Of a stretch of DNA of 62,138 nucleotides, positions 1 through 62,138 are shown piece after piece. Under the pieces are notes generated by a model. The model had not been told where the DNA came from. It was given only the letters and a program-made list of their open reading frames with translations, and did not search any database. Position 1 is the stretch's first letter, and the number at the start of each line of letters is the position of its first letter. The DNA is from an uncultured archaeon (GTDB lineage: Archaea > Asgardarchaeota > Thorarchaeia > Thorarchaeales > Thorarchaeaceae), in assembly GCA_964558645.1 (NCBI GenBank), contig CAZLEV010000015.1, positions 1 through 62,138 on the forward strand, given 5' to 3'. Both the position numbers and the translations under genes were made by a program.

Positions 1-325
1 CCCGTAAGGCCTTCAGATACCCCGGCGAGTCACTGGTGATGGCCTCGTAGACCTCCCCTGCCAAGCCCTTGCCCAGTATCCGTGACCACCTGCCTGAGGA
101 GTCCATGGCATCATCCACGATACCAAACCATCGTGCCCTGATGCTGTGGCCCACATACCTTGCCGCAGCACTGATGCCGAAGGAGAGGACCTCTGATAGG
201 GCCTCCTGCAGGAACAGGTTCAGCCCCTCGTCGTGGGTGAAGCAAAGGAGATCTGACTCAATAGGACCACCGATGGCGCAGCCTATATAGGCCAGTACAG
301 GACTCTGAGAGGGGGAACATAGCAT
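1..325 (-). CDS. Partial hypothetical protein running off the left edge (start uncertain)
   Basis: Open minus frame ...IESDLLCFTHDEGLNLFLQEALSEVLSFGISAAARYVGH...GYLKALR to the window edge; divergent from 324..1157 around the palindrome CCTATATAGG (282-291). Confidence 0.5.
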   Translation of the reverse strand, partial: MLCSPSQSPVLAYIGCAIGGPIESDLLCFTHDEGLNLFLQEALSEVLSFGISAAARYVGHSIRARWFGIVDDAMDSSGRWSRILGKGLAGEVYEAITSDSPGYLKALR

Positions 326-1157
326 GGACTTGCCCATCGACCAACAGATTGCTGATGCGCTCATCGAGCTGGTATCGACCACTGGAGAAGAGGATCAATA
401 CCCTGACGAGGCTCACCTGCTCAGCGAGCATAGGGAGAGATTCTACGAGCTGTACAAGACCAATGGCCTCATCGCATCCCTGACCCACCGCGTCCTGATG
501 AACCGCGTGGTGGCTCACTACTTCGTTGTTGTCCTCCGCGACCTGAGGGAGCTCTGGCTGGAGGAGGAGGTTCAGCTGGCCTTTGCTGACGGCCTTCGAG
601 GGGGCAACACCCTTCTGGTCGACGCTATCTCTTTCGTCCGTGAGTACCGGGAGCTCGACATCATCCGACAGGCCATAGCGTACAACATCGCCAGCTGTGA
701 GAGTATCCTGTTCCAGGTTCACATCGTGTGTGCTGGGCTGGGGCTGTGTCACCATCCACAGATCAAGCGTGCCATCCTTGCACGGAGAGATGATATCCTC
801 GAATCGATACGCAGGAACTGGCATCACGCAGCCCTGGTGGCATACGTCCCGTATCTTGCAGAGGATGAGGACTTCCATCGCGCCTTCGTGAGAGCAAAAC
901 CGAGGATCATCGAGAGTATCAGACAGGACAAGAGCCTCATCGATGCGGCCATCATGGTGAAGCGATTCGCATGGATACGAGAAGACCCTGCTGTGATTGA
1001 GGCACTCTGTGACAGGATTCGTGATGAGTCCAGGGACACCCCACACTCGATGCTCCGCACGCTGAGAGAGCTCGATATGTTCTTAGAACATCCACAGCTG
1101 AGGGCTGCACTGGACAAGTTCAGCCCTGAGGAGAGAGACGTCATTCTCGGCCTGTAG
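324..1157 (+). CDS. Hypothetical alpha-helical protein (277 aa)
   Basis: Long ORF with protein-like composition; no recognisable motif. Confidence 0.75.
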   Translation: MDLPIDQQIADALIELVSTTGEEDQYPDEAHLLSEHRERFYELYKTNGLIASLTHRVLMNRVVAHYFVVVLRDLRELWLEEEVQLAFADGLRGGNTLLVDAISFVREYRELDIIRQAIAYNIASCESILFQVHIVCAGLGLCHHPQIKRAILARRDDILESIRRNWHHAALVAYVPYLAEDEDFHRAFVRAKPRIIESIRQDKSLIDAAIMVKRFAWIREDPAVIEALCDRIRDESRDTPHSMLRTLRELDMFLEHPQLRAALDKFSPEERDVILGL

Positions 1158-1246
1158 CCAGCTAGGCAACTCTACGACCACGAGAGACGAGTCACAAGGA
1201 ACGTCTCAGAACAGGTCTGAATGAGAGATGCCACCAAAGAAACAAC

Positions 1247-1318
1247 CTGCACAGGATGATGACATTCTTACTTGACCAACTTTTTACTTGACATATCTGG
1301 GTACTGCGCGAGTCACAC
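1247..1318 (-). other. 3' strand of the 23S pre-rRNA processing stem (BHB)
   Basis: Complementary to 4420-4485; supplies the AGA bulge and ACCC central helix. Confidence 0.9.
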
Positions 1319-1326
1319 TTTCGACA

Positions 1327-4300
1327 CGCTCGCCTCGGACATTAGTAGCGGTGGGCTGAACACGTCGCCGAAGCTTCGTGCTTACACCCCCGCCCTATTA
1401 ACCTCGTCTTCTACGAGAGTCCTCGTTCATGGACACGCGTCACTGTCACCAGTCCCGCGTAGGACCAACCCGGTCCTTGCGTCCACAAAGTGAATGGCTA
1501 TTTTTACGGTCCGGCTTCCAGCTTAGATGCATTCAGCTGTTATCCGTTATGGCTTAGCTACCCGACAGTGCCCTTTCGGACAATCGGTACACCATTGGCC
1601 ACGACAATGCGTTCCTCTCGTACCGGCATCATCTTACCGGCAACCATTCAACAGTGCTAATAGATAGAAACCAACCTGTCTCGCAACGGTCTAAACCCAG
1701 CTCACGTTCGGTTTTAATCGGTGAGCACCCGCACCCTTCGGACCTTATGCAATCCGAGGATACCAAGAGCCGACATCGAGGAAGCAAGCCGCGCGGTCGA
1801 TAGGAACTCTAGCGCGCGACAACTCTGTTACCCCTGGGGTAAGTTTTCTGTCATTCCAACCACTCACAATGGGCCAGTTGGAGTTCGCTAGGCCAGACTT
1901 TCGTCTCGGGATCCGTTGCTTTGCGGGATCCCGTCAGCCGAGCTTATGCCCTTAATCTCAACGAGACGTTTCTGTCGCCTCTGAGCTCAGCTTTGGTCAG
2001 GGCTGATCTCCTGTCAGCCCTGTGCCGCCCCAGCCCAACTGCCTACCTGACGGTGTCCCTAGACTCACTTGGTCTAGGTTAGCCACCCCCAGACACATAG
2101 TCAGTGTTACATGGTCGCATTCCCACAGCCCGGAGACTGTGGTTCGACGCTCCTGACTACGCTCTGTATGTGCCCAGAGATGGCAACGACAGGCTGCGTA
2201 GTAAACCTCCGCAGGGACTTCTCTTCCCATTAGCACTACCAAGCCTGTTCGCTTGGGTGTAGTTTCACCAGAGCACTCCTGGGGACAGTGGGGACCTCAT
2301 TGCTCCCTTCATGCACGTCGGCATTTAACCGACAAGGCGTTTGGCTACCTTAAGAGACTCATAGTTAGTCCCGGCGTTAACCCGTGCTTGGACCCCTTCC
2401 GGAGTGTTAACATACGGGCACAGACCAGGATTCACTGACTGTACTAACGCTTACGCGCTCGCAGTCAGCTATGTTTGTATTAAACAGTTGGGACCCCTTA
2501 GTTGCTAAGACCTAGGAAAGCTTGCACTAACCCAGGCACGGCATATCCCGAAGTTACGCCGCTAATTGGCCGATTTCCCTCAGGAGGGTTGACTCTGATA
2601 CACCTTGGCCTTCTCAGCCAGGGAACCTGTGTCAGATCTGGGTACGGACTCGGAGAATTCTTCCGGACTCGTTTTTCAAGGTCACCAGGAATAGACCGAA
2701 CAGGTGTCCGACCACCTGCTATTCCACCTTTCGCCTGGTTCTCACCATTACGGTACTCGACAGGCTTATGATGTTAAATACGACGAGGGTCGTACTCGGT
2801 TTGTCCAGATGAGTCACAAGTCCGGCTTTGCGTTGCCGCGTGACGTATCTCCAAGGTTCAGGAATATTAACCTGATTCCCTTTCGTGACGCTCGTGTTAC
2901 GACGCCACTTAGGATCGACTAAGCTTCGGCTGACGACGCATTGCCGAAGAACCCTTTCCCTTTCGGTGACATGGATTCTCACCATGCTTCGCTGTTACTA
3001 CTGCCAGGATCATCAAATCCGGCCGGTCCACAGGACCTCACGGCCCCACTTCTACCCAACCGGATCGCTCCGCTACCGGATCACGCAGTATTACCTGCGT
3101 GCCGTGTGGTCTCGGTGGTCAGATTTAGCCCCGTCCATTTTCAAGGCCGAGAGCCTCGGTCTGTGAGCTGTTACGCTTTCGTTCGGGGATAGCTGCTTCT
3201 AAGCTCACCCCCAGACTGTCTTGGGCTCTCGACGCCCTTCTTCACCGCACTTATCTGACACTTAGGGACCTTAACCACACTCTCGGTTCTCCCCATCTCG
3301 GCCTGCCGGGCTTACCCCGGGCACCCGTCTCCCACCGTCTACGGTTCACGCAGCTTCGGAGTTTTCAGGAAGGTGGAACTCTTGACGAGTCCCTCGCCTA
3401 TCCGAAAGTGCTCTACACCACATGATACCTCAGGTAGGGCTTGGCTACGACCAACTTCGCGGAGAACGAGCAATCACCAGTCTAGATAAGCCTTTTACTC
3501 CTAGGCCCAGCTCAACGGAACGAGTTGCACGTCAGAACCCTTTCGGGCTTCCACCGAGCTTTCGCCCGGCTTCACCCTGGCCAGGCCTAGATCGACTGGT
3601 TTCTCGTGTCATGAGAGTGACTACGCGCACATTTCACACGCCGCCTCTCACCGGACGAACCGGCTGCAGGCATATTGGTTTCCCTTCGTTTACGACTTGA
3701 CGTCTTATCCTCGCCACGCTCATGAACTCCCTGGCCCGTGTTTCAAGACGGATGATGCAGACGCGATCCACTCAGATCCTACTCCAGGGTCCCCCCTGTT
3801 TCGTTCTCCGAGTATCTCCTCTTTTAGTCCGCATCCTTTGATTAGATTGCTGGTTTCAGGTGCTTTTCACCCCGCTTCCGCGGCGCTTTTCAACTTTCGC
3901 TCGCGCTACGTAGTGTGCTATCGGTTTGGTTGAGTATTTAGGCTTCGCAGATTGTGCCTGCGTCATTCACGCGAGAAGTCCGACCCGCGCTACTCTGGTA
4001 CCTGGGACATGCCTGTGGTTTACGTCTACGGGGGTATCACCCTCTCTGCCGCGTCGTTCCAGACGACTTTGACTTTGACACGTCGGCACTTGTCCCGGCC
4101 CTTACACCACATCTCCCGGAGCTCTTCGCTCAGGGATTCAGTTTGGCCTATTCCCCTTTCGCTCGCCGTTACTCGGGGAATCCCTTCTGGTTTCTTTTCC
4201 TGGGCATACTAAGATGCTTCAGTTCTGCCCGTACCCCTTCCAGATTTGACTCTGGAATCATGCAGGGTATTAACCCACATGTGGAAGTCCTATTCGGGAA

Positions 4301-4405
4301 CCCACGGATCAATGGCTTCATGCGCCTACCCGTGGCCTATATCGCAGCTTGTCGCGCCCTTCATCGGCTAACCAACCAAGTCATCCACCAACAACCGTTT
4401 AGCGA
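1327..4405 (-). rRNA. rrl: 23S rRNA (archaeal), unlinked from 16S and 5S
   Basis: Reverse complements of universal LSU motifs: sarcin-ricin region TTCCTCTCGTAC (~1612), CCGACATCGAGG (~1771), CTACCTTAAGAG (~2346), 5' region CCTTCATCGGC...CATCCACC (~4358-4389). Ends approximate. Confidence 0.98.
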
Positions 4406-4419
4406 ATTGCATGTCTAAT

Positions 4420-4485
4420 CATGTAACCGGCACAGTATTACCCTATGCCAAGTTTGGGCCAAGTAGTTGTCATCATCCTATGCAG
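4420..4485 (-). other. 5' strand of the 23S pre-rRNA processing stem (BHB)
   Basis: RNA ACUUGGCAUA-GGGU-AAU-ACUGUGC pairs with GCGCAGU-ACCC-AGA-UAUGUCAAGU, a 3-4-3 bulge-helix-bulge. Confidence 0.9.
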
Positions 4486-4693
4486 TCATGACAGAGGTTC
4501 TTTCGTCACAGTGACGGCGGGTACAACCCGTAGAACCTATATCAGGACAGACCCCCCATCGAGAATGACTCCATCATCGTGTCTGGTCTCGATGGTTCTC
4601 CGCTGAATGAGCGTGTTGTGCCCTTTCAGAGGTCAGGATCGTTGCTCCACACCCAATAGTGGGGTGTGTGCTCGCGAACCACTTCTGGTTCTG

Positions 4694-4702
4694 ATTTAAA
4701 GC
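4694..4702 (-). promoter_or_regulatory. Putative TATA box of the 23S transcript
   Basis: TTTAAA at 4695-4700, upstream of a hairpin-rich leader (4490-4670). Confidence 0.5.
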
Positions 4703-4855
4703 TTGCTATACATCGAGATTCGCCAGAACGGCTTCACAGCGACCTTCCATAGCCGCCGAACAACGCCTTCTCTACTCGATGATTGCATCATTAATTGCGA
4801 CGAGTCTGAAGATAAAGCTTCCGCAAGATGCTACGCTAGTCAGTTGATTAGTCCA

Positions 4856-5566
4856 TCATATGGGGTCGTCAAGTGCAATGACCTGGAGCTCCATGAGTTC
4901 CGAGATCCCACTCTCAGCCAAGTCGAGCATCTCATTCAGTGTCGTTCTATCAAAGGGAAGCCCTTCGGCAGTACCTTGAACCTCGACAAAATCCGAGCCT
5001 AACATCACGATATTCATGTCAACATCGGCGACCGAGTCCTCGATGTAGGCAAGGTCGAGAAGACAGTCATCCTTGATGACACCCACACTGACCGCTGCAA
5101 CCTGCCCCTCTAGTGGCAGGTCGGGAATGAGATCCATATCCACCATATACTGAAGTGCGTCGACCAAGGCCACATAGGCCCCAGTGATAGATGCAGTTCG
5201 AGTACCACCATCGGCTTGAATCACATCACAGTCCAGGCGAATGGTGTTCTGACCCATTCGATCTAGAGCCACCACTGCACGCAGAGAGCGTCCAATGAGT
5301 CGCTGAATCTCTTGATTTCGCCCACTGAGCTTGAACCTGTTTGTCCTGTCGTCTGTGGCTCGCGGAAGCATGCCGTATTCGGCGGTGACCCAGCCCCTGC
5401 CGCTACCATTGAGCCACCCGGGCACGCTCTCCTCTACGGTGGCCGTGCATATCACATGTGTATCCCCGGTCTTGATGAGGACAGAACCCTCTGGATGCTT
5501 CAAGTAGTTTCTCTCAATCTCCACCGGTCGCAGCTCGTCATTCTTTCTTCCATCGAAACGGGGCAT
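4856..5566 (-). CDS. rph: Ribonuclease PH, bacterial type
   Basis: RxDGRxxDELRPV, [45 protein letters not shown] and VEVQGTAEG motifs. Confidence 0.95.
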
Positions 5567-5718
5567 TGTATCAACTCGAATTTTCCCAAGGTAAACTCCT
5601 CTTTAATTGCTGTGGCTCAAGGACAGCCACCCGTGACAGATAGTTTTATTGTCGATGATTGGATAACTCACACAGCAATCTTCTGCGTAAGCAATCATAC
5701 GAGTGTGTGTTTCAGTTG

Positions 5719-6738
5719 ATGAGTGTCCGAAAGCAGTTTGACCAGGCATTGAAAGATACCGTTCAGGAATGGAAGAAGAGAGAGCAGGTGAAGGGCGTCT
5801 ACGTGTTTGGCTCCTATGCAGAGGGATTCGCCACGAGCTTCTCGGACCTCGACATCTGTATCATCTGGATAGGCTCCGAGGCCCCGGTCAGGCTGCTTGC
5901 ACAACACAAGGGCGTAAGAATAGACATGATCTTCCTTCCAACCAGGCAAATCGAGGGAGTGCTCTCAGGAGAGATAGAAGATCCCTTCCGTATTGCAGAG
6001 GTCGTTGGAACCTTGGACGATGCGGATGTCGTCTATGATTCAGATGGCTCACTTCGTAAGTGGCAAGAGGCAGCTGCAAATCACACTTGGTCCCAGAACG
6101 TTATTGAGAGGATGAAGACAGAGGCCATGCAGTCTCTGGCCAATGCTGAGAGATACGTAGATAGAAACGACACAGAGAGTGCTGTTAATGAGTTGCGAAA
6201 CGGCCTACTTGACCTAGGCCGGATTATTGTCATGAAAACCAATGAGTATTGCATAATTAGACCATCTGAAGTTCTTGCTGAAGTACGAATGCTAGACCCG
6301 ATAGCATACCCACTCTTCTTACGCACGTTCAAACTCAAGGGAATGGAAGAGGGAGAAATACTGGCCATATTAGATGACGTTGAGCACTGGCTGACAAGAG
6401 TAGCCAAGAGTGTGGATAAAGAGGATATTCAGGATGAAACCATCGAGTTCCTCTCCCAAGCTCAGAGAATATACTTCGGAGCGCGCAATCTAGCTATGGC
6501 AGGAGATTTGGAGCTGGCGGTTTTGGAGCTCAGACTCACGATCAGGAGGCTGGGCTTCGCGCTTCTTGCAGCAGAGGGCCTCATGTTGGATGACAGAGGG
6601 GATCTCGTTGACGCTCTGAGAGATCGAGAACCTGACTTCTTCGAGAACGTGTATGTGGAATATGGTGCTTTCGACTTCCAGCCAAGAGGGATTAGGCGTA
6701 GCATTGGCGAGGCGAAATTCATAGCAAACCGCCTCTGA
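5719..6738 (+). CDS. Minimal nucleotidyltransferase domain fused to two HEPN/KNTase-like helical bundles
   Basis: VYVFGSYAEG...SDLDICII (GS..DxD); two repeats of a 'L..A.....gD.e.Av..lR' helix pattern. ATG at 5719 preferred. Confidence 0.75.
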   Translation: MSVRKQFDQALKDTVQEWKKREQVKGVYVFGSYAEGFATSFSDLDICIIWIGSEAPVRLLAQHKGVRIDMIFLPTRQIEGVLSGEIEDPFRIAEVVGTLDDADVVYDSDGSLRKWQEAAANHTWSQNVIERMKTEAMQSLANAERYVDRNDTESAVNELRNGLLDLGRIIVMKTNEYCIIRPSEVLAEVRMLDPIAYPLFLRTFKLKGMEEGEILAILDDVEHWLTRVAKSVDKEDIQDETIEFLSQAQRIYFGARNLAMAGDLELAVLELRLTIRRLGFALLAAEGLMLDDRGDLVDALRDREPDFFENVYVEYGAFDFQPRGIRRSIGEAKFIANRL

Positions 6739-6751
6739 ACCATCGGGTATA

Positions 6752-7333
6752 TTGATTAAGCGGCTTGATTCGAACAGGACAGAGGTGGTCAACATCTCAT
6801 CAGCTGAACTAGAGATCATCAACCTTCTCAGTGTCACACTCACTCAAGAGAAACAGACGAACCTTGAGGAGGAGTTTCGACGGTATGCCGACGCAGTCAA
6901 CTATATCATACGGGCCATAATGCGGGGGCATCTCCCAACAGCGCCAAAGACCATCGCTGCTGTGCAGGAGGACTTCACAGAACGCTTCGACCCCCGGATT
7001 GAGTATCTACAGGATGTCATCAAGACGGCACGGGTCACCATTGGGCGTCACAGGAGAATGGCCAGACTGGTCCGAACAATGCGAGGGAAAAAGCCTCGTT
7101 TCAAAGAGGGAAAGATGGCATTCTCAGAACCAATAGTGAAACTTGACTCCAAGGGAATACGGCTCTTCATCACAAGAAACGACGTTCTTCCAATCCCCTT
7201 TGATAAGCATAGTAGGAATGCACAGAGCGATATCCTCCAAGAGATAGAACGAAGAGAGAAGAGATTTGACAGGGCCAGACTGACCAGACACAGAGAGGGG
7301 TTTGTGGAACTAGATATCAGAGTCATTGGATAG
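6752..7333 (+). CDS. TnpB/Cas12f-like N-terminal (REC+WED) protein lacking RuvC
   Basis: LEEEFRRYADAVNYII, ERF, GKKPRFK, ARLTRHREGFVELDIRV follow the archaeal TnpB N-terminal pattern; stop comes before any GxDxG motif. Confidence 0.65.
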   Translation: MIKRLDSNRTEVVNISSAELEIINLLSVTLTQEKQTNLEEEFRRYADAVNYIIRAIMRGHLPTAPKTIAAVQEDFTERFDPRIEYLQDVIKTARVTIGRHRRMARLVRTMRGKKPRFKEGKMAFSEPIVKLDSKGIRLFITRNDVLPIPFDKHSRNAQSDILQEIERREKRFDRARLTRHREGFVELDIRVIG

Positions 7334-8219
7334 ACTCGGGTTCCCAAGACAGAAGCGAGCCAGAATAGTCTGACAGCAAGACACGCGATGGCTTCATGCA
7401 TGTACTAACAGCACAGACACCGGTCCCGAGTCTGATGCTTTCCACAACCTGACCGGTTGCAAGGTCCCATATATTGACGCGCCTATCCCAGCCGCCGGAT
7501 GCCAGATGTGTACCGGAGGGGAGTACGGAGAGAGACGTGACTACATCTGTGTGAGCACGAAGGTCGGTCACCAGGTTCGGCTCATCAAGGTTGATTGACT
7601 TGATGACACCACTGTGAAGACCAAGAAAAACCTGATCCGCATGTGGAGCGATTGCCAGACAGCGAATCCTATCCTTTGTATGAAAGACCTCATCGACAAG
7701 TGAGTAATCCGTCATATCCCATAGACGACAAGAACCATCCCAGCCCACGCTGACAAGATGTCTCTCGTTATCCGAGAAGGCCAGACCCGATACATCTCTC
7801 GTGTGAGCTGATATATTCCGAATACACTTCAATGACTTCGTGGAGAATATCTTGATCTGACCATTCCGAGAGCCTGCGGCCCCCTTCCCTCCTCCAGGTG
7901 CAACTGCCAGAGACTTGACAGCGGCCGGATGCTTCATCTCGTGATGTTCGGCAGGTCTCTTCGACACTCGCCACATTCGCGTGGTACCATCCCAGCTTCC
8001 TGAGAAGACACTATCCCCTGATTTCGAGAACCCAACGGCTGATATGACCTGCTCATGGCCACTGAATGCTTTCTTCGGTCTGCCAGATTTCGCATCAAGA
8101 ATCAGAACCCGTGCATCCAGGGTGCCACATGCAATCTTCTTGTTCTTCGGGGACACGGAGAGCTCTGTGAGAGGTGATGCTGTTGAGCCAGAGGGGCGGA
8201 ATAGTAGATTTGTCGACAA
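7323..8219 (-). CDS. WD40 beta-propeller protein
   Basis: Repeated GH/AH...SGSWDGTTRMW, SVGWDGSCRLWD, SGGWDRRVNIWD. Confidence 0.92.
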   Translation of the reverse strand: MSTNLLFRPSGSTASPLTELSVSPKNKKIACGTLDARVLILDAKSGRPKKAFSGHEQVISAVGFSKSGDSVFSGSWDGTTRMWRVSKRPAEHHEMKHPAAVKSLAVAPGGGKGAAGSRNGQIKIFSTKSLKCIRNISAHTRDVSGLAFSDNERHLVSVGWDGSCRLWDMTDYSLVDEVFHTKDRIRCLAIAPHADQVFLGLHSGVIKSINLDEPNLVTDLRAHTDVVTSLSVLPSGTHLASGGWDRRVNIWDLATGQVVESIRLGTGVCAVSTCMKPSRVLLSDYSGSLLSWEPESIQ

Positions 8220-8289
8220 GGATGCTCACCGGAGAGTGCTCCATCCTCCTATCTAGACTCCTTTGAATAAAAACGTGTGTGGAATAGCA

Positions 8290-9306
8290 TCATCGCCTTT
8301 TGTGAACAACAAGAGCCACAATCATCAAGATGGGCACGAGCAATATTAGAGAGAAGACGAAATCGGAGCTGAAGGGCTCAATAGGATAGGACTCGTCTGA
8401 GAGATTCAAGAGGAATCTTTCCAGAACACTTCCTACAGCTTCCAGGCTTCCAGCGCTGCATTTGTCGGGAGTGTCCTCTAGAGTGTGCCAGTACCAGGGA
8501 AATGGGCTATGCTGGATTATATCAAGGGCGGGAATCTGTGCTTCCAAGAAGGGGGTATGGTCGTCCAGTATAGACGCACCGGTGACGTCCAAGAACTTGT
8601 CATCATGCCCCATCTCTGCAGCAAGTGCCCAGATGGTGTCCTGCAGTGAGTCTGTGGATGTGATCTCTCGCTCAAGGCGAAGGTCAGCATCTCCGACCAT
8701 GTCAACAAGAATCATTCCGCTCAGGCCCGAGGTCTTCCTACTAGACAGTTGATCAACATAGTGACTAGAACCGACAATCCAGTCCCACCCGTTGACATTG
8801 CCGCTGTCCTCGGCATCGAAGAGCACAATCTCGATGGCAGATCGAGATGCTTCAGGCAGAAGCCGAGCCAACTCCAAAAGAACGGCAACCCCACTCGCAC
8901 CGTCATTGGCCCCAAGAATGGGCTTTGAACGATTCTCAGCTGCAGGGTCCCGATCTGCTACGGGGCGAGTGTCATAGTGGGCGCCAAGAATGAACTTGGG
9001 AGAGACACTACAATTCCAATTAGCGATGATGTTGACACACTCTGTTTCTCTGTAGGAGAAAGACTGGAGAGTAACATTCCAGCCACTGTTCTCAAGAATG
9101 CCGGCAAGATATGTCCTGCATTGACTCAGATTCTCCGAACCAGGTGGACGGGGGCCAAAATTGCACTGCTCCATCAGATAACCCATTGCATTCGTCCCGT
9201 CAAATGAGAGATCTTCAGCTGTCGTTGTCATGCTATGGGACCGGAAGACACCTGGATTGAGTAGGAGGAAGACTAGCATGAGAACTACTTGTCGCATCAA
9301 ACACAT
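8290..9306 (-). CDS. M28 family peptidase / glutaminyl cyclase-like, membrane-anchored
   Basis: GAHYDT, GANDGASG, DDHTPF and WHT motifs; signal peptide and C-terminal TM followed by KRR. Confidence 0.88.
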   Translation of the reverse strand: MCLMRQVVLMLVFLLLNPGVFRSHSMTTTAEDLSFDGTNAMGYLMEQCNFGPRPPGSENLSQCRTYLAGILENSGWNVTLQSFSYRETECVNIIANWNCSVSPKFILGAHYDTRPVADRDPAAENRSKPILGANDGASGVAVLLELARLLPEASRSAIEIVLFDAEDSGNVNGWDWIVGSSHYVDQLSSRKTSGLSGMILVDMVGDADLRLEREITSTDSLQDTIWALAAEMGHDDKFLDVTGASILDDHTPFLEAQIPALDIIQHSPFPWYWHTLEDTPDKCSAGSLEAVGSVLERFLLNLSDESYPIEPFSSDFVFSLILLVPILMIVALVVHKRR

Positions 9307-9349
9307 ATCCTGAATGCTGATTGCGGGAAGAGCCTAAGAAACTTTCCAG

Positions 9350-10561
9350 TTACGAGCACATCCTGTGCAGTATCATGTTTCGGATGATATCGGGAATCTC
9401 GGCGGGAAGCTTCCGCATGACAGTAGCCGGAAGATCGGAGTACCCCAACTCTCCCCTAGCCAACATGGCCATTATCTCCGAAGAAAAACTGAGTTTGGAG
9501 GCCTGCCGCAGGACAGAAGCTGCGAATTCGGTTCCTCTCAGTGCTGCCCAGCGGGCCAACTCAAAGTCTGAGGAAAACGCCCGTCTGCATCGCTCATCAT
9601 ATCTCAATAGATGCTCCTCTGACGAATGCCCCTCTTCCAACAACTGGTAGATCACTTCAGCTGCAAACTGACCGGACCTCATGGCATAGGCTATTCCCTC
9701 ACCCATCATTGGATCTACGAAACCAGCAGCATCTCCAACCAGAACACATCTATCTGTGACATTCTTGTGGTCAAGGCCACCTCCGCCGAGGAAATATGTA
9801 CGTCGCCTCTCAGGATTCAACTCGAAACCAAATCTTTGTTCCAGCAATCCCACAAATTCGTCGAAGTCAGGACGCAGTCTTCTCATGTGTACTGCTGCTC
9901 CAGCGATTCCGATATCTAGATGGTCGCGTTTCGGAAATACCCAGCCGTAGCTCACCTTGCCTCTTTGGAGATAGATTTGAAGAATGTCAACCCGACCATC
10001 ACAGGCCTCTTTGACCCTTTCCTCACCAACTACAAAGTCTGCTTCCATGCCAAGACCCACCTCCGTGAGGTCCTTCTTTTCGGGTCTCAGCCCCAAGGCA
10101 CGGCTCACGACGGAGTTGACCCCATCTGCTCCAATAACGAATTCGGAAACGTATTCTCTACCATTCCTTGTTCTTACCAGAACATGGTCAGAGCTCACCG
10201 ATACGTCTTCTACAGGCGTTTCCTCCTCCAAGGCAGCACCGGCCCTTTCCGCGCGCCTTGCCAGGTATTCGTCGAATCTCGATCTCTGCGTAGTAACACC
10301 GATGAGTCGCTTCGAAGAAAACTCCGCCATGTTTCCGTCGGGAAAGACAAATCTAAGACCATAAATTCCCCGTTCAACTAGCCGCCGGGGAAGCTCACCT
10401 CTCAGGATGTGGATGCCTCTGTACATCAGAGCCCCTCCACAAGGCTTGTCGCGAGGGAAGCGACACTTCTCTAAGACAACCACATCTGCCCCTCGGCGGG
10501 CCAGCTCATAAGCCGTGATTGCCCCAGCTGGACCAGCTCCCACCACAACCACTTGGTTCAT
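9350..10561 (-). CDS. Geranylgeranyl reductase family FAD oxidoreductase
   Basis: GAGPAG, DKPCGG, YGWVFPK, GDAAGFVDPMMGEGI. Confidence 0.92.
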   Translation of the reverse strand: MNQVVVVGAGPAGAITAYELARRGADVVVLEKCRFPRDKPCGGALMYRGIHILRGELPRRLVERGIYGLRFVFPDGNMAEFSSKRLIGVTTQRSRFDEYLARRAERAGAALEEETPVEDVSVSSDHVLVRTRNGREYVSEFVIGADGVNSVVSRALGLRPEKKDLTEVGLGMEADFVVGEERVKEACDGRVDILQIYLQRGKVSYGWVFPKRDHLDIGIAGAAVHMRRLRPDFDEFVGLLEQRFGFELNPERRRTYFLGGGGLDHKNVTDRCVLVGDAAGFVDPMMGEGIAYAMRSGQFAAEVIYQLLEEGHSSEEHLLRYDERCRRAFSSDFELARWAALRGTEFAASVLRQASKLSFSSEIMAMLARGELGYSDLPATVMRKLPAEIPDIIRNMILHRMCS

Positions 10562-10661
10562 CTCGCCAATACAGCCTCCCTAGTACCAACTCAGGCGGAT
10601 GTTTGACCCACCACCTATGGCATTCACATGCTTCCACGTATATAATGATTCACATCAGCGA

Positions 10662-10793
10662 GGCTCTGTGTGAAAAGTCAGTAATCGTGAATCAACTAGG
10701 TCAGAAAGAGGGACTGTGATACTAGGATTCGTACATGAATCACTGGATAAATTCCATTCAGCTATCTTTTTCATGGACTTTTCACACAGCACC
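10662..10793. mobile_element. 132-bp MITE with 18-bp TIRs and a 9-bp TSD
   Basis: TIRs GGCTCTGTGTGAAAAGTC / GGTGCTGTGTGAAAAGTC (16/18), flanked by CATCAGCGA at 10653-10661 and 10794-10802. Confidence 0.85.
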
Positions 10794-10866
10794 CATCAGC
10801 GAGGACCAAAAGATGGATGACATGGACATTCGGGGTGTCACCATTATCAAGATGCTCTCCTACCAA

Positions 10867-11056
10867 ACGTTCATTGTGTGCTGGCCACACTTGGATTCCA
10901 GGTAGTTGCCCCCCTCAGGTAACGGTACGGGGTGGTCTCTATCGTGGTCAGCGATGCTGTGTGAGTGACCAGCTCTCAGTCATGGACTGGAGTATATGAA
11001 TTCCTGCGCTGAGATGCCCAACTTTGTCCACGTTTAGGGTAGCTGTTGGTATATCC
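10867..11056 (-). mobile_element. Dispersed non-coding element, copy A (IS607-like non-autonomous)
   Basis: Colinear with the copies at 40092, 41323, 48192, 52637 and 56938; starts GGATATACCAACAGCT, ends CAATGAACG. Confidence 0.8.
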
Positions 11057-11062
11057 GTGGTA

Positions 11063-11713
11063 CTAGATATCTCGACAGTCCTTACAGCCGGGACGCGGTC
11101 TAAGTCCGAGATGACGCATTATCTTTCCACCAGGCATCCTTGTTTCTTCACCATCTTCATCATCAGACGACTCTACTGGCACGTCTCGTCGGCCAACCTG
11201 TTTGAAACCATATGCAGTGATGAGTAGCCGGGATGGTCGATTTTCCTCGTAGACCTCACAGTAGATCTCTTCTACACCTGCTTCGAGAAAGTACTCGGAT
11301 GCTCTCTGAATCAATGCAGTAGCTATTCCTCGACGTCTACGAGAGGGGAGTACTCCGATACCTGTGATTTCACCATATGTGGACTCTTCATCCTTCTCCA
11401 CAAAACAGGCAATGAACCCCGAGAGGTCCCCCCCGAGTAAGGCAACAAATATGCCATCGGTATCGAGCTTCTTGGCATCTTCCAGAGTTAGTGGACAGAA
11501 AGGGTCAGGCGAGGCGATGAAACAGCGATTGTAGAGCTCAACAAATCCTTCCATCTCATCTTGACGAAGCTTTCTGACCGTGATATACGTCGGAATGTCT
11601 TTGTCCTTCCACCATTCACTGGCCAGTTCCAGTGCCTCTTTAGCATCTGCCTTCATAATCAAGTAAGAGTGCACGGAAGTATCCGTCTTAGACTCAACTC
11701 CATCTGCCGCCAT
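11063..11713 (-). CDS. GNAT N-acetyltransferase
   Basis: IGVLPSRRRRGIATALI motif A; C-terminal CxxC. Confidence 0.88.
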   Translation of the reverse strand: MAADGVESKTDTSVHSYLIMKADAKEALELASEWWKDKDIPTYITVRKLRQDEMEGFVELYNRCFIASPDPFCPLTLEDAKKLDTDGIFVALLGGDLSGFIACFVEKDEESTYGEITGIGVLPSRRRRGIATALIQRASEYFLEAGVEEIYCEVYEENRPSRLLITAYGFKQVGRRDVPVESSDDEDGEETRMPGGKIMRHLGLRPRPGCKDCRDI

Positions 11714-11775
11714 CAGCCAGTCCTCTATTGGTGCTGTGTGATCATAGATAACAATCTGCTGATTGTTTGCATCGC

Positions 11776-12540
11776 CTACTCCGATAAGAGTAAGTCTATG
11801 GCTGCCACCGTTGCCTGTATCGACTTCTCAACAGCCTCGATCAACAGAGGGTTCTGTTCGCCCGTTTCTTCACTCTCGTCGTCCTGTTCGCCCTTTTGCC
11901 CACCGTGAAGATTACCGTCGCAGGATAGAATAGATGCGGCCTCAAGACCATGGGTGCTTGCAAACACGTATACGAGCGAGCTCTCCATCTCAACACACTT
12001 GACACGCGCCTTTGTCCAGATGTCTAGCTCGCCTGCAAGCCGATCAGCATAGTAGACGTCACTTGTCCAGCAGATTCCTGTATGAACGCGGTCAGGTGGC
12101 AGCAGCTTGACAATCTCCCCATGAAGTGCTTCAAACCAACTGTGCGAAGCCACCGCAGGATACTCAATGGGAGCATAGTTGAGACTGGTCCGTTCATCTC
12201 GAATGCATCCAGTTGGAACAACAACATCTCCCACCACAACCTGAGGGTCTATACCCCCACAGGAACCAATACGGATTATGACCTCGGCTCCTAGCTTAGC
12301 AAGTTCTTCTATGCAGATATGAGTCGAAGGTGTCCCGATGCCAGTGCCTGAAACCGTCACGGGAACCCCTTGGGGTGTATACGCTCGATAGGTCACAAAC
12401 CCTCGATATCGAGCAATCTCTTCCGCATCGCTCATTGCAGACGCGATCTTGGGAACTCTATCAGGATTCCCTGCAATCAATGCTATTCGTTCTACGTCAC
12501 CGTATCCAACACGGAGATGCGGCTGAATTCGACGCTTCAA
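11776..12540 (-). CDS. Uridine/purine nucleoside phosphorylase (PNP_UDP_1)
   Basis: GTGIGTPS, IRIGSCGG, VEMES; TTG start at 12540 preferred. Confidence 0.9.
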   Translation of the reverse strand: MKRRIQPHLRVGYGDVERIALIAGNPDRVPKIASAMSDAEEIARYRGFVTYRAYTPQGVPVTVSGTGIGTPSTHICIEELAKLGAEVIIRIGSCGGIDPQVVVGDVVVPTGCIRDERTSLNYAPIEYPAVASHSWFEALHGEIVKLLPPDRVHTGICWTSDVYYADRLAGELDIWTKARVKCVEMESSLVYVFASTHGLEAASILSCDGNLHGGQKGEQDDESEETGEQNPLLIEAVEKSIQATVAAIDLLLSE

Positions 12541-13076
12541 GTCAGACACCGGGTAACAGATGCTACTTGCTCCCCTTTTCACTGTTCGGTTCCTGAATAA
12601 CTGGGCGAAGGCTGGGCGGATTCCATTCTCTTCATCACGCAATCAACGCAAACCCACTGACCAGCTATCAGGAAAGTTCTTCCTAGATACACGAGAGATT
12701 TGCGGCATATAGAGCAGGGATTCAGCGAGTCAGAGTAGTTCTCAGACAGGTATACCAGTAGAAGGGATATGAGTTTCCTGCGTCCAGACAGCGTTTGCAC
12801 AACATTAGCATCCTTTCCAATGCATCTGCATGATTCCTTATTAGCTCCGAGAACATGATTTTGATTCACTCATCTCCAGAGAGACCTTATGTGATCATTT
12901 TGCGAGCATCTGTTATTTCCTGGTTTGCACGACCTACCTGTCCATCCGAGTCTGAATGACGGAGGTACGGAACTGATAAGTGTCCACGAACAAGCCCCCA
13001 GTGAACGCAAGCTTTCCCTCTGGACATGTATTCTCCGTGGATGTCCCAATTGCTGGTCTGGACTGATGGTCATTCA

Positions 13077-14381
13077 CTAGCAATGATAGAATGGAGCATG
13101 ACTCTCCTTCTTTGGAAAGAGGCTTTCAACCAACCCACGTATTCTACCACTCACAATGAAGTCCGAATTCATCTCGCTTAGTTCCTTCACACTATTCTGA
13201 CCAAGCAAGAGCCTGACGAAGTCCCGACGCATGCTTCTGAATTCAGTATGCTTGTCGTGTCCTTGAAAGCCGATATTCTCCACAGATGTGATTTGACCCT
13301 CAACAAAGTTGAGTATGTAGCAGTCGCGATAGGTATTGATGGCGAACTCTCTCGTGAGAGACTCATACATCGTGCCTTCCAGGCGCCCCTCAAGAACTGG
13401 AATCACCTTTCTCAGGAACCCAGTCACATCAGGAATCCTGACCTGGTAACGCCAACCACGACTCATCTGCCCTCCTAAATCTAGACCAACTTGGCTCATA
13501 TTGCAGACTTGAGTACCCGGAAGGGCAATGCTGCACACATCATTATCCTTTGCCAGTTCACGAACATGGGTGAGTGCGCGTAAGACAGCAGAGTAGCTGC
13601 GTACACTGCTCTCTAGGACATCGACAAGGTGTATGCTCTCGGCGTCTTTCTCTCGTCGAAGTGCAACACGGAAATAACCGATAATCCCGCCCGCATCCTC
13701 CAACACGTGGGTGGTGAAGGGCTGTGCATATTCTTTTTGATTCGTTTCTTGTTGCTCCCAGAGAGACGTTGAACGCTCTGAGCTGATAAGAAGACGGTCA
13801 CAGAAGTGCTCATAGAGTGCCATCATATGCGGTATGTCCTCAGTGGTTGCATGACGGATCTTAAGGGACACAAGAGTAGGAAAATCGTCCACAAGCGTAT
13901 CCGGGATTTGATCAGGCCTTATGTAGACACCACGTCCTAGAGGAATGATGAAATCGTAGTCGAATTGACGGTAGAAGAAGGGGATCCCTGCAATAGTGGA
14001 AATGTCGTAGTTGCCTTTCTTTAGAACTCTGTCGAAGTACTGATACAGAAGCGCCACGAGGCCCTTTCGCCTGTACTCTTCAGTGGTTCCAACAAAGCCC
14101 AGCTCCAGGTTCCTAAGCGGGATGCCTTCGTAGGACCAGACACTGGGGATTGCATTGAGAGAGGACACAATCTTGCCGCTATCGCTCTCACAAATGTAGT
14201 AGTTCATCTCCCTAGCAAACTCTGGGAGACATTCAATCATTCGACGAAGGGCTTCAGCATCCTCATCCCCGTGAATGGTGGCATTGAACTCGATTAGCTG
14301 CTCCAGTTCCTGGTCGGTTTCCACAACGCCGAATTCTAGACCGTCGGGAATGTCCAACCCATCAACATATTTCACGGTCAT
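13077..14381 (-). CDS. Eis-like GNAT acetyltransferase
   Basis: FVGTTEEYRRKGL, GIPFFYRQFDY; tandem-GNAT length. Confidence 0.8.
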   Translation of the reverse strand: MTVKYVDGLDIPDGLEFGVVETDQELEQLIEFNATIHGDEDAEALRRMIECLPEFAREMNYYICESDSGKIVSSLNAIPSVWSYEGIPLRNLELGFVGTTEEYRRKGLVALLYQYFDRVLKKGNYDISTIAGIPFFYRQFDYDFIIPLGRGVYIRPDQIPDTLVDDFPTLVSLKIRHATTEDIPHMMALYEHFCDRLLISSERSTSLWEQQETNQKEYAQPFTTHVLEDAGGIIGYFRVALRREKDAESIHLVDVLESSVRSYSAVLRALTHVRELAKDNDVCSIALPGTQVCNMSQVGLDLGGQMSRGWRYQVRIPDVTGFLRKVIPVLEGRLEGTMYESLTREFAINTYRDCYILNFVEGQITSVENIGFQGHDKHTEFRSMRRDFVRLLLGQNSVKELSEMNSDFIVSGRIRGLVESLFPKKESHAPFYHC

Positions 14382-14455
14382 GATAGACTCATCTCCATGA
14401 GTGTCCCGACCATCACATCTCTGCTTAAGAAGGATGTGAAGAAGACCGCACCGTA

Positions 14456-15130
14456 TCAGCTAGCCTTCAGGTGGTATTCACATAGATTCGTGAGGGGACA
14501 GGCTTGGCACCGAGGGGAAATCCTCAAACATACTAATGCCACAAGGTCAATCATTCCCCAGTATAGTCGCCTGTCATGGTCGGGTTGACCAATATGGCCG
14601 ACCAGTGTCCAGATGGTTTCATTATCAGAAGAAGCTACCTCTAGACCGAAGAATCGTGAGACTAGATGAGCGATGTTACTGTCCACCATGGGCACAGACT
14701 GACCGAAGGCGAAATTGAGGATTGCTGCAGCACTATAGCGCCCGAGTCCCGGAAGCGTGCACAAGATGTCGATATCATCCGGCACCGCTCCTCCGTGCTC
14801 ATCCTGGATTATCTTGGATGTCCGAGATAGATGCATTGCCCTGACTCTCTGGAGACCCAAGCTCTTGACCGCCCTCTGAATCTCAGCCAGCTCGGCCTGT
14901 GCCAATTCCTCGATACAGCCGAACCTGTCAAGGAAAGCTGGGTATACCCGTTCTACTGCCGTGGCCGTGGTGCGCCGCAGAAGCATCTCGGCAATTAGAA
15001 TACGATATGGCGTTGCATCTTCACGCCACGGGTAGTCACGGCCATTGTCAACAAACCAGGAAACTACGGACGCCCTGAATCTGCCGAGAGTCTTCTTATC
15101 GGGTATTCCTGCAGAAGGCAATCTCATCAA
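14456..15130 (-). CDS. HhH-GPD DNA glycosylase, Mig/TDG (T:G mismatch) or MutY-like, with 4Fe-4S
   Basis: EMLLRRTT (Mig-type; MutY has LQQT), LPGLGRYSA HhH, C-x6-C-x2-C-x5-C. Confidence 0.85.
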   Translation of the reverse strand: MMRLPSAGIPDKKTLGRFRASVVSWFVDNGRDYPWREDATPYRILIAEMLLRRTTATAVERVYPAFLDRFGCIEELAQAELAEIQRAVKSLGLQRVRAMHLSRTSKIIQDEHGGAVPDDIDILCTLPGLGRYSAAAILNFAFGQSVPMVDSNIAHLVSRFFGLEVASSDNETIWTLVGHIGQPDHDRRLYWGMIDLVALVCLRISPRCQACPLTNLCEYHLKAS

Positions 15131-15143
15131 TGTCCCTGTGGTT

Positions 15144-16574
15144 TCAAGTCATATAGCGGGAGAGGTCTAGCTGATATGGGTCGATATCCCAGTCGTCACG
15201 TCCATAGGACCACTCTGCGGCGAAGTCGGTCGTTCCTCGCGATCCTTTCACCCTTACAGTCATGATTGGCTGAACCAGATCGATATCCGGACGTTCTTCT
15301 AGATGCTTGAATGTATTGTAGTATTGGACTTGGTGTTTACCAGGAACGGTCAACCATACGATTATTCCCTCAGCCGACACGAAATAGGTGGCTTGTGGTA
15401 CAAGAGCCAGAAGGCGCAGGATGTAATCCCGGCCATGTTCATTGCATATTATCTCGAAACAGAAACTGGAGTCGAGTCCTAGTCCATCGAAGCTGATATA
15501 TGGCAAGACGATTCCCCGTTTCTTGAGCCGCTTCACAACCCCGCCCACCTCTGCCGCATCAAAATCGAACCCTCTTGTCCGAAGATTTCTAGCTAACTTA
15601 CTAGGTTGTGCACGGTAATCAAGTTTCAATTGGCTGCCGACCACAAAATCGATGGGCGAGAATCCTTCAACTGGGCCACGGCACCTGAGCATATAGCGGT
15701 CAAGGCTCTCCACTGGAATCTCGTCGCCCCCATGGAAACCCAGATGTTCGGAGAGAGCCCACTCATTGTTTTTCAGGAGACTGAAATTATACCTCTGGCC
15801 TGTCGCTTGCTGCACGTGGATAGTTGCGTAATCGAAGATGTTATGCGTGAGCTTGGAAACACTGCGACTGAAAGATGAAATCCGTTCTTCTCCTCCCGGG
15901 AAGAGAAATGTCGCGTAGCCCAAATCGGTCATTGTCGTCTTCAGAATGGTTTTTGTGAAGGGGAAATGAGCCAGACCCATCTCTATGTTCGGCCAGTCGG
16001 CGTCATCCTGTAACCTAAAGAATACTACAACTGAATTTATCCCAAAAGCGGTCGTATCTAGGAAGCAGGAAAAGCGGAGGTATACCCGTTCTGTCAGACG
16101 CTTCAGGGATCGCGTTACAGTCCGAGATGAAATACCCAGATGACGAGAAGCATCCACCGTCGATGAGTCCGGATTCTTGGCAAAATATGCAAGGGTACTC
16201 AGGTCACTGGCTGCAATCGGGGTTTCGGGCATCAAGAAAGCAAAAGTAAGCGCGGACCTCACTGAATCGACATTGTTGAGGTTATACTTCTTGAGCGTTC
16301 TCAGGTTGTCGATAATTCTCTCTTTCACAACCTCGTTCAGAGGAACGCCGGTGGGATTGAAGGGATACTTTGTATATTCTGGGTTTCCCTTGAGCTCTGA
16401 AACACCCTTGGAGGCAAGATCGAAAGATATAGTCCCGGAACACAGACCGAGATAGATACGCATGGCATCAAGATAGAATCTCACGGTTTCGTCAGTTGTA
16501 GTGGGGACTATGTCGTCGTAGGGTGTCACAATTTGTGACAAGGCGTCTCGTTTGATATCCACGTGGTGTCCCAC
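15144..16574 (-). CDS. Multi-domain wHTH/Lrp-like regulator (tandem HTH-ligand domains)
   Basis: ASRHLGISSRTVTRSLKRL HTH, a second HTH (VVKRLKKRGIV), and FG/LG linker to a RAM-like domain. Confidence 0.65.
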   Translation of the reverse strand: MGHHVDIKRDALSQIVTPYDDIVPTTTDETVRFYLDAMRIYLGLCSGTISFDLASKGVSELKGNPEYTKYPFNPTGVPLNEVVKERIIDNLRTLKKYNLNNVDSVRSALTFAFLMPETPIAASDLSTLAYFAKNPDSSTVDASRHLGISSRTVTRSLKRLTERVYLRFSCFLDTTAFGINSVVVFFRLQDDADWPNIEMGLAHFPFTKTILKTTMTDLGYATFLFPGGEERISSFSRSVSKLTHNIFDYATIHVQQATGQRYNFSLLKNNEWALSEHLGFHGGDEIPVESLDRYMLRCRGPVEGFSPIDFVVGSQLKLDYRAQPSKLARNLRTRGFDFDAAEVGGVVKRLKKRGIVLPYISFDGLGLDSSFCFEIICNEHGRDYILRLLALVPQATYFVSAEGIIVWLTVPGKHQVQYYNTFKHLEERPDIDLVQPIMTVRVKGSRGTTDFAAEWSYGRDDWDIDPYQLDLSRYMT

Positions 16575-16599
16575 CTTGGTTAGGACGCTGCTATACTAA

Positions 16600-17652
16600 T
16601 CAAAAGAGGTACGGCAGAACGTCCACTAATCCTTTTCTGATAATTCGTGCTTCCGTTATGAATGTAGATACTTGCGCGTCTGACTTAAGCATGTTGGATA
16701 GCGAAATTGAGAATCCAAACCAATCGGAGGCGCTAGGTAGGCTGATATCCATTGCCACAAGTCGACTCCCCGAGAGAATCCTAGCTCTTGGTAATACATG
16801 TCCCTGAGAGTGCAAGAGCCTTGAAACGTTGCTACCCCTAGTAAGATCATTGACACAAGTAAGGATGCTTGGTCCGAGTCCTATGTTCTGAATCTCTATA
16901 TAGGGGCGAGCCAGACTTCCTCTATAATCAGAGAGCCTTCTTCGGATTGTCCTGAGTGAGGAGGGCGAGAGGCCAAGAGTGAGCATGTAATCATAGACCT
17001 GAGCAGCACTGGTGTAGTAATCACTCTCGAGGCATGCGCCGGTTGCCAAGAAATCAGGTGAAACTTCTTTCGATGGTCCTTGGTCGAGCCGAGCGTTAGC
17101 TGGAAGAATCTCTGAGAACTCCCGTGCTGCGTCGATTGATGCTTCAAACCTGAAATCAGTCGTGAAGTCCCAGCTACTGCCATTGAAGAGCCCAAGGTTC
17201 AGGTGCTCCGTGATGGTCGAAACAGGTTCGCACTCAATGGTCAGATTGTAGGGACGTTTCTCAAACTTCGCCAGTTTCTCTAAGAAGTCGGAATGGTGTG
17301 TTCCAAGAGGCAAGAGCGCTTCGAAATACACTCTCTCGTCTGTCTTAGTACTCATGAGCGCGTCTGCCTTGGCTATGACAAACGGATTTGCATCGAGCCA
17401 TCTGGAGAACTTCTTAACGGCAGCTGCATCTTCCTCACTCCATGCCCAACCAATAAGTATCGAGAAGCCAAGGAGGTAGTAGTCCAAAAGACTACGAACA
17501 CGTAGTTTCCGTTCATCCACCAATCGATGCCATATCTGGCTCACCGCAGATCGACTGACACCAAGCTGTTCTGCAATACCAATTTGTCTCTCTGTAGGGT
17601 TGATAGCCAAGCGCCTCAGCACTCGGAGCTCAGAGGAACCAAGAGGTTTCAA
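16600..17652 (-). CDS. wHTH/Lrp-like regulator paralogous to the downstream gene
   Basis: IAEQLGVSRSAVSQIWHRL; shares the N-L-x-L-x-N-x-x-W and PYI...GL motifs with 15144..16574. Confidence 0.7.
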   Translation of the reverse strand: MKPLGSSELRVLRRLAINPTERQIGIAEQLGVSRSAVSQIWHRLVDERKLRVRSLLDYYLLGFSILIGWAWSEEDAAAVKKFSRWLDANPFVIAKADALMSTKTDERVYFEALLPLGTHHSDFLEKLAKFEKRPYNLTIECEPVSTITEHLNLGLFNGSSWDFTTDFRFEASIDAAREFSEILPANARLDQGPSKEVSPDFLATGACLESDYYTSAAQVYDYMLTLGLSPSSLRTIRRRLSDYRGSLARPYIEIQNIGLGPSILTCVNDLTRGSNVSRLLHSQGHVLPRARILSGSRLVAMDISLPSASDWFGFSISLSNMLKSDAQVSTFITEARIIRKGLVDVLPYLF

Positions 17653-17963
17653 ATCCAGTCATATCTGGATATACGTGGCCAGTTGTTAAGATTTTGGGTC
17701 AAGAATTCGTCAAGATTTTCGGCATGAGGGATGAAGGGCATAGGAGCGAACTCTCCCATGCAAAAGAATGCAGACAGAAGGGCAGAGATATCGATCTTTC
17801 GTACCCCGTCTCTTTTATTTAGGACTTTGGCCTTCATCTACTTGTCAGTTGGAAATGGAGTCCGACGAAGAACGGTCTCTATGAAGTGTTGCGCAAATGG
17901 AAGCCACACAGCTTCAGTGTGGACACTTAGCTAGCTGACCATCTGGCGGAAGAAGGCCAGGAG

Positions 17964-18107
17964 GTGAATACAATCAGCGCCGCAAGTATGCGAGAAGTGT
18001 ACGAGTCTCTGACTGAGAGTCGTGTTATTCTCGAGCTTTGTGCAAAGGGTGTCGGTGGCCTATCCACCATCGTGCAGCCCCCATGCGAGGATCCTTGTCC
18101 TTTCTAG
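17964..18107 (+). CDS. Small Cys/Pro-rich peptide (44-47 aa)
   Basis: GGAGGTGA at 17960-17967, then open frame ...LELCAKGVGGLSTIVQPPCEDPCPF*. Confidence 0.5.
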   Translation: MNTISAASMREVYESLTESRVILELCAKGVGGLSTIVQPPCEDPCPF

Positions 18108-18179
18108 ACTTCAGCTTTTGCTACGAGGAGACTGAGGTCGGGAAAGGCAGGCTGACGGCGTTGACTGGCCGTAAGCCGG

Positions 18180-18338
18180 ATGTGTGAAAACATCGACTTA
18201 CAGCAAAATTCACAGGAGGATGAGAGAAAAAATGACACCAGGACCATGGGAAGAACCAGAACCATTCTAAGAGAAATACTTCGAGAGATGTTGAATGAAA
18301 GAAGAAAATCGGAGGAAAAAATGATTGATAAGAAGTGA
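18180..18338 (+). CDS. Small charged helical protein (52 aa)
   Basis: MCENIDL...RTILREILREMLNERRKSEEKMIDKK*; stop overlaps the next ORF. Confidence 0.4.
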   Translation: MCENIDLQQNSQEDERKNDTRTMGRTRTILREILREMLNERRKSEEKMIDKK

Positions 18339-18576
18339 AAGCATCGACACGCTAGCATTCCTAGTTCAGCCTGAAAATGGGCGGGAAGTTGATCCCTTCA
18401 ACGACCCTGAGATTGTCAGGTTAGTAGCAGCCAACCTTGAGATGGCAGTCAGGAACCTGATGATGGCAAATTCAGCACCGGGGTGCCTTGTACTGACCGC
18501 AGACATCTGCAGTCACAAACTGGTTGCTGCTCCAAAGGCAGACGGAAGCATTAGTGTCACAGTATACGATGAGTAG
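18325..18576 (+). CDS. Hypothetical protein (83 aa)
   Basis: GGAGG upstream; globular-looking sequence. Confidence 0.65.
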   Translation: MIRSESIDTLAFLVQPENGREVDPFNDPEIVRLVAANLEMAVRNLMMANSAPGCLVLTADICSHKLVAAPKADGSISVTVYDE

Positions 18577-18722
18577 CCCGACGTCAGATTTGTCAGTGTG
18601 GATTGCCGTGCCCGAATATTGGGCCGGTAATCCTTGGCACCAAGAATTGATGGGAGGCTAAATAGCTATGTGGATACTCAAGACCGGATTGACTCGGTAT
18701 TTATGGGTCAGGAGAGTACTGC

Positions 18723-20141
18723 ATGCAGAGTCTACAAGAAGATAAGAAAGAGGGATCAGCTACGGAGGACCGTGATTCCATCACCAATGCCCCTCCGCAT
18801 GGCGAAGACGGGGAGTCTACTGAGGGCAAGAGCGTCATAGCGTCACTGAGAAGAGTCTTCTCGTGGCGGAACTATGTCGTCTATTTACTAACGTCGTGGA
18901 CCTTCAGCGCACTGGCTATTATGGATGGTTTTCGGAATCTCTATCTGCGGAACCTTGGCTGGGATTTCATCTTGATTGGTGTCGTTGCGAGTACCACTGG
19001 TGTGGTGGCTGCACTTTCGAGACTTGGAGGGGGATACATTGGGGACAACTATGATAGAAGGGCACTCTCTGTCGTGGCGATGGCCGTATCAGCGGCGTAT
19101 TACTTTATGATTGGCATTAGTGATGCGTTCATCATTGTGTTCATCGCACTTAACACCTATGCCCTGACGAACTTGGCAAAAGGAGGCTCCACGGCCTTCA
19201 TCATGGATAATATCCCGAAGAGCGACAGCGGATTTGCGCTCTCAATCTTCAATGCTGGAAAGTCCTTGGGGGTCGTCACACTTCTAGTATTCTCAGCTCT
19301 GATTCCAGTCTTTGGATTCGGCCAAGGCTTTCGGATTTTGTATCTCTTCACCGGAATTTCCCTGCTGATATGCGCGGTCATACGTGAACGTCTGCTACTG
19401 CCAGCTGAGGAGAATAGGACACGAGAGAGAACATTGTCTCTCTTCAGGGACTTTCTGCAAGAGAATGCCAATGCCCTTCGACACCTGTTCTCCCTTATCC
19501 CGGGCGTCTTCCTTGTTGTCATTGTCGATGCGCTAAGTGATGATATGTTCCACTTTGGAGCCCTTATCTATTCAAACGAAATTATCGGAGTCTCGATTAG
19601 TGGAATCACTATCATTATGCTTGTCTCCTTACTTCTTATAGGACCACTTGTCTTGAAGGTTGGTCGCATGTCTGATAGAAGGGGAATCAAAAGAGCGGGA
19701 ACTGCTGTGTATACTCTCATGCCTGTTTCTGCACTTCTGCTTGTCCTTGCTTCTTACATGACCTTCTGGGCGCCCATCGAGCTCTATGTCTTAGCGGAAT
19801 CGCTGTGGCCCGGATTGGGTGCAATCTTCACAGTTCCCTTTGTCGCCATCGTACTGAAAAATGTCAATGATCTGCTCTGGTGGGTTCTGCTCATCACAAT
19901 AATCCAGAAGTCCCTTCCAAGGACGGATACAGCCAAGATGCTTGCCTGTTTCTGGTTCACGGTGTATGTAGTAAGGGCGATTGGCCCTCTGATTGCAGGG
20001 TACATCTTCCAGTATTCCAGTCCCGTCCTCCTCTTCGTCATCGTATTCTTCATGAATCTTCTCATCTTGGGGTTGATCCATCTGGGAGCTTTGGATGTCA
20101 ACGGAGAAGAGATACCTGAAGTAGAAAGGGAGGAAACTTAA
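18723..20141 (+). CDS. MFS transporter
   Basis: GYIGDNYDRR and GRMSDRRGIK motif A; about 12 TM segments. Confidence 0.92.
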   Translation: MQSLQEDKKEGSATEDRDSITNAPPHGEDGESTEGKSVIASLRRVFSWRNYVVYLLTSWTFSALAIMDGFRNLYLRNLGWDFILIGVVASTTGVVAALSRLGGGYIGDNYDRRALSVVAMAVSAAYYFMIGISDAFIIVFIALNTYALTNLAKGGSTAFIMDNIPKSDSGFALSIFNAGKSLGVVTLLVFSALIPVFGFGQGFRILYLFTGISLLICAVIRERLLLPAEENRTRERTLSLFRDFLQENANALRHLFSLIPGVFLVVIVDALSDDMFHFGALIYSNEIIGVSISGITIIMLVSLLLIGPLVLKVGRMSDRRGIKRAGTAVYTLMPVSALLLVLASYMTFWAPIELYVLAESLWPGLGAIFTVPFVAIVLKNVNDLLWWVLLITIIQKSLPRTDTAKMLACFWFTVYVVRAIGPLIAGYIFQYSSPVLLFVIVFFMNLLILGLIHLGALDVNGEEIPEVEREET

Positions 20142-20203
20142 GGCCTGCCTGCTCCCATTGCAGGTGTCGAACAGACATTCCATTCCAGACGAGGAACCCC
20201 GAG

Positions 20204-20842
20204 ATGGATTTTCAAGAGCGCGTTGATGAGGTCATGAAACGGCTGAGGAAGACCTATCCTGATGCCCCGCCCACATACCTGGATTACAGTAATGCATTCG
20301 AGATGACAATTGCTACTATTCTCTCAGCTCACACAACTGACAAAAGCGTGAATTCGGTCACTCCAGAACTCTTCGATAGGTATCCAGACCCGAAGGCCCT
20401 GAAGGAGGCAGACCCCGATGAGGTCAAGGAGATCATTAGACCCGCGGGCATGTACAACCGGAAAACCGAATACATCATGAAGACCGCCAAGATGCTGGTT
20501 GAAGACTTCGGGGGAGAAGTTCCAACGACCATCAAGGATCTATCCAAGATGCCCGGCATATCACGGAAGACAGCCAATGTGATTCTTCAGACTGTGTTTG
20601 AAATCAACGAGGGCGTGGTTGTCGACACACACATTCAGAGAGTCACTCAGCGTCTGGAATTCTCCGAAGAAGAACGCCCAGAGAAGATCGAGAAGGATTT
20701 GATGGATATTCTCCCCAAAGACGAATGGGACGACTATGCACGCATAATCGGTGCTCATGGGAGAGAGATTTGTACAGCCAAGTCTCCAGACTGCCCGGCC
20801 TGTCCGGTAAACGATCTGTGCCCATCAGCACAGTTGGAGTAA
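20204..20842 (+). CDS. nth: Endonuclease III
   Basis: MPGISRKTAN, VVDTH, C-x6-C-x2-C-x5-C. Confidence 0.93.
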   Translation: MDFQERVDEVMKRLRKTYPDAPPTYLDYSNAFEMTIATILSAHTTDKSVNSVTPELFDRYPDPKALKEADPDEVKEIIRPAGMYNRKTEYIMKTAKMLVEDFGGEVPTTIKDLSKMPGISRKTANVILQTVFEINEGVVVDTHIQRVTQRLEFSEEERPEKIEKDLMDILPKDEWDDYARIIGAHGREICTAKSPDCPACPVNDLCPSAQLE

Positions 20843-20916
20843 GACAGACAGGAGCTTTTATCAGAACAGTCCCGGCCTCGAATGTAGTCAACCATAATCA
20901 GAAAGGTGAGGACTGA

Positions 20917-22014
20917 TTGAAGATAGGCATGGTGAGCAAGTTTGGGGCGGGAGACGGCCTCTGCGTCAGGGCTGATGCAGTCATGACAGGGCTGCTTTCA
21001 AGGGGCCATGAGGTCCATGCCTTTACTCAGTCCCGAAACGTGCATCCGCTACCAGAAGAGCATATTCATAAATTTCGAGCTTTTCATCTCAATCCCCATT
21101 TTTCCATAGACTCCGTAGATGCGCCCAACATGATCGCACGAGAGTCGCAGAAGCATCACATTGATGTTTTACACGCCCAGATGAACTCGGGATCCACAGA
21201 CTTCGTCTTACCATTCTTCAAAAGAGCACTCCCACCCCTGGTTGTCACATACCACTTGGCTTATTCTGGTTCCGACTCATTCCTTGGAACCGTGTTTGAT
21301 ATTGCGAATAAAGTATCGCTCTATGCAGGTAGGAGATACGACGCGATTATACTGGTCCACCCACTGCAAAAGCGAATCTTCCTAGAGAACGGTTTCCAAG
21401 AGGATATGTTACACATCATACCAAACGGAGTGGATACCCATCGGTTTTGTCCAACACCTATGGAGAGAGATGACCATATTGTTGATTACATCTATGTTGG
21501 ACGGCTGAGCCTCGACAAGGGCGTCGATATAGCAATCAATGCCTTCAGAGAGTATCACAGAGAGAACCCAGATACACGACTCACCCTCATCGGAGATGGA
21601 ATGCTGAAATCCATGCTTGTGCGCCGAGGAGACCTCAATAACGGTATCCGTTGGATGGGAAGAGTTCCTCATAACAGGGTGGATTATTTCCTCAAAAGGG
21701 CTGATGTGTTCGTGGCGCCGATGAATATTGGACCACTCACTTGTTCATTAAGCGTCTTAGAAGGCATGAGTTGTGGGCTACCCTTGATAGCAACCAGAGT
21801 GCGAGATGCAGAGAAGCTTCTAAGTCCTTCGGAGAGTGTGCTGGTGAAACCCCAATCTGTCAGAGAAGTTGTTGATGCAATGAGACTAATGGCAGAGGAC
21901 AAAACAAAGAGGGTGGCAATGGGCATGAAGTGTCGGGAACGAGTTCTTCGAGAGAGCTCTTGGGAGAAACAGGTAGAACTCATTGTGGGGGTCTACAGAG
22001 AGATTATGGAATAG
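20917..22014 (+). CDS. GT4 glycosyltransferase
   Basis: IPNGVD, VGRLSLDKG, LEGMSCGLP. Confidence 0.9.
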   Translation: MKIGMVSKFGAGDGLCVRADAVMTGLLSRGHEVHAFTQSRNVHPLPEEHIHKFRAFHLNPHFSIDSVDAPNMIARESQKHHIDVLHAQMNSGSTDFVLPFFKRALPPLVVTYHLAYSGSDSFLGTVFDIANKVSLYAGRRYDAIILVHPLQKRIFLENGFQEDMLHIIPNGVDTHRFCPTPMERDDHIVDYIYVGRLSLDKGVDIAINAFREYHRENPDTRLTLIGDGMLKSMLVRRGDLNNGIRWMGRVPHNRVDYFLKRADVFVAPMNIGPLTCSLSVLEGMSCGLPLIATRVRDAEKLLSPSESVLVKPQSVREVVDAMRLMAEDKTKRVAMGMKCRERVLRESSWEKQVELIVGVYREIME

Positions 22015-22283
22015 ATATCCTCCACATCTCATATCCCTGAAGCCCAGCTAGCGCATAGAAGTAGGCATGCAATCCGTCTTTTTGAAACAGGTTCCATCTC
22101 GATTTCATACAGGAGAATAGACCAGACTTTTGACTATCAGTGGAGAGGAACGCAGGCAGGTACAGGGATTCGATACAGGGCACCAACTTAGTATGTCATC
22201 TCCAAGACATTGAAAAGGAGAGACCCTGTCTCCAGAGATGGACAGAGTAAAGTTCACCTGTCGATCTCGAAGGTGGAAATCAG

Positions 22284-23579
22284 ATGCTGCACATCAGATT
22301 CATGCGTGATAATCAAGAGATTGTGCGAGCGAATCTCCAGAAACGCAAAGAGAGTGAGAAGCTCGCAGAATTCGAGAAAATGCTTGACATGGACGAAGAG
22401 GCCAGACGACTGAGAAGAGAAGCACAGAAGTTGAGAGCGGAACGAAACAGCCTATCCCGGGAGATTGGCAAGCTCAAACAAGCGGGTCGGGATGCCCCAG
22501 ACCTCATCAAGAGAGTCAACGATGTCAATGAGTCTATCGCAGAAGTCGAAGGAAAGGCTGAGAAGCTTGAGGCCGAGATAAGGTCCATTCAAATGGCTAT
22601 CCCAAATATCTTGCATGAGAGTGTTCCTTACGGTGAGGGTGAAGAGGACAACGAACTCGTAAGAGAATGGGGGGGTCGTCCTGAGTTCGACTTTGAAGTG
22701 AAGAGTCATGTTGACCTGCTTGAGGAGTTGGACCTAGCAGACATAGGCAGAGCGGCTAAGATTGCGGGATCCAGATTCTACTACCTGAAGAATGAACTTG
22801 TTCTGCTTGACCTTGCAATGATGAGAATGGGCCTAGAGATGTTGCGAGAGAGAAGATTCGTGCCTATCTATCCACCCTTCATGATGAGAAGAGAGCCCTA
22901 TGAAGGCGTTACAGACCTTAGTGATTTTGAGAACGTCATGTACAAGATTGAAGGCGAGGACCTGTATCTCATCGCTACTGCGGAGCATCCGATTGCAGCA
23001 ATGTATATGGATGAAATCTTCGAGCCCAACGACTTGCCCATCAGGTTTGCAGGAGTGAGCACCTGTTTCAGAAAAGAAGCGGGCTCACATGGAAAGGATA
23101 CAAAGGGCATCTTTCGGGTACACCAATTCAACAAGGTGGAACAGTTCGTTTTTAGCCACCCCGATGACTCCTGGAAAATCCACGAGGAACTCATCGCAAA
23201 TGCTGAGGAGTATTTCCAGCGACTCAATCTACCCTATAGAATTGTGAACATCTGTACAGGAGATATAGGAATAGTAGCAGCTAAGAAGCTCGATTTGGAA
23301 CTATGGATGCCGGGTCAGGAGAAATACAGGGAGGCTGTTTCCTGCAGCAACTGTACCGCCTATCAGAGTACCCGATTGAACGTCAAATTTCGACTTGAGA
23401 AGGGAGGACTTGAGAAGGACTATGTCCATACTCTGAACAGCACGATGGTCGCCAATCCAAGGACGATTGTAGCCATTATGGAGAACTACCAGAGAGCAGA
23501 CGGCAGTATCCAGATTCCAAAGGTGCTTCATCAATACCTTCCATCCGATATGCGGGAAATAGTACCTAAAGATGTCTAG
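22284..23579 (+). CDS. serS: Serine--tRNA ligase
   Basis: N-terminal coiled coil, TAE, FRKEAG, RVHQFNKVEQF, HTLNST. Confidence 0.97.
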   Translation: MLHIRFMRDNQEIVRANLQKRKESEKLAEFEKMLDMDEEARRLRREAQKLRAERNSLSREIGKLKQAGRDAPDLIKRVNDVNESIAEVEGKAEKLEAEIRSIQMAIPNILHESVPYGEGEEDNELVREWGGRPEFDFEVKSHVDLLEELDLADIGRAAKIAGSRFYYLKNELVLLDLAMMRMGLEMLRERRFVPIYPPFMMRREPYEGVTDLSDFENVMYKIEGEDLYLIATAEHPIAAMYMDEIFEPNDLPIRFAGVSTCFRKEAGSHGKDTKGIFRVHQFNKVEQFVFSHPDDSWKIHEELIANAEEYFQRLNLPYRIVNICTGDIGIVAAKKLDLELWMPGQEKYREAVSCSNCTAYQSTRLNVKFRLEKGGLEKDYVHTLNSTMVANPRTIVAIMENYQRADGSIQIPKVLHQYLPSDMREIVPKDV

Positions 23580-24805
23580 AGACCTTTCTTCAGAGTCATT
23601 TTGATTGCATCGTCAATAGACTTCTGTAGACTGGGCGGAAGATCGGGCGCCTTCAGCTGTACGAAACCATTCACAATCAGCGTAGTGGCTTCTTCCTCAG
23701 TCAGCCCACGCGACATTAGATAGTTCAGTTGTTCCGCACCGACCTTCCCGACTGTCGCCTCATGGCTGAGCTCAACTCCTTCAGAACTGGCACGAAGTGC
23801 AGGCACGGCGCCTATCTCAGCCTCATCACTCAGCAAGAGACCATTGCACTCGAGGCGGGCCTTAGCTCCACTATGTTTCCCTATGAGGTCACCACGAGCA
23901 ATAATCTCAGACTGCTCCGTGGCAATACTGCGCGATATTATCTTCCCACTTGATGCAGGTGCTTCAAGAATGAGTGCACCTCCCACATCATATTTCGACT
24001 TCTTGGTTCCGTAAACAACCGAATACAGGTCAGCACGAGATTGTCGCCCTGTAAGCCGGACCTTTGGAAAGGTCTGGATAGAACGAAGGGGACTGAGTAT
24101 TGCATAGCTGGATACAAACACTCCGTTATCCTCTACTATGGCTGCAGACCGAGGGCGGATGTCCATCTTGTCGCTCCACTTGTGAACCATGGTGAAAGTC
24201 AGCCGAGCATCCCTCTTGACGTAAAACTCGGAGACACCAAGGTGTAGGGAACGTTCAATATCACTAGGGGTGGCACACCCTGTGATGATATGCATCTCTG
24301 AACCCTCCTCGGCAATGATGATATTGTGAACATTCTGGACAGATCTACCTTTCTTGAGGACAAGACAGCTCTGAACCGGCATGTGAATCCTATGCCCTGC
24401 CTTTGCGCGGATGAAGTATCCATCGTAGCGCTCCAGTTCACTTGCTGCTGTGTACTTGTCGGTGTCAACAGGAACTGCATTCCATAGATAGTCTGACAAC
24501 CAGTCATACCGCTCTAGGGCAGCACTGGTAGGTAACACCTCGAGGCCCTCTTGGTCGATCATGACATCAGCCAGAATGCTCTCGTTATCGAACTGGAGAA
24601 ATGATCCAGATGCTCGTTTCTCCGAAACGTCAAATCCAACTTCTGAAACGAGATCTCTATCTCCCTCAGAGATTTCATCTAGGTTCAGCGATGCGGGCCG
24701 GTCACGACTGAACTCAAACTCGCCAAGGTCGATGTCTTCACCATAAGTTGCTGGCTTCTTCTTGGCTGCTTCAGCACGCTTCCGTTTCTCTCCGGTATCT
24801 GCCAT
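23576..24805 (-). CDS. sufB: SufB/SufD (SmsB) Fe-S scaffold
   Basis: HIITGC, ELSHEATVGK, YLMSRGL. Confidence 0.92.
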   Translation of the reverse strand: MADTGEKRKRAEAAKKKPATYGEDIDLGEFEFSRDRPASLNLDEISEGDRDLVSEVGFDVSEKRASGSFLQFDNESILADVMIDQEGLEVLPTSAALERYDWLSDYLWNAVPVDTDKYTAASELERYDGYFIRAKAGHRIHMPVQSCLVLKKGRSVQNVHNIIIAEEGSEMHIITGCATPSDIERSLHLGVSEFYVKRDARLTFTMVHKWSDKMDIRPRSAAIVEDNGVFVSSYAILSPLRSIQTFPKVRLTGRQSRADLYSVVYGTKKSKYDVGGALILEAPASSGKIISRSIATEQSEIIARGDLIGKHSGAKARLECNGLLLSDEAEIGAVPALRASSEGVELSHEATVGKVGAEQLNYLMSRGLTEEEATTLIVNGFVQLKAPDLPPSLQKSIDDAIKMTLKKGL

Positions 24806-24823
24806 CCTCTGTCCTCCTGGATC

Positions 24824-25597
24824 TCAACTTGCAGCCTGAGCTAGGAACTTGTCGTAACCCTTCTCCTCGAGTTCGGGAATGATATCCATATCTCCAGCAT
24901 AGGCTAGACGACCAGACTCTAGAATGTAGACCCTCTCGACCTCGACGAATTCCAACACATAACGGTGATGACTGATTATGACCATGGTAGAGTTCCCCTT
25001 CTCTTTCATAGCCTTCAGTTCGCGTCCAACAACTTTGAGCGAGTCATAATCAAGACCACTGTCAGGTTCATCCAAAAAGACCACATCCGGCCGCATGGAC
25101 AGGACTTGAAAGAGCTCACTTCGCTTCAGTTCCCCCCCTGAGAATCCCTCATTGAGGTCTCGGTCAGCAAGATTTTCGATTCCAAGTCGTTCAAAGTCAT
25201 CATAGAGCTCCTGCCGACACATACATGTCTCACCCATGAGTTCCTCATCCGGCTCTTTGCAGGAATAATCAGGACATATACGACAGATGAAATCCTCAAG
25301 CTTGACACCCGAGATAGCAGGAGGGGTCTGAAAGGCATAGGCAATACCCATCTTCGCGCGCTCTGTGATACTCTTGTCCAGTATCGATTCGCCTTTGTAG
25401 ATAATATCTCCACCCTTGACCTCGTACTCAGGAAGACCCATGACAGCCTTTGCCACAGTGGACTTTCCTGATGCATTGGGCCCAAGAACTGCATAGACTT
25501 TTCCGCGCTCAAACTGAAGATCAAGCCCTCGGAGAATAGGTATCCCGTTGGCTTCTACTCTCAGGCCTCTGATATCTAGGAGTACATCAGCTGTCAT
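24824..25597 (-). CDS. sufC: SufC (SmsC) ABC ATPase
   Basis: GPNASGKST, NEGFSGGELKR, LDEPDSGLD; adjacent to sufB. Confidence 0.92.
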   Translation of the reverse strand: MTADVLLDIRGLRVEANGIPILRGLDLQFERGKVYAVLGPNASGKSTVAKAVMGLPEYEVKGGDIIYKGESILDKSITERAKMGIAYAFQTPPAISGVKLEDFICRICPDYSCKEPDEELMGETCMCRQELYDDFERLGIENLADRDLNEGFSGGELKRSELFQVLSMRPDVVFLDEPDSGLDYDSLKVVGRELKAMKEKGNSTMVIISHHRYVLEFVEVERVYILESGRLAYAGDMDIIPELEEKGYDKFLAQAAS

Positions 25598-25664
25598 TCC
25601 AATCCACCAGGTCTTCTCTCAACTGCCAGATGTGTGATTTTAAGCGTGTTGCTGTGAAGAGATA

Positions 25665-26093
25665 CTACTTGGTGTATGTGCCCATCAACTGATCAGATTC
25701 GATTTTGTGTTCCTCACACTTATCTTTGAACGTATCTTTAGATACGCCTTCAAGACGGGGAACATCAAGCGCATAGAGAGTGAAGTAGTACCTATGTGTG
25801 CCAGATGGGGGAGCAGGTCCACCATATCTAGTGATCCCAAAGTCGCTCTCAACCTCAACTCCGCGGGGGTTCTCTCCCCTTGGTATCGAGCGAACCTCTG
25901 GGGGGATGCTATGTACTAACCAGTGTATCCAGTCACCAACTGGCGCATCAGGATCATTACACATGAGCGCGAAACTCTTGGTCCCTTCTGGTACGTTCGA
26001 CCATTCGAGGTGAGGGCTTAGATTATCATTGCGATAGGCACACATATCGGGGATTGGACCGCCGTGCTCGAAATCATCACTTCTTAAATCCAT
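25665..26093 (-). CDS. PEBP family (YbhB/YbcL)
   Basis: DPDAP, WIHW, YGGPAPPSGTHRY. Confidence 0.92.
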   Translation of the reverse strand: MDLRSDDFEHGGPIPDMCAYRNDNLSPHLEWSNVPEGTKSFALMCNDPDAPVGDWIHWLVHSIPPEVRSIPRGENPRGVEVESDFGITRYGGPAPPSGTHRYYFTLYALDVPRLEGVSKDTFKDKCEEHKIESDQLMGTYTK

Positions 26094-26169
26094 GGAACTC
26101 CACCTTCATCATACCTGACTAGTGAAACAGGGGCCTACTTGGTTCTTTCCAAAGTGGAAGGTTGGTACA

Positions 26170-26637
26170 TCATTCACGGATATCAGAAGAGGGAGAGATA
26201 CTCTCCGCCATATCAGTCAGCCAGTCTGCTGCCCACCTCACGTAGACATCACATCTGTTCTGGACATAGGGTTTCTCGCGAGCTGCGCCGGCTGGATTCA
26301 TCTCACCACGATCCATGGCTTTGAGGAACCTGCATCGCACAGTGCCCCAATCTTCTGTGAACTCTGTAATCATCCTGTTCACTAGTGATCGAGCCAAGGT
26401 ACGTTTCCTATCGAATTCATTGGGTGTTTCAGTACCATCAGATCCATAAATCAGACCGATGCACGCCGAGGCTCCACTCACGGCACCGCATATCTCCCCG
26501 GAACCTCCAATACCCCCGCCGAGTATGGAAGCAATCTTCATACATGATGCATTGAAGTTGGGTAAGGAAACCTCTCGGTCAACTCCAAGCATCACACTCT
26601 CAGCACAGTTGAAGGATAGACCGTCCCTAGTTTCCAT
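26170..26637 (-). CDS. C_GCAxxG_C_C putative redox protein
   Basis: NCAESV, ICGAVSG, VRC, NRC. Confidence 0.85.
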   Translation of the reverse strand: METRDGLSFNCAESVMLGVDREVSLPNFNASCMKIASILGGGIGGSGEICGAVSGASACIGLIYGSDGTETPNEFDRKRTLARSLVNRMITEFTEDWGTVRCRFLKAMDRGEMNPAGAAREKPYVQNRCDVYVRWAADWLTDMAESISPSSDIRE

Positions 26638-26758
26638 GTATACTCACGAAGATGCAGGCCTCGACATCATAACAAAAAAGTTCGTATTGTTACCTTCGCC
26701 TGCGGTCGAAGCAGCATGCTTAATACCCACTTGACACCAGCCAGAACGGGGAAGGACC

Positions 26759-27226
26759 TTGACTACTGTTCAACAATCGTTTGAGAACTTGATTGCGCTT
26801 GCAATCGAGAGAGAAGAGGAAGCCTATGAGTTTTATATGTCAGCTGCTGAAGAGGCTGAGACCCAGGCATCCACGAAACTCCTGAGAGAGCTTGCCCAAC
26901 AGGAGATAGGCCACAAAGAGAAGTTGAAGGCTGCACTCAAAGAGGATGTCTGCAGTACTTTCGGTTGCACACTGGAAGAGATGAGAGAGCTTAGTCTCGG
27001 GGACTACCTCAAGGACATCCCCTTGAAACCTTCTTCGTCTCCACAGGAGATCCTTATCGTCGCAATCAAGAGGGAAGAGGGGGCATTCCAGTTCTACAAG
27101 TCCCTATCTGAGTTGACAGAAGACCCAAGTCACCGAGTAGTATTCGAAACTCTGGCAAAGGAAGAACAGAATCACAAGCAGCGTCTCGAACGCATGTATG
27201 ACGATGTCTTCCAACCAGATATGTGA
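26759..27226 (+). CDS. Rubrerythrin/ferritin-like protein
   Basis: Twofold AI.REE.A..FY...EExxH pattern. Confidence 0.88.
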   Translation: MTTVQQSFENLIALAIEREEEAYEFYMSAAEEAETQASTKLLRELAQQEIGHKEKLKAALKEDVCSTFGCTLEEMRELSLGDYLKDIPLKPSSSPQEILIVAIKREEGAFQFYKSLSELTEDPSHRVVFETLAKEEQNHKQRLERMYDDVFQPDM

Positions 27227-27262
27227 GGGAAAGAGGGCCTCTCGAGGCGTCCTGCTGCAGCT

Positions 27263-28543
27263 CTACCTCTCATGCAGATTTGGTGCCGCAAGAAATGTAA
27301 GTCCGCGCTTGGTGAGCTCCGCAGCAGTCCGATTAAGTGAATTGTGCTTATCCAAGTAGTTGCGGCGGAGATAGTCCATCTCGCCTTTGTCAAGAATATC
27401 CTGCTTTGGACGGAAGTAATCCAGAATGTCACTGGGGTGCTCCCGCGTCTTATCAATCTCTGGAACCGCGCCCTCATGCTTCGCGCTTATGTTTTTTACA
27501 TGATCGGCAAGATCCAGAAGCTCATCCAGTCGGTCGTAGGGTTGTCTGACGATGCTCTTGTAGGTCTCCGTAATGTGATGCTCAATCCGAACTACATCTG
27601 TGAAGCCGAAACTCTTTCTTATGTACGCGGCCATCTCGATAGTCTCATTATTCACGCTGTTTGCCAGATTGAAGCCAATGAGAGGGGTCGTCCCATCATC
27701 TCGACTGAAGAGTTTTGCAGTCAGGAGGGTCCAGAGACAGGCGTAGGGATTGTCATTACCCATATAGACGCTGATCTTGAACTCTATGTCAATGCCAAGC
27801 TTGTGCATCATATATCCAATGAGAACACTTCCAGGATTGATGTTCAGAACCTGCTTGACTCCGTATGTGGTGTAGTAGTGAAGATACTCGTCAGCCCAGT
27901 CTATTGGAAAACGATTGGGCATACCAACTCCGCCAAAATAACCAGTGATAGTCTCAGGACCACCAAGATGGATGTTTGTTGGCAAACCATCTGGGCCTGG
28001 TTTGGTTCCTTTGGTATCCAATGTTTCCACATAAGAGGATCCAACAACCTGCATCGCAGCAGCAAAGGCCAGAATCTGGTTGTCTTCTACTTGCTCAGCC
28101 ATGTTTCGTACACGGATGAACCTACCCGGCATCAGATCTTGATTCTCGATCGCCACTTTGGCCTCGTCGATAAGCCAGGGGAAATACTGGCAGGCGCTGA
28201 TTTCTAGAGTCACAGCGAAACTATCGTCGAAGTCCATTGACTCTACCTTGTCACCCAGTATCTTCCGCCGATACTCGGGGACGGAAATGAAGGCACCGTC
28301 ATCTCGTTGTTCCTGGAGCCAGAGTATGTCCTCTGTGAAAGGGGAATCGGCCTCTTCAAGACGCGCCATCAGATTCTCAAGCTTACGAGCCTCTCTGGCC
28401 TTTCGGTTTATCTCGTCGACACCACCGTGCTTTTCTACTACCTCAAGAATGTCATTGACAAGAGGGTTATCCTCCTCAAGGAGGAAGCCATTGACCTCTT
28501 CGAGTCGCCCGTTTGTGATATTGAGTCTGTGCCTGTCGGTCAT
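27263..28543 (-). CDS. Conserved hypothetical protein (~426 aa)
   Basis: Long ORF with enzyme-like conserved-looking blocks; function not recognised. Confidence 0.8.
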   Translation of the reverse strand: MTDRHRLNITNGRLEEVNGFLLEEDNPLVNDILEVVEKHGGVDEINRKAREARKLENLMARLEEADSPFTEDILWLQEQRDDGAFISVPEYRRKILGDKVESMDFDDSFAVTLEISACQYFPWLIDEAKVAIENQDLMPGRFIRVRNMAEQVEDNQILAFAAAMQVVGSSYVETLDTKGTKPGPDGLPTNIHLGGPETITGYFGGVGMPNRFPIDWADEYLHYYTTYGVKQVLNINPGSVLIGYMMHKLGIDIEFKISVYMGNDNPYACLWTLLTAKLFSRDDGTTPLIGFNLANSVNNETIEMAAYIRKSFGFTDVVRIEHHITETYKSIVRQPYDRLDELLDLADHVKNISAKHEGAVPEIDKTREHPSDILDYFRPKQDILDKGEMDYLRRNYLDKHNSLNRTAAELTKRGLTFLAAPNLHER

Positions 28544-28732
28544 GTCCCAGCCATCCTGTGAACAACCATCAGAGGACTGTACTACCAAATAAACGATTCT
28601 GACAGAGCGATGAGAGAGTTGGCAGAAAATATCTTCATGAAATCACAGATCAGACTGAGAATCCCCAATCGGTGGCATGTCGGTCGAGAGCAGGACAAGA
28701 TATGTCAGCCCTGATTGGGAGCTGACGAGAAC

Positions 28733-29335
28733 TCAGACCTTCCTTAGATGGACAACGGAATCCTCGACCATATGTTCGATTTCTACTGGGGCCTCGCTTC
28801 GTCCAACGTTAAGGCCCCTCAGGTAGTTTCTCACATTGGGTCCCACCACTACTGCAATGATGCCGCCTGCGGTAACCTGAATCCAGTTCACAAATAGGAG
28901 TTCCTCCAAAGCCACAGCCGGACCGAAGAGTACATACTCAAAGAAATAGTATCCAGCCAACATGGCAAGAGCTCCAAGAATGATTCCAGCGATATCCCAG
29001 GGTGTAATCGTTGATGAATCCCTCGATCTAACAGCAAGCAATCCAACAAGAAGGCCCTCTGTTCCCTTAACCACGAAGGTTATCGGCGCAAAATGGCTGA
29101 AGCCCAGGGCAACATCAGCAAACGCCGAGCCTACACCACCTGCAAAGAAACCGCCAACAGGACCAAGCAATAGTCCGCTAATCATGACAAGTGAGTCGCC
29201 AAAATTCAGATACCCCGTACTGGTTGGAAAGGGAATGGATATGATCATTGTTGCCACAGTGGTCAGTCCAGTGAATATAGCAGTCAGTACCAAGTAAACA
29301 GTGGGATTCAATGTGCTTGCACTCCATCGCTTCAA
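28733..29335 (-). CDS. ECF transporter S component
   Basis: GYLNFGDS, GGVGSAFAD, TFVVKG. Confidence 0.88.
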   Translation of the reverse strand: MKRWSASTLNPTVYLVLTAIFTGLTTVATMIISIPFPTSTGYLNFGDSLVMISGLLLGPVGGFFAGGVGSAFADVALGFSHFAPITFVVKGTEGLLVGLLAVRSRDSSTITPWDIAGIILGALAMLAGYYFFEYVLFGPAVALEELLFVNWIQVTAGGIIAVVVGPNVRNYLRGLNVGRSEAPVEIEHMVEDSVVHLRKV

Positions 29336-29429
29336 TCTGTTCTTCCTCCGTCCTGCAGGTCAGCAGGGACAGGCACAACTCGCCCATAGATATATATAAG
29401 TTTGAGCCTATATATAGGCTCGATTCTCT

Positions 29430-30926
29430 ATGTCTTTCCTTATTGACTTCCGTTGTGCGTCTTGCGGCCATCGGCAAACCCCAGACTCTTACTACGTAAT
29501 CTGTTCGCGCTGTGGCGGAATCCTGCACGCAGAGTACAATCTCGATAGCGCAAGAGAGAAGATCAGCAGAGAGATATTCCGAGGTCGGAAGAAGAAGCTT
29601 TGGAAATACCACGAGATCTTACCCATACTGGACTCTGATGGACAGGTCAGTCTTGGTGAAGGAAACACGTTTCTTCAGAGAGGGAATCGATTGGCAGAAC
29701 AACTAGCCATAAAGAGCCTATACCTGAAGGACGAAACAAGAAATCCCACAGGGTCTTTCTTGGACCGAGGCGTTTCTGTAGAGATGACCAAAGCAAAGCA
29801 GGTCGGTCGGACGGGAGTGTCCTGCGGAAGTACGGGTAATCTTGCGGCCTCATTGGTTGCCTATGCAGCACGAGCGGGAATGGAGAGCAAGGTCTTCATT
29901 GCACAGAGAGGGAACGTGGACATCGGAAAGTTCCATCAGATCCTCGCATACGGCGCAGAGGTAGAGATTGTGGCCAACCATCAGGATGCAATGAAGAGAG
30001 CAGCAGGGGTCAGTCACGAATATCACAACATCCTGCCCTACAGTCCGTTCTTCCTTGAGGGCATAAAGACCACAGGAATTGAGGTAGTAGAGCAACTGGA
30101 TTGGGAGAACCCTGATTGGATTGTACTTCCGATGGGTAATGGTGGACACCTGTCGATGACTTGGCGAGGCCTGCAGGAGCTAGAACATCTCGGCCTTATT
30201 GATGAAGTGACAACCCGTCTAGTAGGAGTTCAGGCTGCAGGATGTGCACCTATCGTTGAGGCCTTTGCGTCCAAGAGCAAGAGAATAGAACCGGTAGAGG
30301 CCCAGTCTACAGTGGCCCTAGATATCGGTGTTGAGAATCCATCTTGCGGGCGCCTTGCCTTGGAGGCTCTTCGAGCGTCCGGCGGCGAGGCAGTAGCTGT
30401 GAGCGATGATGAGATATTGGACGGCGTGAGACAACTCGCCAGCCGCGAGGGAATCTTTGCGGAACCTGCAGCGGCCACGACGATTGCAGCGCTGCACCAC
30501 CTCGTGGGAGAGGGCATCATCCACCGAAATGACCGGGTGGTCTGCCTGATCACAGGGACGGGGTTGAAGTATCCAGATGTAACACGTGCCCTCGTGAAGG
30601 GGCGAGGAAAACTGGAGTATCTCCTCAGCAGAATAGAGGGACGAGGATATACAACTGAGATTGGACAGACTAAGCAGTACATCCTGAAGATTCTGTCCGA
30701 AGGCGAATCGTATGGATATGACATCTGGAAGACCCTTGCAGAGCGATTCGGTGTCAAGATCAAGGTGCCAAGCGTCTACCAACATCTCTCCGAGCTCAGG
30801 AGTAGTGGACTAATCGTGGAAACACACTCTAAACTCAGTGCCGAAAGACGACGACGCAACTACTACGACCTATCGGATCGTGGAAGATGGACGCTTGACC
30901 AGTTGGAGAAGATGTCGCACGAGTAG
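29430..30926 (+). CDS. Threonine synthase-like protein (PLP Lys replaced by Leu) fused to a C-terminal PadR wHTH
   Basis: Zn ribbon, SLGEGNT, NPTGSFLDRG, STGNLAAS, ITGTGLK; tail ILKILSEGESYGYDI...VYQHLSEL...RRNYYDLSDRG. Confidence 0.88.
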   Translation: MSFLIDFRCASCGHRQTPDSYYVICSRCGGILHAEYNLDSAREKISREIFRGRKKKLWKYHEILPILDSDGQVSLGEGNTFLQRGNRLAEQLAIKSLYLKDETRNPTGSFLDRGVSVEMTKAKQVGRTGVSCGSTGNLAASLVAYAARAGMESKVFIAQRGNVDIGKFHQILAYGAEVEIVANHQDAMKRAAGVSHEYHNILPYSPFFLEGIKTTGIEVVEQLDWENPDWIVLPMGNGGHLSMTWRGLQELEHLGLIDEVTTRLVGVQAAGCAPIVEAFASKSKRIEPVEAQSTVALDIGVENPSCGRLALEALRASGGEAVAVSDDEILDGVRQLASREGIFAEPAAATTIAALHHLVGEGIIHRNDRVVCLITGTGLKYPDVTRALVKGRGKLEYLLSRIEGRGYTTEIGQTKQYILKILSEGESYGYDIWKTLAERFGVKIKVPSVYQHLSELRSSGLIVETHSKLSAERRRRNYYDLSDRGRWTLDQLEKMSHE

Positions 30927-31044
30927 ATGGACGCTGATTTTCCGAGTGCAGAGATGTTGTAAGCGAAGTATTTTAACTTCCTGCACGAACTGCCTAGTGA
31001 GCAGCTTCAAGCAGCTCCACAAGAGAACAATGAGGAAGAGTAGA

Positions 31045-31437
31045 ATGGCAGATAAGAGTTGGTTGCAGACAGACGATTGGAAAAACGAGAAGCATGTACC
31101 CGTGATCGAGTGTTCCGACGAAGTGAAGAAGGGCGAACTGGTGGAGGTTACGGTATCCGTTGGGAAGGAGATACCCCATCCCAATACCACCGCTCATCAC
31201 ATCAAGTGGTGCGATTTGTTCTTCTGGCCTGAAGGAGAGAAGTTCCCATACGAGATCGGATACACCAGCTTCGATGCACACGGTGCCTCCGTGAAAGGCG
31301 CAGACACAAGCACGATTTATGCAGAGCCTCAGACGAAATATGTGTTCAAGACCGACAAACCTGGCACATTGATGGCCACGTCATATTGTAACATCCACGG
31401 ATTGTGGAAAGACGAGAAGAAGCTCAAGGTCAAGTAG
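31045..31437 (+). CDS. sor: Superoxide reductase (neelaredoxin, class II)
   Basis: EKHVPVI, HPNTTAHHI, YCNIHGLW. Confidence 0.93.
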   Translation: MADKSWLQTDDWKNEKHVPVIECSDEVKKGELVEVTVSVGKEIPHPNTTAHHIKWCDLFFWPEGEKFPYEIGYTSFDAHGASVKGADTSTIYAEPQTKYVFKTDKPGTLMATSYCNIHGLWKDEKKLKVK

Positions 31438-31457
31438 AAAGACTTGCGACAGATTAG

Positions 31458-31499
31458 CTGCCCTGCAGAGAAGACAGCAGGGCGGTTTTCATTCTTTTT
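31458..31499 (+). terminator. Hairpin plus T-tract after sor
   Basis: CTGCCCTGC...GCAGGGCGG followed by TTTTCATTCTTTTT. Confidence 0.6.
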
Positions 31500-31675
31500 G
31501 CTATAGACATGCAATTCAGCCGTGGAAGACTACACCAGTTCATACTCTGAAGCCCCAGATTATTGCGAGTGTTCCATCTGAAACGATGTAAGGCATCCGG
31601 TACTTGTATCTCTTGTACATTCTAGACAAGCCGTTTGGAATGCCTTTGGAGATGCTTCCCCCCACTCAATGTGAC

Positions 31676-32356
31676 TCATAACTCAGAACGTGCACGAGCT
31701 TGTACGAATCCTTCCTCAACCAAACGACAGACAAGCTCTCTCATGCCAGGGCACTGGCTCCAGCGCATCGAATGTTTGCAGTCCTCGCACTCTCTGGCAA
31801 TCTCAGCCATACGCTTTGCATTGAGGAATGTCAGCACAACGAGATACATTATGATAATGAGCAGAATCTTCAGTCCAAATCCTAAGGAGAACAGTCCATC
31901 AGCTAAAAGAATCGACCAAGCTATTGCAGCAAACGAGGAACCAAGAAGAAACTTGGATGCGATCTTGACTGACGTGCGAATGTCGGTGACGCCAGAGGCA
32001 CTCAGCATTGCGTAGATAGCAACACCACCTACACCGCCCCAGAAGAGATAGAATCGAACAAGAAGCAGGGGCGCAGAGAGCCAGATTAAGAGAAAGAATA
32101 TCATTGCGGATACGAACGACACGGTGTTGAAGGTGCAGCCGATACACCACTGCCGTCTTCTGATGGTGATTCTGTGATCATCGAACTGAGGACAAGAGGG
32201 ATGATGCGAGGTAAGAAAGGGGCCGGAGGCCTTGAGAAAGCCTATTGGATGGAAGAGTACCATCCTCAGGGATAACTCTAGGCGACCCCGGTCCGGGTCA
32301 TCCAGCAGCTTCGTACAGTCGACGGAGCTATCTGGTACATCTCCCCGTTCGCCCAC
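31676..32356 (-). CDS. Membrane protein with His/Cys clusters
   Basis: SHHPSC, WCIGC, four TM segments, CEDC...CPG. Confidence 0.7.
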   Translation of the reverse strand: MGERGDVPDSSVDCTKLLDDPDRGRLELSLRMVLFHPIGFLKASGPFLTSHHPSCPQFDDHRITIRRRQWCIGCTFNTVSFVSAMIFFLLIWLSAPLLLVRFYLFWGGVGGVAIYAMLSASGVTDIRTSVKIASKFLLGSSFAAIAWSILLADGLFSLGFGLKILLIIIMYLVVLTFLNAKRMAEIARECEDCKHSMRWSQCPGMRELVCRLVEEGFVQARARSEL

Positions 32357-32384
32357 TGTCTACGCCAGCCACTCCTCTTATCGA

Positions 32385-32756
32385 CTACGGAGAGAGGGGA
32401 ATGAGTGACCAGAGAAGTGCATACATGCCTGGGAAGAACAACAGCAGTACTGCGAATATCACTATGAAGGCTATAATGCCTGTCAGGATATAGGCGATGA
32501 TGGCACCACCCCATCCGGTGCTATGTCTGCTCTTGATGAAGTACAGTGATAAGATACAGCCAAGGCAGGGTATCCAGCTCACACATGCAATCAGAATAGC
32601 TGTGACAAAAGTATCGCCAAGGGCCCGATTGCGCCCATTGACAAAACCAAGAGCGATTCCAAGAAATACACCATTAATCACGAACAGAATGACAACAACC
32701 AATATGATGACGATTATCGCACTGCTTGATGTCAGTAAATCCATCCACCATTGCAT
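32385..32756 (-). CDS. Small membrane protein
   Basis: Hydrophobic 123-aa ORF. Confidence 0.75.
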   Translation of the reverse strand: MQWWMDLLTSSSAIIVIILVVVILFVINGVFLGIALGFVNGRNRALGDTFVTAILIACVSWIPCLGCILSLYFIKSRHSTGWGGAIIAYILTGIIAFIVIFAVLLLFFPGMYALLWSLIPLSP

Positions 32757-32917
32757 TCTCTCTATCTCCTAACTCAGAGTATTCTATACAGTACAGGCTT
32801 GCATCGCAGGATAAAAGCTTGACGAGTGCCAGAGAGAGAGGCTTCGTCAATTCCCGATTCGATGTAATGAAAAGAGGAAAGTCAGGCTTATATCGCAAAA
32901 GGGGGCTTTTCGATTAC

Positions 32918-33490
32918 ATGTACTATGGCGACAAGATACTTCTCAGAGCCCTAGAGATGCAAGATCTTGATGATATCATGAAGCACTGGAACACCTATGA
33001 AACAAGACGATTCCTCAACTCCGCCATTCCGCATTCTCGAACAAGCGAGAAGGAGTGGCTGGAGAAGGCAACCAAATCGAACCCGTGGACTGATGGCGAG
33101 TTGATCTTGGCCATTGAAGACAAGACCACGGGCGCGTTTCTTGGAACGGTTAGCCTCTTTGATATCTCCAGACAGCATCGAAGAGCAGAGTTTGGAATCG
33201 CCATCCACGACCCTGAGAACTTGGGCAGGGGCTACGGTACCGATGCGACAACAGTGATGCTGTGGGTAGCATTTCACGTGCTTGGCCTCAATAGCGTCTA
33301 TCTTTACACGCTCCTTAATAACAAGCGAGCACAGAGAGCGTATGAGAAGGCGGGCTTCCAGAGAGGGGGCATCTTCAGAAGAGCAATGTTCTCAGAGGGG
33401 GCATACACCGATGTGGTCATGATGGACATCATCAGAGACGACTTCTTAGAGCAGTATCCACCTGGAAGCAGAACCGGTTCAGAAGAATGA
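32918..33490 (+). CDS. GNAT acetyltransferase, RimJ/RimL/SpeG-like
   Basis: ILLRALE, AEFGIAI, GRGYGT, NKRAQRAYEKAGF. Confidence 0.9.
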   Translation: MYYGDKILLRALEMQDLDDIMKHWNTYETRRFLNSAIPHSRTSEKEWLEKATKSNPWTDGELILAIEDKTTGAFLGTVSLFDISRQHRRAEFGIAIHDPENLGRGYGTDATTVMLWVAFHVLGLNSVYLYTLLNNKRAQRAYEKAGFQRGGIFRRAMFSEGAYTDVVMMDIIRDDFLEQYPPGSRTGSEE

Positions 33491-33658
33491 TGCAAAGCAT
33501 CCTGAAACGGAATTTTGCACCTGTTTTTAAGCCTTAAAAGTGTTCATAAACTTAATTTATATCCTTAAGGTGTTATGAGTCTCTTTCATATGATTTAGGG
33601 CCAGCTTCGTCTAATAGTCCCTATAAACAACATCCGTGATGGTATCTATGGTGTAATA

Positions 33659-34609
33659 ATGAACGTAATAGCAAAAGGTTTCTTGATGGCGTTTGCGCTG
33701 GTGCTAATCGGTAGCACTGTTCCACTGGCTGTGGCACAGGGAAATCAGATTCAATATCAGCACTCTCAAGGCATCGTGACCTTGAGCACTGACGCAATCG
33801 AGATCAAAATAACAGGTGCCGGTGAGGTACCACACTTCCATTGGTGGGACCCGAACACGCCCACGGTAGACTATCATGTAATGTTTGTCAAGCTGTTTGA
33901 GGCTAACGACACCGATTCCAATGGTGTCTTCGACCTAGATAGCGACACTATGGTTGGACCTCCGTTTGCCCTGCCAACAACTGACTGGGAAGTCAGCGAT
34001 TTTCTGACAGAAGAGCAGGATGGCAATGTCACCGCGGTCCATTTCAATATGACCAGTACAGGAACCCATGACCCGCGTCCAGATGGACCAGGCAATGACT
34101 ATGGGAATCTACCAGACATGGGGCAGTTCGACGTGGCAGTCCAGATCCAAGTTCACATGAACCTCGAGAGTCCTGGCGAGTTCAAGTTTGACCTCGTGAT
34201 TGACGGCTGGGAGTGGACGTATGAAGACTCCATTCTTGTCCTCCAGTTCACTGTGACAGAGAGTAACCATGGCCAGAATCAAGGTTCCCGCGAACCGGCA
34301 GGATTCGAACGAACCGGTACGAGATTCGAGTTCAATAATGGCTACATGGAGTACGAAGAGACCGCTCTGGCCGCACAGAACACTATCCAAGTGAGAGCGA
34401 GCTATGGCGAGGGGACCGGGCAGGAGGCGGGTGAGTCTGTCTATTTGGCCTTCGAGAACTTCGGAAACGAAACCCTCGAATACGATCCAACACTGGGCAT
34501 CGAAGCCGATGGCGTCTTGCCCCTCTTTGACACCAACACACTACTCTTGATTGGTGGCGGGGTTGTGGTCTTAGTGGTCATCGTTGCCCTTTTGAAACTC
34601 AGAAAGTAG
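33659..34609 (+). CDS. Secreted acidic beta-rich protein with C-terminal membrane anchor
   Basis: Signal peptide, DTDSNGVFD Ca-binding-like loop, YDPTLG, TM followed by KLRK. Confidence 0.8.
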   Translation: MNVIAKGFLMAFALVLIGSTVPLAVAQGNQIQYQHSQGIVTLSTDAIEIKITGAGEVPHFHWWDPNTPTVDYHVMFVKLFEANDTDSNGVFDLDSDTMVGPPFALPTTDWEVSDFLTEEQDGNVTAVHFNMTSTGTHDPRPDGPGNDYGNLPDMGQFDVAVQIQVHMNLESPGEFKFDLVIDGWEWTYEDSILVLQFTVTESNHGQNQGSREPAGFERTGTRFEFNNGYMEYEETALAAQNTIQVRASYGEGTGQEAGESVYLAFENFGNETLEYDPTLGIEADGVLPLFDTNTLLLIGGGVVVLVVIVALLKLRK

Positions 34610-34618
34610 AAACCAGAA

Positions 34619-34653
34619 GGAAGCAGAACACTCTGCTTCCCCCTCACTTTTTC
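34619..34653 (+). terminator. Hairpin plus T-rich tract
   Basis: GGAAGCAGA-ACAC-TCTGCTTCC followed by CACTTTTT. Confidence 0.55.
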
Positions 34654-34802
34654 TTAGCCAACCATCATGATGATGTGCCCGGCAACCCTAGATCTATACC
34701 GGGCGTAAGAGCCAAATGGCGGATTATTGACAGCTGAGCTTAAAGGCAAGAGCTTGTGCCTTGCAATCACCCTCAATATACCACGAACAGGAGACCCCGC
34801 AG

Positions 34803-36809
34803 ATGCCACCCGAAACCGAACTTCAAGAGAGAGCAATAGACACGATTAGGTTCCTCTCGGCAGACGCCGTTCAACGAGCCGACTCAGGACACCCCGGAAT
34901 GCCCATGGGAGCTGCGGCCATGGCCTATACCCTCTGGACGCGACATCTCAGGTTCAATCCCAAGAATCCTGAGTGGCCTGACCGTGACAGGTTTGTTCTC
35001 TCCGCCGGTCATGGATCCATGCTGCTCTATTCCCTACTGCATCTCACCGGATATGACCTGACTCTGGAGGATATAAAGGACTTCCGGCAATGGGACAGCA
35101 AGACACCCGGTCATCCGGAGTGCTGGAAGACGCCCGGTGTTGAAGTGACAACTGGACCTCTTGGCCAGGGTCTCGGAAATTCAGTCGGGATGGCTATCGC
35201 TGAGGCGCACCTAGCTGCTGAGTTCAATCGAGAGGGTTATGAGATCGTCAACCACTACACCTACGTCATTGCCTCCGACGGGGATCTGATGGAGGGGTTG
35301 TCCTCTGAGGTGGGTTCTCTCGCAGGACATCTTCAGCTGGGGAAACTCATTGTCCTGTATGACGACAACAATATCTCGATAGATGGGAGCACAGACTTGA
35401 CCTTTACAGAGGACGTTGCCAAGCGATTTGAGGCATTCCACTGGCATGTTCAGAAGGTGGAGGATGGCAATGATGTAGATGCCATCGATGAGGCTATTCG
35501 AAGGGCGAAGGATGATCCTCGCCCATCTATTGTCATGATTCGCACAATCATAGGATATAGCCTCCCAACAAAACAGGACTCGGCCGCTTCGCATGGAGCT
35601 CCGGCAGGAGAGGAGGAACTCAGAGGTGCAAAGAAGAAGCTTGGGTGGCCTGAAGACAAGAAATTCTACATACCTGACGATGTGCTTGAGCATTTCAGAA
35701 AGGCCATTGACCGCGGCAGGCTGCTTGAAGAGGAATGGGATGGCCTCAAACGGAACTATGCCAAGAACCATCAAGAACTCCATGCAGAATTTGACAGACG
35801 ATTGGAGGGCAAATTGCCAAATGGATGGGAATCAAGTCTCCCGTTCTTCGACCCTGACGAGAGGGGGGTCGCGACCCGTGCAGCATCAGGGAAGACCATC
35901 AATGCACTAGCACCACGACTACCAGAACTCATCGGTGGCTCTGCAGATCTCACCGGATCAAACAAGACATGGATAGATGATAGCAAGGCGTTCCAGAGAA
36001 ACAACTACCAAGGACAGAACATCTACTTCGGTGTACGAGAGCATGCCATGGCCGCAGCAGTAAACGGCATGGCACGTCACGGTGGAGTCATGCCCTATGC
36101 AGGGACCTTCTTCATCTTCTCTGACTACATGCGTCCCGCAGTTCGTCTATCTGCACTATCCCGACACCCGAGCATATGGGTATATACTCACGATAGTATC
36201 GGGCTTGGCGAGGATGGGCCAACACATCAACCCATTGAGCAGTTGCCCTCTTTGAGAGCCATGCCCAACCTTGTGATCATCAGACCTGCTGACGCCAATG
36301 AAGTGACTGAGGCCTGGCGTACGGCCATCAGTCGACGGAACGGACCAACAGCAATTGTGTTGACAAGGCAGAGAGTACCCATTCTGGATAGGAGCGAGTA
36401 TGCCGATTCTCAGGGTCTGAGGCGTGGTGCCTACGTTCTCAAGGACTTTGGAAACGGAGAGCCAGATCTCATCCTCATGGCATCAGGCTCTGAAGTTGAT
36501 CTTATTGTGAAAGCAGGAATGACCTTACACAGCGAGGGTGTCAAGGTTCGGGTTGTTTCGTTCCCGAGCTGGGAACTCTTTGATAAGGAGAGCGAGGAGT
36601 ATAAGCAGAGCGTGCTTCCGTCAGGAGTCAAGAAGCGTCTTGCAGTTGAGGCGGCGTCCCCATTCGGTTGGGAACGGTGGATTGGCGAGCAAGGAATCGT
36701 GATTGGTACCCATGGTTTCGGAGCATCTGCTCCTAGTGATGTCATGTTTGAAAAGCATGGATTCACGGTAGAGAATGTTGTGAAGCACGCAAAACAGTTG
36801 CTTCAGTGA
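34803..36809 (+). CDS. tkt: Transketolase (single-chain, bacterial type)
   Basis: [33 protein letters not shown]. Confidence 0.97.
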
Positions 36810-36922
36810 AACCTACCGTGAAGATACAGCATCCTCTTTTGCCACTCATAGCAGTCGGAGCCAATACTCCTTGAGCCATGATGATGAAACTGATGGCCGT
36901 CATCTCGGGATAACATTGGTTG

Positions 36923-37708
36923 TTACAGTGCTGTCCAGCCACCATCAACGAATATGGTCTCGCCGGTGATATAGTCAGCCGCAGGAGATACGAGAAACAG
37001 CAGAGCACCCTTCAGGTCTGCTGGTCTACCCGTACGTCCTAAGGCAGTCCTCGAAGCAAGTAGCTGTCTGGTCTCCTCGTCTTTGAAGATGTCTTCGGTC
37101 ATCTCGCTGGGGAAGAAACCTGGAGCAATGCCATTGACATTGATACCATAAGGTGCCCATTCAATCGCAAATGCCCGAGTCAGGTTGATGACAGCTGCTT
37201 TGGAGGCATAGTATGGGGCCGCTTGGAACTTGTCACCTACAGCTCCATAGATGGAGGCGATGTTCACAATCTTTCCCGACTTCTGTTCGATCATCCGTCG
37301 AGCGGCCGTTCTTGCCGTAAGGAAGACTCCGGTCAGATTCACATCAATGACCTTTTTCCATTCCGCTAATGGCATATCAATAGAGGGATCCAATGCACTG
37401 ATGCCAGCGTTGTTCACGATGATGTCAAGTGAACCAAACTTCTCGACTGTCTTCTCAGCCATCTCGACAACCTGTGCTTCCTCTGTGACATCTGTCTTGA
37501 TGGGAAACACACTCGAACCAGTCTCCTTGGATAAGCGGTCAGCAACTTCCTTCAGCTTCTCATAGCGTCTCGCTATTATGACTACGTTAGCTCCTGCCTC
37601 AGCAAGAGTCTCAGCAAATGTGATACCTATCCCAGACGATGCACCAGTCACTATTGCAGTCTTACCCTGTATTCCGAAACATAAGTCCATTATGTCTTGA
37701 TTACTCAT
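36923..37708 (-). CDS. SDR oxidoreductase (KduD/gluconate 5-dehydrogenase-like)
   Basis: TGASSGIG, NNAG, YYASK. Confidence 0.9.
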   Translation of the reverse strand: MSNQDIMDLCFGIQGKTAIVTGASSGIGITFAETLAEAGANVVIIARRYEKLKEVADRLSKETGSSVFPIKTDVTEEAQVVEMAEKTVEKFGSLDIIVNNAGISALDPSIDMPLAEWKKVIDVNLTGVFLTARTAARRMIEQKSGKIVNIASIYGAVGDKFQAAPYYASKAAVINLTRAFAIEWAPYGINVNGIAPGFFPSEMTEDIFKDEETRQLLASRTALGRTGRPADLKGALLFLVSPAADYITGETIFVDGGWTAL

Positions 37709-37906
37709 CATTATCAAGTTAACTATGTTGAATGGGCGTTTAAGAGTGCTTGGTTGTAGCAATTTGCGCAAGAGAGGCCGATTGTTTATAAGAGGAGGTA
37801 CCAAATCCAGATGAGACAGCAGAGAACCCTCCTCGCCGGACTATGAATACTCGTCAGGAACCTGCTCCTCATTGGAGTCGGCAGGAGACCAGACAGGGAA
37901 GATACC

Positions 37907-38848
37907 ATGGCAAGAACAGCACGAGGCTCAATACAGGAAAGAGAGAAGAAACGGATATGTTCTGTCTGCGGCAGCGACTCATTCTACGAAGACCCGCGTC
38001 GAGGTGAGAGCATCTGCACCTCATGTGGGTGTGTTGCTGAAGACCATATCATGGACCATGGACCTGAGTGGAGAGCATTTACTGCTGAAGAACGTAATGC
38101 TAGAGCTCGAACTGGGGCCCCTATGACCCTGACCATTGCAGACAAGGGTCTCGCAACGGCCATCAGCTGGAGCAACAGGGATGCAGCAGGCCGATCCATC
38201 AAGGGAAGCCGCAGAGCTGAAATCTACCGGATGCGGAAATGGCAGATTCGAAGCTGGGCGCACGGCTCAAAGCAGACCAATCTACGTCAGGCAATGAGTG
38301 AGATGGACAGGCTTACCTCTCAACTTGGTGTCCCACGAAAGACAAAGGAAACAGCAGCACATATCTACAGAAAGGCCCTGGACAAACGACTTGTGAGGGG
38401 ACGGACAATTGAGGGGATAGTTGCCGCCTCCATCTATCTCTCGTGCCGCATCCACAGAATTCCGCGACAGCTGGATGAGGTTGTGGGCCAGTCAAAGATC
38501 AAGCGCAGAGAACTAGGCAACTGCGTGAGACTCATTCTGAGGTACGTTGATGTGCACGTGCCACTGCCGTCTGCTAGAGATCTCATCCCCCGAATCTCCT
38601 CGGATTTGGGCGTTCACGGCAAGACCATCAAGACTGCAACAGATATCATCAGTCAGGCCAGACGTGAGGGCATCACCACAGGCAAGGACCCTGGAGGGAT
38701 CGCGGCAGCAGCGCTCTACATTGCCGGTATCTTGGAGGATGACCGGAGAACTCAGCGAGAGATTGCTGAGGCCTCCAACGTCACAGAAGTGACTGTGAGG
38801 AATCGGTACAAGGACCTTGTACGCTCACTCGGCATAACAATGAGATAG
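37907..38848 (+). CDS. tfb: Transcription initiation factor IIB
   Basis: CxxC zinc ribbon, GPEWRAF, cyclin repeats, TEVTVRNRYK. Confidence 0.96.
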   Translation: MARTARGSIQEREKKRICSVCGSDSFYEDPRRGESICTSCGCVAEDHIMDHGPEWRAFTAEERNARARTGAPMTLTIADKGLATAISWSNRDAAGRSIKGSRRAEIYRMRKWQIRSWAHGSKQTNLRQAMSEMDRLTSQLGVPRKTKETAAHIYRKALDKRLVRGRTIEGIVAASIYLSCRIHRIPRQLDEVVGQSKIKRRELGNCVRLILRYVDVHVPLPSARDLIPRISSDLGVHGKTIKTATDIISQARREGITTGKDPGGIAAAALYIAGILEDDRRTQREIAEASNVTEVTVRNRYKDLVRSLGITMR

Positions 38849-38941
38849 GAGAAGGGGGGACTCGGTTTCAACCGAGTTGTAGAGAAAGAAAGATGCATGG
38901 GACAAGAATCGCAATCCCGTCCCAAGTATCAGAAACAGCTG

Positions 38942-39250
38942 CTATTTGATGCCCAGTTCTTCCATCTCTTCTTCGACTTCCTTCATCCCCTCGTCGTAGA
39001 GGTCCTTCTCATCAGGGTCAAGATGATAGAGCAGCCTCAGGAACTCTCCGGCATGCACTCGTTCTTCATCTGCAATATCGATGAGTACTTCTTGTGCAAG
39101 CTTGTTATCAATTGATTCGGCCAATTGCATATACAGTTGAATGGCCTCATACTCTGCTGCAATCATGTATCTGATTGCGCGGACGAGTTCTTGGTCTGTC
39201 AATTTCCTGTCATTAGCAAGTCCTGAAAAAGCGTCTGCATACTCGGGCAT
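38942..39250 (-). CDS. Short ferritin-like protein (Flp/EncFtn-like)
   Basis: AEYEAIQLY, DEERVHAGEF. Confidence 0.85.
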   Translation of the reverse strand: MPEYADAFSGLANDRKLTDQELVRAIRYMIAAEYEAIQLYMQLAESIDNKLAQEVLIDIADEERVHAGEFLRLLYHLDPDEKDLYDEGMKEVEEEMEELGIK

Positions 39251-39311
39251 TTTCCATCAGGACGATATCAGTATGAAGGCCTTAAATGGCTTATCAAGCA
39301 GAAAGCAGTAC

Positions 39312-39334
39312 GCATAATCATTGTAAGATTACAA
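39312..39334. promoter_or_regulatory. Fur/PerR-like operator between divergent ferritin genes
   Basis: GCATAATCATTGTAA overlapping the inverted repeat TTGTAA-GA-TTACAA. Confidence 0.45.
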
Positions 39335-39481
39335 ATCGGAACTAAGATGGGGTGGTCTTCCCATTTCGCACCCCTTAAAAATGACCTCTGTGAAAAACCC
39401 CATGCATCATGAAGGTTTGATAGAAGACGTCAGACGACCACTCTATCCAACACGATGCGAACAAATGGACGAATGAACAAC

Positions 39482-39979
39482 ATGGGAAAACGAGGAAGAG
39501 AGATAGTAAAGTTAGATGTAGATGAACTCATAGGCCTTTTGAACAAGGCTCTCGCCGATGAATGGCTTGCGTACTATCAATATTGGATAGGAGCGAAAGT
39601 CGCAGTCGGACCCATGAGAGGAGCAGTTGTTGCAGAGCTCATGGAACACGCAAACGATGAACTACGTCACGCAGATATGATAGTCGAGAGGATTATCCAG
39701 CTCGGTGGCGACCCACTGATAACACCAGAGAAGTGGTACGACGAAACCAATTGTGGCTACGAAACCCCGAGCGATCCCTCGGTGAAAGCACTGCTTGACC
39801 AGAACATCAAGGGCGAACAGTGCGCCATCGATGTCTATGACAAACTCCTGAAGGTGACAGAAGGCAAGGACCCCGTTACATACAATATGGTTCTCGAAAT
39901 ACTCGAGGACGAGGTCGAGCACGAAGAGGATCTTCAGGCCTTGGTCGAAGACATGATGATTGCCAAAGACCTCTACTAA
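39482..39979 (+). CDS. Ferritin-like (DpsL/bacterioferritin-like) protein
   Basis: DEWLAYYQY, DELRHA, EQCAI, DEVEHE. Confidence 0.9.
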   Translation: MGKRGREIVKLDVDELIGLLNKALADEWLAYYQYWIGAKVAVGPMRGAVVAELMEHANDELRHADMIVERIIQLGGDPLITPEKWYDETNCGYETPSDPSVKALLDQNIKGEQCAIDVYDKLLKVTEGKDPVTYNMVLEILEDEVEHEEDLQALVEDMMIAKDLY

Positions 39980-40091
39980 GAACTCAAATACGTGAAACAG
40001 GGCTCTCACGAGAAGCTCGTGCTAGAGCCCCGTACTTTTTCTTATCAGCTGGCAATGGCAGTAGGTAGACACTCTGGCTGTACCATGAGAA

Positions 40092-40292
40092 GGGTAGACC
40101 AACAGCTAAAGCCAAATCGGACATATAGTAGAAGACAGTCTGACAATGTAAGAGCCTCCGTACAGTGTCCAAATACTCTATCTCTGAGGTCTCATCCAAG
40201 ATCATCTCCTGACCTCAAAGAGTTCAACCCAAGTGCCATCTCTAGAAGAATGACACTCCTGCGTCCAAGACTGTCTCACCTACAATGAACTG
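40092..40292 (+). mobile_element. Dispersed non-coding element, copy F
   Basis: Starts GGGTAGACCAACAGCT, ends GCGTCCAAGA...TACAATGAAC; TGAGGTC/GACCTCA hairpin. Confidence 0.72.
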
Positions 40293-40294
40293 CA

Positions 40295-40669
40295 CTAGAA
40301 GCTGGTCACGAAATGTGTCTTCACATTAGGCAGATTCAGGTATAACAGCGTTACGCCACAGATGACGAGTCCCTCAAGCCAGAATATGGAGAAGAGGTAC
40401 AGGACGGCACCTATTATGTTTAGCATGACGGCCCAGTTCCAAGACCAGTCTTCAAGGTTCCAGAGACCGCGGGCGACCCAGAGTGCCGCAGCAGCAACGA
40501 GGAAACCAATTGCGGAAAGCGCATCACCAGACCATTCCAGCCCCAGAGCGCCCGCCACCAGCCCAAGAATTGCATTCACTACAAGGAGTATCGTCGCAAT
40601 GGTGACCTCGAATGGTCTGCCATCTTGACCGCCAGTATCAGCTACAGGTATTTCTGTCATTTTGTACAC
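40295..40669 (-). CDS. Four-TM membrane protein
   Basis: RPxxVTI...GLWNLEDW...YLNLPNVKTHF pattern. Confidence 0.75.
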   Translation of the reverse strand: MYKMTEIPVADTGGQDGRPFEVTIATILLVVNAILGLVAGALGLEWSGDALSAIGFLVAAAALWVARGLWNLEDWSWNWAVMLNIIGAVLYLFSIFWLEGLVICGVTLLYLNLPNVKTHFVTSF

Positions 40670-40801
40670 CTTTCAGATCGGAGAAGAGAGAGACCTAATC
40701 TCTCTTTTGGATTCTTATGAAACACCAGAACCCGCAGTCCAGAATTGCTTGGTGCATATAAGACAAGCGTCATATGTTCAGTGGCGACTTGGTAACAGGT
40801 C

Positions 40802-41098
40802 ATGATTCGCATCCACCTCTATGGAATGCTCCGAGCCCTGGTACCCGGAAGCAACGCACACGAAGACACCGTACTCGAACGGGAGGTCACATCGGGAGAT
40901 ACGCTCAATGACCTGCTCAAGGCATTAGGGCTGACACCTGAAGCCGTAGGAGACTGCTTCCTGAACGGACGGTTGGCCGTGCTTTCAGACAGTGTATCTG
41001 ACGGTGACCGAGTCGGGCTATTTCCCTTCAACATGAAACTGATAGATGGGGGCATGCACCTCAAACACCACCCGCAGAGGCGAAACTGGGACTTGTAG
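40802..41098 (+). CDS. MoaD/ThiS/SAMP ubiquitin-like protein
   Basis: IHLYGMLR, FLNG, DGDRVGLFP, internal GG. Confidence 0.82.
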   Translation: MIRIHLYGMLRALVPGSNAHEDTVLEREVTSGDTLNDLLKALGLTPEAVGDCFLNGRLAVLSDSVSDGDRVGLFPFNMKLIDGGMHLKHHPQRRNWDL

Positions 41099-41322
41099 TG
41101 CATGTGACCTGTTTGGCGCCACCAGCAGGTGCATCTATCATTCCTGTCTGAAGAGAGTCTTCGGATGAAGCCAAGATGTATTCTGCGTCAGCATGTCACA
41201 GAGTTCCCTCCGATATTGGCGACAATTGCAGCGGGGGACAGAGAGTTCTATGGGCTGAGACCACAAAGATTGACAGTTTCATGTCAGTGTCGATTAATGT
41301 CAAGACGGGAAAGAGAGAAGGG

Positions 41323-41510
41323 GGCATACCAACAGCTATCGAAAACGTGGACAAAGGTGGACATCTAAGGGTAGGAGTCTATATCCTCCAGCTCATGACT
41401 GAGAGCTGGTCACTCATACACTATCGCTGACCATGACCGAAACCAACCAGTGCCGTTAGCTGGGGGGACAACTCCCTGGTGTCCCAGTCTGTCCAACATT
41501 CAATGAACGG
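41323..41510 (+). mobile_element. Dispersed non-coding element, copy B
   Basis: GGGCATACCAACAGCT ... CATGACTGAGAGCTGGTCACTCA (identical to A) ... CAATGAACGG. Confidence 0.82.
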
Positions 41511-41628
41511 CTAGCAGGGGGTGTTCTTGCGAAGCAGTTCCAGTTCTAGGTCCCCTGCAAGCCATATACTGAACAACGGCAGCGGAATTATGTATCATAA
41601 AACAGTGCTGCCGAGAGTCTTACGAAGT

Positions 41629-42027
41629 CTACCAGCTAGTTCCACGAGATCGCTGAGGGCGTCTGTGGTTCTCCTCAGACATGTTTCTCTCGACATTAAC
41701 TTCCTCAATCTCGTCCTCGGCCTCAATCAACTCGCTCTCGCGGCCGAACTTCAGGCGAAGATTCCCTCTGAACAGCCCTGTATGGGCATTTGTCAGGGTG
41801 TAGGTCTTTCCTACCTCAACATTGTCTATGCTATCATCCCAGAGGGGGACTACAACCGTCCCAGAACTGTCGCCAACAACGGCGTCCGCGACTCTGTGGG
41901 TAGAGTCGTCCCGGCGTGATGTGACTTCTTTCGCATCACTCTTTTCAAGTACTTTAAACGTCACATTGATGTCCCCGAGTCGGGGTTCAAGTTCTGCAAT
42001 TTCGACGTCTCGCGTATCGGATGTCAT
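41629..42027 (-). CDS. ssb: Single OB-fold ssDNA-binding protein, paralog 1
   Basis: VADAVVGDSSGTVVVPLWD, NAHTGLFRG. Confidence 0.88.
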   Translation of the reverse strand: MTSDTRDVEIAELEPRLGDINVTFKVLEKSDAKEVTSRRDDSTHRVADAVVGDSSGTVVVPLWDDSIDNVEVGKTYTLTNAHTGLFRGNLRLKFGRESELIEAEDEIEEVNVERNMSEENHRRPQRSRGTSW

Positions 42028-42220
42028 GTGTATCACTTTTCCACAGGCATTCATAGAAGGAGCGTACCAAAGGAATGCACTGAGAAGCGCAGATTCTCGT
42101 TGCTACGTGACTCTCAATTTCTGCACTGCTACCTCCTCCGTGAAACGCCGACTTATAAACCTCAGGAAGAGATGCCCAAAGGATGCATAGAGCTGAGTTG
42201 AAGAAGACTCAACCTTTGTG

Positions 42221-43189
42221 CTAAGCGTAGAGAGGAGAGAGGGGCTCGTTCCAGCGTTTCAGAGTATCTAGAGTATGAGCGCGTATGTTACCAAGTACGT
42301 ATTTCGTCTTCCAATCGGGGGCTTCTGAGAGCTCAGTGTCCACTCGCTGAAGAAGAGCGCGGAGATGTTTCACGGGATCCTTTGCCCGTTCTCCCCAGTC
42401 CCATATGGAACACCAGATGCGTCCCAGGTGTTCTCCATATGCTTCTACTGCCTCTCTTCGGATCTCGGGAGACACTACTGTGGCAGGATGAAGCCAGGGC
42501 ATATCCGTACCATTGGCCGCAACGCCGAAGATTGCATTGGAGAAGAACCAATAGGATGGAATCTCCAATTCGTTGCTCAGGGCTCTGAATCTGATGGCAC
42601 CTGCCAGTCCGCCTGCAATAGAGTACACCAGAAGCGCTTTCGGGTCAGAGCCCTGTTGTATGGTTGCTCGGATGATCCTCTCCATCGTTCCACCAGTGGC
42701 GACAGTATCACCAATGATGATGAGCCCGTCAGAGGTGAGGGCCTCGAAGTTCTGGTATTCCAGGTCGGTGACCCAGCCTGTGTCAGTCAGTCTGCGTCTG
42801 GCTCCGATGAAACATCTGTTGAGGGTCTCCCCGAAGACATTCCTGAACGCACCACCAAGCCGATAATACAGTGCACCGGCCAACGGAACAATCTCGAACA
42901 CAGAGGAGAGAGTCGAGGTTCTCAGCTCGGGCGACAAGGCATAGGCCGTACGAAGAAAATCCTCGCTACTCTCACGAGCACGCTCTGCAAGCTCTGCGCC
43001 GATGATCCAAGGCTTGAGCAGGATGTCGAGAGCAGGGGCCGACTCGATTATGTAGGTGTTTCTGGGAAGATGATTACTGTCAGCCCTCAGAACTCTTGCG
43101 GAAAGCCCCTCTCCAGCTTCGGTTGGAGTCAGTCTTGTTTCTTCTGCGACTTGCGTTTGATCTCTCATTGCTGTCATCGGCTCATTCAC
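42221..43189 (-). CDS. Phosphoribosyltransferase-like protein
   Basis: LIIIGDTVATGGT PRPP-binding loop. Confidence 0.65.
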   Translation of the reverse strand: MNEPMTAMRDQTQVAEETRLTPTEAGEGLSARVLRADSNHLPRNTYIIESAPALDILLKPWIIGAELAERARESSEDFLRTAYALSPELRTSTLSSVFEIVPLAGALYYRLGGAFRNVFGETLNRCFIGARRRLTDTGWVTDLEYQNFEALTSDGLIIIGDTVATGGTMERIIRATIQQGSDPKALLVYSIAGGLAGAIRFRALSNELEIPSYWFFSNAIFGVAANGTDMPWLHPATVVSPEIRREAVEAYGEHLGRIWCSIWDWGERAKDPVKHLRALLQRVDTELSEAPDWKTKYVLGNIRAHTLDTLKRWNEPLSPLYA

Positions 43190-43427
43190 CTTGCCGGGAG
43201 TTAGTTCCCGTTTTTAGCTCTTGGTTTGTCGGATGATAATGAGAGATTACATGTATACAGGAGAAGAGCGACCAGTTTCGCGACATGGCATCCATAGAGA
43301 GAGATAGACTAGAACAAGACAGGACTGTAATGACCGGTGCATTCGGAGCCGACTTCGAAATCTTGGGACGAGATTCCAGCTTGCCTAACGACACCTTCTT
43401 TACTCCCGCGCGGTCACTAGCAGAACC

Positions 43428-44222
43428 ATGAAGATTGCGGTCGTCGGAAAGGGTGGAGTCGGAAAGACAACTGTAGCGGGAACTCTCGCCCGATTGGTGG
43501 GGGGAGACGGAAAAAGGGTTCTCGCCGTGGATGCAGACCCGAATTACAACCTGTGGTCAGCCATTGGGATTGATAGTAAGCGTGCGGCACAGATTGTTCC
43601 TCTGCTCAATGATGAGAGCCTTATCGAAGACAGAACGAAGAGGAAGATTGTCAAGGTTCTAGGGGAGTACTTTGAACTCAATCCTCGTGTTGAAGATATT
43701 GCAGACAAGTTCGCAATCGATGGACCTGATAATGTTCGGCTGCTGGTTGCCGGCACAGTTACAATGGGGGACTCGGGATGCATGTGTCCCTCTGCAGCAC
43801 TGCTCAAGGCATTGATTCGACACCTGACGCTCCAAGAAGATGAGGCGTTCATCATGGACATGGACGCAGGGATTGAGAATCTGGGAAGGGGTACGACTAG
43901 GGGAATGGACGCGCTCCTGGTAGTGGTAGAGCCAGGAAAGCGCTCTCTGGAAACCCTGGCAAGGGTCAAGAAACTGGCTGAGGACATCGGGACCGAGACC
44001 GTCTACGCAGTTGCAAACAGGGTTGACGGGCAGAGTGACAGTGACGCCATTGCGGAGTATGCAGAAGATCTGGGAGTGGAGATACTGAGCTATGTCCCAC
44101 GTGACCCTACACTCAAGAGAGCCGATCTGAAAGGGATTGCCCCACTCGATATGCCTGAACAGGGTCCCGCAATGGAAGAGATTCGAGCACTGAAAGTGAG
44201 ACTCCTAGAAGTTCTCAACTAG
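43428..44222 (+). CDS. cooC: CooC-like nickel-insertion ATPase
   Basis: GKGGVGKTT, GCMCP, DMDAGIENLGRG. Confidence 0.9.
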   Translation: MKIAVVGKGGVGKTTVAGTLARLVGGDGKRVLAVDADPNYNLWSAIGIDSKRAAQIVPLLNDESLIEDRTKRKIVKVLGEYFELNPRVEDIADKFAIDGPDNVRLLVAGTVTMGDSGCMCPSAALLKALIRHLTLQEDEAFIMDMDAGIENLGRGTTRGMDALLVVVEPGKRSLETLARVKKLAEDIGTETVYAVANRVDGQSDSDAIAEYAEDLGVEILSYVPRDPTLKRADLKGIAPLDMPEQGPAMEEIRALKVRLLEVLN

Positions 44223-44380
44223 ATATGGTACAAGAATTCCCCAAGAAAAGACCGAAAAGAAATAGATTCGAGGACTGCAAGATTCGCGTTTCGCTACCTC
44301 TCGCAAGTCACTCATTCAAGTTATTGCGGGCAGGCCACTCTCAGCCTGTCCCAGTCCGTGTATGATTGGCGATCGTGGCT

Positions 44381-44779
44381 TTACCAGCTTGTGCGGCGAG
44401 AGCTGCGCCTGCGGCTGTGATCAACCTCAGACATGTCTCGCTCCACATTTACTTCCTCAATCTCATCATCAACCTCTTTTAGCTCGCTCTCGCGACCGAA
44501 CTTCAGGCGGAGATTGCCTCGGAAGAGCCCTGTGTGGGCGTTAGTCAGCGTGTATGTCTCTCCAACTTCTACATTCTCAATGCTATCGTCCCATAGTGGG
44601 ACTACAACTGTGGCTGTGTTGTCGCCAACGACGGCGTCAGCCACACGGTGAGTCGAACCGTCACTTCGTGAAGTGACTTCGTTTACATCGCCCTTCTCAA
44701 GCACCTTAAAGGTTACATCAATGTCGCCCATGCGGGGCTCAAGGTCTGCGATCTCTGTTTCTCGTGTTTCTGATATCAT
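44381..44779 (-). CDS. ssb: Single OB-fold ssDNA-binding protein, paralog 2
   Basis: Highly similar to 41629..42027. Confidence 0.88.
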   Translation of the reverse strand: MISETRETEIADLEPRMGDIDVTFKVLEKGDVNEVTSRSDGSTHRVADAVVGDNTATVVVPLWDDSIENVEVGETYTLTNAHTGLFRGNLRLKFGRESELKEVDDEIEEVNVERDMSEVDHSRRRSSRRTSW

Positions 44780-44990
44780 GTATATCACTTGCTCGTAACA
44801 GGCGTCCAAAAAAAGAAACGTATCAAAGAAGCATGCCATGGTTGGCTGCTTGCGTGTTCAACTTAACTCCTAATATTCGCGCTGTAGTTTCAGCTCAGGA
44901 GGCTGCCCTTATAAACCTCAGGGAACGAAGGAAGCATAACTAGGCAAAAGAATGAAGAAAGACATCCACTACATGGCAGTTCTAAGACAG

Positions 44991-46319
44991 TCACGGTTTT
45001 TGTCCCACAACTATGAACTCCACAGGATATGCAATAGAGGTGGCATCAGTCGCCGAAGTGAAGCGGCCTGTCTTCTTGTCTCGCGTCTGAGGGAGAATCT
45101 TAGATGGGATATCCCGCTTGATGACCCGGTCAAGCCGGAACCCGGAATACTGGATGCTCTCAGCAAAGACCTGCGCATTGAGTATGTCTACACCCTTCAG
45201 TGTAGTATTCCCGATGACAAAACAGCATCGCCCACCAGGACGAAGAATCCTGAAGCTCTCATCAAAGACGTGATCCATGTCGCCGAAGAATACAGCTATC
45301 TCATCAGCGGTCCTCTCGTCCTTCTCCCTTACTTGCTCAACCACAGATTGGCCGATCTCGCTTCGGAAGTGAGGAACTCTCGTGGATCGATATGCTGAGC
45401 CTATGAAGTCCTCACGATAGCTGCGCAGATCTGCTGCCAGGTCGAGCCAGATGGTGGACAGCTGATGCAAGTCAGCATACTCGTAGCTTGTCACATAGGG
45501 ACTCGAGGTCACAATGAAATCAACACCCTCGTCTTCAACATGCTGCTGCCGCGCGTCTCCGCGACGTATGTCGAGGTACTCGTCTAGGTCGGATCGGACA
45601 GATTTGGGAACCACCTCATAGAACTCCCTGTTACCTCTCGCCATCCTCCGTAGATGCCTCTTCAAGGCCACATAGGGCCTTGTGGGACTCTTATCCATAT
45701 GACGTGTTGGTTTCGTGCTCCTCTGCAACCAGACGGAACAGGTCTTGAGAATGTGACTGAACCCTACCAACAAAAATGTCCGTATCCGCGCGTCGCCCTC
45801 TTGGATGATCAGGGTGAGCATCTTTCCGAGCTCTTCTCTGTGCTCTGGTGGAAACCAGTAATCAATCCGCTCAGAATGCCTCTTGGGTATCGTCTTGTCA
45901 ATCTCTTTCGAAGGATGAGGCGGATCTGATGTGATAGCTCTGGCCACTCGGAGAAAGTCCCTGACCTTCTCATCAAGATAGGCTGGCTCAATAGGAGTGG
46001 CCTTCGCCTTTGTGATGAGATGTGCAATCCCGTTGATGTCTGTCCCTGTAGCCCTGTACCCACGAGAGATTGCGCATGCAATTGTCGTCCCACTTCCATA
46101 GAACGGATCGTTAACATGAGCGGTCCCTGTGGGGAGGTATGCATCGAACAGCCTCTCGACAATCTGAGGAATGAACTTCGCGGGATATCTATGATACCCA
46201 TGCGTCCACTTGTTCGTGTCAGAACGAGTGCATTCAGCAAAGCTCCATCCTGCGTCCACTGGAGTGGTCTCAAACAGATGTATAATCCTATCAGAGGTCA
46301 GAGGGGGTCTTGATTCCAT
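44991..46319 (-). CDS. Orphan N4-C/N6-A DNA methyltransferase (motif IV SSPY)
   Basis: THGYHRYPAKF, DPFYGSGT, VTSSPY. Confidence 0.85.
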   Translation of the reverse strand: MESRPPLTSDRIIHLFETTPVDAGWSFAECTRSDTNKWTHGYHRYPAKFIPQIVERLFDAYLPTGTAHVNDPFYGSGTTIACAISRGYRATGTDINGIAHLITKAKATPIEPAYLDEKVRDFLRVARAITSDPPHPSKEIDKTIPKRHSERIDYWFPPEHREELGKMLTLIIQEGDARIRTFLLVGFSHILKTCSVWLQRSTKPTRHMDKSPTRPYVALKRHLRRMARGNREFYEVVPKSVRSDLDEYLDIRRGDARQQHVEDEGVDFIVTSSPYVTSYEYADLHQLSTIWLDLAADLRSYREDFIGSAYRSTRVPHFRSEIGQSVVEQVREKDERTADEIAVFFGDMDHVFDESFRILRPGGRCCFVIGNTTLKGVDILNAQVFAESIQYSGFRLDRVIKRDIPSKILPQTRDKKTGRFTSATDATSIAYPVEFIVVGQKP

Positions 46320-46593
46320 CGTAGATAGGTCCTCAACTGTGTATACTTCTTGCTTGCTCGCACTTCAACTAATCGGTCTATGAAAGGACAACTCCAAGAG
46401 CACAAGGTAATCAGGACAGTTCTGGCAGGACAACAGACCTCAAGACTGACGTTCTGGACGCTTCGTTTCTAGGTAGGCATCACCAGATCATCAGCCATCA
46501 ACAGATTTATCGAATGATATAAATATCTGGATTATCCGATGTTTATGCAACCTTGGCGTCACATAATTTGGGAACAAGAGGTGTAAAGAAAAC

Positions 46594-47688
46594 ATGAAGC
46601 AAGACAACGATTCTGCGGCTGTGGATCATGAGCCCGTTTCGCCACACGGAGAAGAGATTGGTGAAGAAGAGCACAAGGACTTGGGAGTGTTCGAGAAGTA
46701 CTTGCCCCTCTGGGTAGCCATCTGTATGGTCATCGGAATTGTTCTGTCGCTGACGATTCCCGGAGTAGCTGAGGCAATCGATTCGATGCAGATAGGAGGG
46801 ATTTCAATCCCTATAGGGATCTGCCTTTTTCTAATGATGTATCCGGCCATGTTGAATGTTCAGGCCTCTGAGCTACGGAAGATGAGAAAGAAGCCGAGAC
46901 CAATCATGCTGACCCTCTTCTCGAACTGGATAGTGGCGCCTCTGGTGGGTTTTGCACTCGCAAACCTCTTTCTTGCTGGGAATCCTCAGTTGATAGTAGC
47001 AATCATTCTGCTGTCCTCTAGTCCGTGCACAGCCATGGTGCTGGTATGGGGGTACCTAGCCGACGGAAACCAGGAACAGAACGTCCTCAACACGAGCCTG
47101 AATACTGTGACCATCATGATCCTCTATGCCCCTGTTGTTGCCCTCTTCACAGGCATCTCGAATATACCTGTGGATCGATGGCTTCTGGTGATAACCGTGA
47201 TATTGTTCATCGGCATTCCTTTGTTCCTGGGTGTTATCAGCAAAAGGGCCCTCACCGATTGGAAGGGAAGAGAGTGGTTTGACGATGTATACCGCCCTGC
47301 GGTGGGGAGAGTGGCACTCTTGGCGCTGTTGACAACTCTGATAGTGCTGTTCTCACTGAATGGAAGGGTGATGCTGGAGAATCCAGACCTTCTCGTTCTC
47401 GTGTCTGTGCCTCTTCTGCTGGGATTCGTAGTCGTCGTTGGCTACAATCTCATTGTCACCAGACTGGCAGGACTGGCCTATCGTGAGGGCGTGATCACCG
47501 TCCTCATAGGTTCCTCAAGCCACTTTGAGATAGCAATCGCTACAGCCATCTCAATGTATGGTATTGGTTCCATCGCAGCCCTCGGGACCACCATGGGACT
47601 CTTCTGGGAGGTTCCGGTGATGCTGGGATTAGTATATTTTGCAAGATATCTACGCCAGAAAGACTTCTGGAAGGGAGAACCGCTATAG
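46594..47688 (+). CDS. acr3: Acr3 arsenite efflux transporter
   Basis: MMYP, PCTAMVLVW, SHFEIAIA, EVPVM. Confidence 0.93.
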   Translation: MKQDNDSAAVDHEPVSPHGEEIGEEEHKDLGVFEKYLPLWVAICMVIGIVLSLTIPGVAEAIDSMQIGGISIPIGICLFLMMYPAMLNVQASELRKMRKKPRPIMLTLFSNWIVAPLVGFALANLFLAGNPQLIVAIILLSSSPCTAMVLVWGYLADGNQEQNVLNTSLNTVTIMILYAPVVALFTGISNIPVDRWLLVITVILFIGIPLFLGVISKRALTDWKGREWFDDVYRPAVGRVALLALLTTLIVLFSLNGRVMLENPDLLVLVSVPLLLGFVVVVGYNLIVTRLAGLAYREGVITVLIGSSSHFEIAIATAISMYGIGSIAALGTTMGLFWEVPVMLGLVYFARYLRQKDFWKGEPL

Positions 47689-47745
47689 TCATAGGGGATA
47701 GATGGTCTATAGCAGAGGTGCACCCGACCGAAGGAGTGGACCGAA

Positions 47746-48039
47746 ATAGCGAGAGACCAGCAACTCAAATGGAGAGCAGACTTCCACAGTGCGTTGAGTA
47801 ATCCCAACAGGCTGGAGATTATTGACCTTCTTGGAGAGGAGGAAGTATGTCAATGCGATATCTTTCCAGAGATTGGTCTGGCTCAGTCGACGGTGTCATC
47901 CTACTTGGCCCAGATGGTGCGAGCCGGAATCCTGCAGGTTCGCAAGGATGGAACGCGGAAACTGTACAGTGTGAGCGACAAGAGAATCAGCCATGTTGTG
48001 AAAAAGATACGTGAGCTTGCCAGAGACCTGGGGGACTAG
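47746..48039 (+). CDS. arsR: ArsR/SmtB regulator (probable ATA start)
   Basis: FHSALSNPNRLEII, CQCD, QSTVSSYL; the frame has no ATG/GTG/TTG upstream of the conserved helix. Confidence 0.85.
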   Translation: MARDQQLKWRADFHSALSNPNRLEIIDLLGEEEVCQCDIFPEIGLAQSTVSSYLAQMVRAGILQVRKDGTRKLYSVSDKRISHVVKKIRELARDLGD

Positions 48040-48191
48040 AATCGACTTAGCTCTCTGATAGTACTTCGAGATGAATCGGAAGTCGATAGTCCTAGAGTTT
48101 CACAGAGTCGTTTCTGGAAAGACCGTTTCCGCCCAGGAGATTCTAACCACAAATGAAAAGGTATGCCAGTAGATGGAGAGTTGCGGTTGAA

Positions 48192-48378
48192 CCGTTCATT
48201 GTATGTTGGATAGACTTCGATACCAGAGAGTTGTCCCCCCGGTGACGGCACTGGATGGTTTCTGTCGTGGTTAGCGATAATGTGTGAGTGATTGCTATCA
48301 TTCATTGGTCCGAAGATATGAAAATTCATGCTGGGATGTCCAGCTCTTTCCAAGTATTCTGTAGCTGTTGCTATACCC
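48192..48378 (-). mobile_element. Dispersed non-coding element, copy C
   Basis: GGGTATAGCAACAGCT ... CCAGTGCCGT...GGGGGGACAACTC ... CAATGAACGG on the minus strand. Confidence 0.8.
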
Positions 48379-48399
48379 AGAACCCTACTGCGTAATGCT

Positions 48400-48774
48400 T
48401 TACTTACTAGCTGTCCGTTCTCGGCACCGTTCTCGATAGCCAATAGCAATGGAGGAAACTATGCAGAGGAAGAAGGGACTGGTGATTACAAACAGCCAGC
48501 CGATGAGAAGGGGAACATCGGCATTGGAGAGAGAAAGGATCCAAGAGATTGGTAACTGCATGAGTATCAGAGCAACTACTAAAACTACAGCATCGATGTA
48601 CAGGTCTCCCGCTGCGCGACATGAGAAGGAACAGTAGTTCCGCCTGAAAGAGCCAGCGAAGAAGTGCCGCTCTAGCCAACTTGTGTTCTTCCCACACCAA
48701 GCACATCGCTGTGCAGTATCCCCGTATCTTCCACGCTTTGGATACTCATACCTGTCAGAATAATCTTCTCGCAA
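48400..48774 (-). CDS. Zn-finger (CxWC...YCSxxC) two-TM protein
   Basis: CAWCG, NYCSFSC, two hydrophobic helices. Confidence 0.65.
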   Translation of the reverse strand: MREDYSDRYEYPKRGRYGDTAQRCAWCGKNTSWLERHFFAGSFRRNYCSFSCRAAGDLYIDAVVLVVALILMQLPISWILSLSNADVPLLIGWLFVITSPFFLCIVSSIAIGYRERCRERTASK

Positions 48775-48997
48775 CTAGGTGTCTCCCTATCAATGGATTA
48801 CGACTAACCGCTGAATCTTTCATTTGAACACCATATGAGCTTACTGCCATGATCTCGGGATTAGGCCAAAAAGAGAATGCCAGCAGAGATAACCGAGAGG
48901 TGTTCACTGTCCGTTGTCGAATAATTGATCATGCCAGGACGTTGGATGTCTGGCCAATCCTAAGTGAAACTAAATCCAAGTTGACAAAGAAAGAGGA

Positions 48998-49023
48998 TGA
49001 AGAGAGTATCTGAACTCTCTTCA
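48998..49023 (-). terminator. Hairpin downstream of dps
   Basis: TGAAGAGAG...CTCTCTTCA, followed by a pyrimidine tract on the minus strand. Confidence 0.5.
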
Positions 49024-49053
49024 CTGTATAGTGAGCCTATGTTATGCTTGCAC

Positions 49054-49608
49054 CTATTCGGGGAGGAACCTGCGAACAAAGGGGGAGGTCTCGCCTCGGC
49101 GCATGAAGTGACCAGACGGTCCTTCGCCAAGGAACTCTGAAAACCAAGACTCGTGTTCTATCTCTTCGTTGAGAATAGATAGAGCAAGCTCATAGGTCCG
49201 ATGGTCTTTCCCTGCGGTCATGTGACAGATCTCAGTGTAACCTCGGACTGCACAGCGTTCAGCACCTACAAGGACCTTCAATATTTCCTGCACATCTGTG
49301 GGGTCTTTGGGAAGACTGGCAGGGGGACACGCTGAAATGTTGTGGAAATCCACCATGTTCTCTGGAAGCTGGCCACCAAGCTCGTAGATACGTGGGACCA
49401 ATGCCTCAAAGTGATTCCGGTCCTCTATCCGGGCGGCCTCTGCAATCTCCTTCACTCCCTCACCCTCAAGCCCGATGAGATTTGCCCGAAGAATAGTGTA
49501 GTAGTAGTATGTTGTCAGCTCAGCAGCTGCGTTCTTGACGAGAAGATCGAGGAGCTTGTCTACATCGACTCCAGCCTTCTCAACCATCTCTCTTGCGACT
49601 CTTGCCAT
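49054..49608 (-). CDS. dps: DPS-like (DpsL) protein
   Basis: [36 protein letters not shown]. Confidence 0.93.
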
Positions 49609-49702
49609 CTATTATTTCACCTTGCTACTAAATCGAAGTGACTTGTATTTAACTATTACTTTCCATAACCTTATTATGTTAGACAACTAGCATCAACCTG
49701 CG

Positions 49703-50098
49703 ATGAACCGTCTCAGAAAACATGGACTCCGTCTGACCCCACAGCGAGCTGCAATACTAACGATTCTGGAGAGTAAGGGAAAACTCCACCCCTCATTCTC
49801 AGAGATATGCGAGGGAGTCAGAGTAAGACATCCGAATGTAAGCCAGTCCACTGTGCTCAAGAACCTGGTGACATTCGAGGAATTAGGCATTGTTCGTAGC
49901 TTTTCATTTCGGGGAGAAACACATTACGAGCTGAATGCTGCTCCACACGTGAACTTCGTGGACAAAGAGGGAAGAATCACGGACATTGACGATGAGAAGG
50001 TACGAGACATTCTTGACGAACTCGTCCAGACCATAAAGAAGCGCACCGGGATGAACACAGGCAACCTGCTTGTCATGATGGAAGCCAAGAGAACCTAG
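49703..50098 (+). CDS. Fur/PerR family regulator (Cys-less C-terminal domain)
   Basis: LRLTPQRAAIL, HPS, SQSTVLKNL, YELN..PH; divergent from dps. Confidence 0.88.
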   Translation: MNRLRKHGLRLTPQRAAILTILESKGKLHPSFSEICEGVRVRHPNVSQSTVLKNLVTFEELGIVRSFSFRGETHYELNAAPHVNFVDKEGRITDIDDEKVRDILDELVQTIKKRTGMNTGNLLVMMEAKRT

Positions 50099-50244
50099 AA
50101 GAACCGGCTGCACACCTCGAAACAACCCACATCATGATACAACGTACCCCGTCAGTGGAGAACAGATGGAAGAGATCTCTCGGACTGCCGAACTACGAAT
50201 GGGCAGACAGGGAGGGGTCTGAGTGACTACATTCACCAAGTAAC

Positions 50245-50820
50245 TCACCTGTGTGTGAGTAAATCGTGTTGAGCAGTTGTGATCTCCTCTGGATGCAAAG
50301 GGATATTCTCAAGACTGGGGGGCTTGGCATCAACAAGTGCTGGAAGAACGCACAGTTCTGTTGCTTCCAGCCAGTTCTGCATTCTATCTCTCACAACGTC
50401 CTTCGAATTATCTCGTTGAACCGGCTCCAGACTCTGAATGCCAAATCCATCAAGTAGCAACGAGTAGTTCAGAACGCCTGAGGTTGTCTTCTGCTCTCCC
50501 GTAGTTACGTAGGCACGGTTGTCAAGAATCAGAATATGCAGATTCTTCGGTCGAACAAAGGAGGTGGTGGTCAGTGAGCTCAGCCCCATCAGGAGATTGC
50601 CATCGCCAAGGATGGTGAGAACCTTTCTTTCAGGCTGGCTCATCGCTACTCCCAGACCCACGGAAACAGGAAGACCCATACTGCCTCGAAGGTAGATCTG
50701 AGGGCGTGGGAGATAGTGATAGACCTGGCGACTGATGTTGCCATTACTGCTGACAATCAGTTCGTTCCCGGTGAGGAGCGACGCAAGTTCTTGGATGACC
50801 TCATACCCGTACATTGTCAC
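50245..50820 (-). CDS. comE: Sulfopyruvate/phosphonopyruvate decarboxylase beta subunit
   Basis: GSMG, GDGNLLM...N ThDP motif. Confidence 0.78.
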   Translation of the reverse strand: MTMYGYEVIQELASLLTGNELIVSSNGNISRQVYHYLPRPQIYLRGSMGLPVSVGLGVAMSQPERKVLTILGDGNLLMGLSSLTTTSFVRPKNLHILILDNRAYVTTGEQKTTSGVLNYSLLLDGFGIQSLEPVQRDNSKDVVRDRMQNWLEATELCVLPALVDAKPPSLENIPLHPEEITTAQHDLLTHR

Positions 50821-51323
50821 AACACCCCTTCTTTCACCAGAAGAGCCACGGGTCTCGAGGTCTCCTCCATCTTATCAGACGCCGATTCAATGGTATGTTC
50901 CCAGTTCTCCCCTCTCAGTTCCCAATATGGAACTACATAGGCGTCCAGGACGCTTTCCGTTACGTTCCCCATGAGGGAGTGTTCTGGAAAGTCGCGGTCT
51001 GGTTCAAGCCCACGCCAGCTGATGATGAGCAGCATAGGCAACCTATAGAGCTGAGCAAGTGAGGTCAGTACATCACCAATCGTTGCAAACCCGGAGTTCT
51101 GCATGATCACAAAGGCACGGGCTCCACCGAAGGCCACACCCGAGGCAATACCTACTGCCTCATCCTCCCTCGTTGCTGGGATGTACCTGATCGAGTCAGT
51201 TCGCTCGAGTTCATCTATCACTCGTGAGAAGTACGAACACGGAACTCCCGATGCAAAAGCGAACCCCTGCTCTCGCAGAACTTGGAGAAACTCAGAACTG
51301 CCGATCATACCCTCACGCCCCAT
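50817..51323 (-). CDS. comD: Sulfopyruvate/phosphonopyruvate decarboxylase alpha subunit
   Basis: GVPCS, TREDEAVG, MQNSG. Confidence 0.78.
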   Translation of the reverse strand: MGREGMIGSSEFLQVLREQGFAFASGVPCSYFSRVIDELERTDSIRYIPATREDEAVGIASGVAFGGARAFVIMQNSGFATIGDVLTSLAQLYRLPMLLIISWRGLEPDRDFPEHSLMGNVTESVLDAYVVPYWELRGENWEHTIESASDKMEETSRPVALLVKEGVL

Positions 51324-51957
51324 TCCCCTGACTTAAATCTCGCGATTATAAGGGCGGGAGAAACCGTCATTTCAGGCTGCTATCACGTCATGGTACTTGG
51401 AACACGTGTTCTAAGTATCTGGTTCTCGGGAATGAAGGTGTTTGGTGAGTAGCATCGATCGGTTCCAGAGGGTGCACCATAATAAGAGGGGAATGCCTAA
51501 GGTATGGTGGGAAAACACTAGCAATCTCAAGGTTTGAAGGATACGGCATCATCACCATAGCTGTAGATACAGGTAACATAGCCATATCCTCTTCCTGCAG
51601 CAAACAGTGTGGGAGTTTCTACAAAGACAGAATTGTCACACAGCCCCCTTGGAGAAACTATCAGCATACTAGACAAAATCAGAAGGTGTGTCCTCTTCAG
51701 TCACTCTTGAGGAGATCAAGCGGCTACTATAGATCGAACAAAGACCAAAGCGAACCTAACTGTTACCCACCCGTTTAATGACTGAAGATTGGTTGGTGGT
51801 GGTTCATCCTCGGGAGTAGTCACGTCGATTTCTCTTCGACTAGCTCACAGCGTTGGGCTTCTTGGACACGACTCAGGGTTCTCTTTAGGTGAGAGAACTT
51901 ATAACGTCACAAGAGCAGATATACCAAGGGGAAGAAGAACTGGCAGATAGCATGCAT

Positions 51958-52563
51958 ATGGGGAACTCGATGGACTCCTATCCAGCCGTATGCTGGTGGT
52001 GTGGAACAATCGAAACCGACAATTGGGTTGAACGGGAAGGCCGCATATACTGTTCAGTTGGGTGTCACCTCGCCGCGACCTACAAGGAAAACATAGGAAT
52101 GGGGTTCTGTTTCTTGTCGATAGCATTTTTGATGGGCGCAATCCACCCAGTGGGCGGCTTCTTTGGTCTTTTCTCGCTAATCTCGTTCCGGGTAGCCTAT
52201 GAAGGCAGGAAGTATCTCCACAAGAAGGATAAGTACGGCGCGCCTCCCCGGGAGAAGCTCCGCACACTTGACTTCTCGCAAAGACTGCCATCCCCTAGAC
52301 CAAGACTCAATTTGATCTGCTCTCATTGTGGTCATCTCAACCGGGTGGACATTTTAAGATGTGAGAACTGCGGGGCATCGCTTCTCGCGTCCGATTTGGC
52401 CAAACTGACCGTGGTCCCCTCTAGTAACTCCAAAAGAGTGAAGTGCCCCTGGTGTTCGGCGGTCTATTCCTACAGTCCGTCTAGTTTCAGGGAGGAGGGG
52501 AGTGTGGTCTGCCAGAACTGCAACAAGTCATTCTTCATCGAACAGAATGATGAAGATGACTGA
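51958..52563 (+). CDS. Zn-finger/TM/double zinc-ribbon protein
   Basis: CWWCG...YCSVGC, TM hairpin, four more CxxC. Confidence 0.72.
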   Translation: MGNSMDSYPAVCWWCGTIETDNWVEREGRIYCSVGCHLAATYKENIGMGFCFLSIAFLMGAIHPVGGFFGLFSLISFRVAYEGRKYLHKKDKYGAPPREKLRTLDFSQRLPSPRPRLNLICSHCGHLNRVDILRCENCGASLLASDLAKLTVVPSSNSKRVKCPWCSAVYSYSPSSFREEGSVVCQNCNKSFFIEQNDEDD

Positions 52564-52636
52564 TCCCGACTCTTGGGTGACAGATACTCAGAACTCCGAA
52601 CCTGTCGACCTCGTACGGCCAGAAATCTCAGAGGGT

Positions 52637-52825
52637 GGGTAGCGAAAGGCTGCCTGGAACAGGAACACAATTGGACACCTCAGAATGGGAAAACAAGTCC
52701 CCCAACCACCGACTGAGAGCTGGGTTCCAAGCTGCTGCCCGCAGAACCTGCAGAGAACCGCTGTCTGGAGCTTGAAACCTGCTCTAATGGTGGGAAGAAG
52801 AAGATTCAGTCAACACACGCACGAG
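52637..52825 (+). mobile_element. Dispersed non-coding element, degenerate copy E
   Basis: A 75-nt stretch aligns without gaps to copy A (49/75 by hand), ending GACTGAGAGCTGG; the 3' half is diverged. Confidence 0.55.
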
Positions 52826-52935
52826 TCAGAGAAACGTCACCGTTACACCCCCTCTTGCAGCAACACTTGACTATTCCGCATCTTCTCCCTCATAGAACCC
52901 GGCTCAAAGCTACAGGAGAGCTGTGAAGCCCAGAG

Positions 52936-53718
52936 TCACAGTGAGAACGCACCCTTGAACTTGCTGCTTCGATAGCAGGCCTTGATACATTTTCCACAGA
53001 TATCCTCAGTGATGCCCTTGGACTGAAGAAACAGCATATAGCGACGACAGTTCTCCCTGTAGTCAGGTAGAGCGTCACGATGCCTGATGAAGCCACAGGC
53101 ATCCTCACAGGCAGTGCAGTCGCCGCATCTAGACTCCATTCTCGTCCCGTGGAGAAGCGGGATTCCAGTGATCACCGATGCAAATCTTATGGCGCAACTG
53201 AACCTTTCATGTATGACGAGCTGGTTCTTCCCTCTCCATCCAATCCCCGCGTTCTCTGCCACCACTCTATGAGAGATGACCATGGGGAAGTACTCATGCA
53301 CATGCTCTATGTCCTCAATCACTCCACCCATCGTCGCCTCTAGCGCAATACCATGGAAACGGGACGCAATGCGCTCAGATAGCCTGTTCAGCAATTGATT
53401 CAGTCGGTCATACTCCTGTGCATACCTGTCCCAGAGCGGATAGTCCGGACTGTGATTCTTTTCCTCATCAATATAGTCAATGACAGGGTCCCGATATGCG
53501 ACTGCAATGCTGATTATGGAGCCCGAGTCGTAGAGGGAATGAAAGTCACTTCCCACAATCTCGCGAATCTTGGTCTTCTGTGCATCCATCAGTTCGTCGT
53601 ATACGACACTGAAACTCGCGACCCCGATGACGCCTCTCTCATGCTCCTCTTGGACCAGTTGGTGAAAGAACTCTGATAGCTCTCGGGTGTTCTCTTCAGC
53701 GTCGTTCATCCAATCCAT
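52936..53718 (-). CDS. Epoxyqueuosine reductase-like 4Fe-4S protein
   Basis: AGIGWRGKNQL, CGDCTACEDAC, CGKCIKAC. Confidence 0.8.
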   Translation of the reverse strand: MDWMNDAEENTRELSEFFHQLVQEEHERGVIGVASFSVVYDELMDAQKTKIREIVGSDFHSLYDSGSIISIAVAYRDPVIDYIDEEKNHSPDYPLWDRYAQEYDRLNQLLNRLSERIASRFHGIALEATMGGVIEDIEHVHEYFPMVISHRVVAENAGIGWRGKNQLVIHERFSCAIRFASVITGIPLLHGTRMESRCGDCTACEDACGFIRHRDALPDYRENCRRYMLFLQSKGITEDICGKCIKACYRSSKFKGAFSL

Positions 53719-53919
53719 CTCGATACTCTCTCTTACAAGTCACTCATCCATCGTCTCTTATATCGGGTGTGGAACAAGAACAAGGGGGATTGTCACAGAG
53801 AGAGAGCAACCTAGTCGTGGTTCTCGTAGGCCTGGCACACCGCGGCCTTCGGACTCTCAGGGGGTTAACCAAATCTTTGCTATCTGTTACTTCTACCTCA
53901 TGGATGGCTTCAAGCAGTT

Positions 53920-54555
53920 CTAGGCTGTCTTCCTGGCGAATATCCAGTATTGCCTCTCGCCACCCAGACTCAATACCCCTTCAGACAATATCTCAAATCC
54001 CAAGTCTTTCACAACTGCCAGTGTCTTCTTCGGATCGTTCGTGCTCCACAACATGGGCTCACCAAAGAACTGGCTCATACCCTCGGACTCATAGACTCCT
54101 GTATTGAATACCAATATCCCATCATCGCTGAGCATGCGATGGAAGTTCTGAATGATCTCAGGATGGTGGGTTCGCGGAATGTGCCACAGAGTATAGACAC
54201 AGATGATACCATCAAAGGACTGATTTGGAAAGTCCAGCGTGGCGATGTTCTTCTGGTGGAATGTGGCCTCAGGGACATTGGCTCTTGCCAGATCCACCAT
54301 GCTCTTGGAAATGTCAACTCCTGTCACCTCGAAGCCCTTCTTCACCAGGAACTCTGCCGTAGGTCTTCCAACGCCACAGCCTGCATCCAGAACCCGACCT
54401 GAAGAGGGGAGTAGGTCACAGAACTGCTCCAGCTCATCCCTGAACTTGTTGTTGTTTCTGTAGTTGTGATATGTCTCTCCCATCTTGTCGTAGCTCTCTT
54501 CCACTGTCTTGAATATCTCCAAGAATACCAAATCCTCCTGTGAATCACTGACCAA
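53920..54555 (-). CDS. Class I SAM methyltransferase
   Basis: VLDAGCGVG, GVDIS. Confidence 0.9.
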   Translation of the reverse strand: MVSDSQEDLVFLEIFKTVEESYDKMGETYHNYRNNNKFRDELEQFCDLLPSSGRVLDAGCGVGRPTAEFLVKKGFEVTGVDISKSMVDLARANVPEATFHQKNIATLDFPNQSFDGIICVYTLWHIPRTHHPEIIQNFHRMLSDDGILVFNTGVYESEGMSQFFGEPMLWSTNDPKKTLAVVKDLGFEILSEGVLSLGGERQYWIFARKTA

Positions 54556-54859
54556 TTAGTTACGGTCAGAATATAGTCTGTCAAACCACGTGTATGTTAA
54601 CAATATTTAACTGCTGTGCTGAGGGCACAAGGCATCAGTTTCAGCTCTCTAAGGAGAGCACCTGCCAATCTGGGCGGTACGAGTCATTCCGTGAGCACAA
54701 CTCCAATTAGAAGCGAGAAGAGCATCAATGTCTGGAAGTCAAACATGACCTTCCCAATCTTGGCCATCTCAATCGCGATAGGTCTACTCTTGAGCACATA
54801 TAGACTCCTCGTGGCGCTATCATGGAAATCGTCATTGCGCACTGTCGTCTAACATCTGA

Positions 54860-55020
54860 ACAGTGTCTGAAGAGTGTGCTGTACATTGTCAGAGGACAAA
54901 CGGTTCAGCAAGATTGCTGGAGTCTTGGACAACGAGGACATCGATGTCATCAAGCGAACTATCGCAGCAGTCAGAGTCAGAAGTAGAGAACAAATCAAGG
55001 CTATTTTCACACACGACTGA
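54860..55020 (+). pseudogene. Remnant of a VapB-type antitoxin
   Basis: KRFSKIAGVLDNEDIDVIKRTIAAVRVRSRE (from 54898) matches KRLSEIAGVLDDEDIEVIERAVASIRARSRE of 60337..60573; no intact 5' half. Confidence 0.75.
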
Positions 55021-55091
55021 TATTCAGCAGTCTTGCCGACAGAGCGCTACGATAGAGTGGCTTATCGCTGCGCCAGGAGCAGTCTAGGCCA

Positions 55092-55517
55092 TCATCCAAC
55101 GAACTCGATTCTGTCGGATAGTTTGCCCGACTCCATTGCATCGACTATCTCCTTCTCTCTGCGAGCGAATAGTGCGGTCCCGCCTGTCAGTCGTGCAGCT
55201 GCGATAGTGAAGCAATCGGGCAAGGCGACGGCTGCCTTGCACTTTATCTCTGCTGCCTCAGTCCAGAGAACTCGAAAGGGGATTACCGCAACAAGGGCCG
55301 AACGTAGGAGGCTCTCTGTCTTCTCCATAGCCTCAGCCCAACTCAACCTTCGACAGAGGATGTAGCTCAGTTCGCAGAGGGCGATCTCCGTGCATGCATA
55401 CGAGCTAGGGCCATCAGCAATACTCTGGGACAGGTCCGTCATGAAGGGCTCGCCAAGAGCAAGAGCGATCAACACCCCAGCATCTAGTATGATTGTCTCA
55501 TCTTCGCCGGTCTTCAT
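55092..55517 (-). CDS. vapC: PIN domain toxin
   Basis: IILDAGVLI, E, LPDCF. Confidence 0.85.
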   Translation of the reverse strand: MKTGEDETIILDAGVLIALALGEPFMTDLSQSIADGPSSYACTEIALCELSYILCRRLSWAEAMEKTESLLRSALVAVIPFRVLWTEAAEIKCKAAVALPDCFTIAAARLTGGTALFARREKEIVDAMESGKLSDRIEFVG

Positions 55518-55749
55518 CAAGGCGCCTCTCCAGCATAAGGTCGACATAGAGTGAATCGAAATCAACGCCTGAGATGGGAGCTGTGAACCGCTCCCAGGCC
55601 TCCTTGTCCACCTGCCTCTCAGTATACTCATCGATAAGGAATCGGATTACCGTATCGAAATCCGCCCGTTTCTGAGTCCTCTTTTGAAGCTCACCTGCAA
55701 TGCGCAGCAGTTTCTTCCGTGTTTCCTCCTTGATCGAGATCGTGGTCAT
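55498..55749 (-). CDS. vapB: Antitoxin (RHH-like)
   Basis: MTTISIKEET...FDTVIRFLI; overlaps the PIN gene. Confidence 0.8.
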   Translation of the reverse strand: MTTISIKEETRKKLLRIAGELQKRTQKRADFDTVIRFLIDEYTERQVDKEAWERFTAPISGVDFDSLYVDLMLERRLDEDRRR

Positions 55750-56114
55750 AACCTGTCATTGTAGGTCTATGTGTTTATTGTAATAAACACAACGATTGTG
55801 TTATACACAGTAGACACAGGAAACTCAGTGAGGAGATGTCCGAGATCAGCCGGCGTATCCTAGACTTGGCATGTAACGGAGAGAATCATCAGTCTAGATG
55901 CCGACCAGCATTTTCGTAGCTGTCATGTCAGGCTTCGGACGCCCCCTTGAAATGGTGGAGGAGTTGTTGCCTCGGTAGAAAGGTTGTCTGTTCCCTCTAT
56001 CTGACTACGAGAGTCATCATCAGGAACGGGAATCTCGCAATACTAGTGAGATACCCCCAGATCGGTGCAATGAGACCATCACCTATTTTTGGGTCCCGTG
56101 CGAGTGTTTCAGAC

Positions 56115-56426
56115 ATGACCGAGAGAGAGGGAAGAATAGCCGAAGAAAAGAGAACGGTTGAACTGATGATTCGGTACTACTGTGAGCACAGACACGATTC
56201 AGAGGTTCTATGCCCAGACTGTGAAGACCTTCTCGACTACGCCCGGTCCCGGCTAGACAACTGCAGATACGGCAACGATAAGCCAACCTGCAGGAAATGC
56301 AAGACTCACTGCTACAGTCCACAGTACCGAGACCGGATCAAGACGGTCATGCGATTCTCTGGCCCGCGAATGCTGTTCACAGCGCCCTTGCGATGGATCA
56401 GACATGTGCTCCACGACCGGGAGTAG
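56115..56426 (+). CDS. YgbA (nitrous oxide-stimulated promoter) family protein
   Basis: MIRYYC, KPTCRKCKTHCY, VMRFSGPRM. Confidence 0.88.
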   Translation: MTEREGRIAEEKRTVELMIRYYCEHRHDSEVLCPDCEDLLDYARSRLDNCRYGNDKPTCRKCKTHCYSPQYRDRIKTVMRFSGPRMLFTAPLRWIRHVLHDRE

Positions 56427-56689
56427 ACACTGATGTGTCTAGGATTTGGCTGCACTCATAGTGCCTATAGCTGGTGAGGGATGCAGACAGCCCCGTGGAC
56501 AACGAGCATCCACGAGATGACTCTGTAAGGTACTGTGTAGGACTCTACACAGCCTGATTTCGGAGCCCTCACCTTGAAGTCAAGAATACAGACATTCCAT
56601 CCTCACAGAATTGGTCCAATGCCGCTTCTCGAGGGTCATCCAAGTCACACCAGATGCCTTTCTGCTCCAATACCAACGGGGGACCAGCA

Positions 56690-57612
56690 TCAACTCTCGT
56701 CCAGAAACTGCTTCAGACTCTGAGTGGCCTCCCTCGTGAGTCCTCGGATCACAATGGGAGAGATGGTGATATTGTTCCGCTCAGTGACCTCAATGATGTC
56801 TTCGGTGTCACCAAGATCGGTCTCGCCACCCTGAATCCAGTAGTAGGTGCCGCTGTAGGGGTCCTCTCTGGCCTCTATCCGGTTCGGTACGGCCGCAATA
56901 GTAGATTCGGTGATCACCAGTCTTGAGTCCTCTGTGACCGTTCATTGTAAATTGTACAATCTTGGACGCCAGAGTGATGTACTCCCAAGAACGGCACTGG
57001 GGAGACTCTGTGAGGCCATAGGGCGTGTCAGTCAACCTCATACTCTCATCTCTCTCCGGGAGTATATAAAGACCTACATATTTATTCAGATGCTCATCTA
57101 TGAAGTGTCCAACTTTGTCCCACTTCTATGCAACTGTTAACAACCCTTTTGGGAAAGTTCAGGTTGAGTACATCGATCCCTTCGGGGAAACCCTCTGCAA
57201 ATATGCACTCGATAATCCTGAGTGTGTGTGAGCAGATGAGGTCAAGGCCACTCTCGACACCGTTCTGCGTGAACCAGTACTTGGACTCGACATCCTGTGA
57301 CACAGCCAGAGCCGGATAGCCCTGCAGTGCGGCCTCCAGAGCGGCGCCAATCGTGCCACTGGTGAGCATACGGTGATAGCCAAGGTTAGCACCGGGGTTG
57401 ATCCCAGACACGAAGAGGTCAAAGTTATCTCGCATGGAGAGCGCAATGGGAACCGAGTCTGCAGGGAACCCGTCATGGATGATGAGTTCGTAGTCCTCGG
57501 TCTTGGAATGCTCAAGATAAACCATTTCTGACACATTGAGGCACCTCAACCTGTCGGAAACTTCTGTGTTCCACCCGTCCCCTGCCAGTGTCACCACTCC
57601 CAGCAGTCCCAA
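56690..57612 (-). pseudogene. surE: surE 5'/3'-nucleotidase, interrupted and 5'-degraded
   Basis: SGINPGANLG, SGTIGAALEA, LNLNFP | VTEDSRLVIT...DPYSGTYYWI; N-terminal NDDG motif absent. Confidence 0.85.
56938..57146 (-). mobile_element. Dispersed non-coding element, copy D, inserted in surE
   Basis: Removing 56939-57144 (206 bp) restores CCC AAA AGG GTC ACA (P-K-R-V-T) in frame. Confidence 0.88.
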
Positions 57613-58386
57613 AGGACGCTGAGGCAGCAGAGGCTTTGTCCATGCTCATCGGGATGGGATCCCTCCCACGGTCCTGGCCTCCTCCTCCTGTGTTCTTCCT
57701 GAGGTATCACTCTCAGCCACAGCAAGGCTTTCCACAGTTCTTACCACGGCGGGTTCATGATCACCCTTCCTGACCTCGTCACCGAAGGCAGCAAGGCTCG
57801 TTTGAGCATGGTGAACAGCCGCGGACTCTCCGGGACCTGATGGGGCCCCTTACCTGGAGAGTAAAGACCTCCGTCGAGAAGAACCAGTCTTCCCTCGGGT
57901 CTTCGGCCGCGAGCTCCGTGCTACAGCACTGGCCCACTCACCTAGTCCTATATCTTGGTATGAACGGCACTATATAGACTCCTCTCGGTATGGTCTCTTC
58001 AGGGGAGAACAAGCAAAATCTGACACATTTCTGACACTTCTATCTGACAGATTAACCAGGAAAAGGCGGTATTTTCATGCTTCAAGAATCCTGATGGGAT
58101 GACCAAGACTGAGAGCCTTCCCTGAGCCGCTGCGCTGGCTGTCCGGAATCACTGCAAGCACGTCGTTGCTCTCTGACAGGACGGCCAGCAGCCGCTTCAT
58201 GCCGACACTTGCCGGTCCATCGTCGTCCATCAGGCAGATCGTGTGCAACTGTTATCTCTCCGTGTCGGTATACTCGTACCGTCAGGGTTTGAATCTTCTG
58301 ATAAGAGCTGGGCAAGTCCATTTTACGCTGAACCCGTCAAGAACCGGGACTTCGATTGCTTTCTCACTTGTTAGGGATGGTCAGGT

Positions 58387-59025
58387 CTATTGATACAACA
58401 ACATGAACGCAAACGAGACAAGGTCCTGCACGAGAGCCAGAGAAACCACCCATAACAAGACAAGTGCCACGGTCCTCTTTGCGGACAGGTCTGACATGAC
58501 CCAAATAGCAACTGCCTGGTAGACAAGTGCTAGGATCCCGATAAGAAAGAACGGGTTCGGAATCCAGCCAAGGATAAGCCCGGGGGTCATCCCATAACAC
58601 ACCGCGGAGAACCCGGGTCTGAGAGAATCATCGAGAGGCTTGTCATCCAAGACAGTAATACCGCCAGCAATGATCAGACCGGAGATCAGACCTAGGATCA
58701 GGTAACCGAGCTCATTGCTCAGGGCAAAGGAGGCTATCATTAACAGCCAGTCGGAAAGAGCCAACCATTCAAACACAACCCAGTGTGCAAACAGCTGAGC
58801 GCTCCCGCCGCAGTTGCTCGGATTGGAATAGTCCACACCACAGAGTGTTGCCAGGATAGCTGATAGTACCGAGGTCACAAGCCCGTAGGTCAAAAGGAAG
58901 GTCATGCTATCTCTGACAGGACGGCCTCTCAGCCGTTCGAAGCTCCTGACGGGTCGGAGAAGTATGGTAAGGGGGTTCGTGAATGAGCGCGCCGTTGAAT
59001 CCTCGGTCAGACCGTTTCGCGACAT
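58387..59025 (-). CDS. YIP1-like membrane protein
   Basis: LLRPVRSFERL, YGMTPGLILGWIP, about five TM segments. Confidence 0.7.
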   Translation of the reverse strand: MSRNGLTEDSTARSFTNPLTILLRPVRSFERLRGRPVRDSMTFLLTYGLVTSVLSAILATLCGVDYSNPSNCGGSAQLFAHWVVFEWLALSDWLLMIASFALSNELGYLILGLISGLIIAGGITVLDDKPLDDSLRPGFSAVCYGMTPGLILGWIPNPFFLIGILALVYQAVAIWVMSDLSAKRTVALVLLWVVSLALVQDLVSFAFMLLYQ

Positions 59026-59154
59026 CCTTCCTCACACCTCTGAAAGCCGGAAATAGCATCATATCATCCCCTAAGGAATCCAAAAAGCATGCTGTCTGAG
59101 CAATATAGGAGTGTTTGATTCTCAGTGAGAACTGCTGAGACGTACTCGATTCAT

Positions 59155-59931
59155 CTAGATAAAGAGAGGCAATAGAATGTGCAAGACTACATCCATGCCA
59201 AAATGCGACAGCATAGCATACTCGAGTCCGCTCCTCCAGAACATGAAGCCAAACACAATCCCACCAATGGCGTTCAAGAACACAATCCGAAGGATGTGAG
59301 CTATAGAGAGATCAGCGAAGAAGAGAACTGTTGGTAGATGACTCACGCCGAACAATACTGCCGCGATAATGATTGACAACCACATACCGGCAGCTGTAGG
59401 TCGCCCGTCGTCGTCCGGCTTGATGCGCAAGAAGACCCATGCGAAGATGCTCATCGCGCAGAGTCTCATTGCCACCTCCTCTGCAGTGGCACCATAGGGG
59501 AGCGCAAGAATGGTCTGCCAGAGTGGGGGTGTCTCCTGACCGGGATATGGCTTCAGAAGTTCTATGTTGCCTATCGTCTGTGCGAGTAGGACGTCAAAGA
59601 CAAAAATCACAAGGCCTGTCACAACGCCGGACAACAGAGAGATCAGGAGTGGCCCTCCAAGGTATCGATTCTCTCTCTCAGAGGACAACATGTTCTCCAA
59701 TATCGGTATTCTGAGTCCCACCTTCTCTGAGAATCTCAGCCCCAGAAAGATAAAGACTGCAAACTGGACTCCATTCGCAAGAACCTGAAGGGGCAGCAAG
59801 AGGGCCAGGGGGATAGGAATCAGTGCGAGTAGTTCTCCCTGCGTTGTCAACACATACGGCAGGATGGCGATCACAGACATGAAACAGAGTATCCAGATAA
59901 CAAGGAAGACTCTCCTCTCTAGCTCATTCAT
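59155..59931 (-). CDS. CPBP/Abi intramembrane metalloprotease
   Basis: EEVAMR, FGVSH, SHFGMD. Confidence 0.88.
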   Translation of the reverse strand: MNELERRVFLVIWILCFMSVIAILPYVLTTQGELLALIPIPLALLLPLQVLANGVQFAVFIFLGLRFSEKVGLRIPILENMLSSERENRYLGGPLLISLLSGVVTGLVIFVFDVLLAQTIGNIELLKPYPGQETPPLWQTILALPYGATAEEVAMRLCAMSIFAWVFLRIKPDDDGRPTAAGMWLSIIIAAVLFGVSHLPTVLFFADLSIAHILRIVFLNAIGGIVFGFMFWRSGLEYAMLSHFGMDVVLHILLPLFI

Positions 59932-60054
59932 CTTAGACTCCCAAAGAGAAGGAGGCAGGACTGCTATAAAGACTTGACATCGGAGAATCAGAGAGGAGCC
60001 AATTCCCTCTGCACTGACACCTGTCAACCCATGCCCCTATCCATCTAGCAGAGA

Positions 60055-60261
60055 CTAGTCCAACCACTTGTAGTCTCTACTTCTGTGGATTATCTCAGTG
60101 ACGCGAACATCATAATCCACCACGAAGTAGATCGCTCGATAGTCGCCGATGCGTAATCGGAAGAGAAACGGTTCGGCAGGGGTGATGAGTCTCCTGATGT
60201 CCCCTCCAGAACGTCTTCGAAATGGACCGTCTTCCAGCTCCGATGCAGGGACGATCTGCAT
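60055..60261 (-). pseudogene. RelE/ParE toxin, N-terminally truncated
   Basis: FRLRIGDYRAIY...IIHRSRDY; short N-terminus and no upstream antitoxin. Confidence 0.7.
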
Positions 60262-60336
60262 CTTGAAGTAGCAGCGAACATAGCATCTGGAGTCACGCTG
60301 TGTAATTTATAAGCCCATATATGTATACATATAGTC

Positions 60337-60573
60337 ATGGGTAGCAAGACGATCTCGGTCTCAGATGAGGCCTATGCACGACTGAAGGCCCTCAAGAGAC
60401 CTAACGAGAGTTTCAGTGACACGATAAACCGACTGACTGGCAGGAAGCGGCTCAGTGAGATTGCCGGGGTCTTAGATGATGAGGACATCGAAGTCATCGA
60501 GAGAGCGGTGGCATCAATCAGGGCCAGAAGCAGAGAGCGACTCGCCGACATGGCCACGGAGCTGTCTGACTGA
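60337..60573 (+). CDS. vapB: VapB-type antitoxin
   Basis: KTISVSDEAYARL...ESFSDTINRL. Confidence 0.9.
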   Translation: MGSKTISVSDEAYARLKALKRPNESFSDTINRLTGRKRLSEIAGVLDDEDIEVIERAVASIRARSRERLADMATELSD

Positions 60574-60965
60574 TGATCCTTGATACTTCCTTCATCATCG
60601 ACCTCCTGCGGGGGCGAGAGAGTGCTGTCAAAAAGGTCAACATGCTCGAGGCCGAGGCAATCGCCACCAACATCTCATCGCCTTCAGTGTTTGAGCTCTT
60701 CGTGGGAATCAGCCTCACTGACAAACTTGCAGCAGAGAAGAAGAAGATCATGGACGTGCTAGAGTCGTGGGGTACATTGTCGCTTGATGCTGAGTGTGCC
60801 GCACGCGGTGGCAGAATCCATGGTGAGTTGATCAGAGAAGGGCAACCAATCGACCCTGAGGACTCCATGATTGCAGCCATCGCACTGGTGAATGGTGAGA
60901 CCCTGCTCACAAGGAATACCAAGCACTTCGGTCGAGTTCCTGACCTTGAGATAGAAGAATACTGA
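60573..60965 (+). CDS. vapC: VapC PIN toxin
   Basis: MILDTS, DSMIAAIA, TRNTKHF. Confidence 0.93.
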   Translation: MILDTSFIIDLLRGRESAVKKVNMLEAEAIATNISSPSVFELFVGISLTDKLAAEKKKIMDVLESWGTLSLDAECAARGGRIHGELIREGQPIDPEDSMIAAIALVNGETLLTRNTKHFGRVPDLEIEEY

Positions 60966-61072
60966 CTCCTCGAAGCAGATGATTTCCGCTAAAGACGCCA
61001 ATCATCCGGTCATGGATAGCAAGAACCTCGTCAAAGGTCAGATAGCGCAATCTCAAGGCCTCGGATGTTGCC

Positions 61073-61264
61073 TCACTTGGCCAGTCGTTCCAGAAGATCT
61101 CTGTCCTCTCTCACGACCTCGTCAAGGGCCCTCTCGAAGGCCTCACCGCGAGGCTTCACACCACAGAGACGGAGGATGGTGTCATCGAGCCGCTCCCCTG
61201 GAAGCCGCATTTTCTCCAGTAACTGATAGACCTCTTCTGAGACCGAGATTGTCCGTGTGGTCAC
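61073..61264 (-). CDS. Orphan antitoxin-like protein
   Basis: RTISVSEEVYQLL...GERLDDTILRL. Confidence 0.7.
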   Translation of the reverse strand: MTTRTISVSEEVYQLLEKMRLPGERLDDTILRLCGVKPRGEAFERALDEVVREDRDLLERLAK

Positions 61265-61462
61265 TGACGCCAGTCCTCACTTTCTCATGGGCGCTGAGCG
61301 ATATAAAGATGCATATGGGGAGTGACAGTCATCGTTGCGCGTAGTCTCATGGTTCGCTGAAGTCTTGCCCAGTCTTAACGTCCACTCAGTCTTGATAACT
61401 ATGCTAAGAGATAGAGTGATTGTACAAGAGAAGGTACGCAATCCACGTGGGATTTTGTATAT

Positions 61463-61855
61463 CTAGTACGACTGAACCTTCAATCCTTCGACGAACTGGA
61501 AATGCTTCGTGTTGCGTGTCACGACCACCTCATCGTGCCGAAGAGCAATTCCAGCAATCTGTCCATCAATCGGGTCGATTATCTTCCCAGACCTCCTCAA
61601 TCGACCAATCTCGATACCAGCACGCCACGCTGCAATCGAGTCCAGTGGAAGGATCTGGAAACCGGTCAGAATCTCATCGACTCTCCTGTGTTCGTCCTCC
61701 GGCAGGGCAGCCAGTTCAACGCCCACTGCCAGCTCCATCACGGTGGGGGCTGTGATGAACTGAAGCTGGCGGCTCTCGTGAATCTCCTTCAGCTTCTTCA
61801 GGGCAGAAGGGCTCTCTCGTATGAGGTCGATGATGAAACAGGAGTCTGCAATCAC
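61463..61855 (-). CDS. vapC: VapC PIN toxin
   Basis: IADSC, DGQIAGIA, TRNTKHF. Confidence 0.92.
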   Translation of the reverse strand: MIADSCFIIDLIRESPSALKKLKEIHESRQLQFITAPTVMELAVGVELAALPEDEHRRVDEILTGFQILPLDSIAAWRAGIEIGRLRRSGKIIDPIDGQIAGIALRHDEVVVTRNTKHFQFVEGLKVQSY

Positions 61856-61862
61856 CGTAGTC

Positions 61863-62105
61863 TCACCCGGTCAGCTCTTCCATACTCTCAGACCATGTCT
61901 TGCCGCGTTCTCGTCGGAAGACTTCCAGTGCATCTGACAGCTTATCGACTGACTCTGATGGGAGGCATCCCACGAAGTCCTCCAGTGACCGCCTCTTCGC
62001 CAGGCGGATGACAACCTCGCTAAAGCTCTCCTTGCCCCTCTTGGCGTTCTTGAGGACCTCATATGCCTCCTCGGAGAGGGAGATTGTCTTGTAGCTCATC
62101 GCCAT
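61863..62105 (-). CDS. vapB: VapB-type antitoxin
   Basis: KTISLSEEAYEVL...ESFSEVVIRL. Confidence 0.9.
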   Translation of the reverse strand: MAMSYKTISLSEEAYEVLKNAKRGKESFSEVVIRLAKRRSLEDFVGCLPSESVDKLSDALEVFRRERGKTWSESMEELTG

Positions 62106-62138
62106 CAGTTTCTGTGTATGTCTGTGTATGCATTTAAA

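Follow-up and report, generated by a model that had tools for sequence, protein, structure and literature searches.

The window, a 62,138-nucleotide stretch of a Thorarchaeota genome, contains six copies of a repeat of about 200 bp (Table 1), termed minis here and lettered by position (A, 10867; B, 40092; C, 41323; D, 48192; E, 52637; F, 56938). All six copies of the original prediction are present and the family is real; the letters were ordered otherwise there, so some motifs sat under other letters. Copies A, C, and D are mutually 74–81% identical, and B and F represent longer subfamilies. Profile searches of the 3.6-Mb genome identified 30 full copies, with 50 matches at E<1e-3 compared with none in the reversed genome, and matches were found in 19 of the 86 genomes of the family. 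The proposed density of one copy per 10 kb holds for this window, but falls to about one per 120 kb genome-wide.

The majority of window copies are decayed. Within the main subfamily of this genome, the copies have decayed fairly uniformly (11% divergence from consensus; 16% in the TATA box), implying that most copies are not selected once inserted; the older ones, A, B, D, and E among them, are relics undergoing decay. Copy E is matched (E=2e-5) by a profile built without it, although only across its left ~114 bp, the right end having been lost. The site orthologous to copy A in G001 carries GGG and a copy from another subfamily, while copy B occupies the corresponding position in G001 and is absent from G002. 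Copy F is identical to a copy in C1 at 207 of 209 positions. The surE gene disrupted by F also holds a second insertion.

Table 1. Coordinates of the mini copies and of features mapped in copies C and F
Feature	Position	Strand	Remarks
Copy A	10867..11055	-	Short subfamily; GG core altered at each end, to GA and GT; mobility probably lost
Copy B	40093..40292	+	Old member of long subfamily; lacks the first left repeat; TG at right end
Copy C	41323..41510	+	Short subfamily, intact ends
C, left repeats	41348-41363	+	
C, TATA-like word	41378-41385	+	
C, 5' hairpin arms	41407-41412 and 41428-41433	+	
C, predicted omega RNA	41407..41530	+	Inferred from TATA spacing and covariation model
C, predicted RNA parts	scaffold to 41510; guide 41511-41530	+	Guide flank-derived
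Copy D	48192..48377	-	Short subfamily, intact ends; 5' hairpin decayed
Copy E	52638..52825	+	Degenerate; independently recognisable only at 52638-52751
Copy F	56938..57145	-	Long subfamily, youngest; at one GG within surE gene (SurE match)
F, left-end direct repeats	57106..57121	-	11-bp period; presumed TnpA binding sites, by analogy to IS1535 (PMC6188088)
F, TATA box TTTATATA	57063..57070	-	
F, 5' hairpin P1	57011..57040	-	Arms 57034-57040 and 57011-57017; helix 1, 79% paired (29 minis)
F, second pseudoknot	56970..57010	-	57005-57010 pairs with 56970-56975, enclosing SL2
F, stem-loop SL2	56984-57001	-	Loop 56990-56994 pairs with terminal AACGG
F, SL3, right-end repeats and terminal AACGG	56938..56982	-	Common to tnpB 3' end
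F, right-end repeats	56952-56968	-	Inverted relative to left end
F, predicted guide	56918..56937	-	Host surE sequence past right end; inferred from IS607 reRNA architecture (10.1101/2023.11.20.567912)

Ends, insertion sites and the parent transposon

Empty sites were readable for copy F in both G001 and G002, and for the copy at C1:208371. All are clean, with the single GG at the junction that had been anticipated and no target duplication. For copies A, C, D, and E and four others, flanks were too diverged or rearranged for empty sites to be read. A T or C follows the right GG in 25/26 and 30/30 copies of two sets. The original prediction needs amending in that the terminal GG cores of A and B are mutated; the ends of C and D are intact. 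Sister species differ in which insertion sites are occupied, and two copies break genes.

Phased short repeats are found at both ends and are inverted between them. The left-end TTGGACA pair, followed in copy F by a third, weaker repeat, reappears in inverted form, as a TGTCCAA pair, within the right end. The reported lack of terminal inverted repeats is accurate for the termini, but not for the subterminal sequence. Three other identities were considered and rejected: a classical MITE (no terminal inverted repeats, no target duplication), an IStron (no group I intron core, given no Rfam match in the window, and a total length of ~200 bp), and an IS200/IS605-derived PATE, as the ends are of a direct-repeat type leading into a serine transposase, and not Y1 hairpins.

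Relatives hold an intact 8–8.7 kb parent bounded by mini-type ends (whole in L088, L093, and L095). It runs from the left end through serine tnpA, a giant Cas1-fold gene in convergent orientation and a ~720 aa tnpB to the right end. A full-length element enclosing tnpA(S) and tnpB within these ends had been expected; the giant gene had been overlooked, as had the inversion of the subterminal repeats and the second pseudoknot. Left-end profile matches in relatives precede an intact tnpA, the start codon of which lies 70 nt from the end. The TnpA is a serine recombinase with an N-terminal HTH; that of the full element scores 175 bits against NF033518 (cut-off 110), and those of L088 and L095 are above cut-off. 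Parent and minis are linked by a deletion series comprising L097, L099 (2.6 kb), L098 (724 bp), and L100 (560 bp). The last ~64 nt of the mini are the same as the tnpB 3' end; in tracing the mini's middle to the tnpA start, the profile match ends at about 68 nt.

In this genome, left-end-only matches run into tnpA remnants. These remnants are all that the 92.8% complete assembly contains of tnpA, and a search with Resolvase PF00239 gave no match. The genome also contains tnpA-less parent copies that are 93% identical; in copies C14, C27, and C6, no left end was found immediately beyond the giant gene. The ~720 aa parent TnpB scores above the PF07282 cut-off and, being divergent, below that of NF040570. 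This genome does have TnpB copies bearing the RuvC D-E-D motif, and also a second, ~570 aa TnpB family carrying the published GTTCACTCA motif. Three incomplete genomes with minis (G003, G012, and G018) yielded no large TnpB at E<=1e-30.

TATA box and predicted RNA structure

Minis of ten genera have a canonical TATA box ~30 nt 5' of the 5' hairpin, at a fixed distance from it. The spacer between the two is constant in length and variable in sequence. Among 30 loci found by a pattern leaving the middle free, 17 have a perfect box and 26 match at 7/8 positions or more, compared with genome backgrounds of 0.02% and 1.6%, and with 0/26 in parent 3' ends. In copy F, the box lies downstream of the expected tnpA start, and is therefore not the tnpA promoter.

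The scaffold model, which likewise covers minis of the ten genera, comprises three stems and two pseudoknots. Across 29 minis the structure is 89.3% paired, compared with 37–48% for slid alignments, and 52 double changes were observed against 15.6 ± 4.5 in the control, although these controls overstate significance, as the structure was derived from the same, related sequences. Helices 2–4 (second pseudoknot, SL2, and SL2 loop–AACGG) are 89%, 89%, and 97% paired across minis. The pseudoknot between the SL2 loop and the 3' end (82–97% paired) includes one C-G/G-C swap between lineages; its columns are mostly invariant, and covariation is consequently modest. The energy of single-sequence folding is no better than for shuffles (MFE z about 0), so the structure rests on covariation. 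RNAalifold returned no structure from a sequence-only alignment, and an Rfam search of the window left the repeat unmatched. The scaffold covaries, as the original prediction required of an omega RNA, whereas its GGGGG-loop-CTCCC hairpin is not a conserved pairing: the G-run is divided between two neighboring stems, and the partner of the CTCT/CTCC tract is the upstream linker.

These observations bear on whether the minis are plain MITE-like relics, in which DNA ends alone matter and RNA-like features are functionless inherited leftovers. Even decay within the main subfamily, the unremarkable folding energy, and two related G012 minis without a 5' hairpin are consistent with such a reading, which in practice holds for copies A, B, D, and E. 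As a general account it is nevertheless unlikely. The parent 3' end lacks the TATA box and shows no evident second pseudoknot, arguing that neither is a simple leftover; spacer length is kept despite sequence change, and the second pseudoknot has accumulated 31 double changes.

Predicted guides, the giant Cas1-fold protein and a proposed mechanism

The minis are geneless, non-autonomous elements of the IS607 family derived from the 8–8.7 kb parent, and each probably makes a guide for a TnpB supplied in trans. Parent ends, GG insertion, covariation and the TATA box together support the reading first proposed, of non-autonomous IS607-type elements with an omegaRNA-like scaffold. TnpA from elsewhere would bind the phased TTGGACA repeats of either end and move the mini by GG recombination, with a preference for G-GG-pyrimidine. 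The internal TATA box would drive an ~120-nt RNA consisting of the 5' hairpin, two further stems and two pseudoknots, and ending in 16–20 nt of right flank used as guide. Conservation stops at the right GG, and the DNA beyond is a variable candidate guide. A large TnpB acting in trans would take up this RNA and cut the empty version of the mini's own site beside a G-rich motif, and repair from the filled chromosome copy would restore or spread the mini. Cutting an empty site in this way is the likely function of the mini guide, and would favor retention of the mini. Retention promoted by a trans-acting TnpB with its RNA has been shown for bacterial IS607 (10.1101/2023.11.20.567912).

The giant protein encoded in the parent (1,640–1,860 aa) contains a helical domain of Cas1 type (Z 13.1, rmsd 4.0, 178 aligned; casposase Z 10.7), together with a RecA-like fold and, more weakly matched, another Cas1-like domain. 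Pfam and NCBIfam gave no match for it, and the C-terminal half is mostly without a fold match above Z 6.6, which is not proof of a new fold. Residues H195, D202, D205, and R208 are fully conserved and E72 nearly so; by motif, rather than residue-level superposition, they appear to correspond to the Cas1 triad. The mini RNA might serve a machine of TnpB and giant Cas1 whose task is the guided integration or copying of DNA, beyond cutting. The domains of the giant protein, its gene lying head-to-head with tnpB in many loci, and the tnpA-less parent copies of this genome all favor such a machine. We nonetheless consider it very improbable: Cas1 integrases generate duplications, whereas mini insertions bear the serine-recombinase signature of one GG without duplication, and nothing ties the giant protein directly to the minis. 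Least probable is a dispersed library of guides, or an antisense regulator, domesticated by the host against other genes or invaders, for although the flank differs at each copy, some copies adjoin 3' ends of convergent genes, and related full-length TnpB loci have fixed, tRNA-like guides, GG-preceded genomic matches of mini guides are at chance level (14 vs. 16 for shuffled guides), and sites are polymorphic and in two cases gene-breaking.

Returning to minis as geneless IS607-family elements, it is tempting, if rather unlikely, that they are more than truncated right ends and have acquired a guide-RNA gene of their own, with a new promoter, a 5' hairpin and a second pseudoknot, for a distinct large TnpB partnered with a giant Cas1-nuclease-RecA fusion in a serine-recombinase transposon, and that the same lineage made fixed TnpB loci with guides against rival tRNA alleles. 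If true, this would represent a transposon-to-CRISPR-like intermediate that diversifies its guides by moving a tiny RNA gene. The minis offer a ready test of whether geneless elements survive on borrowed TnpB, and their compact, self-promoted ~105-nt scaffold and predicted G-rich target motif are what is needed for reconstituting the ~720 aa TnpB clade.

Comparison with known systems

IS607, IS1535, and ISC1926 employ a serine TnpA and a GG crossover with (G)GG preference, produce no target duplication, and have helically phased motifs ~20 bp in, inverted between ends (PMC6188088). The parent has the serine TnpA of this family, and minis and parent share its GG chemistry and motif arrangement. 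Minis differ in being geneless, and the parent in its 8–8.7 kb length, third, giant gene and TnpB of about twice the usual size. Set beside the IS607 TnpB reRNA/omega RNA of CboIStron (10.1101/2023.11.20.567912) and ISXfa1 (PMC10711439), the predicted mini RNA has a scaffold ending at the right GG, and shares with IS607 omega RNAs the pairing of loop to scaffold 3' end, a flank-derived guide and G-rich targets (predicted for minis). The ISFba1/RAGATH-18 omega RNA (PMC11061315) likewise counts three stems and two pseudoknots. In contrast to IS607 reRNAs, the mini RNA has its own archaeal TATA promoter rather than overlapping the tnpB mRNA, lacks an intron, and has no Rfam match.

PATEs are geneless derivatives of IS200/IS605, and an omega RNA is often encoded in them (PMC10055086). 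They depend on TnpA and TnpB in trans, as minis presumably do; minis differ in having IS607 ends and GG chemistry rather than Y1 hairpin ends, a dedicated promoter and an extra RNA domain. TnpB associated with aCas1 has been described in Asgard archaea (Cas1H-Asgard-1/-2), where aCas1 is said to take the place of the serine recombinase and probably to act as transposase (PMC10691335, citing Makarova 2020). The parent shares the pairing of a Cas1 fold with TnpB, and it is the ~570 aa TnpB family that has the published motif. However, intact parents carry both serine TnpA and Cas1-fold protein, with IS607 ends and GG junctions. In this clade the serine recombinase, rather than Asgard Cas1, leaves the insertion signature; intact parents therefore bear on the proposal of aCas1 as transposase, and make the role of the giant Cas1-fold protein testable. 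Geneless guide-RNA elements and Asgard Cas1-TnpB pairs are already published; the version described here and its three-gene parent have unusual features.

Copies, termini and insertion sites

The window covers contig C15 in full; the archaeal genome to which it belongs (G000) is 3.63 Mb in size. The six copies (A–F) of a gene-less repeat of ~200 bp, here termed minis, that the original prediction placed in it were recovered at agreeing coordinates. An iterated profile detects 30 full copies and 50 matches at E < 1e-3 in the whole genome, and none in the reversed genome; the predicted density of about one mini per 10 kb describes the window, which is about tenfold richer than the genome average. 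For copy E, support independent of its own training covers the left 114 bp only (E = 2e-5). Between copy F and a sibling, 207 of 209 bases agree, so movement is recent. In one locus (L021) a mini lies inside another.

The mini termini lack a terminal inverted repeat, as predicted. The left end carries TTGGACA twice, spaced with a period of 11 bp, and the same pair occurs inverted at the right end, in agreement with the description of IS607 ends (PMC6188088). Two sister species have surE without copy F, and a sibling on contig C1 interrupts another gene, probably encoding an ADP-ribosylglycohydrolase judging by its sequence motif; both empty sites show the expected junction, one GG without duplication. 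A pyrimidine (T or C) follows the right GG in 25 of 26 G000 copies (30 of 30 family-wide), and the left GG is usually preceded by G. For bacterial IS607, the reported targets comprise TGGG, GGG and GAGGG (10.1101/2023.11.20.567912; PMC10711439; PMC11061315). The surE gene holding copy F contains a second insertion, absent in the sister species G001 and related to the 3′ end of a ~570 aa TnpB family. At the G001 site orthologous to that of copy A, a copy of a different subfamily suggests either gene conversion that replaced one copy or recurrent insertion at a single GG.

The parent element and related loci

Four partial mini matches coincide with 3′ ends of tnpB-like genes, and the final ~64 nt of a mini correspond to the terminal codons plus the 3′ flanking sequence of a gene for a ~720 aa TnpB. 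This large TnpB has the RuvC D-E-D motif and was detected in 15 of 25 host-family genomes and in none of 16 outside the family. On G000 contigs C1, C2 and C5, left-end-only matches lead into frameshifted IS607 tnpA, and no intact tnpA is assembled in that genome; in relatives, a mini-type left end lies 70 nt upstream of an intact tnpA that exceeds the IS607 transposase cut-off. The anticipated tnpA(S)/tnpB element with mini ends exists as complete 8–8.7 kb parents (L088, L093, L095), in which tnpA and tnpB lie next to the left and right ends, respectively, with a convergent 1,640–1,860 aa gene between them. Parent and minis are connected by shortened forms measuring 2.6 kb, 724 bp and 560 bp.

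Named homologues of a linked protein are almost all from Thorarchaeota. The giant protein encoded by the parent's convergent gene has more than 120 homologues and no Pfam match. Its structure model is confident (pLDDT 85.8), with a predicted Cas1-type helical domain (residues 5–252, Z 13.1), a predicted RecA-like fold (residues 592–890) and, in the C-terminal half, a weak match to a second Cas1-like domain. A PD-(D/E)XK-like motif can be read in the sequence between the Cas1-type and RecA-like regions.

Several related loci are tabulated below. L015, with intact cargo genes between remnants of tnpA and tnpB, is a cargo-carrying IS607 derivative. A giant-gene/TnpB pair on contig C27, 93% identical to the C14 pair, adjoins genes that we read as PCNA-like and restriction–modification-like. 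The large-TnpB loci beside tRNA genes have degenerate right-end repeats, and their guides resemble the adjoining tRNA after GG, with 2–6 mismatches in 14 to their own allele. Several better match another genome's tRNA allele, and the guide in G022 has 1 mismatch to the tRNA-Lys allele of element-free genomes; these loci look like homing against rival tRNA alleles. In 4/4 loci, a second scaffold-like stretch in the first codons of large tnpB is followed by 11–13 nt that match sequence located after TGA or TGG in the promoter region of that gene, making autoregulation possible. The ~570 aa TnpB family is flanked by inverted GTTCACTCA-type motifs and also occurs near the giant gene, sometimes near tRNAs.

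Coordinates of minis and related loci
Feature	Location	Strand
Copy A site	window 10867-11056; compared with L054:118-327	
Second insertion in surE	window 57518-58082	
Mini within mini, inverted orientation	G000 C6:15509-15830 (L021)	
Left end, tnpA remnant, 791 + 233 aa cargo genes, tnpB remnant, right end	G000 C5:222112-227012 (L015)	
Giant-gene/TnpB pair without tnpA	G000 C27:7800-29554	
Large TnpB beside tRNA gene	G000 C6:136159 (L143), C2:25186 (L133), C16:1560 (L002)	
Large TnpB beside tRNA gene	L121, L125, L132, L142, L144	
Second scaffold-like stretch, large tnpB first codons	L011 near 6121	minus
Second scaffold-like stretch, large tnpB first codons	L088 8510-8600	
Second scaffold-like stretch, large tnpB first codons	L093 near 4615	minus
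Second scaffold-like stretch, large tnpB first codons	L095 5913-6000	
Second TnpB family (~570 aa)	G000 C10:75040-76821, C26:35666-37384, C28:3-1448, C2:431037-432761	

Predicted promoter and RNA scaffold

A pattern fixing only the mini ends matched in 19 of 86 genomes, from ten genera; reversed, it gave no match. A TATA box is perfect in 17 of 30 fetched mini loci and matches at ≥7/8 positions in 26 (background 0.02% and 1.6%), counts that do not represent 30 independent events given the shared ancestry of the loci. None of 26 parent 3′ ends has it at ≥7/8. The box mostly precedes the first shared stem by 69–72 nt and the 5′ hairpin (P1) by ~30 nt, and the spacer varies in sequence. In many host tRNA genes, a TATA-like word occurs 30–37 nt upstream. 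We infer that transcription starts at about the first base of P1. L169 and L188, from genome G012, are a shorter scaffold variant, with the box just 39 nt before the stem SL2 and no 5′ hairpin.

Folding energy of the minis by itself gave no signal. Over 29 minis, pairing reaches 89.3% (37–48% when slid) for a model comprising P1, the following stems SL2 and SL3 and two pseudoknots; double changes number 52, compared with 15.6 ± 4.5 in shuffles. Covariation of the predicted scaffold is clear, and these controls flatter a model drawn from the same sequences. The first pseudoknot pairs the SL2 loop with the terminal AACGG and, like SL2 and SL3, also finds support when minis and parents are analysed together. 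The second pairs the linker after P1 with the SL3 loop, has double changes in 4/6 pairs, and finds no consistent counterpart in parents. Decay in the main G000 subfamily is nearly even, which points to selection on spreading lineages, most individual copies being relics.

Proposed function and known systems

Most likely, TnpA would mobilise the mini in trans; TnpB, likewise supplied in trans, would be guided by the mini's own RNA and cut the empty site, and repair from a filled copy would retain or spread the mini. Such a retention pathway, which we infer for minis, has been shown with TnpB for a bacterial IS607 (10.1101/2023.11.20.567912) and proposed for PATEs, gene-less IS200/IS605 derivatives often encoding omega RNAs (PMC10055086). 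For mini guides, no selected targets are seen in the rest of the G000 genome.

In the part of the literature covered, we found no published account of the mini family, its promoter, the second pseudoknot or the three-gene parent. IS607 elements, their omega RNAs (reRNAs), gene-less omega-RNA elements and Asgard Cas1–TnpB pairs are already described. Known IS607 reRNAs share the loop-to-3′-end pseudoknot that is the first in minis (10.1101/2023.11.20.567912). In the published Asgard pairs, Cas1 was proposed to replace the serine recombinase (PMC10691335); in contrast, the parent described here has both a Cas1-fold protein and a serine recombinase, and the junctions are of the serine type.

Follow-up and report, generated by a model that had tools for sequence, protein, structure and literature searches.

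The 498-residue protein encoded in the window analysed here (the whole stretch of DNA, 62,138 nucleotides, from an uncultured Thorarchaeaceae archaeon) is best explained as a one-component regulator of vitamin B6 supply genes that responds to B6, and not as an enzyme. We assign this reading a probability of roughly 0.6, with the ligand, the binding to DNA, and the sign of regulation all inferred. Directly shown are the domain architecture, the family-wide loss of the Schiff-base lysine, the preservation of cofactor-site residues, the gene pairing, an operator-like site that is unique in the genome, and the failure to find PdxS.

The features and their coordinates are listed in Table 1. The in-frame PadR domain proposed by the initial annotation is confirmed, scoring 54.5 bits with PF03551 against a Pfam cut-off of 27, and has PDB matches to 5DYM and 3L7W. 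An AF2 model of the complete protein has a pLDDT of 90.9 and a pTM of 0.80. In this model residues 404-409 of the linker are disordered and the PadR part consists of helices (413-458), wing strands (462-481), and a C-terminal helix (483-497). Foldseek comparisons of the model with threonine synthase (ThrC) structures give target-normalised TM-scores of 0.85-0.89, and sequence identity to ThrC is approximately 36-38%. The cysteine columns of the zinc ribbon are conserved in the nearest ThrC group as they are in the PadR fusions. The protein exceeds the cut-offs of two ThrC models, NCBIfam NF006050 (336 bits, cut-off 303) and TIGR00260 (203 bits, cut-off 167), and annotation pipelines would name the product threonine synthase.

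Table 1. Features of the putative regulator locus, numbered from the first position of the window.
Feature	Position	Strand	Support
Putative regulator gene, 498 aa: zinc ribbon, Lys-less ThrC-like domain (putative sensor), linker, PadR wHTH	29430..30926	+	Intact ORF
N-terminal four-Cys zinc ribbon (C9, C12, C25, C28), residues 9-28	29454..29513	+	Conserved Cys columns
Fold-type II PLP (PALP/ThrC) domain, residues 73-376	29646..30557	+	PF00291, E 3e-67
TTG codon, Leu111, at the Schiff-base lysine position	29760..29762	+	Inside TCT TTC TTG GAC CGA, 29754-29768 (SFLDR vs SFKDR)
PadR winged helix-turn-helix, residues 418-490	30681..30899	+	PF03551, E 1e-14; in frame with PALP
Divergent ECF S-component, HmpT/PdxU2-like; probable regulated B6 importer	28733..29335	-	PF07155, E 2e-30
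Uncharacterised conserved protein of 441 aa, downstream of the S-component gene	27263..28588	-	Conserved neighbour
Putative bipartite operator ATATATAAG-N6-CCTATATATAGG in the 94-bp divergent spacer	29392..29418	.	Conservation; no binding data
Perfect 18-bp palindrome GAGCCTATATATAGGCTC; its 12-bp core CCTATATATAGG is operator box 2	29404..29421	.	

The initial annotation read SFLDR where SFKDR would be expected, judged a sequencing error unlikely, and held the rest of the fold to be intact. The first two claims stand. Leu111 aligns in HMMER alignments with the Schiff-base lysine of SFKDR in 2ZSJ, 2D1F, 6CGQ, and 1UIM. The lysine is missing in all 115 close homologues with a readable motif and its absence is therefore due neither to chance nor to a sequencing error. 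It is kept in 2 of 183 PadR-tailed relatives, the remainder carrying Ile, Leu, Val, Met, and similar residues, and in 84 of the 86 relatives that have no PadR tail. Among 54 columns with a conservation of 85% or higher in the nearest ThrCs, that of the lysine is the only one fully replaced. Lysine loss is thus a family trait, tightly coupled to the PadR fusion. The findings that would have refuted the original proposal, orthologues that keep the lysine or use another in its place, were not met with: none of the 169 main-clade orthologues has the lysine, and no new conserved lysine that could compensate was found among them.

The third claim held only in part, since the fold and the cofactor site are intact and the substrate site is not. 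The retained features of the cofactor pocket are the aromatic residue before the lost lysine, the asparagine of STGN, the glycine-rich phosphate loop, and the T-G-x-G-L-K strand. Eleven cofactor-site residues (F110, D112, R113, G136, N137, G236, G238, T375, G376, G378, and K380) are 96-100% conserved across phyla, and the replacement at the lysine site in PadR fusions is constrained to Ile, Leu, Val, or Met. In the substrate site, L138 stands for a threonine and F208 for an arginine that are present in all four solved bacterial ThrCs. We take these positions to be those of T88 and R160 in Thermus thermophilus numbering; in the T. thermophilus enzyme, Thr88 and Arg160 bind the substrate phosphate.

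In a tree of ThrC domains the PadR fusions form one clade (support 94), within which a large subclade (support 99) is wholly lysine-less. The fusion is found in Asgard archaea, Bathyarchaeia, and Nitrososphaerota. The two fusions that retain the lysine (P0171 and P0186) are basal on the tree. Together these data suggest an apparent order of events in which the PadR fusion came first, after which the covalent link to the cofactor was lost and the substrate pocket was filled in. The NCBIfam model NF004170 (PRK05638, 'threonine synthase'; 442 positions) spans both the ThrC and PadR domains and matches our protein end to end, at 281 bits against a cut-off of 421. This model fits the basal subclade with Lys, Arg, or Ser at the lysine site, a member of which, P0163 (Arg), scores 452. 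The name is likely to be wrong for these basal members as well. The gene context of P0171, P0186, and P0163 is uninformative, their contigs being too short or their neighbours unrelated (GINS, NiFe hydrogenase), and in G038, a genome with an Arg-type basal fusion, the upstream regions of the fusion and pdxS share no motif. No paper on this protein family was found in the literature searched.

The genes surrounding the fusion point to B6. The initial annotation had described a divergent ECF S-component across a spacer with a palindrome at 29404-29421, and both elements are confirmed, the palindrome proving to be part of a larger conserved site. The S-component scores 106.8 bits with PF07155 (cut-off 26.7), and no other gene in the genome passes this cut-off. 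A PF07155 S-component lies divergently upstream of the fusion in 35 of 43 loci from three archaeal phyla, Bathyarchaeia and Nitrososphaerota included. Where the partner is conserved but different it is always pdxS-pdxT: in the Asgard genome G041 these genes and the fusion diverge from a spacer that carries operator boxes, and in a second Asgard genome (G007) the fusion precedes them on the same strand. No threonine- or methionine-pathway genes were found among the conserved neighbours. The proposal that a dead enzyme domain acts as a sensor controlling the transporter is supported by this pairing; regulation and ligand binding remain inferences.

The initial annotation also called for the substrate of the S-component to be assigned. 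Its single PDB match, among matches up to E 1, is chain S of 4HZU (4HZU_S, E 5e-10), which makes HmpT/PdxU2 its closest solved relative. This HmpT has been shown to carry pyridoxamine and lies in a genomic context indicative of B6 (PMC4860826); both PdxU and PdxU2 are PF07155 proteins (PMC9997740; COG4720). The HmpT pocket residues E41, H84, Q87, Y120, N140, and Q143 (PMC4860826) align with D47, K90, E93, Y129, N150, and Q153 of the archaeal neighbour. Three of the six (Y120, N140, and Q143) are thus identical and one change is conservative (E41 to Asp), while H84 becomes Lys and Q87 becomes Glu. Transport by this protein is inferred, and the vitamer carried is uncertain because half of the HmpT pocket differs and PF07155 also holds RibU-type riboflavin carriers. 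Genes of the ECF module are not adjacent to the S-component; three EcfT homologues are encoded elsewhere in the genome.

The gene for the 441-residue protein follows the S-component gene in 15 loci, among which are two pairs of duplicates, and its homologues are 75-80% identical. Sequence searches of Pfam, NCBIfam, and the PDB give no match for the protein, and its Atlas neighbours are uninformative. An AF2 model (pLDDT 67) gives weak TIM-barrel-like matches in Foldseek, at E values of 0.006 or above. It may share a transcription unit with the S-component or may lie outside it.

The wider gene content of the genome is consistent with a need for imported B6. PdxS gave no match in this genome, which is 92.8% complete and contains at least 10 PALP-family genes. 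Across the sample, PdxS is present in 24 of 151 Asgard genomes and in none of the 26 belonging to the same family as this one. From the failure to find PdxS at this level of completeness, we infer that the archaeon is unable to make B6. No PdxK-type kinase scores above threshold in the genome, and salvage after import is therefore incomplete as annotated. Two further ThrC-like genes, both with SFKDR, are located elsewhere in the genome and provide for threonine synthesis.

The divergent spacer contains a bipartite site that accompanies the regulator across phyla. Of 32 distinct loci, 28 have a site that agrees at 18-21 of the 21 specified positions, and the spacer is six nucleotides long in 31 of the 32 best matches. 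Information content is 1.73 bits per position within the boxes as against 0.23 in the flanks. At 28 of the 32 distinct loci the site is situated 12-50 bp ahead of the start codon, and it still accompanies the regulator at two loci where the neighbour differs (L043 and L130). No second copy occurs in the 3.63-Mb genome, whose next-best non-self site matches 16 of 21 positions. We interpret the site as the operator of the regulator, placed near its own promoter; the evidence is entirely in silico and binding is inferred. The boxes are TATA-like, and it is possible that they are in part promoter elements and not contacts of the regulator. A scan for sigma-70-type promoters gave nothing above shuffles and is in any case irrelevant to an archaeon. 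On the protein side, the VYQHL helix motif of the PadR domain (Y450, Q451, and H452) is near-invariant among the fusions. This helix is presumed to be the DNA-recognition helix, and since its near-invariance matches that of the operator, we count the co-conservation of helix and operator in favour of the regulator reading. A scan of 25 pdxS loci from 24 Asgard genomes found the motif solely at the regulator-adjacent pdxS of G041, and it is absent upstream of unlinked pdxS in 22 other Asgard genomes; a wider regulon is therefore not shown.

The initial annotation left the ligand as either B6 vitamers or phosphohomoserine/threonine. We favour B6, although ligand binding itself is inferred, because the only solved relative of the S-component is HmpT/PdxU2, because pdxS-pdxT are the partners in two genomes, and because PdxS was not found in this genome. 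Phosphohomoserine and threonine are disfavoured because the arginine and threonine of solved ThrCs are Phe and Leu here. In the mechanism we propose, the pocket would hold a B6 vitamer non-covalently, most likely a phosphorylated form such as PLP, with the substrate half filled by hydrophobic side chains. Through its C-terminal PadR winged helices, a dimer would bind both TATA-like boxes, whose centres are approximately 18 bp apart, and an operator placed within the 94-bp spacer would cover both divergent core promoters. When B6 is plentiful the liganded protein would occupy the operator and switch off both its own gene and that of the HmpT/PdxU2-like S-component; in genomes that make B6, pdxS-pdxT would be shut off in place of the S-component. 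B6 supply would in this way be under negative feedback. In characterised PadR proteins ligand binding usually brings release from DNA, a behaviour that would give induction and runs contrary to feedback repression.

The nearest functional parallel lies in Bacteria, where PdxR and other MocR proteins (GabR, TauR, and PhpR) are likewise winged-helix transcription factors whose sensor is a recruited PLP-enzyme fold. PdxR exerts PLP-responsive control over genes of PLP supply (pdxST) and regulates itself from a divergent promoter (PMC5320631, PMC9997740). MocR proteins combine an N-terminal GntR-type wHTH with a fold-type I aminotransferase domain that keeps the PLP lysine, whereas in the archaeal protein a fold-type II ThrC domain lacking this lysine is followed by a PadR wHTH at the C-terminus, and the two are unrelated in sequence apart from the generic wHTH. 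The archaeal protein would thus be a functional analogue of PdxR/MocR and is not a member of that family. With ThrC (TIGR00260, NF006050; 2ZSJ, 1UIM, 6CGQ, 2D1F) it shares the fold, the archaeal-type zinc ribbon, and most conserved residues, but differs in the changes of Lys to Leu or Ile, Thr to Leu, and Arg to Phe, in the added PadR domain, and in a context of B6 genes instead of the threonine pathway. It resembles PadR regulators (PadR, LmrR; PF03551) in its wHTH with a C-terminal helix and, in all likelihood, in dimeric binding to a symmetric operator and autoregulation. Known PadR proteins, however, are approximately 110-180 residues long and bind ligand at the dimer interface, whereas here the inferred ligand site is in a separate enzyme-derived domain of 390 residues.

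Four other explanations deserve consideration. The most durable, though unlikely, is that the protein is a regulator whose ligand is threonine, homoserine, O-phosphohomoserine, or an adduct of PLP with an amino acid, and that the S-component imports that compound or a precursor. The descent of the fold from ThrC and the unproven substrate of the S-component, with half of the HmpT pocket residues changed, speak for it. Against it are the loss of the substrate-site Arg and Thr, the lack of conserved neighbours from the threonine or methionine pathways, and the restriction of alternative conserved partners to pdxS-pdxT. It is also improbable that the ThrC-like domain is a ligand-free dimerisation scaffold for a PadR repressor that is constitutive or controlled in some other way. 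ThrC enzymes are dimeric and pseudoenzyme domains are often structural, but 96-100% conservation of cofactor-site residues across phyla is difficult to account for if the pocket holds no ligand, and the replacement at the lysine site is itself limited to four residue types. Very unlikely is control over uptake of the thiamine precursor hydroxymethylpyrimidine (HMP): two source records do call homologues 'thiamine precursor transporter HmpT' and HMP resembles pyridoxine in shape, but the HmpT of 4HZU carries pyridoxamine in a B6 context (PMC4860826), the other partners of the regulator are pdxS-pdxT and not thi genes, and the sensor fold is a PLP fold. That the protein is still a working threonine synthase or related PLP enzyme, acting through another lysine or free PLP with the PadR tail serving autoregulation, has the above-cut-off NF006050 score and the two lysine-bearing basal fusions in its favour, and is all but excluded by the absence of the lysine or a conserved substitute from all 169 main-clade members, the lost substrate-site Arg and Thr, and the two lysine-bearing ThrC-like genes in the genome.

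A bolder form of the B6-regulator reading, which we regard as an even bet, makes this protein the first example of a hitherto undescribed family of archaeal B6 regulators spanning Asgard archaea, Bathyarchaeia, and Nitrososphaerota. Such a family would have gained PadR and then lost the lysine, free PLP would act as a reversible co-repressor, and the protein would clamp the two TATA-like boxes and so silence divergent promoters of B6 import or synthesis.

Our searches turned up no B6 regulator described from Archaea, and little is known of the B6 transporters of prokaryotes (PMC9997740). The family would illustrate a route from enzyme to sensor, and its short putative operator, invariant across phyla, makes the regulon directly testable. 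The finding also exposes a systematic annotation error, in that such proteins are labelled threonine synthase in hundreds of database entries and by at least one NCBIfam 'equivalog' model, so that metabolic reconstructions overstate the capacity of Asgard archaea for threonine synthesis. PdxS is lacking from most of the Asgard genomes sampled, which should therefore depend on imported B6. If our reading is correct, the family would fill both gaps, that of the B6 regulator and that of the transporter, across much of the Asgard and TACK archaea.

The protein that we treat here as a regulator begins with a four-Cys zinc ribbon, continues through a threonine synthase (ThrC, PALP) fold at residues 73–376 (Pfam, E 3e-67), and ends in a PadR winged helix-turn-helix domain at residues 418–490 (Pfam, E 1e-14). 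HMMER alignments with four solved threonine synthases (2ZSJ, 2D1F, 6CGQ, and 1UIM) place its Leu111 at the Schiff-base lysine of the SFKDR motif. The initial annotation had described SFLDR in place of SFKDR, an in-frame PadR domain, a divergent ECF S-component, and an 18-bp palindrome at 29404–29421, and all four observations held. An AlphaFold2 model based on 44 relatives (pLDDT 90.9, pTM 0.80) shows the ThrC and PadR modules joined by a disordered linker (residues 404–409). The large domain superposes on ThrC structures with target-normalised TM scores of 0.85–0.89 and an rmsd of about 2.2 Å (Foldseek). The complete ThrC-PadR architecture was not found among solved structures.

Features of the proposed regulator locus and of the surrounding contig
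Feature	Position	Strand	Basis or remark
Complete archaeal 23S rRNA gene	1323-4412	-	2499 bits
C_GCAxxG_C_C protein	26170-26637		Redox neighbourhood of regulator
Rubrerythrin	26759-27226		Redox neighbourhood of regulator
441-aa protein	27263-28588	-	No Pfam, NCBIfam or PDB sequence match; single-copy in genome
ECF S-component	28733-29335	-	PF07155
Putative operator ATATATAAG-N6-CCTATATATAGG	29392-29418	none	Spacer alignment, 32 loci
Regulator ORF	29430-30926	+	498 residues
SFLDR codons TCT TTC TTG GAC CGA	29754-29768	+	Translation
Desulfoferrodoxin-domain superoxide reductase	~31046-31437		Just downstream of regulator; redox neighbourhood

Loss of the lysine is conserved across the fusion family. 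All 120 of the nearest 90%-identity clusters, which come from Thor-, Loki-, Hod-, and Odinarchaeia, combine PALP and PadR domains; none has the lysine, and every one of the 115 with a readable motif has Ile or Leu instead. We aligned 269 sequences, comprising these clusters and the 150 best 50%-identity cluster representatives. Among the 183 with a PadR-like tail, the site is occupied by Ile (117), Leu (38), Val (7), Met (5), Arg (4), Thr (3), Lys (2), and singletons, and the lysine is kept in 84 of the 86 relatives without such a tail. In a FastTree phylogeny of the ThrC domain alone, with the PadR part left out, the fusions form a single clade next to the Lys-bearing ThrCs (local support 94). 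Fusions with Lys (two), Arg, or Ser (one) fall in a small basal subclade (support 99); the large subclade containing the regulator (support 99) has no lysine at all. This arrangement is compatible with fusion first and lysine loss second, with the root assumed and FastTree supports soft.

We compared 169 fusions with the 83 nearest Lys-bearing ThrCs over 54 columns that are at least 85% conserved in the latter. The lysine column is the only one fully replaced, and five more are partly relaxed. Residues F110, D112, and R113, G136 and N137 (the G-N of STGN), E210, G211, K213, and T214, the phosphate loop G236-x-G238 (GNGGH in the regulator), and T375-G-x-G-L-K380 are all kept at 96–100%. Two outcomes would have refuted the initial reading, namely orthologues retaining the lysine or threonine synthase activity through another one. 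Neither found support: the lysine is present in none of the 169 fusions, and a search of the same set for a new conserved lysine gave none. The four solved bacterial ThrCs all have Thr and Arg at the positions of Thr88 and Arg160 of Thermus thermophilus ThrC (numbering derived from alignment), residues that reportedly bind the phosphate and carboxylate of the substrate in the Thermus structures. The first position is Leu138 in the regulator (Leu in 145/169 fusions) and the second is Phe208 (Phe in 129/169, Arg in none). From the retained columns and these two replacements we infer a preserved cofactor half and a substrate half turned hydrophobic.

By score, the regulator would be named threonine synthase, since it exceeds the NF006050 cut-off (336 versus 303 bits), and source records give its homologues that name. 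It differs from that enzyme in lacking the catalytic lysine and the substrate-site Thr and Arg. Two further ThrC-like genes with SFKDR are present elsewhere in the genome (encoding 441 aa on contig 2 and 385 aa on contig 18), and the regulator gene is therefore not required for threonine synthesis. A second model, NCBIfam NF004170 (PRK05638), is an equivalog labelled threonine synthase that spans both the ThrC and PadR domains, and P0163, a basal-clade fusion with Arg at the Schiff-base position, scores above its cut-off. The basal Lys/Arg/Ser fusions (among them P0163, P0171, and P0186) have probably been misnamed as well. The regulator itself very probably acts as a transcription factor and has no enzymatic role.

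A PF07155 S-component lies directly upstream of the fusion, and divergent from it, in 35 of 43 loci, among them loci of Thor, Loki, and Hod archaea, Bathyarchaeia, and Nitrososphaerota. The S-component at the present locus is the only PF07155 gene above cut-off in its genome. Its sole solved-structure match is 4HZU chain S (E 5e-10), the Lactobacillus brevis HmpT/PdxU2 protein. Pyridoxamine was extracted from HmpT/PdxU2 and identified by mass spectrometry (PMC4860826), and PF07155/COG4720 includes PdxU as well as PdxU2 (PMC9997740). The S-component shares three of the six conserved HmpT pocket residues, has a conservative replacement at a fourth, and carries Lys for H84 and Glu for Q87, which leaves the exact B6 vitamer undecided. 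In two other Asgard genomes the fusion is paired with PLP synthase genes: in G041 it and the pair pdxS (E 2e-97) and pdxT (E 4e-50) are divergently oriented, and in G007 pdxS (E 8e-101) and pdxT (E 1e-58) lie downstream of it in the same orientation. Together these pairings identify the conserved partners as a B6-type importer or PLP synthase.

PdxS (PF01680) was not found in the 92.8%-complete genome, which has at least 10 PALP-family genes, by a search that was positive in 10 control genomes. PdxT and a PdxK-type kinase gave below-threshold matches only, and three EcfT/CbiQ homologues are present. Across 151 sampled Asgard genomes, PdxS was identified in 24, with none among the 26 from Thorarchaeaceae, and full-length fusions occur in at least 51. 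Reliance on imported B6 fits this pattern and is possible, though incomplete genomes cannot prove absence. Were the imported vitamers unphosphorylated, their kinase would be an unidentified gap in the pathway.

Alignment of the spacers of 32 distinct loci revealed a bipartite operator, of which the 18-bp palindrome is box 2 plus three extra symmetric bases per side. It lies 30–73 bp upstream of the regulator start codon, with a 6-bp gap between boxes in 31 loci and 18–21 of 21 specified positions matched in 28; the Bathyarchaeial locus matches all 21. Information content averages 1.73 bits per position in the boxes and 0.23 in the flanks. Within the 50% GC genome, CCTATATATAGG occurs once and TATATATA only ten times, twice at this operator, and no site elsewhere matches the full motif at more than 16/21 positions. 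The motif stays with the regulator gene where the neighbour is pdxS (19/21) or unrelated (17/21, a Nitrososphaerales locus), which argues for a specific site tied to that gene and not a general promoter element; we consider this likely, on in silico evidence without binding data. The VYQHL helix motif, which we take to be the DNA-recognition helix of the PadR domain, is near-invariant across the fusions, in agreement with the invariant operator. Separately, a small PadR gene on contig 2 (~413110–413500, 146-aa frame) has ATTATATATAAG, another of the ten TATATATA sites, about 165 bp upstream; it resembles box 1 and may be a related PadR operator.

Several observations concern the surroundings. 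The gene for the 441-aa protein follows that of the S-component in 15 loci, among which are two pairs of duplicates. Homologues of the protein are very numerous (more than 8000 matches) and show unusually high conservation (75–80% identity). Its AlphaFold2 model is mediocre (pLDDT 67), with alternating strands and helices, and Foldseek returned only weak TIM-barrel-like matches (E ≥0.006), several to aminomutases and decarboxylases that depend on PLP or B12. With PdxK missing, the protein might conceivably act in B6 salvage, but no evidence supports this. The regulator pair sits within a redox/iron-sulfur neighbourhood (24824–27226 and ~31046–31437) whose order is the same in Thor and Loki loci, with SufBD and an ABC ATPase upstream in relatives; no functional link of this neighbourhood to B6 is evident. 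The Thorarchaeial genome G134 has two full-length Lys-less fusions (contigs 68 and 14; 56% and 55% identical to the regulator). Beyond the 23S rRNA, no Rfam family above gathering score and no tRNA gene was found in the whole 62-kb window.

Both boxes resemble TATA elements, and about 18 bp separate their centres. Were box 1 to act as TATA box for the regulator gene, the transcription start would fall about 4 bp beyond box 2, which would fit both the -38 class of loci, with a very short leader, and the -50 class, with a leader carrying a GGTGA-like ribosome site. Box 2 would then lie between the TATA box and the start site, and the S-component gene would, by symmetry, use box 2 as its own TATA box and have box 1 at the corresponding position. 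A ThrC-type dimer may space two PadR domains so that both boxes are covered, and could block TBP/TFB or RNA polymerase at both promoters. The known partners either import or synthesise B6, so the most economical logic would be end-product repression in which PLP or a different phosphorylated vitamer acts as co-repressor. The opposite sign of regulation cannot be excluded: small PadR proteins are usually released from DNA by ligand, and an activator role like that of PdxR is likewise possible. The confirmed observations support the initial interpretation of a dead enzyme domain that acts as a sensor and regulates the transporter. Our main reading, in which a B6 vitamer is the signal for the regulator and B6 supply is what it controls, has a probability of roughly 0.6; that the liganded form represses is more tentative, and we would not favour it over the alternatives combined.

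The PdxR/MocR regulators of Bacteria likewise use a PLP-enzyme fold as sensor together with a winged helix-turn-helix, and their control of B6 genes and divergent autoregulated promoter are proposed here too. The regulator nevertheless falls outside the MocR family and meets none of its membership criteria, because it is of fold type II and not I, has a C-terminal PadR in place of an N-terminal GntR domain, and lacks the PLP lysine. Neither the ThrC-PadR architecture nor an archaeal B6 regulator was described in the open-access literature searched; subscription journals were mostly uncovered, so a prior description is possible. The kind of protein to which the fusion family belongs, an enzyme-derived PLP-fold sensor joined to a winged helix-turn-helix, is already known; the family would assemble it from other components, and in Archaea instead of Bacteria.

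What the first reader, a model, noticed from the sequence alone, without database searches (positions are those of the whole stretch)
56690..57612. Direct evidence of mobility: copy D splits surE at a GGG site
Seen: the surE frame reads ...NLNFPKR, breaks, and resumes VTEDSRLVIT...EDPYSGTYYWI. Excising exactly 206 bp restores the frame. The target AGGGTC has GG at both junctions and no long TSD. This fixes the element ends to within 1-3 nt. Inference: if transcribed, the flank TCACAGAGGACTCAAGACTG would be a guide matching the empty surE allele next to a GGG TAM-like motif, as in TnpB-based retention/homing.
Basis: partly seen in the sequence, partly recalled or inferred. Interest (0 to 1): 0.75.

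Follow-up and report, generated by a model that had tools for sequence, protein, structure and literature searches.

The report
IS607-type mini-transposon splitting surE
A 206-base gene-less jumping element of a known transposon family (IS607) landed in the surE gene of an Asgard (Thorarchaeota) archaeon. Two sister genomes still have the unbroken site, and the element carries the folded guide-RNA part that a TnpB nuclease could use to cut that unbroken site.

Summary
surE (minus strand) reads NLNFPKR, is interrupted, and resumes VTEDSRLVIT. Removing exactly 206 bp (57144..56939, movable within a shared GGT) restores the frame. Two same-genus genomes carry the empty site ...AGAGGG|TCACAGAGGACTCAAGACTG, one of them in an intact 260-aa surE.

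Copy D is a gene-less derivative of an IS607-family transposon. Its left end matches the end upstream of serine-recombinase tnpA genes: a GG terminus, two phased GGACA repeats and a TATA box. Its last 80 nt match the 3' end of ~720-aa tnpB genes. They fold into two helices plus a pseudoknot, with strong covariation in 29 other genomes.

GG at both junctions, GG in the empty target and no duplication are the IS607 hallmark. The (A/T)GGG left flank against the ...ACGG right tip parallels the published TGGG TAM and TCGG end of the C. botulinum IS607 IStron.

Transcription, TnpB loading and cleavage are untested, and this assembly holds only broken tnpA copies.

This is a new member of a known kind. 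Earlier reports of this scan reached the same reading on other copies in this genome. surE also carries a second, unrelated 565-bp mini-element.

The parts
58078..58248 (-). surE N-terminal piece (57 codons, MHTICLMDDDG...PIRILE)
   Evidence: Pfam SurE, profile positions 1-52, E 3.5e-9. It tiles residues 1-56 of the intact G001 SurE.
57517..58082 (-). Second, unrelated mini-element of 565-566 bp inside surE, with TCTTGA at both junctions. It is derived from the 3' end of the ~570-590-aa TnpB family.
   Evidence: Absent from G001, where the empty site reads ATTCTTGA|GCACTCC. At least 8 copies at 79-87% identity in G000. Positions 134-534 match the 3' end of the tnpB at C26:35569-35969.
57145..57516 (-). 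surE middle piece (...EHSKTEDYEL...NLNFPKR)
   Evidence: Pfam SurE, profile positions 47-171, E 1.6e-24. 95% identical to G001 SurE.
56938..57146 (-). Copy D with both GG junctions. The mobile part is 206 bp (for example 57143..56938). Read on the minus strand it runs GGG-TTGTTAACAGTTGC ... ACAATGAACGG.
   Evidence: Exact 206-bp difference from the empty sites in G001 and G002. Two near-identical copies lie at C1:352680-352884 (99.5-100%) and C1:208374-208580 (95%).
57106..57146 (-). Left end: GG(G) terminus, AACAGTTGC, and two direct GGACA repeats 10-11 bp apart (57121..57106). These are presumed serine-TnpA binding motifs.
   Evidence: Homologous to the sequence just upstream of serine tnpA genes or relics in G000 (C2:462416, C5:222137) and in relatives (L102-L109). 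Phased direct repeats are typical of IS607 ends (PMC6188088).
57063..57070 (-). TATA box TTTATATA pointing towards the right end. The predicted RNA start is near 57040.
   Evidence: In the 19 of 44 copies scored by a strict TATA pattern, the box starts 124-145 nt from the right tip, and 131-134 nt in 17 of them, in copies of different length and from different genera. The start site is inferred from the usual archaeal spacing of about 26 nt.
56938..57017 (-). Right-end RNA module (3' part of the TnpB omega-RNA scaffold). H1 is CAGAGU/ACUCUG, H2 is CCCAG/UUGGG, and H3 is the pseudoknot GUACA/UGUAC. The tip is ...AACGG.
   Evidence: Covariance model R1 scores it 87.1 bits, E 6e-19. The same model hits the 3' ends of the 720-aa tnpB genes. 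For covariation.
56918..56937 (-). Flank that would be read as the guide (TCACAGAGGACTCAAGACTG). It is also surE codons VTEDSRL.
   Evidence: Identical over 20 of 20 nt to the empty allele in G001 and G002, where it directly follows AGGG. A guide role is inferred.
56690..56938 (-). surE C-terminal piece (VTEDSRLVITE...QFLDES, then stop)
   Evidence: 96% identical to residues 179-260 of G001 SurE.

Best explanation
Copy D is a non-autonomous, gene-less derivative (MITE) of an IS607-family transposon of Thorarchaeota.

Shown:
- It inserted into surE at ...AGG-GG-T... with no target duplication and GG at both junctions.
- Sister genomes keep the empty site.
- Its left end is the left end of elements that encode a serine-recombinase TnpA. 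Its right end is the 3' end of ~720-aa tnpB genes.
- That right end encodes a conserved, covarying RNA fold.

Inferred mechanism:
- A serine TnpA supplied in trans excises the element as a double-stranded circle and recombines its GG with a genomic GG. The left junction keeps the donor core and the right junction keeps the target core.
- The TATA box inherited from the tnpA promoter drives a scaffold of about 100 nt that runs across the ...ACGG tip into the flank.
- A TnpB made elsewhere in the genome would load this RNA and cut any empty copy of the site (TAM (A/T)GGG plus 16-20 matching nt).
- The element's own right junction (ACGG) is spared. The cut site is repaired from a filled copy, which gives retention or homing.

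surE was already broken by another mini-element, and a paralogue exists, so no cost to the host is implied.
For: **Insertion**
- The 206-bp difference and the empty sites.
- A second polymorphic copy sits in G001 at a site that is empty in G000 and G002. Its left junction is GG and its right junction is GA, the target's own core. Mixed cores of this kind were reported for the C. botulinum IS607 TnpA.
- A sister copy (C1:208374-208579) splits an ADP-ribosylglycohydrolase gene. Excising 206 bp rejoins Pfam positions 5-111 and 120-287 in frame.

**IS607 identity**
- No Y1 TnpA was found.
- IS607 tnpA relics: NF033518, E 4.5e-16.
- Left-end homology.
- Full elements (left end, tnpA, giant ORF, tnpB, right end) of about 8.6 kb in relatives.

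**TnpB**
- PF07282 at 3e-12 and guided_TnpB at 3.6e-20.
- The RuvC-II Glu, RuvC-III Asp and zinc finger align with Cas12f.
- Three full-length genes in G000.

**RNA**
- 83% of cells paired in G000 copies, against 31-47% when the partners are slid.
- 97% against 37-49% in 30 hits from 29 other genomes, with 49 double changes against 1-11.
- The pseudoknot, which was not in the model, is 93% paired with GC, UA and CG at one position.

**Flanks**
- GGG precedes the left end in 36 of 41 mini-elements.
- The tip is ...ACGG in 46 of 53.
- The first flank base is T in 48 of 53.
- TATA-to-tip spacing is 131-134 nt in 17 of 19 scored copies.
Against: - No intact serine tnpA is in this assembly (92.8% complete) or was found in its two congeners, only N-terminal relics. 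Yet 99.5-100% identical copies imply recent movement, so the transposase source is unknown.
- No expression data exist. The TATA box could be an inherited tnpA promoter without present use.
- Covariation may have arisen in the parental tnpB-bearing elements rather than under selection in the mini-elements.
- Several relatives hold many right-end modules but no detectable TnpB of this family. G012 has 49 hits and no TnpB at E<=1e-40. G008 has 66 hits and one fragment. So persistence does not need TnpB on that time scale.
- The ~720-aa TnpB is far from any tested homologue (best solved match Cas12f, E 2.6e-4). Its TAM is therefore only read from flanks.
Confidence: 0.85

Rival explanations
1. 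The element is an IS607-derived mini-transposon, but its RNA module is a dead relic. It is moved by TnpA alone, is not transcribed into a working guide, and TnpB plays no part in its retention.
For: TnpB is dispensable for IS607 transposition (PMC6188088). Some genomes have dozens of right-end modules and no TnpB of this family. Many G000 copies are degraded, with only 83% of cells paired.
Against: Among the copies scored, the TATA box keeps a spacing of 131-134 nt from the tip in 17 of 19, although copies differ by up to 21 nt upstream of it. C at -3 of the tip is nearly invariant and G at -3 of the left flank is strongly kept, which is the self/non-self pair described for the C. botulinum TnpB. 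Three intact TnpB genes are present in G000.
Confidence: 0.3
2. It is an IS200/IS605-type palindrome-associated element (PATE), moved as single-stranded DNA by a Y1 tyrosine TnpA, with GGG as the target motif.
For: PATEs that carry omega-RNAs are known (PMC10055086). The element has no target duplication and has a fixed motif at the left flank.
Against: PF01797 was not found in G000. The left end is homologous to the ends upstream of serine tnpA genes. GG stands at both termini and in the target. The ends carry direct repeats rather than subterminal hairpins. One insertion shows mixed GG/GA junctions.
Confidence: 0.03
3. The 206-bp insert behaves as an intron (tRNA-type bulge-helix-bulge, or a group I intron as in IStrons), so surE is still expressed.
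For: The insert lies in the sense orientation in surE, and so does the sister copy in the ADP-ribosylglycohydrolase gene. IS607 IStrons exist. A note of this scan reports a bulge-helix-bulge intron in another gene of this genome (unchecked).
Against: No Rfam family, group I introns included, matches 56600-58300 at E<=1. 206 nt is too short for a group I intron. By inspection, the exon ends (CCCAAAAGG and GTCACAGAGG) cannot pair to form the outer helices of a bulge-helix-bulge motif. surE is also broken by the 565-bp insert.
Confidence: 0.02
4. The split is an assembly artefact of a metagenome-assembled genome: a repeat wrongly placed in surE.
For: The genome is a 37-contig MAG with 6.3% contamination. 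In the relative G002, the contig changes locus at the other mini-element.
Against: Both junctions lie inside one 62-kb contig with unique surE sequence on each side. The junction anatomy (GG on both sides, 206 bp) is the same as at the other copies. The same kind of filled/empty difference occurs in the reverse direction, with G001 filled and G000 empty.
Confidence: 0.02

Closest known systems
IS607-family IStron of Clostridium botulinum: TnpA_S, TnpB and omega-RNA (Zedaveinyte et al., bioRxiv 10.1101/2023.11.20.567912)
   Same: A serine TnpA with a GG core dinucleotide and scarless excision and integration. The target and TAM are NGGG (TGGG there, (A/T)GGG here). The scaffold ends in ...CGG, so position -3 tells self from the empty site. 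The left junction keeps the donor core and the right junction the target core. Mini-elements lacking both genes are mobilised in trans.
   Different: There is no group I intron here. The host is an Asgard archaeon. The natural mini-element has its own TATA box in front of the RNA. The partner TnpB is about 720 aa with an unmatched 480-aa N-terminal part. Nothing has been tested here.
IS607, IS1535 and ISC1926 (Chen et al. 2018, PMC6188088; Kersulyte et al. 2000 as cited there)
   Same: GG at the termini and in the unoccupied target; (G)GG preferred; no target duplication; short, helically phased direct repeats inside the ends; a MerR-type HTH plus serine-recombinase TnpA.
   Different: Those elements are 1.7-2.5 kb and almost filled by tnpA and tnpB. 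Here the full elements are about 8.6 kb with a giant extra ORF, and copy D has no gene at all.
Palindrome-associated transposable elements (PATEs) carrying omega-RNAs in Geobacillus stearothermophilus (Meers et al. 2023, PMC10055086)
   Same: Protein-free mini-elements that keep the transposon ends and a guide-RNA gene. They depend in trans on a transposase and on TnpB.
   Different: PATEs belong to IS200/IS605: a Y1 transposase, single-stranded DNA, hairpin ends and a TTGAT-type TAM.
aCas1-associated TnpBs of Asgard archaea (Cas1H-Asgard-1 and -2; Altae-Tran et al. 2023, PMC10691335)
   Same: Large Asgard TnpBs paired head to head with a giant gene. Both TnpB families of this genome show that pairing.
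   Different: I could not confirm a Cas1 domain in the giant ORF. The published T + variable stretch + GTTCACTCA signature fits the other (570-590 aa) family seen here, not the family whose right end copy D carries.

Membership tests
IS607-family transposon (non-autonomous derivative) | Ends shared with elements that encode a serine-recombinase TnpA (MerR-like HTH plus catalytic Ser) | tested here: met
   The left end of copy D aligns with the sequence upstream of tnpA relics in G000 and of intact tnpA genes in relatives (NF033518 up to 195 bits). The right end aligns with the end of the same elements.
IS607-family transposon (non-autonomous derivative) | GG at both termini, GG in the unoccupied target, no target-site duplication | tested here: met
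   Filled: AAAAG-GG-TTGTT ... GAAC-GG-TCACAG. Empty: AGAG-GG-TCACAG in G001 and G002. A second case has a GA target core.
IS607-family transposon (non-autonomous derivative) | Short, phased, directly repeated motifs inside the ends (TnpA binding sites) | tested here: met
   Two GGACA repeats 10-11 bp apart lie 25-41 nt from the left terminus. Two inverted copies lie 15-32 nt from the right terminus. Binding by TnpA was not tested.
IS607-family transposon (non-autonomous derivative) | Excision as a double-stranded circle by TnpA | not testable with these tools
   This needs reads or an assay. The expected circle junction is ...ACAATGAACGG-TTGTTAACAG...
TnpB omega-RNA (guide-RNA scaffold) | Lies at the 3' end of tnpB and the right end, on the same strand, ending at the transposon boundary | tested here: met
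   A model built from mini-elements alone hits the 3' ends of tnpB genes at C14, C1, C6, C5 and C16. The CCAGTGCCGTT...CTGG hairpin overlaps the codons for the PSAVAGRT tail.
TnpB omega-RNA (guide-RNA scaffold) | Conserved secondary structure supported by compensatory changes | tested here: met
   97.2% paired, 49 double-change cells, 0 of 500 shuffles, slid controls 37-49%. Caveat: the alignment is fitted to H1 and H2, but the pseudoknot H3 was not in the model.
TnpB omega-RNA (guide-RNA scaffold) | Transcribed, bound by TnpB, and guiding cleavage next to a TAM | not testable with these tools
   There are no RNA data. The TAM is read only from flanks: GGG in 36 of 41 mini-elements.
IS200/IS605 PATE | Y1 (HUH) TnpA in the genome and ends shared with it | tested here: not met
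   PF01797 was not found in G000, while the control genomes ring. The ends go with serine tnpA genes.
IStron or archaeal intron | Group I intron core, or a bulge-helix-bulge motif at the junctions | tested here: not met
   No Rfam match at E<=1. The insert is 206 nt. By inspection, the exon ends are not complementary.

The most novel reading that the evidence does not exclude
The mini-elements are protein-free homing units. Each copy is a stand-alone guide-RNA gene, with a promoter held at a fixed distance from the scaffold, that programs a TnpB made elsewhere to cut the empty allele of its own insertion site. If so, dozens of gene-less elements would be kept, and driven through Thorarchaeota populations, by a few large TnpB genes. 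This would be a natural guide library of an IS607-type system in the archaeal relatives of eukaryotes, whose Fanzor nucleases are thought to descend from IS607-type TnpBs.
Probability: 0.4. Interest if true: 0.6.

Novelty: new member of a known kind. Interest (0 to 1): 0.42.

Why it matters
This gives a clean natural before/after pair for an IS607-type element in Asgard archaea. It shows the exact ends, the GG crossover, the target motif, and one insertion with mixed core dinucleotides, as seen in laboratory assays with a bacterial IS607.

It shows that the family is or was recently active in Thorarchaeota. Right-end modules occur in 42 of 61 genomes sampled, up to 66 per genome. The element breaks ordinary genes.

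It also offers a compact, testable set: a predicted RNA scaffold of about 100 nt, a predicted NGGG TAM, and ~720-aa TnpBs that are far from any characterised homologue.

The kind of element itself is already known, and this scan had already recognised the family on other copies.

Tried and rejected
- RNAalifold on a 125-nt alignment of all 23 copies gave no structure, because the 5' halves of the subfamilies do not align. I then read helices from the sequences and tested them on the 80-nt module and on an independent set.
- Single-sequence minimum-energy folds were inconsistent.
- Rfam gave no match under either threshold.
- The bacterial-type promoter and terminator scan found nothing, and it is not suited to archaea.
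- Test of the claim that the giant ORF begins with a Cas1 domain: Pfam on the whole protein and on five N-termini, a profile against PDB sequences and the protein atlas gave nothing. An AlphaFold model from a 5-sequence alignment had pLDDT 48 and was not searched. The claim is therefore neither confirmed nor refuted here.
- My first guess was that only the 570-590-aa TnpB family is the published aCas1-linked one. I dropped it after seeing that both families pair with giant ORFs.
- The Y1/PATE, intron and assembly-artefact readings were rejected for the reasons given under rival explanations.

Full report
**Observation.** The window belongs to a 3.63-Mb, 37-contig archaeal assembly. Names given to homologues of its TnpB place it in Thorarchaeota, an Asgard lineage.

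surE lies on the minus strand in three pieces:
- 58248..58078, Pfam SurE positions 1-52.
- 57516..57145, positions 47-171.
- 56938..56693, which has no Pfam hit of its own.

The frame ends ...aaa agg at 57145 and resumes gtc aca gag at 56938. The 206 bases between them are copy D. GGT stands at both junctions, so four 206-bp excisions give the same product.

Two same-genus genomes carry the predicted empty site, CCCAAGAGGG|TCACAGAGGACTCAAGACTG. G001 has an uninterrupted 260-aa SurE. The three window pieces tile it at 95-96% identity, with nothing lost or gained at KR|VT.

**A second break.** Between the first two pieces lies a 565-bp insert (58082..57517) with TCTTGA at both junctions. It is absent from G001. 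It belongs to a different repeat family with at least 8 copies in G000. This family carries the 3' end of a 570-590-aa tnpB family and the region downstream of it.

G002 shares the insert's right junction with surE, but its left flank comes from another locus and also ends in TCTTGA. That points to a fixed target motif rather than a duplication, and to either recombination between copies or a chimeric contig. G002 has this insert but lacks copy D, so copy D probably landed in a gene that was already broken. A 54%-identical surE paralogue lies on C18.

**The element family.**
- BLAST finds about 17 full-length copies (181-207 bp) and about 15 partial copies in G000, at 73-100% identity.
- Copy D has two close sisters: C1:352680-352884 (99.5-100%) and C1:208374-208580 (95%).
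- The second sister splits an ADP-ribosylglycohydrolase gene. Excising 206 bp rejoins Pfam positions 5-111 and 120-287 in frame.

Read in the surE sense, every copy has the same order of parts:
- a GGG flank;
- T(A/T)TACCAACAGCTAC;
- two GGACA repeats 10-11 bp apart;
- a TATA-like box;
- a variable stretch;
- an 80-nt conserved module that ends ...TGTCCAAGTTTGTCCAAC.TACAATGAACGG.

**Where the two ends come from.** The last 30-80 nt match the 3' end of a 719-aa gene at C14:53967-56123 and its paralogues. These genes are TnpB-like:
- PF07282, E 3e-12.
- NCBIfam guided_TnpB, E 3.6e-20, on residues 486-704.
- The first 480 residues are unmatched.
- The RuvC-II Glu, RuvC-III Asp and CxxC zinc finger align with Cas12f. 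The GADRG motif supplies the RuvC-I Asp by inspection.

No Y1 TnpA was found. G000 does hold three truncated IS607-type serine tnpA relics (NF033518, E 4.5e-16). The sequence just upstream of them is homologous to the left end of the mini-elements, base for base in the GGG-TT..ACAGC..GGACA..TTGGACA part.

Intact tnpA genes occur in 16 of 61 family genomes. In four relatives I recovered whole elements of about 8.6 kb. Their order is left end, tnpA (~210 aa), a giant ORF of 1,430-1,880 aa, tnpB (712-735 aa), right end. Each is preceded by GGG or AGG and ends ACAAT(C/G)AACGG. The G000 copy on C14 keeps the giant ORF, tnpB and the right end, but no tnpA or left end was found.

Copy D is thus an internal-deletion derivative. 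It joins the left end, with its tnpA promoter, to the last ~130 nt of the element.

**Why IS607.** The defining traits of the family are:
- GG at both termini;
- GG at the exchange point of the unoccupied target;
- a (G)GG preference;
- no duplication;
- phased direct repeats in the ends (PMC6188088).

All are met here.

A reciprocal case adds detail. G001 has a mini-element at a site that is empty in G000 (window 56443/56444) and in G002. The target reads CTAG-GA-T. The left junction carries GG and the right junction GA. Donor core on the left and target core on the right is what was reported when the C. botulinum IS607 TnpA was given mismatched cores. Variant tips (ACGA, ACGC, ACAG, ACGT) in otherwise near-identical copies, such as the C1:352680 sister of D, are explained the same way.

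**The RNA.** From the G000 copies I read three helices in the 80-nt module:
- H1: CAGAGN with NCUCUG.
- H2: CCCAG with CUGGG, around the loop UGCCGUUAC.
- H3: GGACAA with UUGUCC, which forms a pseudoknot with H1.

On 22 G000 copies, 83% of cells pair against 31-47% when the partners are slid. There are 21 double changes against 2-6, and 0 of 500 shuffles reach the observed score.

A covariance model with H1 and H2 only finds:
- 46 places in G000, including the tnpB 3' ends;
- matches in 42 of 61 family genomes, up to 66 per genome.

On the 30 best hits from 29 other genomes, which played no part in deriving the structure:
- 97.2% of cells pair, against 37-49% slid;
- there are 49 double changes against 1-11;
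- H1 runs through CG/AU, GC/AU/CG and UA/AU/CG pairs;
- H3, which the model did not contain, is 93% paired, with GC, UA and CG at one position, while the neighbouring TGTCC repeat stays unchanged.

That last point argues for RNA pairing rather than joint drift of protein-binding sites. In one full element (L109), H2 reads CCCAC/GUGGG inside the tnpB reading frame.

The caveats are these. The hits were chosen by the model. Related copies are not independent. The covariation may date from the tnpB-bearing parents.

**Promoter.** A strict TATA pattern (TTTATATA, TTTAAATA, CTATATCC and the like) scored 19 of 44 copies.
- In 17 of these 19, the box starts 131-134 nt before the tip; the other two lie at 124 and 145 nt.
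- This holds in copies that differ by up to 21 nt upstream of the box and come from several genera.
- Other copies carry looser CTTAAATA-type boxes that the pattern did not score.
- The box sits where the tnpA promoter lies in full elements.

With the usual archaeal spacing this predicts an RNA start about 100 nt before the tip. The start site is inferred.

**Target motif and guide.**
- GGG precedes the left end in 36 of 41 mini-elements (18 of 22 in G000, 18 of 19 elsewhere). Position -4 is mostly A or T.
- The right tip is ...ACGG in 46 of 53 copies.
- The first flank base is T in 48 of 53.

For the C. botulinum IS607 IStron, both the TnpA target and the TnpB TAM are TGGG. The scaffold ends UCGG, and position -3 separates the empty site from the element's own right junction. 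The arrangement here, (A/T)GGG against ACGG, is the same.

The 20 nt after copy D's tip are identical to the empty allele in G001 and G002, directly after AGGG.

**What is not shown.**
- There are no expression, binding or cleavage data.
- No intact tnpA was found in this MAG or, with the family profile, in its two congeners. Near-identical copies nonetheless imply recent movement.
- Some relatives keep many modules without a detectable TnpB of this family: G012 has 49 and none, G008 has 66 and a fragment. TnpB is therefore not needed for persistence on that time scale. This agrees with its dispensability for IS607 transposition.

**Comparison and novelty.** Protein-free mini-elements that carry omega-RNAs are described for IS200/IS605 as PATEs (PMC10055086). 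Gene-less IS607 mini-elements have been used in the laboratory. I found no paper describing natural IS607-derived mini-elements or this family in Thorarchaeota. The searched library does not cover all journals.

Large Asgard TnpBs paired with giant aCas1 genes have been catalogued (PMC10691335). Both TnpB families here pair head to head with giant ORFs. I could not confirm a Cas1 domain.

Earlier reports of this scan, on other copies in this genome, reached the same IS607 mini-transposon reading. I reached it independently before reading them. This report adds the empty sites, the mixed-core insertion, the independent covariation test and the promoter spacing.

**Verdict.** This is a real and cleanly documented insertion of a new member of a known kind. 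Interest is moderate.

Noticed in passing
window 57517-58082 (minus strand): A second mini-element of 565 bp in surE, from a different family: at least 8 copies in G000, derived from the 3' end of the 570-590-aa tnpB genes. TCTTGA stands at both junctions, and also at the unrelated left flank in G002, which suggests a fixed target motif. It carries direct TGTCAGA repeats at both ends and its own TATA box.
   Followed up: partly
window 56443/56444; G001:C48:14104-14291 (L047:796-983): G001 has a mini-element of the copy-B type at a site that is empty in G000 and G002. The target core is GA. The left junction is GG and the right junction GA, so the donor core is kept on the left and the target core on the right.
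   Followed up: yes
G000:C1:208374-208579 (L003): A sister of copy D (95% identical) splits an ADP-ribosylglycohydrolase gene in the sense orientation. Excising 206 bp restores a 296-codon frame.
   Followed up: yes
L106, L107, L108, L109; own copy L110 (G000:C14:53000-66000): The full elements are about 8.6 kb: left end, serine tnpA, a giant ORF of 1,430-1,880 aa with no Pfam domain, a ~720-aa tnpB, and the right end. The giant ORF is mostly divergent from tnpB. Earlier scan notes call its N-terminus Cas1-like, which I could not confirm or refute.
   Followed up: partly
G000:C2:426249-432758 and C6:129131-136156: Both TnpB families of this genome (about 574 aa and about 726 aa) sit head to head with giant ORFs (1,541 and 1,571 aa). 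This recalls the two published aCas1-linked Asgard TnpB groups.
   Followed up: no
G012, G008 and G014 (family relatives): These genomes hold 49-66 right-end RNA modules each. With the C14 query, their TnpB of this family is absent, fragmentary or stop-containing.
   Followed up: no
window 42170-43368, 48039-48990 and 51414-52936: Stretches of 1.2, 0.95 and 1.5 kb are present in G000 but replaced by 18, 138 and 502 bp in the syntenic G001 contig. Two of them contain mini-element copies (C and the degenerate copy near 52637-52825). This region is a hotspot of insertions.
   Followed up: no
G002:C200 (L046:880-960): To the left of the 565-bp element, the G002 contig continues into a locus that is homologous to G000:C11:112559-113362 instead of the surE start. 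This is either recombination between element copies or a chimeric MAG contig.
   Followed up: partly
G000:C18:11941-12303: A second surE-like gene (54% identical, in a 299-codon open frame) could cover the function of the broken copy.
   Followed up: no
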